A stretch of 64,000 nt of DNA from Bilabrum cf. latius. Lineage: Eukaryota. Numbering within the stretch: position 1 is the stretch's first letter; each line of letters begins with the position of its first letter. Both the position numbers and the translations under genes were made by a program. Below the pieces are notes generated by a model, which was not told the origin of the DNA, did no database searches, and worked only from the letters and a program-made list of their open reading frames with translations. The stretch lies in NCBI GenBank assembly GCA_965178125.1, contig OZ237740.1:620001-684000 (forward strand). Reading direction: 5' to 3'. Shown one piece after another: positions 1 through 64,000 of this stretch.

Positions 1-2
1 CT

Positions 3-1301
3 CAGTTGCATCGGCCTGGCCCCGGCAGCATCATCATCAATGCGAGCAGAAGAGCAGCAGCCCCGATCATCGAGGTGATGTCCAGGCTTGCCCTTGTGGT
101 GGACATGGACTCGGTGTCGGCCCAAGCGGATAGCAAAGTCAGCGCAAGCCACGACGAAGCCCCGGGCCGCGGGCGCGGAACCGAAGCAGAGTTTGTGGCT
201 GCACTGGACGATACACTCGTAAACATTCAGCAATCGAGACACCACGGGCTGGTAGACCCGGACGATGTCCGATTCCGTGCGACCGCAGCGACTGCCTTCG
301 CCATCGCTCAAGCACTCGCAGCACCAGACACGACGGTGACATTTCAGCCCGGCCGCGCCCAAGGCATCTCTCAAGCAATGCGTAGGCGCCAGCAGGACTC
401 ATCGGCGCTCGGCTGGGAGCCCACCACTATGGATCTGGCGGTGTCAGCCTTCGTGTTTGTGGTGGTTCTCGCTGCAGCCCTTGAGGTGGCAGACATGGCA
501 AGCATGTCATCCAAGGAACAGGACTACGCAAAGAAGCTGTACGACAATGGGGGCGTCCCAGCCCTCGCGATTAGCGTGCTGAGCACGGCGTCCCTGGTCG
601 CGCTCTGCGTGCTTGTGTGCTCGGCGGTCTGGAGCGAGTACAGGATGAGCGTCAGCCGCCAGTTCGTCAAGCTGCTTGCAGAGAGGGCGGAAGGGGCCCC
701 GTTCGGGTGCGGGGAAGACGCTTCCTGGATGGCTTCCATGGGCAGGGGCCTGGTTTCTGCGGTGACAACGACGTTCGGCGGCAAGGACGCGTGCTAGAGG
801 TGGGCAGAGCTCATGACGACCGTGGATCTGAGGGATCACGTCGACTACGGATATGCTCTCGGGTAGGCGCTCGTGGGGCCGGCCGCCTCGGTGGCCGAGA
901 CGCTAGTGCAGGGGGTTGTGGGGGTGGCGCTGTCCGTGGGCTTCCAGGCGACTCTCGTGGTGTGCCTTCTGGCCCTGATTCTGACCCTCAGCCTCAGCAT
1001 CGTGGTGCGGTTCGCGGGGCCAGTGCTCATCTAGGGCCGGCAGGAGGTGATGCAGGGGTTTGTGAACTTGCAGCAGAGTCGAATTGCACACGCAGAGCAC
1101 CAGCAGCGCCAGAGGCCCCATATGGGGGCGGTGGCAGCAACCGGGGTGGCAGCCAGTTCGGGTCAGGAACAGAACGCTCTGCAAGCGGTTACCGATGGCC
1201 ATGCAGCTGGTCTCATCCTACCAGGGGGCGGACAAGGCACGGGTGGAGCGAGTGCTGGCGTGACACCAAGCAGCAACGGCGAAGATGATGCGGAGGATTG
1301 A
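3..1301 (+). CDS. Multi-pass membrane protein of unknown function, 5'-truncated by the window
   Basis: ORFs 6..797 and 1047..1301 share a frame, joined only by TAG at 795, 864 and 1032. Ends TGA 1299-1301. Several hydrophobic segments (LAVSAFVFVVVLAAAL, LAISVLSTASLVALCVLVCSAVW, TLVVCLLALILTLSLSIVV). Confidence 0.65.
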
Positions 1302-1415
1302 TGTTTGTGATGGGCACAGCTGTCACGCTGAGGACACCTAGAGATCGAGTCACGAACATGAAGGAACATTCGGTAGATAAGTGTCTTCCGCTGGCAAAGA
1401 GTAGATCTATGCGAC

Positions 1416-2768
1416 TTACTTGCGTTGGCGAGCCCGTGAACCCTTGCGAGACTTGATAGCACCTGTGCCACGCGAATCGCCCCGACCCCTCATGCGCACT
1501 GGGCCCTTGTTCTACATGTCTTTCGATACCTGACGACGCTTCTTCCTAGAGTGACTAGGGGGACCCGTACCTTTTGCAGGCTACAGCAAATCGCTCTCAC
1601 CCACTGACTCGCTCTGATCCTTTGACTCGTCTCTGTTGATGACCCCCCCTTTCTGACAGCCGTCCCCATGGGTATACCGCAGCACCACACCGACAATGAC
1701 CCCGACAACACCTGCAGCCACAGCCAGTGTCCACATCTGCATGTTTGATCCATACCTCCCCGCTTGCCCCGCTCCCACGTCATCCACTGCTTCCACCGGG
1801 GCCTTCCACACCTCGCACACATCACGCCCGCCACCGCAACCTTTCACATCCAGGTCAGCCAGAATCCCGCCCATGCCGCCCGCCGCCTCTCTCCACATCG
1901 ATGACACCTCTCCAGCCTCCATGCGCCCAAACATAGACATGCTGCCGTCAAACACGCGCTTCCTCCCACGCACCACCGGCAGCAATCGGCTGTCCACCAT
2001 CGCCGTCACGCCCGATGCCCGGGCTCCGGACTGCTCCAGCCCACAGCGCACATGGCGGGCGAAGGCCTGCGAGGCCGTCTCCGCATCGTCCACGTCAGTA
2101 ACACTGCTCCCATCCGCCCCAACCTCCACGCTCTCACCATCTCCGCCCTCTTCCCCGTCCACATCGCAATCGACAGGCAGATCGCACGACCTGCCCATAG
2201 ACGCATGCGCCCAGCGACAGCTCCGCACCGAGTCCTGAGGCACCTCCCACACAAGCACCACAGCCGCGTGCTGGCAGTGCCCGCTCGACCCGTCCACCAC
2301 ACTCCACAGCAGATCGTGCTCGGATCGAGCTGCGACAGTATCCCACGAGCCGTCCGCCAGGGGCGCCACCACACTGCCGAGGCCCGTGATGACCAGCAGC
2401 GACTTCTTCTGATCCGCAGCGGCATTCGCGCCGCAAATGGAGTTGATTTTGTCCATCCCTGCATCGCTCGATGCGTTGGCAATGACCACCTCTGCGAAGA
2501 GACCATCCAGTCGAGCATCCGGGTCCGTTTGCTCTCGATGCAGCTCCAGGTTTCGAGCCATTGCAAATGCAGTCATATGTTGAGCTGCATCAAAGGCCAG
2601 TGTGCCGAACGGAGATGGCAGGAATGCCATGGCAGGCGGAGCTTTACGTTCGGTAAGGGCAGCATTTCGGATCCCTTCAGCTAGCATGCCCGCGGCCGCG
2701 CCATCCGAAGCCGCGACAAGCTAGGCGCATACCACTATAACGCAAACAGATGTTTTAGCAAAGATCAT
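1416..2768 (-). CDS. Type-I membrane protein, paralog A (signal peptide, shared ~310-aa domain, TM helix, basic tail)
   Basis: With TAG=Q: ATG 2768 gives MIFAKTSVCVIVVCAQLVAASDG (TAG 2721), then ORF 1581..2687 with TM MWTLAVAAGVVGVIVGVVL. Reads through TAG 1581 and 1512 into a K/R-rich tail (…SRKGSRARQRK) and stops at TAA 1416-1418. Confidence 0.75.
1780..2730 (-). repeat. Copy A of a ~0.94-kb triplicated segment
   Basis: Near-identical (scattered substitutions only) to 4082..5027 in the same orientation and to 5271..6210 in inverted orientation. Confidence 0.95.
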
Positions 2769-3830
2769 AGTATTTTTTACTTTGCTGCTACCAGTGCCAT
2801 TCGAGCGTGAAAAACGGGCAATCGACAATATTCGGATATATTGGCCAATAGTAGGAACAACACACTACAAACGAATACACATCTGATACGCAAGAGCTGA
2901 TAGCGGCAACCAATGCGAACGCTCGGCTACAGCGACGGATGTTTAAGCCCCACGGCTTGCTAAGGGACATAGAGAGGCAATGGGCCAAAGGCATGAGCGC
3001 GTGCATGCTAGCCTCTCTGAAGGATCGTGAGACGCAGAGACGGTCATGGAGGAGGAAATGGTGGGTCCCGGCAGGGGACCCTGATGTGGGACTGGACCGC
3101 GCTTTGTGCCGGGCACATGCTCCGCACCTGTATGCTTTCTCCCTGTGAAGGCATCAGGCTGAGGGCTTGTGGGGGACCACATTGATGGCGAATAAAGGGG
3201 ACTCGGCGGTGTAGGCTGAGATTGGGGGGCCTTTGGCCTGAAAGGGTCGGGGGTCTTGTAGTCCTTGTTTGAGGACTCCTCTGGATTCAGGTGATCACTC
3301 GAACTCCTTCGGGGGCAACGGTGCATCTGGGTGCTTGTGGAATCTTTACCCAACAATGTATTTCTGTATTTCTGTATTTCTGATTTGGTATTCTGGCTCG
3401 CAAGCGTCAATGCGGTTCGTTAAGACTAGCCTCTGGCCAGAGGGGCAGAAAATAACAACCTTGACTCGATGGCAGTCGGTACTCAGGCAGTTTTGGACCA
3501 GAATACCGTCTGAAAATGGCATGTAAGACGGGTTGCCGGGCACTGGCGGCAGCCGGAATAGGGCCCGTGAATGCTGACGCCCACCAAGAGAATATGGGTA
3601 CGCAGGGTGGTGCGCTGGTAGTTTAAGCCTGGTAGGTCTCAGGCCTTCGTTCCAGATCATTTAGGCCTATTCCAGACAGGATCTGGAACACAAATGCTTC
3701 TAGACGATTCTGGGTGGATCAGAGAGAGTCACGGAGAACCAGTCTGGGCGATGGTTCACGGCGCAGTCTCGAAGGTGAAAATACTCTGTACCAGCGTCGA
3801 TACGACTTTTCACGAGGTATTGACTGAGAC

Positions 3831-3890
3831 TTGCATTGCAACTAGCTCCGAGAGGCCCCATTGCATTGCAACTAGCTCTGAGAGGCTCCA
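3831..3890. repeat. 30-bp tandem duplication
   Basis: ttgcattgcaactagctccgagaggcccca followed by ttgcattgcaactagctctgagaggctcca (2 mismatches). Confidence 0.85.
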
Positions 3891-3984
3891 TTCCATGACA
3901 CCGGCCAGTCCCTTCTTTACGTCGGATCCTCCACTATTCCGAGTCACCCCCCCCCCCCCCCCCCACCCACGGCACCCGACCCGG

Positions 3985-5070
3985 TCAATCGCCGCCGAAA
4001 GTTAGCAGTCCAACTACCATGAATACGGATGCAATAATGTAGTAGACCATAGAATCAGGTGTACCCGATTCCACTACGACATCATCCACTGCTTCCACCG
4101 GGGCCTTCCACACCTCGCACACATCACGCCCGCCGCCGCAACCTTTCACATCCAGGTCAGCCAGAATCCCGCCCATGCCGCCCGCCGCCTCTCTCCACAT
4201 CAATGACACCTCTCCAGCCTCCATGCGCCCAAACATAGACATGCTGCCGTCAAACACGCGCTTCCTCCCACGCACCACCGGCAGCAATCGGCTGTCCACC
4301 ATCGCCGTCACGCCCGATGCCCGGGCTCCGGACTGCTCCAGCCCACAGCGCACATGGCGGGCGAAGGCCTGCGAGGCCGTCTCCGCATCGTCCACGTCAG
4401 CAACACTGCTCCCATCCGCCCCAACCTCCACGCTCTCACCATCTCCGCCCTCTTCCCCGTCCACATCGCAATCGACAGGCAGATCGCACGACCTGCCCAT
4501 AGACGCATGCGCCCAGCGACAGCTCCGCACCGAGTCCTGAGGCACCTCCCACACAAGCACCACAGCCGCGTGCTGGCAGTGCCCGCTCGACCCGTCCACC
4601 ACACTCCACAGCAGATCGTGCTCGGATCGAGCTGCGACAGTATCCCACGAGCCGTCCGCCAGGGGCGCCACCACACTGCCGAGGCCCGTGATGACCAGCA
4701 GCGACTTCTTCTGATCCGCAGCGGCATTCGCGCCGCAAATGGAGTTGATTTTGTCCATCCCTGCATCGCTCGATGCGTTGGCAATGACCACCTCTGCGAA
4801 GAGACCATCCAGTCGAGCATCCGGGTCCGTTTGCTCTCGATGCAGCTCCAGGTTTCGAGCCATTGCAAATGCAGTCATATGTTGAGCTGTATCAAAGGCC
4901 AGTGTGCCGAACGGAGATGGCAGGAATGCCATGGCAGGCGGAGCTTTACCTTCAGTAAGGGCAGCCTTTCGGATCCCTTCAGCTAGCATGCCCGCGGCCG
5001 CGCCATCCGAAGCCGCGACAAGCTAGGAACACACAATTACAAAAGCAATGGTAGAACGAGTGACTTGCAT
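3985..5070 (-). CDS. Type-I membrane protein, paralog B (almost no cytosolic tail)
   Basis: ATG 5070 gives MQVTRSTIAFVIVCSQLVAASDG (TAG 5023), then ORF 3985..4989. C-terminal TM MVYYIIASVFMVVGLLTF then GGD; TGA 3985-3987. Confidence 0.75.
4082..5027 (-). repeat. Copy B of the triplicated segment; left arm of a long inverted repeat with copy C
   Basis: Direct comparison with 1780..2725 and with the reverse complement of 5276..6210. Confidence 0.95.
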
Positions 5071-5232
5071 GAATGCAGCTTGTATGAGACCATTGGTTCA
5101 AACCGTTCAATAATTGCACATTTTGTATGTGGCGTGTGATTTGAGATCCATTGGATAAATCAATTTGGATTCGTTCTTTTGGACCATTCATCCACTGATA
5201 GACTGCCTCGGTGCGCACTAAACACCTGACTA

Positions 5233-6555
5233 ATGCCTGTTTTATTTGCTGTCGGGTTTCTTGTGGCAGCATGCGCCTAGCTTGTCGCGGCTTCGGATGG
5301 CGCGGCCGCGGGCATGCTAGCTGAAGGGATCCGAAATGCTGCCCTTACCGAACGTAAAGCTCCGCCTGCCATGGCATTCCTGCCATCTCCGTTCGGCACA
5401 CTGGCCTTTGATGCAGCTCAACATATGACTGCATTTGCAATGGCTCGAAACCTGGAGCTGCATCGAGAGCAAACGGACCCGGATGCTCGACTGGATGATC
5501 TCTTCGCAGAGGTGGTCATTGCCAACGCATCGAGCGATGCAGGGATGGACAAAATCAACTCCATTTGCGGCGCGAATGCCGCTGCGGATCAGAAGAAGTC
5601 GCTGCTGGTCATCACGGGCCTCGGCAGTGTGGTGGCGCCCCTGGCGGACGGCTCGTGGGATACTGTCGCAGCTCGATCCGAGCACGATCTGCTGTGGAGT
5701 GTGGTGGACGGGTCGAGCGGGCACTGCCAGCACGCGGCTGTGGTGCTTGTGTGGGAGGTGCCTCAGGACTCGGTGCGGAGCTGTCGCTGGGCGCATGCGT
5801 CTATGGGCAGGTCGTGCGATCTGCCTGTCGATTGCGATGTGGACGGGGAAGAGGGCGGAGATGGTGAGAGCGTGGAGGTCGGGGCGGATGGGAGCAGTGT
5901 TGCTGACGTGGACGATGCGGAGACGGCCTCGCAGGCCTTCGCCCGCCATGTGCGCTGTGGGCTGGAGCAGTCCGGAGCCCGGGCATCGGGCGTGACGGCG
6001 ATGGTGGACAGCCGATTGCTGCCGGTGGTGCGTGGGAGGAAGCGCGTGTTTGACGGCAGCATGTCTATGTTTGGGCGCATGGAGGCTGGGGGGGTGTCAT
6101 TGATGTGGAGAGAGGCGGCGGGCGGCATGGGCGGGATTCTGGCTGACCTGGATGTGAAAGGTTGCGGTGGCGGGCGTGATGTGTGCGAGGTGTGGAAGGC
6201 CCCGGTGGAATCGGGCAAGTCGGTGGAACCTGGGTGGGCTGGAGCAAACTTGTTCTGGTACTTGGGACTACCTGCCGTAGTTTTTGTTGTTGTTTCTTGC
6301 CTGATATGGCTTGTTGCCACAAAGGTGGAACGCGAGGTAAAGCGACCGGCCGAGACCAATACCGACTAGGACTAGGGCAAGCCAGACCAGGACAACAGCA
6401 AGCTGGACCAGGACCAGCCAGACCAGGACTAGGGCAAGCCAGACTAGGACAACAGCAAGCCGGTTTAGGGCAAGCCGGACCAGGATCCGGACAGGCCTGA
6501 CCAGGAGGGGTCGGACCAGGGAGTAGCCGGACCAGGAAAAGGAGGCCGTATCTGA
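5233..6555 (+). CDS. Type-I membrane protein, paralog C (acidic DQ-repeat tail)
   Basis: ATG 5233 gives MPVLFAVGFLVAACAQLVAASDG (TAG 5278), then ORF 5314..6369 with TM LFWYLGLPAVVFVVVSCLIWLVA. Reads through five TAGs in a DQDQGKPDQDNSK repeat; TGA 6553-6555. Confidence 0.75.
5271..6210 (+). repeat. Copy C of the triplicated segment; right arm of the inverted repeat
   Basis: Reverse complement of copies A and B; identity stops after ...ccggtggaa (KAPVE). Confidence 0.95.
6364..6520 (+). repeat. Coding degenerate tandem repeat (gac yag gac yag ggc aag cca / gac yag gac aac agc aag)
   Basis: Repeated units in which CAG and TAG occupy equivalent positions. Confidence 0.85.
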
Positions 6556-6951
6556 TCCCATTAGCCAGGGTTTACGACTAATGAGCTGATTCAGCTCAAT
6601 TAAGGCCTCGCTTTTTTGTTGTGGTTGGCGGGATCTGTGGCCACTTACAGTGAAGCCTAGTGTCGGCCAAGTGTCGTGCATACCTCTCACTATCCATGCA
6701 CGTGAAGTCTAGTTTAAACCCAGGCATTCTTCTATTATTATGTTATATGCCTAGATCACACCATACCAGGCCGCCAGGGCCATCTGCGCCAGGCCCCCGT
6801 AGCCGCCGCGACCGCCCAGGCGTTGTGAAAACAGAACGCTACAATATCTTCTGAAATGCGAATTGCCAATAATTTCAGTCACCGCTGGCGCCCTTATACT
6901 CGTTGCCACGCACTGCATTTCACCGATTGGCAGATTAAGTACACGATAGCT

Positions 6952-8757
6952 ATGAATCGCGTCGTTTTTACTTCATGTGTCATAGTCATGTGTTCGGTTC
7001 CAGTTTTATGCGAAAAGTCCTGGTTATTCAATTGGAACTAGTACGCCGATTCTAGCTCACCTGTCATGTCTCCGTAGGACATGCAGCAGCCACATGGGTG
7101 CGAAAATGTGAATTGCGATTGTAAGCCCAACGTCGACATGAAGCAGGTCAGGTAGATGGTCAAGACTGCCGTCAAGTGCCAAGATCCGGTCATCGACAAC
7201 CTGCTGAAGCGCGTGGAGGACTACGCTTCGAACGAGCACGGGAGCACAGCAGTGATGTTTGGCATGACGGGCACCGGAAAAACGTTTCTGGCTGAAACGC
7301 TGGGTCGCGCCTTGTTCTCGCATGCGCAGGTAGCTCAGTCGTGGATTCCATTCAAGTCTGCTGCAATGGCAGCGTGCTGCGCCCGCAAGAATAGCATCCA
7401 AGAGATGATGGATGTGCGCGGGTCTTGCGTCTTTCAGGTCACTGCAGCGGACATGAACAGCCAGACGACGAGGCAGCAGGCCCTGAGCAAGCTGGCGGAC
7501 TTCGAGCGAGCACACAGCCGTGGCATTGTGTTGCTTGACGAGGTGAACTTTTGGCATGACTTCCAGGACATCACGGGCGTGCTGCTCCCGCGCCTTAAGA
7601 ATCCCGGGAGGCGTCTTGTGATTTCCGGGGCGAACCTCCCAGAGAGCAGCCAGCTGAATGCAGCCATCGCTCCGATGATGGCGTCGGAGCAGTACGAGCA
7701 ATTCTTGACCGATTTCCCGGAGGCAACGGCGTGGTGCGAGCATCAGAGCGACAGTGATAGAATCCGCGCGGCGAAGAACAAGCCCACGGTACTGCATAAG
7801 CTCTGCGACCCGAACTTTGCCTCTGCGAGCCATGTGCGTGATTCGAAACGTGACATGCTGAACTACCTCATCGAGACCGAAGCAACAGTCGTGCTGGCAA
7901 GCAAGAAACGCAGGGAGGTATGTATCGAAGGTACAGAAGAAGACTGGTGCAGTATTCAGGCGAATGTGGTGACTGCTGTTCAAAGCACGCTGCAGAACAT
8001 CGTGCGCATCATGCATGACGTCCCGTCCAGCATTGTGGTGATGATGCCCATCTCCTAGCAGTGCGCGCGAAAGGCAGTCAAGGACAAGGTGAAGCAGCAC
8101 GTGAACTGGCTCATGTCAGACCAGGTGGTGGGCGGGCCAATCTTCCACAAGGTGACGGTCAAGAAGCACGTGCTGGACGAGATCGCGGAGCACGTGATCG
8201 AGGATGCCACGTCCTCGCCAGACCTGTACCTGGCTATCAACGACCCAGAGGATCTCGAGGAGGACGAGCTGTCGCCGTGCTGGACGATCCAGGGGAAGAA
8301 CGGAAAGAACAAGAAGAAGAAGCGGAAGGGTGGGCTGCAGAAGAGGCTAGTGGTGTACAGTAACCTGCTCAAGTCTGGCCTTCGCAGGCTAGGCGACAAT
8401 GTGGCGAACGGCCTCCGCGTGCTGCTAGAGAGGAGCTCGCTGACCGGTCTGCCGAAACGCGGGCAGAATGCCATTGCAAAAGGCGACATCACGCTGCAAG
8501 ATCCCCATTCTGCCGCCGCGCTGAAGTGGTCCTTGACCTACGGCCCGAAGCTGCTCCGTCCCGGCAAGAAGCTGCTCCAATTCATGTCCAAGTGCAGAGA
8601 GTGGGCAGCTGGTAGCTCACATGAGAAGTGCTACCCCACGTGGGCGATGAATGCGGAGGTCCAGCTGGACAGGAACCACGAAGGAGAAATCATCGGTGTC
8701 AAGCTGGGGTAGATCGAGTAGTGGCACGGTGCAGCCGGTGGAAACGATGAGCTCTGA
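6952..8757 (+). CDS. Secretory-pathway AAA+ ATPase, torsin/ClpB-NBD2-like (601 aa with TAG=Q)
   Basis: One frame joins ORFs 6856..7041, 7156..8058 and 8089..8712 through TAG at 7039, 7075, 7153, 8056, 8710 and 8719. N-terminus MNRVVFTSCVIVMCSVPVLC is signal-peptide-like. Walker A GMTGTGKT, Walker B IVLLDEVN, sensor-1-like LVISGAN. C-terminus GGNDEL then TGA. Confidence 0.7.
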
Positions 8758-9333
8758 GACCTGAAGCGAATGCGAGCCGACCGGCCGTACTTATGGCAGA
8801 CGCTGGGATCTATCGTACTATTCAGTGCACTTAAGCGGTCCACACTAAGTCTTGGATGGTATATGGTGCCATGAGATCACGTTGTACACAGCACCCGATC
8901 CGAGTCCCTGATCCGAGTCACTCGTCACCCACACGCCCACACCTCAACCTGCCCCAGATCGCCTGCCCGGCGTGTGCCTCCCCCCTCAAATCCGCCATAT
9001 AAACTAGATTACCCCACCAATCATCTTCTCCTCCACTACTCCCTCGCCCGCTTGGTGAACCGTCACCCCTCTCTACTCCGCCCTCACCTCCCCCTCTTCG
9101 CCCAACCCTAGCCGCCGCTCGTGCTCTTCATCACTAGACTCTAACCTGGCCTCATTAGCCGCGCTCTCTCCTCCGCTTCGCTACGTCGCATCGAATCCTG
9201 CAACTCGAGCGGGTACTGCGCCCAACGCGCGATCTCAATCCCAGACACCTTGTTGGCCTCACCAACAATCCCGATCGAACTTCCAGTAGGGTGGGTTCTA
9301 CACAAAGTAAGATCTGGATGCACACCATATGAC

Positions 9334-12300
9334 TCAATAATGACCGTCTTGATCATCCGTCGAGCCAGCTGAGGGCGGTACAATAGTGTAGACAACATCA
9401 TTGCTGCCACTGGTGCCCGCGCTGGGGCTGGCATCAGCAGCTGTCTCATCTGCATTGCTGCGCTCTCCCCGATGAAATTCACCTGCTTGATTTGCACTGG
9501 TATCCTAGTCTGGAGCTGCATCGTAGCTAGCACCGGTCTGGCTGCTGCTTCGCACCCCCTCCCTCCTCGAGACCTCTCTCTGCACGTTGGGCGGCAGCCC
9601 CATCTGCAGCCCCTCGTCGATCGTGTCCGCCACCAGCTCATGGTTCGTGGATCCAGACCGCAGCGAAGACACGCTGTGCTCGCTTTGCTCTGTTCCATGG
9701 GAGCGAGGAGTCTTGCCCCTCCACCTCCCACCGGTCGCAGGGAAACCGGGCGCATGTTGCGGGCTGTTGAAGCTCAGTCCGCTTGATTCCTCCCTCACCG
9801 TGCTGAGCCCAGCGCGCATCTCCTCGTCGTAACTATCCTTGCGGCCTGAATCACCATTTACCGGTCGGTCCTGCGCAGCTGCACCCGCCTCTGCGTCTTT
9901 CACTGCGTTCAGATCGATGGCTGGGACCGGCACGGCCTGGCCTGCGTAGGCTGCCGCCATGCCTCCGTACCGACCGCCAGGCTTGCCACGACGGCGACCT
10001 GCCCCAGCGATGCCCCCGCTGGTCGGGGTTTCCACCAAGCCTGAGCCAGACCCCGATCCCGACGACGTGCTGCGCTGGGTAGAATCATCGCTGCCCAGCT
10101 TGCCGAGCGGTACTGGCGACTCACCTGTGGGGGCACCTGCGATGGATGGCACAAAGCCCAGCCGCGGCTTGGAGATCTAGTTGTTGCCGGTACCTGCACC
10201 GGCAAATGACTGCAGCTTGGTTGGAGAGTCCTTGGGCTGCCTGGTAGTGCTCGTCCCTAGCTGACCAGCTCGCTTCCGCGGAGAATCGTCAAAGAATCCC
10301 CGCTTCCCCCCTTTGCCCTTGGACGAGCCAGGAACCCGCTTGGCACCTTTGGCGGGTGCCGCAAGCAGAGCCGCCTCGTGCTGCCAGTGCTGGTGGATGT
10401 GATCGCTTGGAGGTGTAATCACCTGTCCCGCTGTCACTGCAGCCCCCCGCCGCCGCCCATCCGACCCGTCGCTTCCGCCGGTATAGTCCTCCCCCCTCGA
10501 AGCGGTCCTCGCCATGATTGGAAAGAAGCCGCCGGGTCCGTCTTCCTTCGAGTACATGTTGCCGCGGGGGCGGGGCCCGGTGCCGAGGTCGTCAGGCTCG
10601 AACGGCTAGTCTAGCTCCAGGGTCCTCTCAGCATCTGCGGGCCCCTCGCGGTTGACGCTTGATTCGGGAGGCACGAAGATGGCTTCGCCACGACCGTCCG
10701 TAAGGTGGGAGTCGGCCGCGCCTGCGGTCTTTTGGGGCGATTCGTGCTTGGGCTAGCGATCAAACATCCCGTACTGCTTCTTGATCGACCTCCTCTCCCT
10801 ACGCTGCACTCGTCGCACCTGTGACTTGGTGCGAGGCAGTCCGCCTGCCTTGCCTTGGTCCTTGTCAGCCGCAGGAGTCGGCGTTGGGGTCTCGTACCCG
10901 TCCGTCTGCTCCCCGCCCGATTCATCCGAGCCCTGCACGAGCTCCTGAAGCGCCTCGCGGTGCTTCTAGAGGGCCGTTTTTGGCCTGCGCACCTTGATTG
11001 GGGGAGGGGCTAACGAGCGGTGGTGGTCGTGCTGCTGTGCCACAGGCCCGTGTCCCTGCTGCGTCACTGCGATGTAGCCTCCAGTGGCAGGATCGAACGC
11101 GATCGGCACGTCGCCTGGTCCCTCTTCTGAGCCACGTCGCGCGAGGAAGCGCGCGGTCTTCTTCCGCGCGAAAACTGGCGCTCCTGGATACAAGCCACTG
11201 CCCGTTCTACTGTGGCTGCTGCCTTCATCCAGCTGGAGCTGCAGTGATGGCGGGGGTCGACCGCCAGCATCAGGGGATGCAAACATGGTAGGAACCTGGC
11301 CAGGCTCGAGAGGGGTCCCGCGTAGCAGGTGCATGGGCTATGTCTACGATCGAGCCATGGGTTGTGCTGCGCCTGCAGACCCGCCTGCCGGCATGGGCAT
11401 CGACTCGGCCCTGCGGTTGGCTCCAGGCGCATCCGTAGATGCGTGCTGAGCCTCGTTGGCCTGGTGCTTGGCAGCATCTGCGGCGCTGATGGGCTGCATG
11501 ACTGGCTCGGAGTCCATTCCCATGACGCCTCGGTCTTCTATTTCGTACTGCTTGCCCTCGCCACCTTCATCGGCATGAGGACTAGACATCGTGCCGTTCT
11601 TCACGTGGTGCACGTGGGCCTTGGAGCTGCCCAGGCCCGTCCACGCTGTGTTTGTGCTGGGGTCCCAGATAAATCGACTGCGGAGCGAGCTGGCTATAAA
11701 TACGGGGGTACAAGTCGTGGGGGTGAGGGGCCAGCACTCGTACGGTTGGCGTCGCATGTGGCGCCAGACAACTCACTGCTGAAGAAGCTCGATTTGCCAA
11801 GCAACGCTGCGAGCGGTAGCAAAGGAAAAGGCGCGCACAAGTTCATGTCAGCGGGGCACGAACAATGGGGGGGAATCAGGCCTGTTCGCACGATGGTCCA
11901 AACTCACTCGATGTCGTAGTACCCCCCGCGCCGACAGCAGCACACAAACTTGTTCGGATAGACCCGGTAGTCGACCCTGTAGCAGCAGGGCCTGCAGCAC
12001 GCGTGGAACGAGGACCTGCAGCACCGGTGCACCTGGAATAGGATAGAGAAGAGCAGCTTGGATCCACCAGTCAGGATGATCATGCCGGCCACGTAGGCCG
12101 CAAACTCGGGAAGCCACCCGTAGAAGAGCACGATTGCGACCAGAAGCGCGTTGGATAGCACCCAGATGCTGACCATCCGTAGCCTGAAGTTATTGAACTC
12201 AGCGGCGACTTGGTCCTTGTCGACGTGCAGCTCTTGCGCCAGCCTAGCAGCCTTCCTGGCGCGTTCTTCTCTCTCCTTGCGCCTCTTGTGGGCCTTCTTA

Positions 12301-15300
12301 ATCATGGCCAAACTGAGCCTGACGTCCTTGTCGTCATCCTTTAGCTTCATTGCTGCGGTTTGCTCGCCAATCGCTGGGGGGCCCAACGGTGGCATCTCCT
12401 GTGTGGCTCCAGTGGACGGCAGAGCAGATGCAGCCAGGCCACCGTAATCGCCCGCAGGAGCCCTGCCAGCGACGACAGGCGTAGATACCGCAATCGTCGA
12501 TCTATTAGTAACTTCAGTTTGTGGCGTTTCCAGCTTTGCCGCCATGACTCGCTTCGCTGCAGCTTTCTTGGCCTCTTGGTGTGCCGACAGCACCTGCATC
12601 TGCTGCTTGCTCCTCGTCGGTTTGAGCACCCTTCGCGGCACCGCATTATCCTCCTTGCCGGCGCTCGCAGCGCTCGCCGATGCTCCTGCTCCATGTCCCT
12701 CCGATCTGCTGGTGACGCGGTTAGCGAGCTACTGCACCTGCCGATCGGCTGCGTCATCGTCCGAGCTAAGCTCAGACGAGTTCACGCTGATCCCGCCTAT
12801 TTCAAAGCCGGAGCCATCGGATACGCTTCCATCGAGTCGGAGGCTGGCCATCGCTTGTGCAGCACCATCCATGTCATCAAGCGCGACTGAAACCATCGAC
12901 TGGCGCCTGTCCATGCCCCCGCTCTTGCCGTGGCGGCGTCGGTGACCGCGGTGTCGGTACTGCGAGCTGTGAGTCTTCTTCTTGGCCTTCCTGAATATGC
13001 CCCGCCCATCAGAGGATCCTTTATCGCTATCAGAAGGTGCATTGACCTCTTCCAGAGCAGACGATCCTCGTTCTTGGAGAAGCTTCCTGAGGTCGGCCGT
13101 TTCTGAGCGCCTGACTGTGCCGGAGATGGGGTCGTCGTTGTCGACAATGATGTTGCCGCCCTCTTCGACATCTGAGTAGCTCCCACTGCTAGAGCTCCCG
13201 TCCGAATCATGGTCTTTAGGACTGTAGCCCTGGAAAAATGAGCTTTTCTTTGATAGCTTGCGCGCCATGGCCGGTCGCACCTTGCCTGGCTCGTCGCTTC
13301 GGTCCCTCGATGCACCCCGCATGCGACTCTCGCTTCGTTTGCGGTGCATGGTCCGATGCCGGCGCCGATGCCGCATCTGGCCGCGGCCATCGTTGCCGTG
13401 GTACTCGCCATCAGCCAGTGTGGCGAGTGCCCGGCTACTGCCCTGCCGGCGGTACGCGCGGCGGGCCACATAATTCGCGTGCTCCAGCTTCTCCGAGTGG
13501 CGGACGCTGCCCTGCAAGTAGGTGTCCAGTGTCTTGACTAGCACCGACTCGGCCACGCTCTGCTTCCTTGCAAGCTTGATTCTGGCCATTGTGTCGTGAT
13601 GGTCGGGCAGACCTCCCTACCCGTGACCAGCGACATCACCATTGGAAGCGGCGTCCGATGGAACTGTGGCAGCCCCAGCGTCTAGGCCATGCTTTGCGAC
13701 CGGCCCAGGCGGCGTGCCATGATCGTCACTTGTCGCACCCCCCTTGCCGACATCGGGGCCACCATCTGCTGCCGGCTCCACCAGCGCATCCGCACCGGCC
13801 TCGCCTTTGCCTGCATCAATGCTGGTAGATGCTGCAGCGCCTACATCGTCGCCAGGCTAGTGCGTGAGGTCTTGGACATGGGGTGTAGCTCCAGCCGCAG
13901 CACGCTAGACTTGAGCTGCTTGCCGCTCAGCAACAGCCTGAAGCAAGCGCTGCTCGTCTTGTTTCCGCTGCTTGTGCCTGCGCTTCTTCGACTTTTCCAC
14001 CTGCTTCTTCGTCAACTCTGCCATGCGAATGAGCCCGTCGTTCAACTCTGCTGCGGCTACAATGTTCTGCTTAGCTTCAGTCTTGAGCTGGCGGGACATC
14101 TCCATAATCGAGCCACCCTCGCGGTTCCCCCACGACACGTCGTGCAGCTGCGACCAGCTGTAGATCTGGAACGAATTTAGGAAGGTTGGCAAGAAGAACA
14201 GGTAGAGCGGGTAGCTGATGAGCGTGAAGAGGAAATCGTAAGGCCCATGGAACAGGGCAGCCCCGAGATACACGATCTGCGCGACGATCACCGTCACGAT
14301 CACAAAGAAGCTGGCTTCTAGAGTCCCGATGACGAAGGCGGCCGCAAGGAGGGCCAGAAACATGGCAATACCCCACAGAATGCATGCGATGAAGTAAACG
14401 TTGGACAGGTCCTTGAGTCGCCCGGCAAGGCCCAGCACGAGCTGAAGAAACAACAACGAGATGTAGAGGAACGGCAGCCCCAACTCCAGCTCCTTCTCGC
14501 CAGCAGGAGCAAACACAAGCGCCGAGAAGAAGATTACCAGGAACGACAGGAGCAGGGTGCCGACGGAGAACCAGCTGACGATAGTCTCCAGAAAGAAGAA
14601 CATAGACTGCATGAAGAGCACGAACTTCTAGCAGCACGAGTGGCCCGACGACATGATGCGATGCAGCTGGGACAGCTGCCAGAACTGCACGAAGACAGAG
14701 CCGTTCAGCCAGCGACGCCTTTGGCGAATGAGAGTAGGCAGGTCGTCTGGGACGTCAGTCTCAGCGACAGAGCCCTCGACATACGTCAGCTTCCAGGCGC
14801 ATCCCTCCTTTGCCACGACCTCCCAGCACAAGATGCGGTCCTCGGCGAGGTACTGGTTGGCAACGAATGGGCCCAGCTTCGCGATGCTTTGCTCCTCCGT
14901 CAGGAAGAAGCTTCGCAGCGGCTCGCCCCGAATGGCTTGGTACCGCACCGCAGAGAAAGCGCCTGGCAGCACGGTAAGGTACCCAAAGAAGCTCTGGAAT
15001 GTTTTGTCGAGGAGGTGCGCCTGCTTGTACTCGAAGAACTGCGCGGCGTGCAATGGGTCGTAGCACTTGTACTTGCGCACCGTGATCTCGCCGCAGCATC
15101 CACCAATCTGCGACCGATGGTAGGAAAGTGAATCTTGTGGCCATGGCAGTTGGGATAGTTAGGTGCACAAAAAGCAAGCCAGCACTTGAAACCGAGATGT
15201 ACCTCACGAAGGGGTCCTGCTCCATTGTGCTGACAAGCTTGCTGATTGCGCTGGGACGGGGCACCGTTCCCACGTCAAGGAACAGGACATACTTGGGGAA

Positions 15301-16585
15301 CACCTGCCTGCACACCCCCCGAAGCAGCCAGAGGAGAGAGTTGAGCTTGCCACCGTTCCTCGCCTTGAGCATGAAGGCGACCTGCATCGGGCTGAAGTAC
15401 TTGCGCGAGGCCTTGTCTTCCGCCAGCTCTACCGTTCGCTCGAACATGTGCATGGTGGTGGGCTTCCCCTTGACGCTATTCTCCAACAGCGACGGCTGGA
15501 AGATCTTGAGCTCCTGCTCCGCGTACAGGAGGGTTGACTCGTGGGCCTTGGTGATTCCGTCGAGGGTGACGACCACGAGGATTTCCTGCCAGCTCATGCC
15601 GTGCTTCTGCTACAGCTGCTCCATGTTCTCCGCGACACCGCGCATGGTATTGCGCAGCTCCTCCGCACCTTCGTTGTACATGGTAATGGAAATGACCAGC
15701 CGAATCATGCGAGCGGCGCGCACAACGCGCAGCCTGCACTGCATGTCGACTGGCCGTGCCACTGCGACGGGGGTGTAGTCCACGCAAAGACACTCTGCCT
15801 GGTCGTTCTCGTGTGAGAGTTCTCGCTTGGGGAGCATCTGCCGCACGAACCTCCGCCTCGTGATTGGATCCTAAATGTCGGCCGTGTGCTCGAACTCATC
15901 GGAATCGGAGGATGTGACCAGCTCGTCGCTTCGCACTGGGGCATCGTAGAGCTGCCGGCGTGCGAGCCTGTGGGCTTCTGCCTGCGCGCCGTGTGCACCT
16001 GCGGGGACTTGGTGAGCCACGCCCATCCCGTCAATTGCAGCGCCGTGCATCTGAGACACGGAGCTGCGACGCCACTTGTGTTCCGGGGGTGGCTCCGCGG
16101 CACCTTTCGCAATCTATTCGTGAGCAGCTGCACGTTCTGCAGATGTGTTGGCAGGGCTCAGCGTTGATGTACGCGTTGCGACAGCAGAGGGTGCGCCGCT
16201 GACAACTGCGGCGGCTTGCGACGAAGCTGGCTATCCTTGCTACTAGGAGACAGTTGCGCTATCGGAGTCCGTCTTGCCTGCACCTGGGTGGAAAACGGCT
16301 GGCTCAATATGCTACTCATCGAAGCATAGCGGGATTTCGGCATGGTCGGGAGCTAGACGGTATCTTATCAGATCAATAGAGGTTGACGCACTGCTCACGT
16401 GGTGATATGGCTGCAAGTACCTCCCCGCTGCTATCAGCATCAACGGAAACAGCTATTGATACGGCTGAGGGTCGACGAACATTCAATCTACTCTTCGGAT
16501 TGCCTGTCGAAGACGACGGGGTCCCAGCATCCGACCGTGAGCTTGAGGAGTGCTGTTTTGAATCGCTTCCCGCCGGCGATGACAT
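9334..16585 (-). CDS. CHS: Chitin synthase (GT2), roughly 2,200-2,300 aa with long low-complexity insert and tail; 5' end uncertain
   Basis: Motifs ITMYNE, NGGKLNS, LDVGT, IGGCCGEI, QFFEYK, VLPGAFSAVRY, YLAEDRIL, ETDVP, QRRRW and HDVSWG. ORF pieces are joined by TAG (e.g. 15871, 15610, 14628, 13905, 12729, 11344, 10966, 10753, 10177, 9505). Intron 15108..15207; probable intron 11678..11907 (GTGAGT...CCGCAG) links to the tail ending TGA 9334. The first exon (MSSPAGSD, ~16585) is tentative. Confidence 0.9.
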
Positions 16586-16774
16586 CCACACCGTCCGTAA
16601 CACGTGCAAATACTCCAATTGGACCCTTTCAGACTGCCAATATTCGCAAAGTACGCTTTAGGATCGCGTGAAATGATTCCGCCGTTCCTACTGTGCGTTT
16701 TCGGTATCCGGATTCATGCTTCATCTTCGAAAACTGCGATGGTCGCAACGAACATTTGCGAATATGTAGCAGCT

Positions 16775-18511
16775 TCATTTCATCAGATACAGTGATCCAT
16801 GCCCACCTACGGTCACCTGAGATACTAGCCGCCCGCTACCCGCCTCGCGAAGGGTGCCGTTCAGCGCGAGCGGGCCCTCGGTCACGTTCGACGGATTCAC
16901 GAGCACCAGCCCACGCTCGAACCACCGCCCCAGCGTGTTCCTCGGCTTGCCCCCCTCCCAGAACAGCTAGTACCCTCCCAGTGACCCCACCGCCGTCCTC
17001 GTCACGGGCTCTCCCAGACCGAGGAAGTACCTCGGGTGCACTTCGGCCCAGAAATCCACGTCCACCACCGTCCCATTCGGAGCCGTAACGTTGCGCCTGT
17101 ACATGGCCGGAATCCCGAAGGCCGTGCTTTCTCCAGCTGCCGCGCTTTTGTTCACCGTGAGCAGGTACGATGCATACGCGAATCCCTCGAACACGTCCCT
17201 TTCCTGGTAGGAGAGCTTCTCCAGCCCGGGTGACTTGCACCCGGCTTGTGCCGCCATGGGGCGCGCGCTGAGCCCGTGCACCGACAGGTTCTGCACCATG
17301 ACCACGTTGGCCTGCCACTGTCCCAAGGGAAGGTACTCGGGGATGGACCAGGTGCACGTGCCAACCTCATGGAGCGCGAAAGCCTCGTTCGAGTACCCGT
17401 CCAAGGGGTGGGCATCCACGATGGTGTTGTTCCCCGGCCACGCGGGGATGGTCTGGTCCCGCATGAGCATCCGGGATGCGCCGCCCCCGTCGCCCTGGTC
17501 GTCCCATACGTGCCCGGTGTCCAGGTTGTTTGCGTAGATGGTTGGCTTGGGCCACGCCTTGGAGGCTCCTGCGATTGCCTCCCAGATGCGGCGCAGTCGC
17601 TGCTGTTCCCTGACCCTGTACTGCCGGCCCGTGAACACCTTGGGTGGCCAGGAGGACGTGTCCCATACCTGGTTGCCGTTCGGTTGTTCCCCAAGGGATA
17701 GGGACCTCAGGTGGTTCCCAGAGGCGTCTACGGCCAGGAACGGCTGCGACGAGAAGCAGTCGAGCCAGACCCCGCTGTAGTTGCGACCCACAATCGCTTC
17801 GAGCGACTGGTTCACTACCATCGCAACGCCAAATGCCGTCGCTGGATTCGTTTGGTACACCAGCTGATCGCCGTTCTTGCACCCCGGGCCGCCTGGGTAC
17901 ATGTTCTGGTTGTAGACGGGAGCCATGGCAAGCTGCCCGCTCTCATGCGCCGTTGCCGTGGTCCCGCTGAAGCCACGCTACACGGTCAGCGTCGCGATAT
18001 CAGTCATTGAATGACCTGCCACCGCTAGAATTTTCATCAGCTCCCCTTCCACGCGGATCCAAGACACGAAGTGCTCGCACGACTGCGAGATATCTCCACT
18101 CCATGTGCTCGCAGGGACCGACCATCCCGATCGATGCACTGAAGCGTAGTTCACGTGTATTGTGGAGGTGCTTGAATCGACGGCAGTGGCAATCAATCCA
18201 GCCGCATAGTGCAACGTGCCATCGCGAAGCGGGGAGCCCTCAAATGCAAGTACGTTGCTTGACGCCCACGTAGCGATATAATGCATGGGCCGAAACGATG
18301 AAGAGAACGGATAAAATAATGAAGGGTCTTCAGATCCGCTGCTGTCATGAAAAGACCCCTAAATGGCGGTGAAATTGGTTGCAATCACGTAAAGATCGTC
18401 TGTTGTTGGGGTGCCTACCTCTCGCGCATCGGAAAGGATGGCGTATAGCGGGAAATCAGGCGCTGCTATCGCCAAAGATGTAAATGCTACCAGAATTGCA
18501 GCTTGGCGCAT
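16775..18511 (-). CDS. Secreted putative glycoside hydrolase-like protein (578 aa, intronless)
   Basis: ATG 18511 gives signal peptide MRQAAILVAFTSLAIA. Single frame through TAG 18359, 17978 and 16967 to TGA 16775. YSGVWLD, DGYSNEAF and C-terminal RWFERGLVLVNP resemble uncharacterised TIM-barrel GH-like families (by eye). Many N-x-S/T sites. Confidence 0.55.
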
Positions 18512-18984
18512 CCTGCGGGCACGTTTTTAATATAGTCGTAGTAGGTCTGTGCGTCATCAGCATGCCTTGCGGAACCACCCGCCCGCCAGCGCACTGTCTG
18601 GCTTGTGCCAGTGGTAGCGATCGTGTATATATCGATGTAAATAGTCAGAAACTCTTTGAATTACGTAAATGCATGCACGAGGCCTCTGTATGCCTCCCAA
18701 AAGTCTGTTCAAGTTGCAGCCCCCTCTCTTCCTCCCCACCTTCATCAATCACAAGCCGCTGCGCTCTTTGTCCAAGTCGCATAAACACCCTGTGCAAACT
18801 CAGGTACTTCGGCCTGCCATTCCTGGCGTGCCTACTGTCCTGCGAAATGCCTTCAAGCTCAGAGCAATGTGCCCCAGTTGTACCTAGCTGGCCGCGGTGC
18901 CCCACCCAGCCCCCACACAAGCCCCTACAGCGCACCAAGCCAGCCCAAGCCACCACGACAGCAGTCGAAGTCAATCGCCCATGC

Positions 18985-20887
18985 TCACGTACCGCCGCCC
19001 CCGGCCATGCCACCCCCAGCCCCGTGAGGTGACGCCGCAGAGGCCTTGTCATAGTACCCCGACCCACCCCCCGTTCCCCCAGACCCCCCGCCTCCGCCGG
19101 TCACCGACTGCCGCCCCCCGGCACCAATGGCCTCTCCAGAGACGCTACCGTCGTTTCTCCTGGCGTTGTAAATGAACAGGTTGTTCACCCCCGCGATGGC
19201 CAGGGTATCCTCGACAGGGTGCCAGCTGTAGTGCAGAACCTTCCTAGCGTAGTCCTCAGGTTCGTGCGCGCCCCTCACGGACTGTCCCACCCGCGCGATG
19301 GGCTCCACGCTGGGCGTCCTAGCCCTGTGCTGGTCCAAGCGGATCATGGTGTCTGTGGACCGGGTAGTGTCGAACACGTGCAGCCCGTTCGAGTACGACC
19401 CGGTAACGAAGTGTGACGAGTGCGGCGAGGCCCCTACCTCGAACTTGTCGAAGATGGAGTCGTTCTCGTAGAGGTCCCCCAGCTTGGCCCTCAGCTTTTC
19501 GTGCACTGGGATGACCTGAACTGCCGTGCTCGGCTTCCGGACGTCAAACAGCCGGATGGTAAGGTAGTCCCTGGCAACAATGTGCCTCCCATCGGGGACG
19601 AAGCGAACGTCGCTGATGGAGGCGATGATCTCGCTGTAGTAGGATTTCTGGCCCTCGTCGGGCTGGATCTCGATGGCCTTGGCATCGTCGCAGAGGGCGG
19701 ATCGGCGCATGTCGGCCACGCGGATGACGCCCCTGCTGCTGCTGTACAGCAGCTGGTTGCATTCCGTGGGGTGAAACCTGGCAGCAGTGATCACTTCCGT
19801 GAGGTCCTCCATGTTATCGGGCTTCATGTCGACGATGTTGAAGGACAGCTTGGCGTGCTCGTAGCTCCACAGGTTGATGCGCAAGTCGTCCGCCGACAGA
19901 AAGTGCTCCCCATCGCTGTTCGAAGCAACGCTATTGATGTGGTACGTATGAGCATTTGCATAAACGCGCTTCGGTATCGCGATCACCTGTGGATCTGGCG
20001 AGCTCAGGGAAGGCATCGCGATGGAATCCACCGGCAATCGCCCCCCGTGAGGTCCAGCTTTCACGTTTAGTTCTTCCACGTGCCGGACCGCACGCTCCTG
20101 AATTCTCCAAAGCTTGATGGTTTTGTCTGCGATAAACTGTCAAAGGTTGGGTCGAATGCCTACGCATGGACTTCCAAGAAGCAAAGTACAGAAATCGTTG
20201 AAGCAAGGACTCACCGTTCGTCGACAATAGGAACCTGGCTGATCCAGCTGGCCTACACCAACAGATCTTATTGATCTTCTCTTCAATCTCAAGCGATTTG
20301 AGGTAGTCAAATTCAGCTTCGTGGCTCTAGAACTCGCTGTAGAAGTTGTACTGCAAATTGCCGTAACCAGGCGAACCATCGCTACCTCCAGTGTCTGCGG
20401 CCTATCCCGCATTTTCTATGGCAGATGATGCACCACCGGTTGATGCCTGCGTTGGAAGGGGCTGCCGATGAGAGGTAGTTCCGTACTCGCGTTTCTTTGC
20501 TGTTGACCAATAGCGCGCCGTACACGCTCTGGGCAGGCAAAAAGGGTACTTTGCGGCTACAACACGAAAAATGACTCTTACCTTGCCTACATCTGCTCTC
20601 TTGAAGAGTACAATTCGGCCGCCCTTGTCGCCAGTGGCCAAAAATTCACCAGTTGTATCGAATTCGACTGCCGAAAGGACGTCAGCGTCCTAAAATTCCT
20701 CGTCAGGATCTTTCTCGCCGAAGCACTGCCCAAAATACCATGACAATCTCGGAGGTTTACGAAATCTACCTGTGCCTACCATCGATGCATCACTGCTATG
20801 CTCTTTCGCCTCGTGCTCTGGACTCGGGTGATCTGACTTGACTCCACCGGCACCAGACGAGGCTACATCGGCATGCACTCCCGCCAT
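18985..20887 (-). CDS. PPP2R2: Protein phosphatase 2A regulatory subunit B55 (PR55/Cdc55)
   Basis: [72 protein letters not shown] at 20690, 20402 and 20327. Intron 20127..20214 and a probable 3n intron ~20462..20581. TGA 18985. Confidence 0.96.
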
Positions 20888-21622
20888 TCAAATAATAGAT
20901 CTATATGTATCTGCCTTCCCTGCGCGGACTTGGTCCAGGCCCCCAGTCACGAACAGGTGCAGATCGTGATCTAGGCGTGGTGAGGGCGCAACGCTAAACG
21001 TGCCTCCACTGGAAACCAACTGGACCAAAAAGACGCGTGTCGCGTTCTGCTTGGTACGTGGACGCCTCTGATGAAGATCTTGGAGAGATACCCTGATCTG
21101 AGCAGAAATTCAGCTCAGGAGGCGACCTACTGGGACGATTGGCTCGCTGGCCGACCAATCGAGAGCGCGTATTTATCTTCATCTTTCGAACCGGATGGGC
21201 CGAGATCCTGCATCTGGCTGGGGCACACGCTTGCTATTTGTCCATGCTGAAAACTTCCCATGCAGTTGTTGAAGCTGATAGAGCTGACCCCCTGCCTTTC
21301 TCGACACAGTGAACGGAGGCACCGTGGCGCAGAGTGCAAGGTGCAATGCCGGGGGCAACAACCGACCCGACGTGCAGTGTCAGCGAGCACAGGGTCTGTA
21401 GATGACACAGAGCTGTTCGTAATCGACGGGAGGCTGCACGTGTTGCGCATGTTCGTCTTATCCCATACTGACTGAGCCTCACATTAAATGCCTTGGCGCG
21501 AGCCAGCACTGAGAGCCCATCGCCCCGGCTCCGATCCTCAAACTACACGGTATTGAAATTATATCGTACTTTTTCACGCAGCGGGCCCAACGGTCGTTCA
21601 CCTGATCCGAAATAAAAGCACT

Positions 21623-22495
<873 letters not shown>

Positions 22496-22771
22496 TGATA
22501 GAGAGTGGTGGGCTGTGCCGGCTTGCCTATGCTTGGCTGGTGAGGGAGGCGGCATGAGTTGGATGTGTACTTGAAATCGGTAAGAGCAGTGCCAGGATAG
22601 CACGCAAACGTAATATTTTGTGTCAAGCAGCCACATGACGTGGTGGTCTCCGGTGCGCACGGACGCGCGCTCGCATGATTTGATCAGCAAGCCTGTAAAA
22701 TTAGGGCGAGCACAGTCACAGCGGTGCACCTTCGGCCGCGCAAGCCATGCGGCTACACCCGAAACTAATCA

Positions 22772-25347
22772 TCATGATGGGGAGACGCCTGGGATGGATC
22801 CAGTCAGCGGCACCCCCGCTGCGCCTGAACTCCCTTCTCTCCCGCTGCCAGGAACAGCCCTGGATCTAGTTGGCACCGGGATGGCCGAAGCAACTGCCCC
22901 GTTGCCTCTGCTCGCTCCCGCAGCGGCATCCCCAGCCCCCGCATGCTCCGACATGGGGATGTGGGTCTTGTCAGCAAACGCGAACGCCTGAAACTCAGCT
23001 GAGTCGTGAATTGTCGGCTCGCTCGGAGCACCGGCAGTCGCCGCAGCCGCAGACGAAGCCGCCCCTCCGGCGGTAGCGCTCGCACCGCCACTTGCTGCCG
23101 TGCTCGCCTGCCCAGACGGAGCACTTGCTCCTGCACCACCCCGAGTATCGTCCGACAGCTCGCTCGGCTCCGGAGGGGTCAGCGCGGCGGGCTCGCTGGT
23201 GAATGTGTCGTCAAAGTTGCTCACATCCGTCTCGCTGACAACCCGTGGCCGGATGGGTGCGACCACCTCGCACTTCTCGAGCTTGTCCCAGTCGATTCCA
23301 CGGAAGAAAGGGTGCTCCCGGATGGACGCGGCCCCCTCGCTGCCGAGTCTCCTGTCGGGATTCCTCTCTAGCAGGCCTCGGATGAGGCTCTTGGCGTCCT
23401 CGGACACTACCACGCTGGGGTCCCTCGGCTTGATCATCGCGCCGGGAGGCACTCCCTTGTCTCCGGGGAAGTACAGCCGCCCCCTCAAGATCTTCTCGCA
23501 CATCGTCCTCAGGTTCCGGTCATAGTAGGGTGGCCATCCGGTGAGCATCTCGTATGCCAAAGTGCCCAGGGACCACCAGTCCACTGCCTTGCCGTAGCCC
23601 TGCCTGGATCGGCGGTTGAGCAGCATCTCGGGCGCTAGGTACTCCGGTGTGCCGCAAAACTGCGAGTAAAATACACGAAAGGGGGTTGCAGGAACGGAAT
23701 GGAAAATAGCAGGCACAACAGGGAGGGAAAATCAGTGCAAGCTGGTCAGTTGCGAGTGGAAGTCGTTGACAGCATACCGGTGCAGCGCAATGCAGCGCAT
23801 CGTTCTCACTGTGGTTGCCCCCCTTGGGTTGTTCACCTCGTCCCTCGACAGCCCGAAGTCGGTCACAGCCACGTGCCCCTCGCTCGTCAGCAGGACATTC
23901 TCCGGCTTGAGGTCACGGTACACGACGTCGTTCCGGTGCAGGTGCTGGAGGGCGCAGACCAGCTCCGCCACGTAGAAACGCACCTCGGGTTCCTTAAGAA
24001 CCTTCCTTTTCTTCAGGTGGTAGAAGAGCTCCCCGCCCCCGCAGTAGTCGCACACCAAAAAGAGCTTGCTGGCGGTCTGGAAAGCGAACCGCAGGGAGAC
24101 GACAAAGGGGTGCTGCACGCCCCCCATGATCCGGCGCTCTGCCATGGTGTGGTCTACCTGCTTCCTCTTGATCACGTCAGATTTGCGGAGCACCTTCATG
24201 GCGTACACCTTACCCGTCCACACCAGCCTCACCATGAGCACCCTGCCAAACGAGCCGCGGCCCAGGAGCTTGAGGAGCTCGAAGTCGTTGATGCCGATGC
24301 CGCCGCTGTCGATGCGACGGAGGGCGTCGGCCTTAGTCTCTGTGGGGAAGGCGACCGCGGCGCCTGCGGAACCGGTTCCGCTGCCGCTCGCGGCCGTGCT
24401 CGGGCCGCTTGCAGCGGAACCTGCCCCGCCGGAACCATCGCGCGATGCGACGCTTGACGGCAGCCGGAGGCCAAGGGACCCTGCCACTGCCGCGGTTTCA
24501 TCGAAACTGCGACGCTCCCTGGGCAGAGGGTCGTCGGAGCGAGCACCAAAGTACCCGTCCCGGAGCCTCCTACCTCCCACCTGCGGGACGTCGCCGCCGG
24601 CACCAGCGCCGGCACCGTCACCAGCCGCTCCGAGCCCGTCCACCGCAGCCATTGCTGGCTCATCGGCTGCTACGGCGTCAGAGTATAGGTGCTGTGGAAT
24701 AGCGAGAAACGAGTTCAGCTCAACGGGTCTCGGCTGCAGCAGCAAGAGCTCCTGCAGGTACACTTCAAATTTCTGTCGCCGCTTCATGATTGTCTCTGTC
24801 TGCGATAAGCCGACGAGTAATCGGATGCGAAAGAGCACGATAGAATCGCCCCCAACCAACGTTCGGTGTACTAACGATCCACTCACCTAAAATACGGGGA
24901 AGAATGTCTTTTTTGGGAACCGAAACAGCCGCAGTTCAGAGTATCTCTCTTGGAGCATTCGGTTCAGAGAATAGAACTCTCGGTAGCGCCTTTCTATCAC
25001 CCAGGAACGACCATTATATGCAGTGACAACGATTGCGTACCTGGTATGCTTTCCAGACTGAGAGAGACGGAAGTGTGTATAGACAGTCCTGGCGAGCCTG
25101 AGCGTGCACCTGCCTTCCCAAGATCGCACCATTCTCTGCACATTGGTGGCATTCTACGATACGTGCTTACTTTTCTTTTGGTGTCATCGTAACGAGTCAC
25201 GCAGGAAGGGATCACGCAGGAAGCAATGTCAGACCCGGCCGAAGCTAAGGTTTGTGGTGCAACTGAACCGCCTGCTCCGGCGCCGCCAGCTGCCCCGTCC
25301 ATATCTGGTCGCTCACCGTTTCCTGCCGAACCTGTTCCAAACTCCAT
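22772..25347 (-). CDS. PX-domain AGC-family Ser/Thr kinase (SGK/Akt-like)
   Basis: PX motif IERRYREFYSL...FPKK. Kinase motifs LGRGSFG, YAMK, YRDLKPEN, DFG, FCGTPEYLAPE. Hydrophobic motif FQAFAF. Introns 25058..25170, 24800..24886 and 23660..23809. TAG 24887 is the last codon of exon 2. TGA 22772. Confidence 0.92.
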
Positions 25348-25603
25348 TCGTTAAGTTGAGGAATCGCAGGTGACGGACAAAATAGGCTGCGCAGCCTGAA
25401 AATTATTGGTAAAAGAGCACGTTACATCTTCTAGCTCACGCAGTGCACTGTGCACAGTGTACTGTACACTTGATGAGCAGCGGTATGTTGTATCGTATTC
25501 TATAACTCATAATATCGCCAAACCCGCACACGCTTGAAGAAAGTCCATCAGGCGGGCGGTATGTATCCGACGACCAGCTCCCGAGACCCAGAAGAGCTCG
25601 AGA

Positions 25604-28600
25604 TCAACCCGAGCCCAGCTGCTCGTCCGTGATCAGCGTGCGGATCCCAAGCTTCATGTCAGGAATCCCGTCTCGCACGGGGGCAGGCACCACCGCCAGT
25701 AGCTACCACGCCGCCGAGATGGGCGCGGCAAGCTTGCTGAAGTAGTCCCAGTACTGCCACAGCACTGACAGCGCCATCACCGCAAGGAAGGTGCCAATGG
25801 CAGCGTCATGCGTGTCCAGCCGCCGCTAGATCCTGACTTGCGACCCCTAATCGAGTGTTGCTGCCACGTGCGTGATGGCATCCCTCACCCAGGGAACAGC
25901 GAGCTGCTGTGCCTCCTCCACCGCCCTCCTCACCTCTGGCGCCCTCGAGAAGTTCGCGTTGTACCCCGGGACCAGGTCTGGCTGCGGTAGCTGGCTTCGG
26001 ATGGACCTGCCGTCCCTAATTAGCGTCTAAACCACGCGATAGATCCCGTTGTTCAGCGCGCCCCCGTCGATTGTCCTGCACTCATCGTGCATCGGCGTGC
26101 CCTCCTCGATCCATCGGCAGCCGTCGTCCAGGAACAGCTTGCCTTCCTCTGTCTCAAAGCTCAGGGGACCTAAAGTGAAACTCTCCCCCGCCACGTCATC
26201 CACCACGTACCCTCCCAGCACAACTAGATTCACGGCGTACTGCACGCCTTCCTCCACCTCGACCAGCTCCCGGGCCAGCTGCGCCCTGCTTGCGTTGGAC
26301 TGGCCCTCCACGAGCGCTGACATGACCCGGGAGTGCTCAAGCACGCGGAGGGACAGCCGCTCCGTGATGGACGTGCGCTCGAGGATGGTTAGTGTCACTG
26401 ACGTCAGCTGAGTCAGGCTGATCACGAGGTAGATGACCCACGCGAAGAGGCCCCCAATCGGCAGCAGCAGCCACACGAGCCCGTCTCTCGTGTAGGTCCA
26501 CTCGTCTCTGAACTCCCGAGGTTTTTTCCTCCTGATTCGCCTCACCGGCTTGTGAGGCTTGTCTTCAAATGTCATGGAGCCAGAGTCGGCCTTGCCCGGG
26601 TGGATCCTTCCCCTGCTGCCTTGCCTGCGCGTCCTTGCAGTGGTGGAGCTCCCTGTTGCTGGGTTGAGAATGCCGGCATCATCATCGTCCGAGTCATCTC
26701 TCCTAGCAACGAGACGGGCGCTGCTTGCGCCCGTCTCATCACTTTCCACGGACTTACCGCCATGCTCATCAATTGAGCGGGCGTTGGATCCGACCTTGGA
26801 TTCCCCTACAAGCTTATCGATGTCATGACCACTGTCAAACGTGTGCACGGCAGCGTCCGAGCCGCTCTCGACGCCTGACCCGTAGGCTGGTGAACTGTCC
26901 CGCTTCCTGCTCATGGTGCTTGCTTTGGCTCTCCTGTTTGCCTCCACCTGCATCTCCACCGCCACCATGCGCTCCATTGCTTCCTCACCCAGCTCAATCT
27001 TGTCGATGAGTGACCTGCTATTCTGCTGCTTCAATGGCCTCCTCTTCCTGGCAGCTACACCAAACCCGCGATCCCCGGACGCGCCGCCCTCGCTCTCTTC
27101 TTGGGCCATGTTTTCCTGCTGCATGTTCTGAATGGCAGACGCGGCGTACTCTTCTGCCATGACTGCATCCATCCCGTCCTCTTCTTCTTCCTCGCCTTCC
27201 ACCTCGGCGATCACGCGACTCAGCTTGCTCTGCGTCTAGGTTCGCAGTGCCTTCGCAACCTTGCGGGGTACCATAATGACTAAGTCGACCACGTGGATTG
27301 CTTTGTACCTCAGTGCATAGAGCTGTTGCGTGACCAGAATGGCCCCTCCCGCTACCACGAACACGAAGCAGCCCAGACCGACGAGCCCAATGAGCAACTC
27401 GGCCTGCTTGAAGCTCTCCTGGACGTCGTGCAAACGGATCGAGATGGTATAGTTCAATGCATCCTCATAGGCCACGTCATTGGCAAGAAGTAGGTCCATT
27501 TCCCGCAGCCCGAACGTGATGTTGGCCGGGTGAGCGATCTGCAAGGGGAAGAGCAGGGCGCCCAGGTACTCCCCCATCTCCAATAGTGACACGGTGAAAC
27601 GCTCCCCCTACAGCTGAGACTCCGCCACAGTGCTTTGAGGCCCGAGCAATTCCGAGCTATCCTGCAATCCATGCTCAGCAGGCTCAATGACCTCGTACAC
27701 CTTGGCGATAGCATGAACATTGCCATCGGTCTTGCCGAACTCGCTCTCGGCAGCGACGAGGGCCTGCTGTAGGTCGTGGAACTTGATTGCGTGGTCTACG
27801 AACTGCTCATGCAGCTCGAATATAGAGTCTTCGAAGTGACTAACGCCTCCATTGACTTCAGCGATGCGGCGGGCATCGAAAACCGCGCTCTAGAATGAGA
27901 CGGCTTGCTCCGCCTGCAGGAGCATGAGGTGCGCAATGTCAGCAAGGTTGTGGCCAAGCTGCCTCTGAACTACGATACCGGCAATGCCCAGCCCGACAAT
28001 GCAGCACAACGTAAAGTACCACGCCACCTTCAGGAAAGAGACGGCCTCCTTGCCTGCATGCGAGTGCTGCATCACTGCTCGGCTCAGCTGGCCCGACATC
28101 CACGAGCTGCCGGAACCTATGCTGCTTGCTCCTCCGCCGCCACCACCGCCACTCATGCCGGCAGCGCCACCAATGAAACTGCCGCGGCGGTTCGTAAATC
28201 GCTGCGCTGCGCTCGATTTTCTTGCAAGCCCAGCCATGACGTTGGCGGGCGCGCCTCCAATGCCAGACTGCTCGGCGCCCACCGGCTCGTCCGAAGCGAT
28301 GGAATTCCCGCTGGATGGCACTGCAGGAGATGCATCAATTAGTCGGATCGGCGGCTGTGACACTGACACCTGCGGTCCGTCGAAAGACACCCGCCGACTA
28401 CCGCTCTTGAAGGGCATGTTGGATCTCGAGCGGAAAGAGGATGAGAGAGCCGGTGTAGTCGTGCCTTCAGCCACCGAGCCAGCGTCTCTTCGCGGAGTGT
28501 CGGCTTCGTCCGAGTTGTGCGAACCAGCCGCGTTTCTCCTGCTATTGCTCATAGGGCCAGGGGCAGCAGCTGCAGTGGCATGGGCAGCAGACACTGACTA

Positions 28601-31600
28601 CAGCATCTTGGTGACTCTCTTGTGCACCTGCAAGAAGGAGCGAGACCCGGGGTCCTGCACGCACTGCTTGACGGCGGCCTTGAGACGCTTCTCAAGCGAA
28701 GTGCGCATTGCCCGCGTCTCTTGTATACGAGGAGTCCTCCACCGTAGCATGTAAGCCTTGCCTGCCACAATACTCCCGGTCCAGTCCGACAGGTCCTGCA
28801 CCGACCCAAGTGCAATGCTCGTGGAGTCACTGGAGCCTACGATTGGTATGATCCCCGTCTTCTTCAAGGAATGCAGCTTATTTATCTTGAGGCTCCGAAG
28901 CGCTTCTTGGATCCTCTGGAGCGATCGCTTGCGCCAGCGCTGGACGCTGCGACCAAGGCCTGCCTGAAGCCGGGACGAGCTGGACCTCGCACTCCCTGGC
29001 CTCCTAGCTCTCTTGTTTTCCTTCCCGCTGCCAGTGTCCTCGTCGCTTTGCAGCTGCTGCAGGATGTCATCGTCGATCGACGCAACGGAAGCGCCTGGTG
29101 CTTGCCCGCTGGCTGCTTCTTGAACTGACTGCTGGGCGGCCATAGGCGAAAGGAGTCCCCCGTCAATGTCGTCCGCGGCCGAATCGCCAGCAGCTGCATC
29201 GCCGCTGTCATCGCGTCCATCGTCATCCACGAGCACGTTCTTCATCGAAGCCGCAATGGACTGATGTCGCATGGCAGACGAAAGCGCAGTCGGTTCCGAC
29301 GATTCCACTCCGTCACCCATGTCGCGGATCTTCTCGATGTGCGCCCGCACAATCTGAGACATACGCCTCGGGCGGCTCGTGCCCTTGCCTGCCCTTGGAC
29401 TGCCTGCAGTTGCACGAGCCCCTCCAAAGGCTTCGTGCACGGACATGGGCGGGGCAGAGGCCTCCATCTCATCGTCGCTGTCCGCTTCTGCGATCTGCAT
29501 GGCAGCTTCCTGTAGCTGCTAGCCGGCGCCGTCAACCAGGGCAATGAGCATGAGCCTTCTGATCTCATGGGCGATCCCATCCACCAGCTCGGTTTGCGAC
29601 CCGTGAGCATGCGAGACTATCGTTTTGGCTTCATGGTCTGGTTTCACAGGCACGACTGCGTCCAGGAGCTGCTTCAGAGCATCCACTGTGGCGCTGCCGG
29701 CGCCTTCAGCCCTTGATGTTGCCGACGCTGACCCACTTTGCCGGCTCGGGCCTTCGAACAGAAAGCTGCCGTCATCTTGTTGGTCCCCAAAGCTGCTGCT
29801 GCTGCTAGACGACTCGAACAAGCCAAGCACGGCCCGAGCACAATGCATAGCCAGCGAATCTTTCAGGGTGGAACTAGCCCTTGCGAGATCTGTACCGCCA
29901 ACCAAGGCAGACGGCATCCATCGCGAGATGGCAGTTGGTTCTTTCTCCAATGTCTGTGCCTCCATGCCGATCATCGACAGGGAGCGCTGGGATGCGCAGA
30001 GTATCCTGTGCTTCTGCCTCGAACCCATGAACACAATGATGTTGTCCTGGCTTGCAAGGGGGTCGAAGGCAAGCTGCAGCCGAGGCCGGGACGTGTCTTC
30101 GTCCGGCGTAGCTTCTTGCAGCGACAGCACACACGGCTGCACTGCACCGTTACCACCTTGCACGAGAGCGACCTCTGCAAAGCCAAGGAAAGGTCCAAAG
30201 CCCCGCTGCACGATGCCCTCCATGCGTGCCCTCCAGACGTCGCGCACAGGCTCCGGTAGAATCTGGCAAGCATTCATACCGACCAGCTGGGACGTGGATG
30301 TGTGTCCAAGGGTGGTGCAGGCAGTTGATGTGGCACTAAGAATTTCGAGTGCATTCCCACCACCCCCTGCGATGGTCAGCACTGCGGCCGTGTCGTCGAG
30401 GCTGTCGATGGTCTGCGCCGGCGTGCCGATCTCAAGGTGTCGCATCTGTCGCCTGCGCTGGCGAGCTGACCTCTCCTCGATCCTATCTGCCTTGTTTAGC
30501 AACCTGCAAAAGAAATGGTAGGGATGGACCGACATTGTATAGCATGTGGGCGCATGAACAATTCCTTAGCGGGAGTCGGTGCATATTGATGCGATGCAGT
30601 GGCACTCACTCGATGGCTTGCTGCGGCTGGTTCTTCATCTCCGCGCGGAACTCGGCATACATTCGCAAGACCGGTACACTATCCGGATTCAGCTGCATCA
30701 TCTCGTGGAAGAGAGAATCGCTGCGATCAAGAATGCGCTGCATCTCCTGTCCCACGCGGAGGACCTGGCCCACCTCGGGCTGGCGCTGCTGCATGGCCTC
30801 CCACAGCTTGAAGATGGCGCGGTAGCTGCCCACCTTGAGCTGCTGGGCTTGCTTCCAGAAGCCCTCGAACACCACCCGGTCTACAGCTGAGAGACCTGTA
30901 GACTCGCCGTCTCGCAGGTTCCTGGTGCGCAAGTACACGTAGAACGTCGAATCGAAGGCAGAGCCGCGTGCTCGCGTCTCAGCCAGTGCCTGGCTCTCCG
31001 CCATCATGCCGGGAAGATGGTCACGAGCAAACACACTGAACAGCATGTGCGCCTCTGGGCTCTGACCAAACCGCCGCTGGCCAAAACGATACGCCCTCTC
31101 GGCTTGCGCCAGCAGCGCAAGGTCGGATCGCTTCCAACGATGAGCATCGCTGGAACCACCACCTCCCCCGCCTGACAGGTGCCTCCTCCCAGCCTTCTCC
31201 TGCTGGCCCTGCAGCATCTTGCGGCGTCTGGTCTTGCCAAGGCCCTGAGCCACAAGAAGGGAGCCGTAGAACGTGTCGGGGCCGGCTCCGTCTGTCTGTG
31301 AGAGCACAGCCGCTGCCTCGGCCAAGGCTGCATGCGCTGCTGTCGCAATGCTGCCAGCAACTCGCAGCGCAGTTCCATAGAGTGCTGCCCCTGCACCGCC
31401 AGCACCCACCGTAATTCCAGTGATATCATCGGTCCGCGTTCGTACGACCTGCTTGTCGCTGGTCCCCCTGCCCTTGCTGCCTCGCTTGCCCGCTGCCCTT
31501 GACCTGCTTGACCTGCCAGCGGCTCTGTCGGGCTTGCGGCGGCGGGCCTTGCTACCCGTGTCGGACCCTTCGCCTTGACCCGCCGCGCCCGCCCCGGAGC

Positions 31601-33148
31601 GATCAAGACTGATAGCTGCGTGCGTTGATTGCGTCACGTTTTCCTCGTCCGAGTCGTCGCCCGAATCGCTCGAGTCACGCGAGGAGCCCGCTTTGGCCTG
31701 GACCATGAACGCGGTGGCGGCACCGCCTTCTATGCCATTGGGCGGCATATCCAGCTCACCAATACCCTGCAGTTTGGCGCAGATGCCAACAGGCGGCTTG
31801 GTGGTACTTCCCTGATGGCTCCCATCGGCCCCAACCCCTTCGCTCCTCCTCCTAGTCGCGAATGCCTGCACCCGATGCCTTGCCCACACGTGCACCTCCA
31901 CCATGCTGTTGCATGAAGAGAGCGGCTGGGAGGCCACGAAGGACTCGCGGAGGTAGGTTGCGGTGCTGCCGAGGAACACAGCCATGGGCACGCCGAGGAG
32001 CACGAGAAGTGACGTGTCCTCACCGCCCAGTGCCTCTGAGAGCATGAGGCAGATGGCAGCCATGAGAAATCCGCTGGCATAGCCCCCTTGCAGGGCGTTC
32101 ATGTGGGGGTACGTGTACGGCAGGTTGTTCCATATGAGGTAAAGCCACAGCAGGCCGCTGCCCACGAGTAGCACGTGCACGAGCCACGACTGGAGGAGAG
32201 CTTCCCTCGCGACAGTGTAGCCCAGCACGAGCACGATCTTGACGGCGAGCAGCACCACGTCGATTCGGCCATCGGTGCGGGCGCTCCAAGACCCACTAGA
32301 GGGTGCCCTGTCCACGTACACGGACGCGAGGAAGAGTGCCAATCCTGCAAACAGGGCGAGCATGAGGGCCAGGAGACACCGAAGCACCACGGGGAGCGGG
32401 TCACCGCACTCCATCCCAGTGTTGAGCCAGCCACCGCCAGACGTCGCGGGGCACCCGATCGCTCGTGCCAGGACAGTTGTAAGAGGCAGGAAGGCAACCG
32501 TAGTTGAGGTTGAAGCCGTCCCGCTGAGCAGACGGAGCACGATGGGGCTCTGCACGCCGCCAGTCACGAACGCGGATGCAGTGTACACCGATGACGAGAC
32601 AAAGATCATGACCCATACGCTTGCTAATGCAAGCAGTGTCACATACAGCCATTCGAGCGAAGGATTTCCCCATACTTCGCCTGATATTACGTCCAACACC
32701 CGGGCGGTCCCATCAAGCCTTCCGCCACGCCACGGGAAGAATTCCGCCGAATTGATCGCGAAATTCAACATCTGCGAAGAGGAGGGCAAGAGTAACATTA
32801 ATGCGAAACTATGTTTGTATACGAGCATAGCCAAGTTAGAGAAATTCCGCCTTGTAGGGTGCTGCACCCCTGGTGCTACAATACTCAGTTGGAGTGGATG
32901 CATCCTCGCTAAAATGGTTCCGCTTCGATCCTACGCGAAAGAAAACGCCTCACCTAGAAAAAGTCTATTGTTTGCAATACTACCAGGGAAGTTGTCTCCT
33001 TCGCCTGCTGCTTTGACAAGACGAATGCCAGGCCGAAGACGGCCTGGGAGAGCAGTTGAAACCAACTTCCGGACGAGCCACCCGGGCCATCTGCGCCTGA
33101 GACTGCAATCTGGGACAGCGATGTTGTGCCTCTGGAGAAAACGGACAT
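25604..33148 (-). CDS. Very large polytopic membrane protein with PAS-like domain (tiny macrocysts TmcB/TmcC-like)
   Basis: Exon 1 (…FGLAFVLSK…IDFF*) splices via 32772..32953 to MLNFA…FPW. N-terminal TM bundle, TPR-like NPDSVPVLRMYAEF, intron 30504..30609, PAS-like LVGMNACQILPEP, further TM pairs. Joined by TAG at 32954, 29519, 28598, 27890, 27236, 26027 and others. TGA 25604. Confidence 0.75.
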
Positions 33149-33724
33149 ATATACTCCCTTTTGACTGGTGCACTGCCCTTATCCCGAACAGCTTCAGTTA
33201 GAGGTGGAATTCGTTCTTATGGCTGAGTTCGGAGCGTGAGCGACTCTTCCCCCGCCTCGACTCAATAAATCGAAAGTGTGCCTATGTTAGATGACTAACT
33301 TCTGCCTAGGTACAGCTTATTCGCGAGAGATAGTGTGCCAAGCAGTTGGCGTCAGCGTTTTGATGGCGGTGACATCTCGCAAGCGCACCGTTGGTCGCAA
33401 GGCACAGAGGATGAGTTGCGCAGCCTACTTCGATATCAATTCATCATAATGGCAGCATGAAAGGGTGCGGCACACATTAAGATCCAAGTCCATCAAAATG
33501 TCATGGACTCATCTGCTTGGTCGCGGGTTCAGACAACGAAGGAGCTCACTCGCAAAAAAAGTCTGTGTTATTCTACCATTAGTAGGGTGTTAATAACAAG
33601 TGCAATGCATGGTACGTGATGATGATGAGCAGCGTTTCATGCACGACTACCTTGTTTGACAAGACCAATTGTGTACTGTATCTCAATAGTTGGAAGATAG
33701 TCTATTGATTCATTGCATTTGTAG

Positions 33725-36382
33725 ATGAGACCCTGCGCGTAGCACCAAGAAAGTATTGAATTGGCGCAATGTGGGCATTCCTACGATCACGGGCCACCGA
33801 ATGAAGTCGCTTTGGGTCGCACAACCATCAAGACATGTAAGCTACCTAGTATTTATGAGCATGGGCGAGCGCATGGGAACGAAACGCTTGGATTGCGACA
33901 CGTGGCAAGGTCGCCTGTTTCATTGAAGGAACTTCGAGCCGCCATCCCGAGCGACATGCTAGATCCGACAACATGGCCAAGGATGGTATTGGAAGCAAGG
34001 GAATGTCCACTCAAAGCGCGTTTATCGGCGTCTGTCAAGGAGATGTGTCGCGATGCATCGCGTGCAACTGCTCTGGTGCAACTAGTTGCAGCATACAAGC
34101 TACCATCCCCACCTCAAAAAAAATTGGTTTTATCTGCTGGAATTGATAGAACTATGGCGTCAAGCCATACAGGTGGGCAGCGTGGGCCGCATCTAGTATC
34201 GCTCCATGCGTAGCACTGCATGGCTCGTTCTGGAGCAATTGAGCAATCTCACCTGCAGTCCATGGATGACATGCCACGGGATTGGATCGTCTCAAATGCT
34301 GCGTGCTTCCCGAAGGCTGCATTGTCGGCCCAGTTGCGCCTGTACGGCCAAGAAGCAGGGCAAGAGGGAGAAGCAGCCCGCCAGGAGCACTGGGTGGTGG
34401 CGTGTGCAACGTGGCGGATCAATCTTCCAGCGACAGAGTCCGGGGCATCGTTCAGACTCATCATTCCGGCCGCTCCCAAAGAGCTCCGCACGATTCTTTG
34501 CTGGGATTCATCCTCGGCTGATCGCGCCTCTGGCTGTGCCGCAACGCGCCGAGTGGGATCGGCGGAGGAGGACAGGATGGCATCAGCTGCTGCAAGTGGT
34601 AGCCCGCACTGGTTCCGTGTACTCGTCCCCGGGTCACTTGCACCGTACACCCGCCGAGCACTGTGCCTCACTCACGACTTGCGCGAAGTTCAGCGTGACC
34701 GACAGAGTGCCGAGGGCGGCGGCAGTGGTCTGCAACAGGCAGTACTGGGTGGTGACAACAGCTGCGAGTACACTGCCTTTGGGCCACCGCGCTGCGAAGA
34801 CTCGCACGAGACACTAGAGTCTGGAGACAGCGCACTCAATTGCAAACTTCCAGGGAGGCAACTAGACGCTGCAACGAGCTCAGAACTAGACATTGCGTTG
34901 AGCTCAGGATCTCCACCGAGCGACGCAACCCACCCGTTCAGTGCCATAGCGCTGGCCATGTCGATCCCCGAAGAGTGCATCCCAGCTTGTACCGATGTTA
35001 TGCGACCACCATCATTACCTGAGTTGGTTGATGACTTGCCCAAAGGTGCTTGTAAGCATGCATGTGCTGCTGACTCTGGCGCTGGTGATTCAGCGGGTGC
35101 ATCTGTGTAGACCAACCGCACACAGTAGGCAGCAATGTCGACGGGACGTAGGTCGGAAAGCAGCGGTAGCAGCGAGACCGAGGAGGAAAGCAAGGCGGCC
35201 GATGACGGCGATAGCCCACGGCCGGTAGGAATTTCCCCTGAGCCGCAGCTGCCAAGCATCAGAGCGAGTGGCGCAGCATCTGCGAACAGTATTGCTGCCA
35301 TCGTAAACAGCAGTACAGAGCTGCCCGCGGCTTCATCTGCAGCAGAACTAGGCCAAGCGGCCCCAAGTCAAATCCATCGGATCCCGCGTCACATCGCAGT
35401 TGTCATGGACGGCAACGGTCGCTGGGCCCAGCGCCGTGGACAGCCCAGGAGTGATGGCCACAGGGCCGGCGTGGAGGCGATCCTGAGGACAGTGCGGGCC
35501 GCACGGGAGCTGGGCATCGAGGTGCTGACGCTGTACGCCTTCTCTGCGCAGAACTGGGACAGGCCCGACCACGAGGTGCGGTGCCTCATGGCTCTTCTCG
35601 TCGAGTTCCTCAAGGGCCAGTGCTGGGAGCTCGTCCGGAACGGGGTCAAGCTCCTCGTCATGGGAGACGTAGCTAGGCTCCCGACCACCGCCCAGATGCT
35701 TCTGCGGCAGGTGCTTGACGCCAGCAAGTCCAACACCGCGATCACGCTATGCCTCGCGCTCAGCTACGGGGGCAGGGAGGAAATCGCACTGGCTGCGTCT
35801 GCTGCCTGCCGCGCTTGCGAGAACGGGCTGCTGTCTTCCTCCGATGTGGGTGTCGACACGGTGCAGGGCTTCCTGCATCAGCCCAACGTGCCTGATCCTG
35901 ACCTCTTGATCCGAACAGGCGGTGAGCAGCGGCTCAGCAATTTCTTGCTGTGGCAGTGCGCCTATTCGGAGCTGCTCTTTGTGGATGTGGCGTGGCCGGA
36001 CTTCGGAGCCAAGGACCTCGGGAATGCGTGCAGGTCCTTTTCAGAGAGGAAGAGGAGGTTTGGCAAGACGTAGGAGCAGATGGATGCATTGAAGCTCTCG
36101 AATGCACGTGGTGACTCTGAGGGTGCAGCTGGTGCTGAGCAGGCAGGCGCCAAGGCAACCGTAGCTAGCGCGCCAGGTTCTGCAGGGCGCAGTGGTGCGC
36201 CTCTCCAGCAGCCAATGGTCAATACATCAGAGGTCAGAGCGGCAAGTGGCAGCCGGCTGGGATGTTGTGATGGCAGCTGGTGCGACTGCTCATGGGTGTG
36301 GGCCGGGGCCGTGCAACTCGCTGGCCTGGCGGGCGGTCTGCTCCTTCCTAGCCGTAATTGTGACAAGCCCCATGCTGACTGA
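33725..36382 (+). CDS. cis-prenyltransferase (UPPS-like) with long N-terminal extension and C-terminal hydrophobic segment; 5' end uncertain
   Basis: IPRHIAVVMDGNGRWA, GHRAG, TLYAFSAQNWDRP, ALSYGGREEI, PDLLIRTGGEQRLSNFLLWQ, RRFG. ORFs 33761..34213, 34220..35110, 35135..36073 and 36080..36382 are one frame separated only by TAG. TGA 36380. Confidence 0.85.
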
Positions 36383-36501
36383 AGTCGTTGCCTCTCCCAG
36401 AGGTACTGTGATTCCACAAAAAAATAAAACTACAACATTCGCGACTGCGCTCGTCACCGCAATTCTTTTCTGTCGAATATTGATACCGCAGTTCTCGGCG
36501 T

Positions 36502-39500
36502 ATGATTTCCTTCGATGCGCTTGAAAAGGAAAGAAAACAGGCAAAGCCTGGTCGTGAATTAGCAAAGCGTGCCAAGCAAGAGAGAGAAGCCCGCTTACAG
36601 GAGAGGCAAGCCCAGAAAGTGCAGAAATGGTGGACCGGGCGATGTAAATCCAGGCAAGGGGAAAGAGCGACCGCCGCAGCAAATGCTAGGCAACAGATGT
36701 TATTGATCAATAGACTGATGACTGCAAAGGGTGGCGATTTTATTGTGCCTGGCTCTGCAACTGCAAAGGTTGTGGTGGAGGCTCGGCGAGCTGGGTCTAG
36801 CCTTGACGGTCCTACGTCATCAGCAGTGCTCGGGCTGTTTCTGGGAGCCTTGAAAGTGTACGGTGTTGATAAACCAGCTAAGATGAAGCGTTCCATATTG
36901 CCAAGCTCGCTTAATAGCAAGGCTGCCGTGATGGACACCTTGGGCGGAGCGTGCTCAATTCTGGCGGCATTTCGGTGGGAAGAATCCCTACACGGTCGCG
37001 TGTTCCGACGACAATGTTTTGCTTCTGCTGGGCTGGATGCAGTGACGTTTTGTTGTAAGATTGTTCGCTAGACTGCTTCGCTGCGAGCAACAGCAGATTC
37101 GCTGTACGGAGACAATGTCAAGTCAGCACAGCGGGCAATGTTCTCGGTATTTGATGCCCCTGCCTCTGTATGTCGTGTATTGCGAGGAATTCCGTCGCCT
37201 GATGAGGATCGTGAGGCTATCAGCAGCACAGTGGCTTCAAGCAAGGATCTGGTGGCTCGGATGCGTGCTCGCCGAGCCAAGGTCGTGGGCACGGTGCATG
37301 CTGCATTGGAAGCTCTGATCGCCCTGCGCGCATTGGCGTCAACCATGGGCATCCATCATGATGAGATGCATGGTACGAAGGGCCGCAGTGGCGCTGCCTC
37401 TGGCGCGGGTTCGAGCGACCCGGCCAGGGCGAGTGCTCGCTCGTGGCTGTCGCTGGACATACCCCTTGCAGCCCTCAGCATGCCATTCGCCGCTGAAACC
37501 ATCCCACCGGGAATGCTCCGTGGCATATTGGCAGGTCCATCACTGGAAGCAGCTTTGGTGAGAATTTGCGAGGCATCCACCGGTGCCAAGCGAGGAGACA
37601 AGCTCGAGCAACTGCTCGCCTCGAACAGCTTTGACGCGCTGGCAGAGTCGCTTCCGCTTAGGACATCTAGGTGGGGATCAATGCGACTCAAACAGGCAGG
37701 AAAACCGATTTCATGCGTGGACTCTCGCAAGCTGCAGCCGTGGCGCCAGTGGCCGTCGGCCTGCTTCCTCGCCGCCAACCTTGCGGCAATGCTGAGGCAG
37801 GGTGATCTGCTGCAGGCGAGCAGCGAGCAGGTGCTGGGACCCGAAAGGGCAGTCGTGTGCGCCAGCATGGTGCTGAGAGCCACAAAAACGAGAAGAGCTG
37901 CGAGTGCTGGCAGCCGATCATCGGCGGTGAATGTGTGGGAGACTGCAGCCTCAGCGCAAGACGCACCCGAAGCAGAGGCAGTTTCCAAGCGGACCTGCAG
38001 CCCCACAATGCTATCGCTCCTGCTGCGCGCAACCCGCGCGAGCATCATGGTACTCCCTGATAACCTTTGGCAACAAGCAGACCCGGTGCTACTCGCGAGG
38101 ACAGGCGTGACCACTCGGTCGATCGACATGCCGCAAGCCCTCAAGCGCTCCTTGCGAGGGCTCCTCACGACTGCATTCGTGGGCAGGGCGAAGCATGCGG
38201 CGCTCCACATGGTGCCAAGCAAGCTCAAAGACCCGCTGCTAAGGAGGGGCGTGGACGATAACACAGAGGTCAACGATCGAACGGGAGAGATAAGGCCGAC
38301 AACCGGGAGTGGCGCCGCTGGGCCGGGCGTTCTGGGCAGGGTGGGAGCATTCTTTCGCAACTGCTTCGGGTTTGGTGGCGAGGAGTCCGATCATGCATAG
38401 CCCCCCGCTGTGCCGCCCTCTTCGTCAACGGCAGCCCACTCTGGCGGCCCGCTGGCCGACACGAGCAAATCGGCACGCTCGGCTGCCAGCGGGGCAGGAG
38501 CTGATGATAAACCTGGTCCAGCCAAGCCAGACCCAGGATCGAGCCGAGCGTCCGCGTTCAACGTGTACAACGTCATGTCTCTGTGTTCCCTCCTCGCTGC
38601 AGTCGCTCAGCGCGCAGAGGAGAATAGGCACTCATCGCACATGGACACGAGGCCTCTCTTCGGGTCGCAGGCACTGTTGGAGTGCATCGCTTTCGGTGGC
38701 CGCACGCCGGCCTCTCGGCTGCTGTGGTACTTCGTGGAGGACGTCACGCCTGACCTAGAGGCGTGCGCCAGGGACCGGGGCTACAAGTGCCTCGCAGCTC
38801 CGGATGGGATGCACGCCGTGCTGCACGTGTTCTGCGTGGCTCTCACGGGTGTGCTGCAGGTGGTTGACTCTGACGAGCTGCATCACGTGACTAGCCCAGT
38901 GCCCATGTCCAAGCCGAGGTTAAGCAAAGCCATCAACCTTCTCAAGACAATTGTGGGACGCGCGCACGGCTGCTCTGTCCGCAGTCGCACAATGCTTGGA
39001 TTCACGACCGACGAGTCGCAGATTGCGGCCATGCCCGCCACGGACTATTGGCCGGCCTTCGAGACCGCCGCGGCGCGAGCACTCCGCACCGCTTTTGAGC
39101 GGCACGTGATGCGCCCGCTATGTCCTCCAGACACCTGGCTGGTGCCAGATCCCAAGGACTCGTTGCTGAGAAGTATGCCATTTGCCTTGCCCTTTGAAAA
39201 CCGAGTACAGCGATTCATGCACCAGTGCGCAACTGCAAGAGGTGGATACAGGGACGATGGTTCTGTTCGTGTCGAGATTCGGAGGGTGGAGGGAGGCGGC
39301 GTAGACGTTGGACACGCCTTCGCTCAGCTCTCTCGGATCCCTGATGCGGCCTGGAAGCGCAAGCTAAGCGTTCGGTTCGTGAACGAGTTTGGGATGGCAG
39401 AGGCTGGGATTGACGCCGGCGGACTGGCCAAAGATTTGTGGACGTCACTTTCGGGTACTCTCTTTGACCCCAGGTACGGTCTATTTCGCACCACGGACAC

Positions 39501-40383
39501 TGGCTTGCTGTATCCCAACCCTGCGTCTGACGTTGTCCTGGGACGGGAGCACCTGCAGTACTTTCGGTTCGTCGGAATTTTGCTGGGGAAAGCGCTTTTC
39601 GAAGGAATCGTGGTGCAGCCTCGGTTTGCGCACTTCTTCCTGGCCCAGCTCCTGCTGAAGCCTGTGCTGGTAGAGCACCTCGAATCCTTGGACAAGGAGT
39701 TCTACAAGCGGCTGGTCCAGATCAAGCAAATGGACCCCGATATCATTGAGAGCCTGTGTCTCACATTCACCACGCCGAGAGACGAGCTGAGCACGTCAGC
39801 AACCGGTGCAGCGGCTGCGGGAGGTGAGGTGGCGCTGCTGCCCGGAGGAGCCGACATCGAGGTGAACGGAGACAACGTGTACCGATACGTTGCTGCTGTC
39901 GCGGACTACAAGATGCGGAGGCAGATCAAGGCGCAGGTGGATTGCTTCAGGCAGGGCTTCTTTCTTCTCATGCAGTCGAGGCAGCTGTCCGTGTTCAGCG
40001 AGCCGGAGCTGCAGGCCATGATCAGCGGGCCGGAGGGTGACCTCGACATTGATGATCTGCAGGCGCACGTGAGGTACCTAGGCGGATATACGGGCTTGAG
40101 CGGGGCAATCCGCAACCTATGGCAAGTGCTCCGCGAGTGCAGCTCGGAGGACTAGCGCAGATTCCTCCGGTTCGTGACAGCGTGTGAGAGGGCACCGCCC
40201 CTTGGGTTTGCGGGCCTAGAGCCTAGCTTCGGGGTGCAGCTTGCTTCTGGCGGGGACGAGAGGCTACCCACTGCATCCACGTGCTTCAATATCCTCAAGC
40301 TGCCTGCCTACTCCTCCAAGCGGGTGCTTAAGGCGAAGCTGCTTGAGGCCATCCACTCCGGGGCTGGCTTTGATCTGTCGTAA
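36502..40383 (+). CDS. HECT E3 ubiquitin ligase, UBE3B/UBE3C-like (1293 aa)
   Basis: N-terminal IQ-like QKVQKWWTGR; PFALPFENRV, EAGIDAGG, catalytic RLPTASTCFNILKLP, terminal GFDLS then TAA. In-frame TAG at 37069, 38398 and 40153. Confidence 0.93.
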
Positions 40384-40732
40384 GGTACCTCAGGTACCAA
40401 GCGTATCTTTACGTTACGTGATAGGATCCGGATAAATTACCGCAAAAATATCAAGCACATCCTTGGATGGAGCTAAGTCTCCTGTCATGCAAAAGAAAAA
40501 AAGAACGGATACTGGGTCAGGTGCATGGCCTCCCTCTCCCCCTTACGACCGCTGAATCTTGCCGGCTACGGAACATCTCTGGTTTCAATCCACTAAGATT
40601 TCTACTCAGGGGGGTTGCTGGACAGACCGTACATATTGTCGCTAGGTGGCAATCGGTCATCTTCGGTTGGAAGCTACGATATGTCGCTATGAAGCAGGAT
40701 GCATCCGTGACCCCAGGGTCACGGATTCACCA

Positions 40733-43700
40733 TCATAGCCGATCCGTCACCCTCGACCGCACCACTCGGTAATCCACGCTCCACCCGTCGGGCAGGTGCT
40801 TCGGCTCCACCGCCTCCACGAACTGCCTCCTCCACTCCCGCACGAACCACGTGATCCGCCTCTCCAGACCCTCGGGCAGCCCCGATGCCCCTTGTGCTTC
40901 TGCCTCGGGGAGGGCCCCCTTCAGCATCGCAGACAGCTCTGCCGATCTGTCGCTCCCACCGCCATCTCCGTCCTGCTCCAGCCCCTGCACCTGCACCACC
41001 ACCGGGTCGGGACGCAGCCCGATGCTCTCATACAGATCGCCCCCGGGCCCCGGCCAGGTCTGGCTAGCGCCCTCTTCACCATCGGCAGATGCACTCCCCG
41101 ATCCATCGTCATCCTCGGCACGACCTGCCTTGCCAGCCTGCAGCGTCTTCTGTGCTTCCACCATGAACCATGGCGAGAATGCCGACATGCCTTCTGCCGC
41201 CCTGGGTCCGTTCAAGACCATCCTGACCACCTGCTCACCGTGCACCTGCGCCGAGTAAAGCGCCGAGCTGTCACTGTAGCGGATGCTGCGAGGTGCCATC
41301 GGATTCGGGCTGCCCTCCGTAGGGCTGTGGCCAGACTTGCTGAACACGATGCCAACTGACCGCTGCAACATATTGACAACATCATCATCGGAAGCAAGCT
41401 CGATGAAATCATCAGAAAGACGAACAGCTGCTGCCCCACCAGACGTGCCGGCTCCGCTGCTCGCACTCTGTGAAGCAGACCCATCGGTCGTGTCGTCCAG
41501 GAGGTTGACAATCCCGGCGAACACAAACAGTCTCTGCCAGCACCAGGCCTCCAGCACGTGCTGCTTCTGCTTGCGCCTGCCTCTGGCAGCCCCCACAAGC
41601 GGGTTCACCTGCTCTTGCAGCAAATGAACGAGCTCCTTGGCGCTGCACCGCAGGACCAGCTGCACGGAATCGTCTCCCTTCGAGCCTCTCCGGGTCATGC
41701 TGACCACTGTCGGCACACGTGCTGGTCCTGCCGATTCCGAGACAGCCTCATCAATTTGCGTGTCGTATTGAACCAGAACGCGCACGCCTGGCGGTGAGCC
41801 CATCCTGATATACGCCTGGACTGCATCAGCCACGGGAGCGGGCGCTGGATCGGTGCCGTGCTTCCCTGCCTTGCTGACAGCAGTGCAGCACATGGAAGCG
41901 ACGACCCCAAACCGCTTCGGACGCTCCCGTTCCGTCTCAGGACCTTTGTCAGCTGCCGGGTCTTTCAATGCCTCGAGTGCGGCAGCTGGGGCCGACTGCT
42001 CCCTTCCGTGCGAGCTATGAATGCTCCCCGATCCACTCGCCGCTGATCTCTGCTTCTTGGTACGCTCGTAGAAGAGGACCCGCTCTCGAGGCAGCATATA
42101 CGCTCTGTACTTGGCAGGCACTGCATGCACGAGCGAGCGGGCCATGTCCCTGCTGCGAGGCACCAGCATGTACTCTGCAAACCAGCGCATTGTCCGATCC
42201 TGGGCCTGCACCGCAGCGGGGCGGCACTTCACGCAACACAGCAGCACGTCATGTGCAGTCCTGCTCTTTGCCTCGGCAGGAAAATGAATCCTGTAGCACC
42301 TAGGCACAACATACAGCCTGCTCAGCCCATCGTAGCTCCCGCAGCACACGCACGAGTTGGTCTTGGTCTTGAGGTGGTACGGGTCGTCTCGCATTCCCTT
42401 TCCTCTCGCCTTGCGTTTCATGCGCATGAATTCGATTCCCGCGTTCACGATGGACATTGCAGCGGAACGAGCCCCGGGTGGGTCCAGCGGTGGGGAGGTC
42501 GACACGCGCTCGTCCTTGCGCTGCTCGAGCAAGTCTTCAGGAACGTACAAGAACCCATCGTCGTCTTCTTTGGTGGAGTGTCCGTGGTAGAACGCGTCGG
42601 CCCTTTTCTTCATCAGGTCGGGATCCTTGACTGCGAACCCAAGTCCTCTCATGATGTCCACGGTGTCAAGCTCACCGGGCCCGGGAGCTGACAGCGGGGT
42701 TGCATCCGATGCGCCGCCAGCAGAGGCGACACCTCCCACCGACTTTGACTCGCCGCGTTTCTCGTCTGCACTAGCTCGAGACCCCTTCTTCTAGAGTTTT
42801 CGAACGACCTTGTTTTTCTCTTGGGGCTTGACGTAGACGAGCCCGCGAGCAATGTACCAGGCTGCCCGTCGCTTCGAGATGTGGCACAGCAGCGACCCAG
42901 ACACATCCCGCAGCTGCAAATTGTCGTACAGCGGCCGATCCATGGCCATTGCGGCGAGCTTTTCAAGAGTTTTCTGGTCTCTTCCTATCTTTGAATTGGA
43001 CTGCGTAGCAGCCATGGCTTCTCTCACCTGGGCCACCGCGGCGTCGCTCGGCCACCGCAAGGCTTCAAGCAAATGGACCGCTGCCGAGACAGCAAGCGGG
43101 TTCACACGCCGAGACAGGGTGCGTTTGGACCGCGGTAGAACTTCAGGAGGTTCAACAGCCGCTTGAAGCTCTAGCAGACCGGTGACAGACTTGTCGGGTC
43201 CTGATTCATTGCCACCAAGCACCACGCTGACCCGCCGCAGGGCAGAGCCAGGGTGCACCGCGTACCCGCCCGTCGGCACAGTCCTGCTGGTGATGCTGTG
43301 CTCGTACCCGTGCGACAGGCACTGTACTACACCATTTGACACGAATGGAAGCATCTTGCCCCACTCGGATTCCAGCAGATTCTCGGCTCTCTGCAAGCTA
43401 GGAGCAGACTTACGGATCGCCTCGGCAACTCCCCGAACGCCGGCCATTCTCTCGCCGGACTTGCCCATTCGCAGCTCCTTGGACGTGCCAATAGACACAG
43501 CTATCCTAGCCAGATCGGCATCCCTGCACAGAAACTGGTCTGACTCATCCAGCGCTCGTGCTGCCACCAGCCGCCATCGCAGCAGCTGCACGAAACAGGT
43601 AGCCACGCGCGGGTGGTGCTCAACTATCCCTGTTCCGGAGCCTCGCTTGGTCGATACAGTGCTTGATGTAGTGGTCGCCGGTGAACTAGAATCTCTTGTC

Positions 43701-44941
43701 AACGCTGCTTTGCTACCGGGCCCCGAGGCCGGGCTAGCTCCCGCAGCAACTCCAGCCGTGGCACTTCCTGCAGCAGCTCCTATCTCGCCCACTCTTCCAA
43801 TGATCCTCGCCACGCTCTTAGGCGGCACCACTAGCTTGCCCTCGTCTTGCACCGCGTTGGAGCGGGCTGCAATAGCATGGCTCTGCTCGGACAGAATCAT
43901 TGCATGCGTTCGCTCCATCACGGCCTTGACGGCATCTTCCGTCAGTGCATCCTATGAAGCGTCTCCTCGGCCAGGAAACGTTGCGTGCAAGCCCGCAGCT
44001 GATCCACCGCTTGAACCAAAGGCTGCAGCCTTTGCCACGCTTCCATTTGATGACTTCGCTGCGCGTTTGAACCGCCGGTCCTTCTTCTTCCCCTTGTCCT
44101 ACAGTACCTCCTTGGCCTTGATGATGGAGGACAGGAGCCTCCTCAGCAGAGGGAGGAGGACCGCACTGTCGTCGTTTGCGTACTAAAGCATGGCAGCAGG
44201 GAGCGGCCGCACTCGCCAGTCGGAGGCCTGCCACTGCTTGTCCATCGTGTAGCCGATGTACTTGCTCGACAGAGCAGCGAGGGACAGCTTGGGCTCGCCA
44301 AGCACGCGGGCGGCTGCGGAAGTGTCCAGAACTGGATGGGCAACACGCAGCCCAAAGTCCTCGCGCAACCATTTGATGTCGTTTGTCAGTGCGTGAAATA
44401 ACTTTACTACGCGTTCGGATTGAAGCAAGGGGCCTAGCAGCTCTGGTATGGCCGCCCGCACCGCTGGAACGGTGGTATCAAGTACAACGTGGTGGGCAAT
44501 TCCCTCCTCGGCTGGATACCAGCTCAGCTGAACGAGTGGGACGAAGCCCGAGTAAGATCTCCGATGGTGATGTTCTAAATCGATGCTAAGTATACCACCT
44601 CTGCCTGGTTTCGCCTGCAATAATCGCTAGGTGGCCTGTAGCTTGGCAGTGGTGTCCACCAGCTATACGCCAGAGACCTTCGAGAACCGTGCCGTGAAAC
44701 GGCCGGCGCTCTCAATCTGACGCAAGGCGTTCAATAGAGACGAACTTCCAGGAGATGTGCATGCCGTCACTTCCCTAGCTGCAATGGAACAAAACTTCAT
44801 AGGAGGCCTATGCCTCTGCGGTTCAGCTTCGTCACGCGGAGCAGGCCGAACCACCAGCTATCCTCGCGCAAAGGATGAAAGTGATGCAAGTCCGGCAATC
44901 AACGAGAATGCTGTCGCAGAACTGTCGAATATGCTGTCCAT
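40733..44941 (-). CDS. DEDDy 3'-5' exonuclease, RRP6-like with EXD2/RRP6L3-type C-terminal domain (~1400 aa)
   Basis: IDLEHHHRRSYSG, DIKWLREDFG, DWRVRPLPAAML*YANDD, HRDC-like RALDESDQFL, LYDNLQLRDVSG..WY, CVCCG…HDVLLCCVKC, WRRQF…PKHLPDGWSV. Single frame with TAG at 44858, 44663, 44183, 44099, 43952, 42791 and others. TGA 40733. Confidence 0.85.
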
Positions 44942-44952
44942 GACTTTAATAA

Positions 44953-47570
<2,618 letters not shown>

Positions 47571-48256
47571 GGCAGAGGGTTGTGGGGCTGAGCGCGTATT
47601 GCGGTGGTCATTGTCACTGCGCTGTACTCAGAGGCAAATTTTCGTGCAATTACAGCAGTATGCGCAGCTAACAAGCAGTAAACAAGCATTTCGTCCCAAA
47701 TCTGTGTCACGTGTGGCGGCGCCTCTTGCTTTGCTCCTCTGCTTCCGCGGTGCTTTTGGTGTTCCTGACTCCTTCTGCGCTGTCTTCGGGCCTAGGCCGC
47801 ACCTGTCCCGCGCGTGGACGGTGCATATTTATGAGCACCTAGTCGCTAGAAGAGGGCTGATCCTTCTCCGGGGCGCGGGGACATCTGATTCCGGGCCATT
47901 TGACAGCAAACTCTTGCGTTGGAGCATGGTGGGCTAGCATTGACACTCTCATCACAGAGAGGCACGCTGCCCATACACACGCCCCCTCCGTCTTCGCTTT
48001 CAATTGGATCTGATGGAGCCAACGAAGTCGCTGCATTGCTGTTGCTGCCGAAGCTTCAGCTTTGATCGGAGGTTCCGTGGAGGACCTTAACCCTTCTTTC
48101 AAACTCTCTTGAACCTGGAAGGATTTTCTTTTGTTTTTGCCTTCTGGGTGGGCATGGCCAAAGGAATCCACGGATGGTTTCATCACCGGATCATTCTGAG
48201 TGTGATGATTGCTCGAATTTGCGTCGCATGCACAGTCTGACTCGTTTCGGGCGAGC

Positions 48257-51200
48257 ATGCTCGGTCGCGTTGCGCTTGTTTGTATAATACTTGTGATTCC
48301 AGCCTTGGGGGCAGGTGAGAGAGTCCGCTGGTCGTATTTTTACAGAGGACGGATGTTACTGCAACGATCCTTGCGAGCGGGATCCAGGCCTCTAGGTTCG
48401 TCAGCCGCCCCCCTCTTGGCGCGCATCGCAGGCATTAATCCGTCATTGTGCCAATCAGATGGAACGCTGTCTCTTGGCGGCACCACGGAGTGGTCGTGCC
48501 ACCAGGGCAGTGGAGTTGACCCTGGCTCGTTCGAAGTAAGTGCCCTCAGAGCCCTGACTTTCCTACTATGCGACAAATTCACGCCATTTGTACATGTCCT
48601 CTCCTCCTTGCTCGCAGACCATCCATGTGGATCTGACGGTCCCGTCTCGAGCCAGCGGTGACGCCTCTGCACCAGCATTCCACGAGCTGTAGTTCGTCCT
48701 CTGGGACCCTGAGCCGGGCGTGAACACTCAGCACCCGATATGGAGGCAGCTTCACTCCAAACTGGTCGACTCGGGGCTGAACACATTCACGGCCTTCCCC
48801 GAGGTGTACCTGATCCCTCCCGGAGGCGATCGGACCTCCGACCTCAACCTTACCGACAACAAGGTCGAGGGTTTGCGCCCCCCGCGCACCAAGGATTGGA
48901 TTCCAGGTACGATCCCTTCTTTAAGCGAGGCCAATCTCGCGGCTTGCGGCTACCAGTACGCCCGCACGCAACCCTACTTCAACTTCATCTCCACCACCCG
49001 GACCGACGTGCCCACTGGCAACACGTCGACGAGCCACTATAGTACGCTGGCAAGCATCGCCGGGGTGATCCCCAGCCCCACATAGGGCCGATGGACCTTC
49101 GTGCTGAGCCTGGCCCCCACCCTGTACGGCTCTCCCTCCAATCGCGCGGCGGGCAAGTTCCGCTACGCCGTGGCCATGAGGTGGACGAGGATGCGCGAGG
49201 GCAGGATACGGGCTGACCGGTCTGCGATCATGGAGGGCGGGGACATATTTCCGCTCGCGGGACACTTCCTCAATGGCACGACAGAGGGCACACCCTCGAG
49301 AGCCGCGGGCCCCGCTGTCCCATCGTACCAGGACGTCATATTCCCCATCAAGCAGGGGGAAGGCGTCGCCACGGACCGTCCCAATGCACTCACGAATCCC
49401 CAGGTGCTGCCCGGAGAGACCATCTGCGCGCCCATCACGGAGCGCTTCAGCGGCGAGAACTACATGATCGACGGACTGGTGAGTGCTCTGAGTGGATGTA
49501 GTCAAGTGGGTGGATGTAGACTCTACTGGATGGAAAGATCCACGTGTTGATGGACGTGCGGTCGGGTATATCCACCCACGTGGCAGCCCTTCCCAGGCTC
49601 CCTCTCCCCGGTGTCCTGCCACCCGCACGCCCATCGAATCGCCGCTTCTCAGTCGCTTCCACCCATCCCCCCCTCTTCCTCCCCTTGGTCTTCCCCCCGC
49701 CACCACTCCACTCGCAGACCATGCGGGTACGCACTCTCGTGCCGCCTCCCTCGGTGGGCGTGCGCCTCCTGGAGCAACCCGCGTTTATCGGCGGCATGGA
49801 TCTGCCCCGGACGTACAACTTTTAGGTGGCTTCCACGCGTACGTTCCAGAGCGGGTCTACCCAGTTCAGCTTCGCTAACAGCACCGCCTCTGGCCGGCAG
49901 GTCGTGGGCAACTCTGGGGTCATGGTGGAAGACCTGGGCCCACCTGCCACGCTCAGCAACGCCAGTCGCGGCCAGGACCTGGAGGGCACCGTGAGATTCA
50001 CCCTGAGCAAGCTAGATCTCGTCTCGGCGGACGGTACTAACCAGTACGAGGCCCTCCAGCTCAAAGCCCCCGTCCTCAACTCCCCGAATTTCCAGCGGGA
50101 CCTGGCGCCAGGAGCGACCGCCCCTGCGCTGCCCTACGACTCCGGCGCCAGCGGTCCTTTCCTGGCCCTGTCACTAGGCGTGGACGAGGTTCGCGAGTAC
50201 CCTAAGCTATACGACTCGCACCACGCAGTTCCCGCTGATCCCTCTCGGAACAACCTCCCCCCGGGACCCTCCGGCCGGCACGTGGGCCCGGTGCTCCGCA
50301 ACCTGCAGCTCAACACGACGACGTACGACGGCGACGTCACGATCCCCGCCGATTTTGTCGTTCTAGAAGTCGCGCACTACGACCCGCACTACTGGAAGGA
50401 GCGGGTGGTCTTCTCCAACGTGAGGGATGACACGGGCATGAACCAGACGGCATCGGATGCGACGTTCGATGTCTTTATGGTGCAGGCCTCCATCGCGAAC
50501 TAGGTATGGGGCACGGGATGGACGCTCGAGGTAGACCCTCACAGGTACTCGCCGCAGCAGGGCAAGGCCATCCGACCGGATGTCCCGGACACGTACACGT
50601 TCTTCAACCCCATATTTTACACGCACGACACCGCCAAGCCGGGATTGTCGAGCGGCTCGTTCACGCCAGCCCCCCCGTCGCCCACCAACATCATGCACTA
50701 CCTCTCTGACGGCTCCAACGTGTCCGTGGCCCTACGCAGCTTCCTGTACATTCGCTCCAAGCCCCTCGTCAGCTCTAATGCAGTTCAGAGGGCGGCCTCG
50801 CAGGGCAACGGATTGGCTCGCGTGACGTTCGACGTGCAGCTTGAGGTGGACTACCTGGAGGGCGAGTGCAGGGGCTTCCAGGACTGCGAGGGGGTCAGAG
50901 GAGACGACGGCCAGGCCATGCCCTTTTGCAACTTGATGAACGGAGGTGCTGCGTACCAGGTCATCCCACGGACCAAATGCGGAGACTGCAAGTATACTAG
51001 CAATGCAGGCGGCTCGGACTCGTTGTGTTCCGAGGGGCAGTACTGTCAGGTGCAGGACTCGGGCTTCTGCAAGAACCAAGTGGGGTGGTACGTCTGCGAC
51101 CAGGACTCGTACGACACGTTCGGCACCTGTGTGCGCAAGGACCCAGACGGGACTCTCTTCGGCTCGACATGCCGTGCCCTCAGCCCCTCCACCGAGCCCA

Positions 51201-52030
51201 TCCGGCAGTCCGGCTGGGCGGGCGGCAGCGGGTTCTGCGGCAAGGCCAAGTTCTGGAACGAGACGGCGGACGGACCCGGTCTCAACACCAACAACCTCAT
51301 TCCGCTGGCGGGCACGCTGCGATCGGTCCACTTCCAGGGCTACTGCTTGGCTGGCATCTGCCACGAGTGCGACCCCAACACGTGGGCGCAGAACGGAGCT
51401 GCCCAGGAGGTGCCCGGCAAGACGTGCCTGAACGGACGCATCGTGCAGACAGTGTCCGTAGACGGCACCCTCCGCACGCTCAGACAAGACGTGCTGGGGG
51501 CGTCCCAGATCGGGGCCTCTGCCCTCCTTGGTGCGCTGGTGCTGGGCCTGTTCGTGCACACGATCTACGCCGCCAATAGGCACAGGCAGCTGTTCGGAGC
51601 GCCCAAGATGGGCTGCTGCGAGTGCCTGTGCGACACGCTGCAGCCGTGGCAGTGCTGCGCAGTCGAGGCGTCGAGGATGCCATTGGCCTGCAGCACGTGC
51701 GGGCTGAGCCTGTGCTGCGATGAGTATGACCAAGGGGCGGGTCCCTCTCTCCGGCACATGAAGTGGTTCCAGGGGGTCAGGGTGGTGGCCGTGCCATCGG
51801 CGAATGGGGGCGAGCCGTAGCTGGCCTCGGGCACCTTCGTGGCCACTGTCCCCGCCGGCGGCATGCCCGGGGAGGAGACTGCTGCCGGGGGAGGGTCCCG
51901 AGTGCAGGAGTGGGGATCGTCGCCGGAATCTGCCTCGAGGACCATCAAGTCGCCGCTGCACCCGGGAGATGTGGAGCTGTAGGCGTGGGGTGAGTCGGGC
52001 AGGGCCCTAGATGGCGGCCGATCCACTTGA
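48257..52030 (+). CDS. Cys-rich type-I membrane glycoprotein of unknown function
   Basis: Signal peptide MLGRVALVCIILVIPALG. Probable introns at ~48315..48431, ~48536..48617, ~49479..49717 and ~50504..50560. In-frame TAGs (e.g. 49083, 49823, 50501, 51818). Many N-x-S/T sites, Cys-rich juxtamembrane region, TM IGASALLGALVLGLFVHTIYA, Cys-rich tail. TGA 52028. Confidence 0.65.
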
Positions 52031-52420
52031 CACCTCCTGGCACATGAATGGCAGGGGTTATTGCTGAGTTGGTGGCTGTGGCGGCCGTAGGCCGGGCTGA
52101 CCAAGTTTGTTTGTCTTGCAGGATGGATATATCATGACTGCTCACTCTGAGGTGATCTGACCTAGTCTACTGGAATTGGAATCATTCTACGAATGTAGCA
52201 GCTTTTCGCTGTCAGCAAGAATCAGCATCACAGCGAAGCTGTTATATTCGCAGAGAAGAAGGACTCCATGACCCGCCCCTCGTCGTACTACGGGAAATAT
52301 TCGTCAGCGCCTTCCCCCAGCTGGGCGCAAACTCCCATGCAACGGCAGAGTTGGTCGACATGAGGCGCGTGTCCTCCTCCATGGCTCGAACAAAGCCCGC
52401 CTGGTCCGACATGGGCATCT

Positions 52421-52580
52421 CGAAGGGCAGAGCCAGGAGCGCTTCCTGCTGGCCAAGGTTAATCCCTCCAAGCCGCGTGCATCACACGACGGTGTTGCCA
52501 GCAAGGAGGTGATCACGGATGATGTTAGTTTTTCCGTGCTCATGGAGCACTTGATCAAGCTTGCCGTTACGCCGTCGTGA
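52421..52580 (+). pseudogene. Orphan fragment encoding the last ~52 codons of Sec23
   Basis: EGQSQERFLLAKVNPS…LAVTPS then TGA, with no upstream Sec23 sequence. Conserved SVFMEHL has become SVLMEHL. Confidence 0.8.
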
Positions 52581-52843
52581 GGCAGAGGGTTGTGGGGATG
52601 AGCGCGTTTACCCCGTATTGCGGTGGTCATTGTCACTGCGCTGTACTCAGAGGCAAATTTTCGTGCAAATCGGGATGCAGCAGTATGCGCAGCTAACAAG
52701 CAGTAAACAAGCATTTCGTCCCAAATCTGTGTCACGTGTGGCGGCGCCTCTTGCTTTGCTCCTCAGCTTCCGCGGTGCCGTTGGTGTTCCTGACTCCTTC
52801 TGCGCTGTCTTCGGGCCTAGGCCGCACCTGTCCCGCGCGTGGA
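52421..52843 (+). repeat. Right copy of the direct duplication (orphan Sec23 3' fragment plus functional kelch 3' end)
   Basis: Matches 47411..47818. Confidence 0.95.
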
Positions 52844-55119
52844 GAAGAAGGATGCCCTTCAATGCAACCCCCTTCAGCTGCGGCCGAGCTTGCTTTGGAG
52901 CTAGATCGCTCCCCCCTCTCCTGCTGTGTCTCTTGCGGAGCCTCCTCAAAGGAGTGAGGCAGCGTATGGTGGCCCAGGATGGACCGCAGCACCGGGGAGT
53001 CGTGAGGGATGTGCTTGCTGTGCAGCACGGCATGGACCCAGCCAGCTAGACCCCTGCAGGCCACCCGCTCGTCCCAAAGCACGAATTCTGGCGAAGCGAG
53101 CACCGTCCCCTCTCGCAGCCCAGAGGTCCCACACAGCTTCTCTCGAGGCTTGGGGCGACCGGTCTCATCCAGCTCGACTGGCTCATCCACTGGCTTCTGC
53201 CCGGCCGAAGGCACGACCACGTGAGGCTTAGACTAGGCTGCAGCACTACCGCTAGAGCTGAAAGAGGAAGAAGACGCGATAGGGTGCTGCCCTGACATGC
53301 TTCGCACCACGCCCGGGCCCGTTGGGTCCTCCTTCATGTGCGGTCGCAGGTACGAAGGCGGGTGGGCAACTTCGCCCCCAAATAGAAGCAATCCGGCACA
53401 CGCGTGATCGCTGGAATCGGCCGATCCAGGAGTGGCCGAGGACGCGGCAGATGCGTCGTGAGATAGCGCCGGCCCTGCGGCCGAGGACCGTGGACCAGCT
53501 GAGCCCTTGTTTGGCTGGGTCCAAGGATCCGCCCCAACGGGGGCACCGTGTGCGTCCAGAGCGCCGCGCACCCACATACCGCTGGACATGGTACGTATCA
53601 GCTCCGATCTACGAGCAAGATCCACGCTGGGTGACGGAGCCGAAGCAAGAGCCAGGTCGGCGGACCCCCCTCTCGGCAGCAGCGATACCTTGGTCCAATG
53701 CGCCCTGAGCACGTGCACCTCCTCTGGCGCATCAATCTCGCTCCCCTCACTCGATGGGCCTGCCGAGCTCAAACCGGCACCACCAGATGCCACCGTGGAC
53801 ACCTGCTTGGTGCCTGCCTCAGCAGCTGAGCTGACCTCATGCTCGCTGAGCTGCTCTCCCGTGTCAAGCAGGTGCAAGACGAACGCGTCTGTCATTGCCC
53901 CGTCCTCCATCTCGCCACATAGCACCACACTCCTCATCACATTGATGCCAGGAGCAGGTGCAGCTGAGTTTGTTTCAGCGTCGGGGCTCTGGTCCGGCCA
54001 CACCTCCACGTCGGGTAGCGACATACACACTGCGCCGCTGAAGGGTGGCGGGGACTCCCCGGTTGCAACCAGCCGGTACCACTCCCTGCCCTCCAGGTCA
54101 AACAGTCGCAGTTCCCTCGCCCCCAGCCTTGTTCCCTCGGTGTCCTTGCCCCCGAGCACAGCCATGTACCTGTCTCCCAGCAGGCAGCTGCAAGCCTGCC
54201 GCCGAGGGTGCGGGGGCGGGCAGCTCCCGAACTGCTGGATGCTGGTAGATTTCGAGCGGGAAATAGGGGGTGTTGGGGGCCCGCTTGTACACTGTGAATG
54301 TTCGGAAGAGGGCTTGACCCCGCTACCACTGGATGCCCCGACCGCTGGGGTACTTGGGGCGGCAGTAGCTGACTTGGTAGATCCAGGCTCGGGTGCAGTG
54401 CCGGATGCACTACTTTTCTTCTCATCTGGTGCTATTCCTCCCGAATGCAGGCATTCCCAGTCCAGCGTGTCTGCATCCAGCATCCACACGTCATTGTAGT
54501 GGGCCCACTTTGGCCCCAAGCCTCCGAACAGCAGCAGAGCACCCTCGGTCGCCCATTGCGTGCAGGCCGCAGAGCATCTCCCGGAGGGACCGGTCGCAAA
54601 GCCGGATTCCCCTCCGCTCCGCAGCTACCTCCATTCACTAGGCGACAGTCCCGCGCAAAGCTCACTTTTGCTGTCAAGGGTTCCCGAGCTGAACTCGTCT
54701 GAAAACACGAACCCGTCTTGCGCGCCACCAAACACGAGGACAGTATCGTCTGCGACAGCTAAGGCAGCGCTATATGCGGTTGCTTTGGGTCTACTGGTTC
54801 GCCTGAAGGTTTGAGCTTCGATTATTGGAAGCAGAGACACTTGGTCGAATCGAATGCTGATTTTCTGCGTTCTTGGCGTATAGTACAGGTCCTTGCTGAT
54901 TCCATCATGCAATAGAAGCGTGTTTCCACAAACTGCTGCACCAGCACCAGACGTTGGCTCCATGCCATCGCACCGGAGTGGAACACAGTGTAGACTATCC
55001 CTGCAAGAAGCTGCCCCTGCCATCGCCGCGATCGAGTCGGAATCGGCGCCGCATAGACTTTTTGATTCAACCCGTTCTTCGATCACGTGTGCTATAAATA
55101 GGGGCCTTTTCAATGGCAT
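52732..55119 (-). CDS. Kelch-repeat (beta-propeller) protein
   Basis: VLVFGG, LLLFGGLG..HYNDVWMLD…W, PPHPRRQACS..MAVLGG…FDLEGREW. One frame through TAG 54625 and 53233; TGA 52732. Start codon uncertain. Confidence 0.75.
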
Positions 55120-55266
55120 TGTGTCAATTAGATTGTGTGCTCTACATCGTTCGAGAAGGTCAGTGAAAAACCCGATGAAGGTCTTCGCAATGGTACAGTG
55201 CAATGCACCAGTCTTGGATGCACTGCACTGTAGCAAGCCGCAAGGCACCCACTTTTTGTTCGCCCT

Positions 55267-58200
55267 ATGGAAGGCAGCAGCGATACACCAGCGCAGGTTA
55301 CTGCACCCACTGCAACTGTGGTTGAAACTGTAACCGATACCAAGGCTGAGGTGGCGGCATCAGGGACCACAGATGGCAGTGGAGCCTCCAGACCCCAGGA
55401 GGGCACGCCCAAGCCGGACACAACGGAGCCAAAAGCCGGCAAAAAGAGGAAGCGGAAGCCTAAGAACAAATGGGCGATCCTGCTTGGATACTGCGGAACG
55501 GGTTACTGCGGGCTACAGATCAATAACAACGTGCCTACCATCGAGAAGGAGTTGTTGTAGGCTCTGGGAAAGACTGGATTGGTGCCACCGCACAACATGG
55601 ACTTCAACAAGGTGAGAGTACGTTCGTGTCTTCTATCATATCATGACGGACATAAATTTGTCGGCTAGTCTGATCTGATTGGGAGCGAACTGCGCGGAGA
55701 ACACCATGGCAGCGATCTTCGCTCTCAACCGCTCTCTGCGCACACAGGTCGGATACAGTCGTGCCGCACGCACTGACAAGGGAGTTCATGCATGTGGAAA
55801 CGTTCTTGGAATCAAGCTGGAGATGCACGATCACGAGAAGGAGGACGCCATTCGAGGACTGAACGCCGAGCTGCCGCCGACCATCCGTGTGTTTGACATG
55901 CAGAGGGTCACCTTCGGCTTCAGTGCCCGAACGTATTGCAGCTCCAGGCACTACGAATACCTCCTGCCCACAACTGCCCTACGTGATGTCTCAGACCAGG
56001 ACTTGCCCCTTGCCCGCGAGCCTCGGAGGGCACTCACCCAGGCGCAGAAGCTGGCACTCCTGCAGGAGGCATAGGCCAAGGAGGAGCAAAAGAAGGCTTC
56101 CGCTTCCGGCGCGAGCGATGGGGCAGCTGGCGGCCAAGTTGCCATGCAGGATGGAGAGAATAGGAGCGAGGCAGGGGGTGCTGCCGCATCCTCGTCGTCC
56201 TCGTCCTCGTCCTCGTCCTCTGCAGCACTTGCGGCTGCGGCGGGCACTACTCCAGAATCAGGCCCAGACAAGGAGCATGAATCGACCGAGAATGCAGAGA
56301 AGCGAGCAAGAATCATTAAGGCCCTTCAGCAGGACCCGCTCGTCACACGATCTGCCTATGAGGGCAGCGGTGTTGGCCTCGGCATAGTGGGCGGGGATCC
56401 ATTTTCCTGGGTCGAGGCAGCTGACCTCGCCGGGCCATGGTTGGCGCCAGCAGCACCTGTGGGAGCAGCAGCACCTGCTGCCTCTTCTTCGGGTGCAGCT
56501 CCTATGGAGGACGACAGCGCGGGTCAGCCTTCTTCGGGTGCTGGTAGCAACGAAGGGAAGCCGGCACCGCCCTCGTCTGCATCGTCTTCTTCCTCCTCCT
56601 CCTCCTCGGCATCAACCACTGCCGCAGGCTCGGCCGCCCCTGCGCCGGCCCCGGCCTCCCGAGGCAACTCTTCAAGCAAGCTGCCGTGGAGCTGGAGCCT
56701 GCTGCTGACGATGCCATTCAGCAAGCCTGCCCCCGGATAGTCACCAGCGGGCGGTGCCACAAGCCAGTAGGACCGCGTGGCAGCCATCCAGTCCGATTCG
56801 TTTGCAAATGGTAGCGCTTTTGCAGCTGGGCGCATCGAGGAACTTTGCGTGTTGGCTGCCGACTGCAAGAAACAGAGGGATTGGGGGTATCGCGTCAGGC
56901 CCGCGCGGCTGCAGCTGCTGCGCGATGCCTTCAAGTGCTTTGTGGGCACGTACAGCTTCCACAACTATACGCCCAGGCTGAGCGCCGGCGATGCTCAGGC
57001 CAAGCGAACTATCCTTGACATCACAGTATCAGAGCCATTCCTGGTGGCCAAGTCGGGCCGCATGCCGGGCGTGAAGGCAGTTGACCGTGCGGCTGCCAAA
57101 GCCACCCACGCCATGTCGGTGCGCGCCAGGACGCTGGGCAAGGGTAACCCAGCCCGTTTCAGAAAGAGGCAGGCTGCAACGGCGGCTGGAGGGGCCAAGG
57201 CAGCGGCTGCTGCCGGCTAGGCTGCGATGGAGTCCGAGTCCCGGCCCACTCAGGCATCCTCCTCCTCCTCCTCCTCCTCCTCGTCCTCCTCGTCTCCGGC
57301 AGCTGCAGCGGAATCAACGCCCACGGCAGTGGATACGTCGCCTTCGGCTGGCATGCCGGACGCTGCCGGTCCTAGCAGTGGAGCTGGCGCTGATGAAGCA
57401 GCTCCCATGCGGTCGAATAGGGCGGCCGGGCAGACTGGCAGCTAGGCATAGGCTGCCATGGATGACGACGAGGAAGGCGATTCTGCTGCTGCAGCTGGCA
57501 AAGAGGAAGAGGAAGAGCATGATGAGGGGGAAGAGGAAGAAGAAGAAGCTGTGCCTGCCCTGACTCAGGCGGATCTTGAGAAGGCAGGGCCGGATGGCGC
57601 TCTAGAGTTCGTGCGCATTTCGCTGCATGGTGCCTCTTTTGTGCTGAACCACATCAGACACATGGTGGGCATGGCTGTCGACGTAGCACGCGACTGGGCC
57701 CCTCTTTGGATCGTGCCCATGTCGCTCGACGAGGTGAATCTGTATGCCCCGCTGGCACCGCCGGACGGCCTATTCCTACACTCTGCCGAGTTTGATCGGT
57801 ACAACGAGCGCTACAAGGAGACGCATGCGCTTCTGTGCCTGCATGAAGGCCCCGCGAAAGAGACGATGACAAGGTTCAAGGAGCAGTTCATATGGGGACA
57901 TATCGCGAGGTAGTGCGCCTGGCAGCGGCCGTACGAGCAGTGGGTTGAGAACGAGCTGGATCGACGCAAGCACGGCATCTTCTGGTACAGGATGCGCAAG
58001 CACGGCCTAGACCTGCGCAGGCAGCTGGGGCACACAAGCAAGGAGTCCATTGAGGTCGCCATCTTCCGAAATTTCGCGAGGATGCAGCGGGAGATAAACC
58101 CCGGGCTCAAGCACCACGAGGTGAAGGATGAGTTCAAGCGGAGGAAGCGGGCGGGGGAGTTCCGTGACGCCATGCAGCAGCAGCTCATGAATGCCCGTGA

Positions 58201-58513
58201 CGGGAGGGTGACATCAGTGGGCCAGGGCTAGGGCTAGGGAGGAGGAGAAGGAGAGGGCGCCGATGGGGAGAGGCCTCTAAAGATGGCCCGCGTGTTCACT
58301 GGTAAGGACATGGGCCTGTCTTTCTCCAGGGGAAAGAAGGGCGGCAGGCTAGGACGTGGGCGGGGTGGGGGCCGCGGGGGCGGTAGGGGTAGGGGTGGCG
58401 GACGAGGGCGAGGTGGGGGCCGCGGGGGAGGCGGGGGGGGTCGTGGTGGTGGGGGTCGTGGTGGTGGGGGCCGCGGTCGAGGCGGGGGGCGTGGAGGGGG
58501 GCGAGGGCGGTGA
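55267..58513 (+). CDS. PUS1: tRNA pseudouridine synthase, TruA/PUS1 family, with low-complexity inserts and RGG tail
   Basis: LLGYCGTGYCGLQ, catalytic ARTDKGVHA, RHYEYLLP, FVGTYSFHNYT, GASFVLNHIRHMVG, APPDGLFL. Intron 55612..55747. In-frame TAGs (55558, 56072, 56738, 57218, 57911, 58229, 58235 and others). TGA 58511. Confidence 0.9.
58350..58510 (+). repeat. G-rich low-complexity segment encoding an RGG/GAR domain
   Basis: Translates as GRGRGGGRGGGRGRGGGRGRGGG…. Confidence 0.9.
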
Positions 58514-58562
58514 AAAGGTGCTTTATAACATGTATCTTGAGACAACATTCATCATGCGCGGG

Positions 58563-59216
58563 TCAAGGGCACTGGCTAGCTGCACCCTGCGGGGATGGGC
58601 TGGCAGCCGGTGTCGAGTCGTTGCCGGTCAACAAGTACGAAGCCGTGTCTGTTGGAATCCCCATAAAGTGGCACGACCTCTTGAGACTGGTTGATCGGAG
58701 GAGAGCTGCCCTGCCTTCCGCCAACGCACTGGCTCTTTCATTGAATGCTCGCCTCGAATGGGCTTCCTCCAAGTCGTCACGCACGTGTAGCGTACATTCA
58801 GCTGCGTCTCTGGCGAGAATGCTACTCCATGTGCGACCACCACACATGTCTTCTCCACCTCTCGACTGGTACATTGCCAGCAGTCGCCCCTCTTCCACAC
58901 GTCGCCTCGCAGTCGCAGTCCAGGAGGATTGGCCAGACCGGGTTCGGTGATCCACCGTAAGAAGCGCTTCCCTGGAATCCAAATCGCAGGAGGTTGCTGG
59001 TGTATTCAATACTAGCCTAGTCTTGTATGCCTCACTCCACCCTGAAGAAACGGGTCTTCTCTCTTGCGGACTTGTTGCTTCTCCTTCAGCTACGCGATGC
59101 AGATTGCCCTACAATCGACCTCGGAGGCCCGCGATAGCGTTCGCACCCAACCTATTGCGTTCGACACATGAGTCCACGTTGGTTATCAGCCGCGCTCGGA
59201 GCCTTTCCGTCTCCAT
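58563..59216 (-). CDS. Hypothetical protein (~217 aa)
   Basis: ORF 58563..59009 extends through one TAG (59109) to ATG 59216. Fills the gap between neighbouring genes; no recognisable motif. Confidence 0.35.
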
Positions 59217-59453
59217 GTTTGCATAACTTGGAGTGACCTTGCAGTGCGACCAACGGATGCGATCCGAGGTTGCAACCACTCGCTGCAAAACGCATACTTG
59301 CGCATCATTCTGCGAATTATTGAGATTATTGGCATCAAATTAACACGCGCGCACCCTAAAATATATCATATCAGGCTCTGGCTCAGCGTAGCTTGCTCTG
59401 CTGTCTGATAAGGGGAGTCTGGGGGACCTGGTTCCATCAAGCGTTGGATTGCC

Positions 59454-62400
59454 ATGGCTCCGACTACGGGATCCCGAAATATATAGTTGGCCGTTCTCAC
59501 CATGGGTTTTATTGGAAGTACATGGGCATAGAACACAGCCTGTAAGAGAGCTGAGATTCGAGAGAATCAGAGTACAACATGTAGACCGTTTGTAGCACTT
59601 CCAGCCGATATCTTCTGGCATTCTATGTCACTTCTTCACAGTGTGGGTGCCCGGCGAATGGTCCGAATGTACCTAGCCATGTGGTGGAGGGGTCTAGATC
59701 CGAGATATATTTTGTATCGGACCAGATGGTAACGAGGCCGCTGTGACACGCTGCTCGGGCGACAGACCAGACCCTGTTCAGGATTGCAACGTTGGTCCTT
59801 GCGGTGAGACAGCATAAAGCTATGCAAATGCACATCCGATAGTTGAGCTCATGTTAATAAGGCTTGCGTCTCCTGCCCTTCAAGCCGCAGAAGCTCTTGA
59901 AGTTGGGCAATTTTCTTGCCTGGCGCCGAACAATCCTTTATCCTGTCCTGCCGCGTGTAAGTAGACTCGAATGGCAGTTGTGCTGACTATCATCTAGTGA
60001 CGTTTCCACTATGTACCGGCACCCCCCTCGCATCGGTTTTGCTCCAAACCCCGCAGTCAGGGCAGGTGGTGACGTCAAGGTGATCGTGAGGTAGGCGCGG
60101 CTGCTCCCAGACCTCGATGGGTTCGGAGTAGCGGGTGGCGACACGGATGCGTACGTGCGCGCCACCATCGGGTTCATGTCCAGAGAAAGCAGCGTAGTCC
60201 AGGACTCGAACAATCCTCGCTGGCCCGCGAACCGGGAGGGGGTGCCAGAGGGGTACGGACACGAGATGAGCTTCGGGGTGAGGGACAGCGGGGAGACGAT
60301 CGAGATCCAGCTGCTGGACCGAGACGGCGGATTCGAATTCGGAGACGACCTCATCGCATCCTTCCAGGCGGTGGTTCCCGGTTGTTCCCCATTCCGAGGC
60401 TCCGAATGCGCGGAGAAGAGCTTCCTGCCCGTCGATCCCCAGGTGCCCTGCTACAGGGAGCGGAACGCGTCCCTGCCGGTTCTAACCTCCAGCTGCCTGC
60501 TGATCGAGGTGCGGGTGACGCCCATCCAGATCCAGCCCATGCGCACGTTCGATGACGATCTATACAGGCCCACTCTCGACATCGCCACGACGTTCCCGGC
60601 CTCGACAGGCAGCGGAGGGGTTGAGTTCGGTGCCGTTCCATACCAGACCGCGCTGGGCACGCCGGGATCCGAGGCGCTCGTGGCTGCCGCGGAGCGCTTC
60701 GTCGACGCTCGGCGCTCCATCCTAGTGCGAACTCGCCGCGGAGATCAAGGACTGGTATCGGATGAGTACGTGCGGTTCACCGTGTCGCTAGCCAGCGACG
60801 TGTACATCTTCGTGCCTGCCCAAGACCTGCAGTCCAACGTGCAGCCGCCATGGCTCGTAGAACGAGGCTTTGAAGAGACCGACACGTTCGCGAGGTTTGA
60901 GGGCAGGGTGGGGTCTGACCTGGACGTGGGATCGAGAGGGTTCAAGAAGAGGTACAGAGAGGGCGCTACGGTGTCTCTGCCATCATACTACAGGCCGAGG
61001 GATGCAGAGCTCGTCAACGGCACGCTGGAGGTGCCGAGGCAACTCACCGCGAGTGACATGTACTTTGTGGCGGTGCGTCACGCGGTGATCGACGACTCGC
61101 CGCCACCGCCCTCCGGCAAGGAGTTCGAGAGGGACAGGTTCCTTGAGCTGCTGCCCGAGTTCTTCATCCCCGCTGCATTCCTCACCATCCTCTCGGCAAC
61201 GTTCTTGCACCGCGTGAGGTACCGCCTTGACGAGATCGAGCCATATCTGACGACCCGTGTGCTTCCAGAGACTCCGAATGAGGAGAGTCGCAGGGCCAAC
61301 GCGTAGGTGGGCGTGTACAGCTCCAAGCAGAGAGCCCAGATGGATCTTCTGGCTGGTCTTTTCCTCTCGCACGGCAGGACAGCCGCCAACCTGAGGTATC
61401 GTAGGCACCTGTTCTGGATGGGCCTTGCCATGCGAGTGCTGGTGTGCCTGCCCATGCCCATCGTGATCATGTGGGGAGCTGTGTGCGTGCAGCAAGTGTC
61501 CCCTGCTCAAGTTGGCTGGGGCATCCTGCTGGTTGGGCCTGCTTTGCTCATAGGTGGCTTGGCCATGGGGCAGTGGTATCACGCCAACTGGCGGGCGACT
61601 CAGTTCGTGGTGCAGTGCTTCGCGGCCTCTGGTGTTTTGATTCTCGTGTACCTCGTCGTGGTTGTCTTCGTGGACCCTCTGCCTGTGTCCGCACCTGCTG
61701 TTGCCTCCGTGTTCCTGACACTGGGCTTCCTGCCTCTCGTTTGGATTGCGTTCAACGCCAACCCTCACGGTCGCACGAACATATCTCGCCTGGCCGCCAA
61801 GGCACGTACCCACGCAAAACTGGGGCAGGCAAAGAAGCGGCTGAGGCAGCTCGGTGCCATGGGGGCCCTGGGCCGGGCTGCTCTATCGGTCGCTGCCGCC
61901 GGGGAAGGCGATGGAGACGGCAGTGCGGACGAAGGCAAGGGGCGGGGAGGGGCCACAACACAGCTGCTGGCTCAACTGGGCCACGCCACGGGTGGCTAGA
62001 CCGAGGACGCAGAGGCTGAAGCCGCGGCTATCGCTGCTGCGGGTGGTGCAGCGGCCGTGTCTGGGGCCCGTGGTGCCGATGCTCTCGAAGGGGTCAGCAC
62101 GACCGCCCTGCAGGCGGCTGCGTACGAGATGGACCGGCGACTGAGCGCGCCGTATTGGCTCGAGGGCGGTGCCAGGGATGCTGAAACCGTGGACGATGGG
62201 GGCGGGGGGAGCCGCAGCGCCGCTGCGCAGTCGGCTGCCAAGGGCCAGGAGCAGCCGATCGCTCAGCTGCTGGGCGAGGAGCTCTACTCGATCCACGCCG
62301 CACACCCCTCGGGTGCGTTCCGGGCCGCTGATCCGATCCACATGTGGAGCCAGGTGGGCAGCAACGAAGGCGTAGACGAGGACTCTGCCAGGCTGGCAGC

Positions 62401-64000
62401 ACAGGCGGCCAGGGACAGAGGAGATATGGACGCGGCTTCCAAGGCAGCGGCTATCGTGGCCCGGGCGGCGGATTCGCGGGCTCGGCAGCTGCGGTGGGCC
62501 TACGCCATGTCTGCTAGCTGCCTGCTGGCCATGGCGGTGATCACGTGGGGTGTCGTCCCGGACTACCCGCACCTCGGCGCTGCTGCAGGCGCGTTTACTC
62601 TCGTGATCGACCTAGTGATGCTCACCAGCCTGCGTTCAGGGCTGTTGCTGTGGAGCCCCGGGTACATGTGCACAATGATGGCTCTGCAGCGTGTGTTCAC
62701 CGCGGCGTTCCTCGGGAGGTACTGGCTGGTTGGCTTCACCCTGGCTTTCCTTGTCATGTGCACCGCCCTGGCCGTGGAGGCGGTCTCGCAGTACCTGCCG
62801 CTGACCGACCCGTTGGATGCCGGTGCTGTGGCATACCTGGACGCCGATCTGAAGGCTTCCGAACGCGCTGGATTCGGTGGTGCCACTGCGTCTTCCCGAG
62901 GACAGAAGACCCCAAAGAAGAGAAAGGCTGTCGCCGGCTTGCCTGAGCCCATTCCTGCCGATGCGTCAGGGTCACCGGCGTTCGGTAGCACTATTTTGTG
63001 GGTGGCATTCCTGCTTCTATTGTCGGCCGTCGTATTGTTTGCATCGGGAGACGGGTCCGAGGCAGAGATATCATTCATTGCAGCTGATATTCCGGTGTGG
63101 ATCTTGGGCGTGGCCGGTCTCGTGCTGGTTCTGCTGGTAACCCTTGCATTTGCAGCATGGCGTGCCGCGCATCTGAGCTCCATGGGGCTGCTGCCTCGAT
63201 CCCTGAGGGGGGTATATCTGTGCCGCCCTGCTTGCGGAGTTGCCTTCCTGCTGGGCGCTGCTGCAGAGGCACTGCTGGTCCTTTCGGGCCTGCTGTTCTT
63301 TTCACTGTTGGACTCGCCGTCCGTGCTAATCGCATGCGTTCTGCTGCCCCTGCTGATTGCGATCGTTGGTCGAGTGGTGGGCCAGTGGATTGCGAACGAC
63401 TACAGGTTCCTGCAGCCGCCCGACCGCAGGCCCGTGGTCAGCGATGCTTACGCCAGAGCCATCGAGGCTCGGAGCGTCGAGGCAGAGGCGCGAGAGCGGG
63501 GTGTGACCTCTGGGCAGGTGTGGAAGGAGCGGCGCAGCGAAGAGCGAGGAAGGAGACTGCTGGAACAGGTATCCAGCGAAAGCGCCGACGTGCTTGGTCT
63601 TGCACAGCAGGGAATCGACACAAAGGACCCGCAGGGCGGGAAAGATGCCGTGCAAGGCGACCCCAAGGGCAAGGATGGGGGCAAGGACGAGGCCAAGCGT
63701 CCATCTGACGCGTCCCTTGCTTCTCTCTCAGAGCTCCCGGACCCTGACGAACCTGACGATGAATCCAAGGAGGCAGAGGACGACGCAGGCGCTGAATCTA
63801 GAGGAAAGGCTGCCGGTAGAGCTCCGCCTACGGCCGCAGAAATAGCTCAGATTCGGGCCAAGTACAAGGACTGGGCGGCCAGGATGGGCGACCCGAAGGC
63901 CATGAGTGATTGGCAAGCATTCTGGGGCGGCTTCTGCGGCATCACGGACTACGTCTCCGTCGCAGCGGTGATTGCCCTCGTGGTCGTTCTCGTTGTGGGG
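59454..64000 (+). CDS. Polytopic membrane protein with signal peptide, thrombospondin type-1 repeat and C2 domain; 3'-truncated by the window
   Basis: Exon 59454..59541 is signal-peptide-like (…LAVLTMGFIGSTWA*). Exon 59642..59803 is TSP1 (WVPGEWSECT*PCGGGV*IRDIFC…CNVGPC). Exon 59891..59956 follows, then 60057..>64000 with C2 (VIVR*ARLLPDLD…DAYVR…NNPRW…LLDRD…DDLI) and more than 10 hydrophobic segments. Intron phases are consistent. Confidence 0.8.

Follow-up and report, generated by a model that had tools for sequence, protein, structure and literature searches.

Genes, reading frames and transcripts

The window (the whole 64,000-nucleotide stretch of DNA analysed here, with a GC content of 59–60%) was translated under NCBI table 15, which corresponds to the reading proposed for it in an earlier note, in which UAG encodes glutamine (Gln) and UAA and UGA remain stops. 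The genes and features that bear on this reading are listed here, with in-frame TAGs given by position; L001 is a contig from a related species that is described further below.

6380..6555, + strand: peptide repeat within the third copy of a triplicated gene
6829..8757, + strand: AAA/torsin-like protein; six TAGs; weak Pfam AAA_16 and Torsin matches
11904..16482, − strand: chitin synthase, split over two frames or exons; Pfam Chitin_synth_1 and Chitin_synth_2; TAG at 15610 and 14628 (conserved parts) and at 13905, 13857, 13617 and 12729 (tail)
16775..18526, − strand: gene3; TAG at 18359, 17978 and 16967; stop TGA
18985..20887, − strand: PP2A B55 regulatory subunit, at least three exons; aligned to B55-alpha from the PDB; TAG at 20690, 20402 and 20327 (Q, Q and TAG, respectively, in the L001 orthologue); stop TGA
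21842..25266, − strand: PX-domain protein kinase; Pfam PX and Pkinase; TAG at 24887
25604..30565, − strand: 1,653-codon ORF, open solely with TAG as sense; nine TAGs; stop TGA
30606..33197, − strand: TmcB-like TPR membrane protein; Pfam TPR_TmcB (2e-12); TAG at 32931
35300..36382, + strand: cis-prenyltransferase domain; Pfam Prenyltransf (1.3e-73); TAG at 36071, at the domain end
36484..40383, + strand: HECT E3 ligase (UBE3C-like); TAG at 37069, 38398 and 40153
40381-40383, + strand: TAA stop of the HECT gene, directly after ...GFDLS
40733..45013, − strand: 3'-5' exonuclease-domain protein; Pfam DNA_pol_A_exo1 (7.7e-27); seven TAGs at 44858, 44663, 44627, 44183, 44099, 43952 and 42791; stop TGA
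45070..47570, + strand: Sec23; five Sec23 Pfam domains; zinc-finger TAGs at 45441, 45528 and 45540; stop TGA
45273-45361, + strand: the one RNA-supported intron of Sec23
52732..55359, − strand: Kelch-repeat protein; Kelch Pfam families; TAG at 54625 and 53233
55610-55745, + strand: intron of the PUS1-like gene, inside a stop-free frame (RNA joint 55609>55746)
55679..58513, + strand: pseudouridine synthase (PUS1-like), coding sequence counted from 55746 onward; Pfam PseudoU_synth_1; nine TAGs at 56072, 56738, 56768, 57218, 57443, 57449, 57911, 58229 and 58235
59542-59641 and 59803-59889, + strand: introns flanking the thrombospondin exon
59642..59802, + strand: thrombospondin type 1 (TSP1) repeat exon; Pfam TSP1_ADAMTS (1.6e-12); TAG at 59674 and 59695
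59957-60056, + strand: intron within the membrane-protein frame (RNA joint 59956>60057)
59987..64000, + strand: large membrane protein in a frame without stops that continues past the end of the window; TAG at 60092, 61304 and 61997

Two of these have no assigned family, as a Pfam search with the 1,653-codon ORF gave no match and gene3 is likewise without a Pfam family, although the weakest of its aligned relatives carries PF14885. The frame of the large membrane protein extends over 1,338 codons and is open solely with TAG as sense; a C2 domain had been proposed at its start, for which no Pfam family was found.

Sixteen coding segments were treated as confident, each being backed by a Pfam or PDB match, by an orthologue or by a very long ORF, and across their 12,966 codons we counted 53 in-frame TAGs and not a single TAA or TGA, in agreement with the earlier claim that these two triplets are never internal. 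Gln is encoded in the same segments by 389 CAG and 99 CAA codons, so that TAG accounts for 9.8% of TAG, CAG and CAA together and has a density of 4.1 per 1,000 codons. The total rises to at least 58 TAGs when B55 exons 1–2 (three more) and the TSP1 exon (two more) are added, and to about 85 if less certain ORFs are included, which makes the earlier figure of more than 60 reasonable. Over the whole window and on both strands, TGA is the commonest stop triplet and TAA the rarest (1,754 TGA, 926 TAG and 358 TAA), and since TGA is the most frequent of the three and yet absent from the confident frames, the TAG-only pattern is not due to chance. It should be noted that ORF length was rejected as a decisive test of the code, because the number of long frames grows even further if TGA, and not TAG, is taken as sense; with ORF length confounded in this way, our argument rests on homology instead.

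Homology continues through the TAGs of Sec23, HECT, B55, chitin synthase and the TSP1 exon. Residues 41–774 of Sec23 align to human Sec23A with 709 bits in a match spanning all three TAGs, and 327 residues of the HECT protein align with UBE3C through the final residue of the UBE3C chain; both alignments cross TAGs with no frameshift, in agreement with the earlier observation that the frame does not shift at these codons. In-frame TAGs are indeed present at each of the six sites that had been singled out as examples (20327, 20690, 59695, 40153, 32954 and 60092), and their sequence contexts are as given with one exception. At 32954, in an exon frame adjoining the TmcB-like frame that holds 32931, the frame downstream of the TAG reads IDFF-X-VRRF and does not continue with ML.

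Contigs from the sequencing runs X5 and X6 contain eight GT..AG intron deletions which the DNA-like runs X4 and X1 do not have, and from these splice joints we infer that X5 and X6 are RNA, although X6 had been automatically classed as 'probably DNA' and the run records list no RNA source for the Sec23 stretch. The introns at these RNA joints are 89, 117, 82, 239, 136, 100, 87 and 100 nt long, and this range of 82–239 nt confirms the 90–230 nt or so first suggested. We considered 25 in-frame TAGs in seven genes, of which at least 20 are covered by X6 and at least 15 by X5 among the pieces listed, with no differing letter reported at the covered TAGs in the contigs of either run; three further TAGs lie inside joint-bearing contigs. 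The sites outside the X5 and X6 pieces listed include HECT 40153 and PUS1-like 56072. The depth of X5 and X6 varies from gene to gene. For Sec23, contigs of both runs cover 45362-47594 with no other letters, and the same is true of the X6 contigs over 40471-44944, which includes all seven TAGs of the exonuclease gene, and over 52814-55135 in the Kelch gene. At least eight of the nine PUS1-like TAGs fall within X5 and X6 pieces (again among the pieces listed), and the TSP1 exon is contained entirely within joint-bearing contigs of both runs. When contigs from four runs and three studies are taken together, no differing letters are found at the TAG sites covered.

In this organism, genes that are conserved, spliced and expressed hold TAG as a regular in-frame codon. 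The outcomes that the earlier note had named as refuting its reading did not arise: at contig level the spliced sequences keep TAG and do not replace it with CAG, and TAG sites fall within exons and are not removed by splicing.

The residue at TAG

The residue represented by TAG was examined in two independent comparisons, with a close relative and with distant homologues. L001, which comes from an independent metagenome and belongs to a related species, is syntenic to positions 25266–16821 of the window with 67–84% nucleotide identity, and its orthologues also hold in-frame TAGs (the gene3 orthologues, for example, share 67% identity over 552 residues). The comparison produced 11 HSPs and 1,951 residue pairs, including 16 in which TAG is opposite an amino acid: Q in nine, K in two, and E, V, G, H and R in one each. 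This can be set beside an ordinary Gln conservation of 0.62 in the same alignments. At two further orthologous sites, both sequences have TAG. The TAG at 24887 in the PX kinase pairs with Q in L001, and three TAGs of L001 in the same gene are opposite Q, E and Q of the window. Less in keeping with Gln, L001 carries a TAG where the B55 motif EEKINK has its conserved Lys. Scored over the orthologue pairs, the log-likelihood (lnL) is −29.6 for Q, −58.5 for E, −62.1 for H, −64.3 for R and −69.9 for K, placing Gln 28.9 units ahead of the next residue, Glu.

Gln is also favoured by the distant homologues, where the summed log-odds over 13 columns are +4.9 for Q, −2.1 for A, −7.1 for T, −14.5 for E and −17.0 for K, with Q ahead of A by 7.0 units; Leu and Ser fall far below Gln in both the orthologue and the distant-column scores. 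The strongly conserved TAG columns of B55, gene3 and TSP1 are always Q: 105 of 109 homologues have Q at the B55 20327 column, as do 13 of 14 at gene3 18359 (and L001), and three of the four distinct TSR domains at TSP1 59695. Other columns have different preferences, including two in Sec23 (P in 94/120 and E in 79/120), and the chitin synthase TAGs at 15610 and 14628 align with K and R in the PDB comparison. Of the sites that had been offered as canonical Gln positions, those at B55 20327 and TSP1 59695 stand, but HECT 40153 is K, R and R in the three PDB alignments shown and the B55 EEF*DAD column (20690) is Thr/Ser, with T in 74/109. The exonuclease columns, drawn from 149 homologues, carry little information, as most of them vary or align poorly. 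Within the window itself, the repeat at 6380..6555 has a 24-nt unit in which the same place is once CAG and once TAG (KPDQDNSK and KPD-TAG-DNSK).

As judged by these alignments, TAG behaves as a Gln codon with respect to both close and distant homologues, and the Gln enrichment of the TAG columns lends support to the assignment made in the earlier note. By the same comparisons, the trait is common to the organism from which the window comes and its L001 relative.

Gene ends and alternative readings

The C-termini of three genes are fixed by homology, and none of them ends in TAG. Sec23 and B55 terminate with TGA at conserved ends, and in the case of B55 the TGA is found in both the window and L001. 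The HECT Pfam match (1.3e-83) covers profile positions 2–306 of 306 and continues to the last residue, so that the TAA stop sits at the final profile position; this is the sole homology-fixed TAA stop, and it is followed by 103 codons before a TGA is reached, with two more TAA within that stretch. The earlier view that UAA has not been reassigned agrees with this end and with the lack of in-frame TAA.

We regard it as highly probable that in the nuclear genes of this organism UAG has changed from a stop into a Gln codon, whereas translation continues to be terminated by UAA and by UGA, which is the main stop. The code would be of the NCBI table 15 type, a known variant in what is probably a new lineage. 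By analogy with other UAG-only codes (PMC5304391), a tRNA-Gln with the anticodon CUA would decode UAG and not UAA, and eRF1 would have lost or weakened its recognition of UAG while retaining that of UAA and UGA. Scans for tRNA genes in the window and in L001 found none, and an Rfam scan of the window gave no match; the window does not contain the eRF1 gene either.

The alternative that deserves most attention, though we think it improbable, is that UAG has a dual meaning and encodes Gln inside genes while acting as a context-dependent terminator at some gene ends. Such dual meanings of stop codons have been described for some ciliates and Blastocrithidia, and our sample amounts to about 20 gene ends, several of which have TAGs close to the TGA (16 and 13 codons away in the AAA-like gene, where the TAGs at 8710 and 8719 are inside the final 16 codons, 16 in a Cys-rich ORF, and 33 in the 1,653-codon ORF). 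However, these do not amount to an excess, as three TAGs are observed in the last 20 codons and about 1.6 are predicted for some 20 genes at uniform density, and Sec23, HECT and B55 all end without TAG. We give much less credence to a code of the NCBI table 6 type in which UAA and UAG both encode Gln and UAA goes unseen owing to GC-richness. UAA and UAG usually change jointly (PMC5304391, PMC11687900), and TAA is the least frequent of the three stop triplets here, but if TAA and TAG were used in the same proportion as CAA and CAG (99:389, with 53 TAG), about 13 in-frame TAAs should have appeared, against the zero observed in 12,966 codons. When TAA is read as sense it shows up solely at ORF edges or past C-termini, and the HECT gene ends in TAA at exactly the last position of the profile.

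It is just as improbable that UAG encodes some other amino acid, such as the Glu, Lys, Leu or Ser of other UAG reassignments. At some TAG sites the homologues do have E, K, R, T or P, but both the orthologue likelihoods and the distant-column log-odds place Gln well ahead of E and K, and ahead of H and R in the former and of A and T in the latter, and the strongly conserved columns of B55, gene3 and TSP1 are Q. Least credible of all is the suggestion that TAG is not translated as such and reflects assembly or base-calling error, pseudogenes, editing to CAG or splicing out. Nothing was seen in its favour, the runs from three studies match the window at the covered TAG sites, spliced contigs keep TAG, and L001 has TAGs of its own, of which two coincide with TAGs of the window; the absence of TGA and TAA from the same frames is also unlike what is seen in decaying pseudogenes.

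Lineage and related codes

The placement of the organism is based on two single-gene trees in which most of the neighbours are without names. In the Sec23 tree the query has a long branch and is sister (SH-like support 82) to a clade with a support of 100 that includes a Cafeteria roenbergensis protein cluster, and the query and this clade are found together inside a set of eight supported at 98. In the B55 tree the query falls in a clade of 20 supported at 99, in which Cafeteria is the sole named organism (a row from a Symbiodinium sp. KB8 assembly is at zero branch length to Cafeteria). According to these trees the organism probably belongs to the stramenopiles (Bigyra), with the bicosoecid Cafeteria as a relative, and they fit the earlier remark that it does not look like a typical ciliate. 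This position beside Cafeteria makes it likely that the code arose independently of those of Iotanema and the ciliates. We also considered an aphelid origin, given the UAR = Gln code of Amoeboaphelidium, and rejected it as the nearest Sec23 and B55 relatives are stramenopile and TAA is not sense here.

In the papers covered by our literature search there was no report of nuclear UAG reassignment in stramenopiles, though reports elsewhere are possible. We lean, with odds a little better than even, towards this being the first case of a reassigned stop codon in the nuclear genome of a stramenopile, and an independent origin of UAG = Gln with UAA as stop in a bicosoecid-related clade of at least two species (the present organism and the L001 relative), in a GC-rich genome with TGA as the main stop. 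Halocafeteria seosinensis was also considered and set aside, as its genome is reported to be 46.8% GC (10.64898/2026.06.25.734631), against 59–60% here.

The closest known parallel is the fornicate Iotanema spirale, in which UAG encodes Gln and UAA and UGA are stops, and which is described as having a T32G change in the GTS motif of eRF1 and a predicted tRNA-Gln with the anticodon CUA (Panek et al. 2017, PMC5304391). The two are alike in that UAG alone has become Gln, the UAA stop is retained and the same mechanism is predicted, but Iotanema belongs to another supergroup, and the organism studied here appears stramenopile-like in the Sec23 and B55 trees, is GC-rich and has TGA as its main stop. 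The codon table is also identical to that of table 15 (the Blepharisma nuclear code) and of the UAG = Gln ciliates, given as Protocruzia tuzeti and two phyllopharyngean lineages (PMC11687900); in contrast to these, the organism here is probably no ciliate, has spliceosomal introns of 82–239 nt, and has Cafeteria as its nearest named relative. UAR = Gln codes, recorded for many ciliates, Hexamita, the oxymonad Streblomastix, ulvophyte algae and the aphelid Amoeboaphelidium (PMC5304391, PMC11687900), share the change from stop to Gln and the use of TAG as a minor Gln codon but differ in their treatment of UAA, which is not sense here and terminates HECT. UAG has been uncoupled from UAA in the same way in the rhizarian exLh and in Scotinosphaera, although the residues there are Leu and Ser, respectively, and not Gln (PMC5304391, PMC11687900).

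UAG-only reassignments rank in these accounts among the rarest nuclear code changes, with Iotanema, a rhizarian, Scotinosphaera and a few ciliates as the examples (PMC5304391, PMC11687900), and a further independent case would matter because it involves a different supergroup and a GC-rich genome. It would provide a natural experiment on the uncoupling of UAG and UAA recognition by eRF1, and on GC pressure or near-cognate reading by tRNA-Gln as drivers of code change, in an organism that is apparently culturable since both genome-like and transcript-like runs exist. On a practical level, gene callers using the standard code will truncate the proteins of this organism at each TAG, and annotation, phylogenomic or contamination screens of the genome need to use table 15. 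Among the database entries, we note that the fragments P0241 and P0408 look like TAG-truncated pieces.

Reading frames, stop codons and transcripts

Comparison of the window with homologous proteins and with a related contig shows that UAG is a sense codon here and behaves as glutamine, and that UAA and UGA still act as terminators. The genes referred to by position are:

16775..18526 (-), gene3, without a Pfam family
18985..20887 (-), B55, the PP2A regulatory subunit
40733..45013 (-), exonuclease gene
52732..55359 (-), Kelch gene
55679..58513 (+), PUS1-like gene

The window has a GC content of 56–64%. No stop-free frame exceeds 774 codons under the standard code; once TAG is treated as sense, the longest reach 1,653, 1,426, 1,338, 1,299 and 1,084, and the number with at least 500 codons increases from 5 to 19, whereas treating TAA in this way leaves frame lengths nearly unchanged. 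TGA as sense also gives 20 frames of at least 500 codons because TGA is the most frequent stop triplet in this GC-rich DNA, and as ORF length is therefore no proof alone, we used homology instead. The long frames, with X substituted for TAG, matched these Pfam families: HECT, a 3'-5' exonuclease domain, both chitin synthase domains, PUS1, cis-prenyltransferase, Kelch, TPR_TmcB, all five Sec23 domains, PX plus protein kinase, WD40/B55 and TSP1. The alignment with human Sec23A passes uninterrupted through the TAGs (residues 41–774, 709 bits), and that of the HECT gene with UBE3C also passes through them to reach the last residue.

Sixteen confident coding segments (12,966 codons) contain 53 TAG, 389 CAG and 99 CAA in frame but 0 TAA and 0 TGA, in agreement with the earlier note, which had reported no internal TAA or TGA and had named six in-frame TAGs (20327, 20690, 32954, 40153, 59695 and 60092), all of which are present. 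The TAG total is at least 58 once B55 exons 1–2 (three TAGs) and the TSP1 exon (two TAGs) are included, and about 85 if less certain frames are counted.

That UAA is not reassigned is borne out by the same segments, where about 13 TAA would be expected if TAA:TAG equalled CAA:CAG, and by the HECT frame, in which ...GFDLS is followed by TAA at Pfam HECT position 306/306, where the UBE3C chain also ends. The 103 codons from this TAA to the next TGA contain two more TAA, and when TAA is read as sense, in-frame TAA is found solely at 5' frame edges or past C-termini. TGA ends Sec23, B55, the B55 orthologue of the related contig and most other window frames. None of the homology-fixed C-termini (Sec23, HECT and B55) ends in TAG, but with only three such ends UAG may still have a dual role, encoding Gln inside genes and terminating some of them, though we consider this improbable. 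We note that an AAA/torsin-like gene (6829–8757) has TAGs at 8710 and 8719 within its last 16 codons, and is a possible case of UAG termination.

The stretch 40100–60099 was compared with contigs from four public sequencing runs (X1, X4, X5 and X6). X4 and X1 are DNA-like, with even depth (~25–50 in most bins) and 0 splice-like joints. X5 and X6 belong to two further studies, under other organism labels; their depth across genes varies ~20-fold (in X6, 278 for Sec23 vs 14 for the exonuclease gene), and their contigs have eight GT..AG-ended deletions, none of which occur in X4 or X1:

45272>45362, splice-like joint
48310>48428, splice-like joint
48535>48618, splice-like joint
49477>49717, splice-like joint
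55609>55746, splice-like joint
59541>59642, splice-like joint
59802>59890, splice-like joint
59956>60057, splice-like joint

Automatic run-type labels guessed X5 and X6 as 'RNA?', with X6 also flagged as 'probably DNA'; given the GT..AG joints, we take spliced transcripts to be in these runs. Their contigs have no reported letter differing from the window anywhere in the stretch, and in seven genes the listed pieces include at least 20 of 25 TAG sites (X6) and at least 15 of 25 (X5), with 0 other letters. The two TSP1 TAGs and TAG 60092 fall within joint-bearing contigs. TAG is thus kept in spliced RNA, a check proposed earlier, and we find no support for assembly error, for splicing out of the TAGs or for their editing to CAG.

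The residue encoded by UAG

A metagenome contig (L001; 9,648 nt, 54% GC) was found by scanning with the B55 protein. It is collinear with window 25266–16821 (67–84% nucleotide identity) and has orthologues of PX-kinase, B55 and gene3, and therefore comes from a related species. In-frame TAGs are also present in these orthologues. Across 11 alignments (identity 55% or more; 1,951 residue pairs), the L001 partners of window TAGs are Q (4), TAG (2) and R (1), and the window partners of L001 TAGs are Q (5), K (2) and one each of E, G, H and V, of which the V is in a poorly aligned stretch. Q makes up 9/16 of the TAG-versus-residue pairs, and ordinary Gln conservation in the same alignments is 0.62. 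The log-likelihood of the partners, computed from the substitution counts of these alignments, is highest with Gln (-29.6), ahead of Glu (-58.5), His (-62.1), Arg (-64.3) and Lys (-69.9). In B55 exon 2 of L001 (~6090–6110), TAG occupies the Lys position (AAG in the window) of the conserved motif EEKINK, which is either a true K-to-Q change or a contig error.

Distant homologues provided a second test of the residue, independent of L001.

Residues in distant homologues at window TAG sites
B55 20327: Q in 105/109 full-length homologues; 3 gaps, 1 V
B55 20690: T 74, S 11 (109 homologues)
gene3 18359: Q in 13/14; Q also in L001
gene3 16967: Q in 6/14; E in the 95%-identical database fragment P0408
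TSP1 59695: Q in 3/4 distinct TSR domains (thrombospondin-1 repeats 1 and 3, circumsporozoite protein); I in repeat 2
Sec23, one of three sites: G/H/A/R
Sec23, another of the three: P in 94/120, Q 9
Sec23, the remaining one: E in 79/120, Q 5
HECT 40153: K, R, R (three alignments listed, of 77 matches)
Chitin synthase, two sites: K and R
Exonuclease, five sites: variable; at one of them Q is most frequent (22/149)

The claim that TAG occupies family Gln positions holds for B55 20327 and TSP1 59695 but not for B55 20690 (T/S) or, among the alignments listed, HECT 40153 (K/R/R), and many TAG sites are in variable columns or columns favouring other residues. Summed over the 13 columns with counts, the log-odds are highest for Q (+4.9, followed by A -2.1, T -7.1, S -9.1 and E -14.5); a lack of Gln enrichment in such columns was among the refuting outcomes named in the earlier note. 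A further hint of Gln is found in an internal peptide repeat of one gene, where a 24-nt unit present twice has CAG in one copy and TAG in the other.

The organism and its code

The closest Sec23 homologues are only 54–56% identical, and the named ones in the top 120 are all stramenopiles except one haptophyte. A FastTree analysis (67 rows) recovered the window Sec23, on a long branch (0.62), and a clade of four with full support as sister groups (support 82). One of the four belongs to a 90% cluster containing Cafeteria roenbergensis Sec23, and all five are nested in a set of 8 (support 98). In a quick IQ-TREE analysis of B55 (49 rows), the window and L001 proteins group together (support 100) within a clade of 20 (support 99) in which Cafeteria is the sole named organism, separate from oomycetes, Platysulcus, fungi and holozoans. 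The organism, judged earlier not to be a typical ciliate, thus groups with Cafeteria in both trees, and we read it as a probable stramenopile (Bigyra, near bicosoecids), two single-gene trees not settling the matter. Two database proteins (P0214 and P0442) are labelled Symbiodinium sp. KB8; the KB8-labelled B55 in the clade of 20 has zero branch length to that of C. roenbergensis, and the KB8-labelled Sec23, in the cluster of database protein P0023, lies in the set of 8. The KB8 assembly probably includes a heterotrophic flagellate contaminant.

The Cafeteria-clade proteins are full-length predictions which fit the standard code, and TAG is common to the window and L001 at two orthologous sites, so the code change would have occurred after the split from Cafeteria and before that between the window organism and L001.

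The codon table is NCBI table 15, and also that of Iotanema spirale (PMC5304391) and of Protocruzia plus two phyllopharyngean ciliate lineages (PMC11687900). UAA is sense in the UAR = Gln codes (Amoeboaphelidium, Hexamita, oxymonads, ulvophytes and many ciliates) but stop here, and UAG is Leu in exLh and Ser in Scotinosphaera rather than Gln. A full-text search of part of the literature found no report of nuclear UAG reassignment in stramenopiles; as the public runs date from 2025, one may be pending. UAG would be decoded by a tRNA-Gln with anticodon CUA, because this is the only anticodon reading UAG but not UAA, an argument made by Panek et al. (PMC5304391), and an eRF1 with weakened recognition of third-position G is likewise predicted; the same text gives T32G in the GTS motif of Iotanema eRF1. 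Scans found no tRNA genes in the 64-kb window or in L001.

Repeats, fragments and variants

Two database proteins, P0241 (100 aa, 96% identical to the exonuclease-domain protein) and P0408 (392 aa, matching gene3), resemble genes predicted under the standard code and truncated at TAGs, from a very close strain or species. A ~0.94-kb gene without a Pfam family is present in three copies (98–99% identical; 1791–2730 and 4093–5027 direct, 5271–6210 inverted) which share a TAG near the N-terminus and differ in their C-terminal tails, that of copy 3 having a D/Q/P-rich repeat. A direct repeat of ~370–380 nt (98–100% identical) flanks a 5-kb block, with one copy (47411–47775) containing the last ~53 codons of Sec23 and the other (52421–52800) overlapping the 3' end of the Kelch gene. 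This repeat explains an odd joint in X5/X6 contigs (47594>52614, 55 shared letters), which may reflect how the assembler traversed the repeat, or else an allele lacking the block. Eleven variant letters clustered in intergenic 47995–48133, found only in X4 and X1 at ~40–60% of depth, could stem from another allele or from a paralogue. Finally, X4 depth reaches 775 at 58109–58775 (vs ~43 elsewhere), where the PUS1-like gene has its Gly/Arg-rich (RGG-like) tail; other contigs matching by low complexity are the probable cause.
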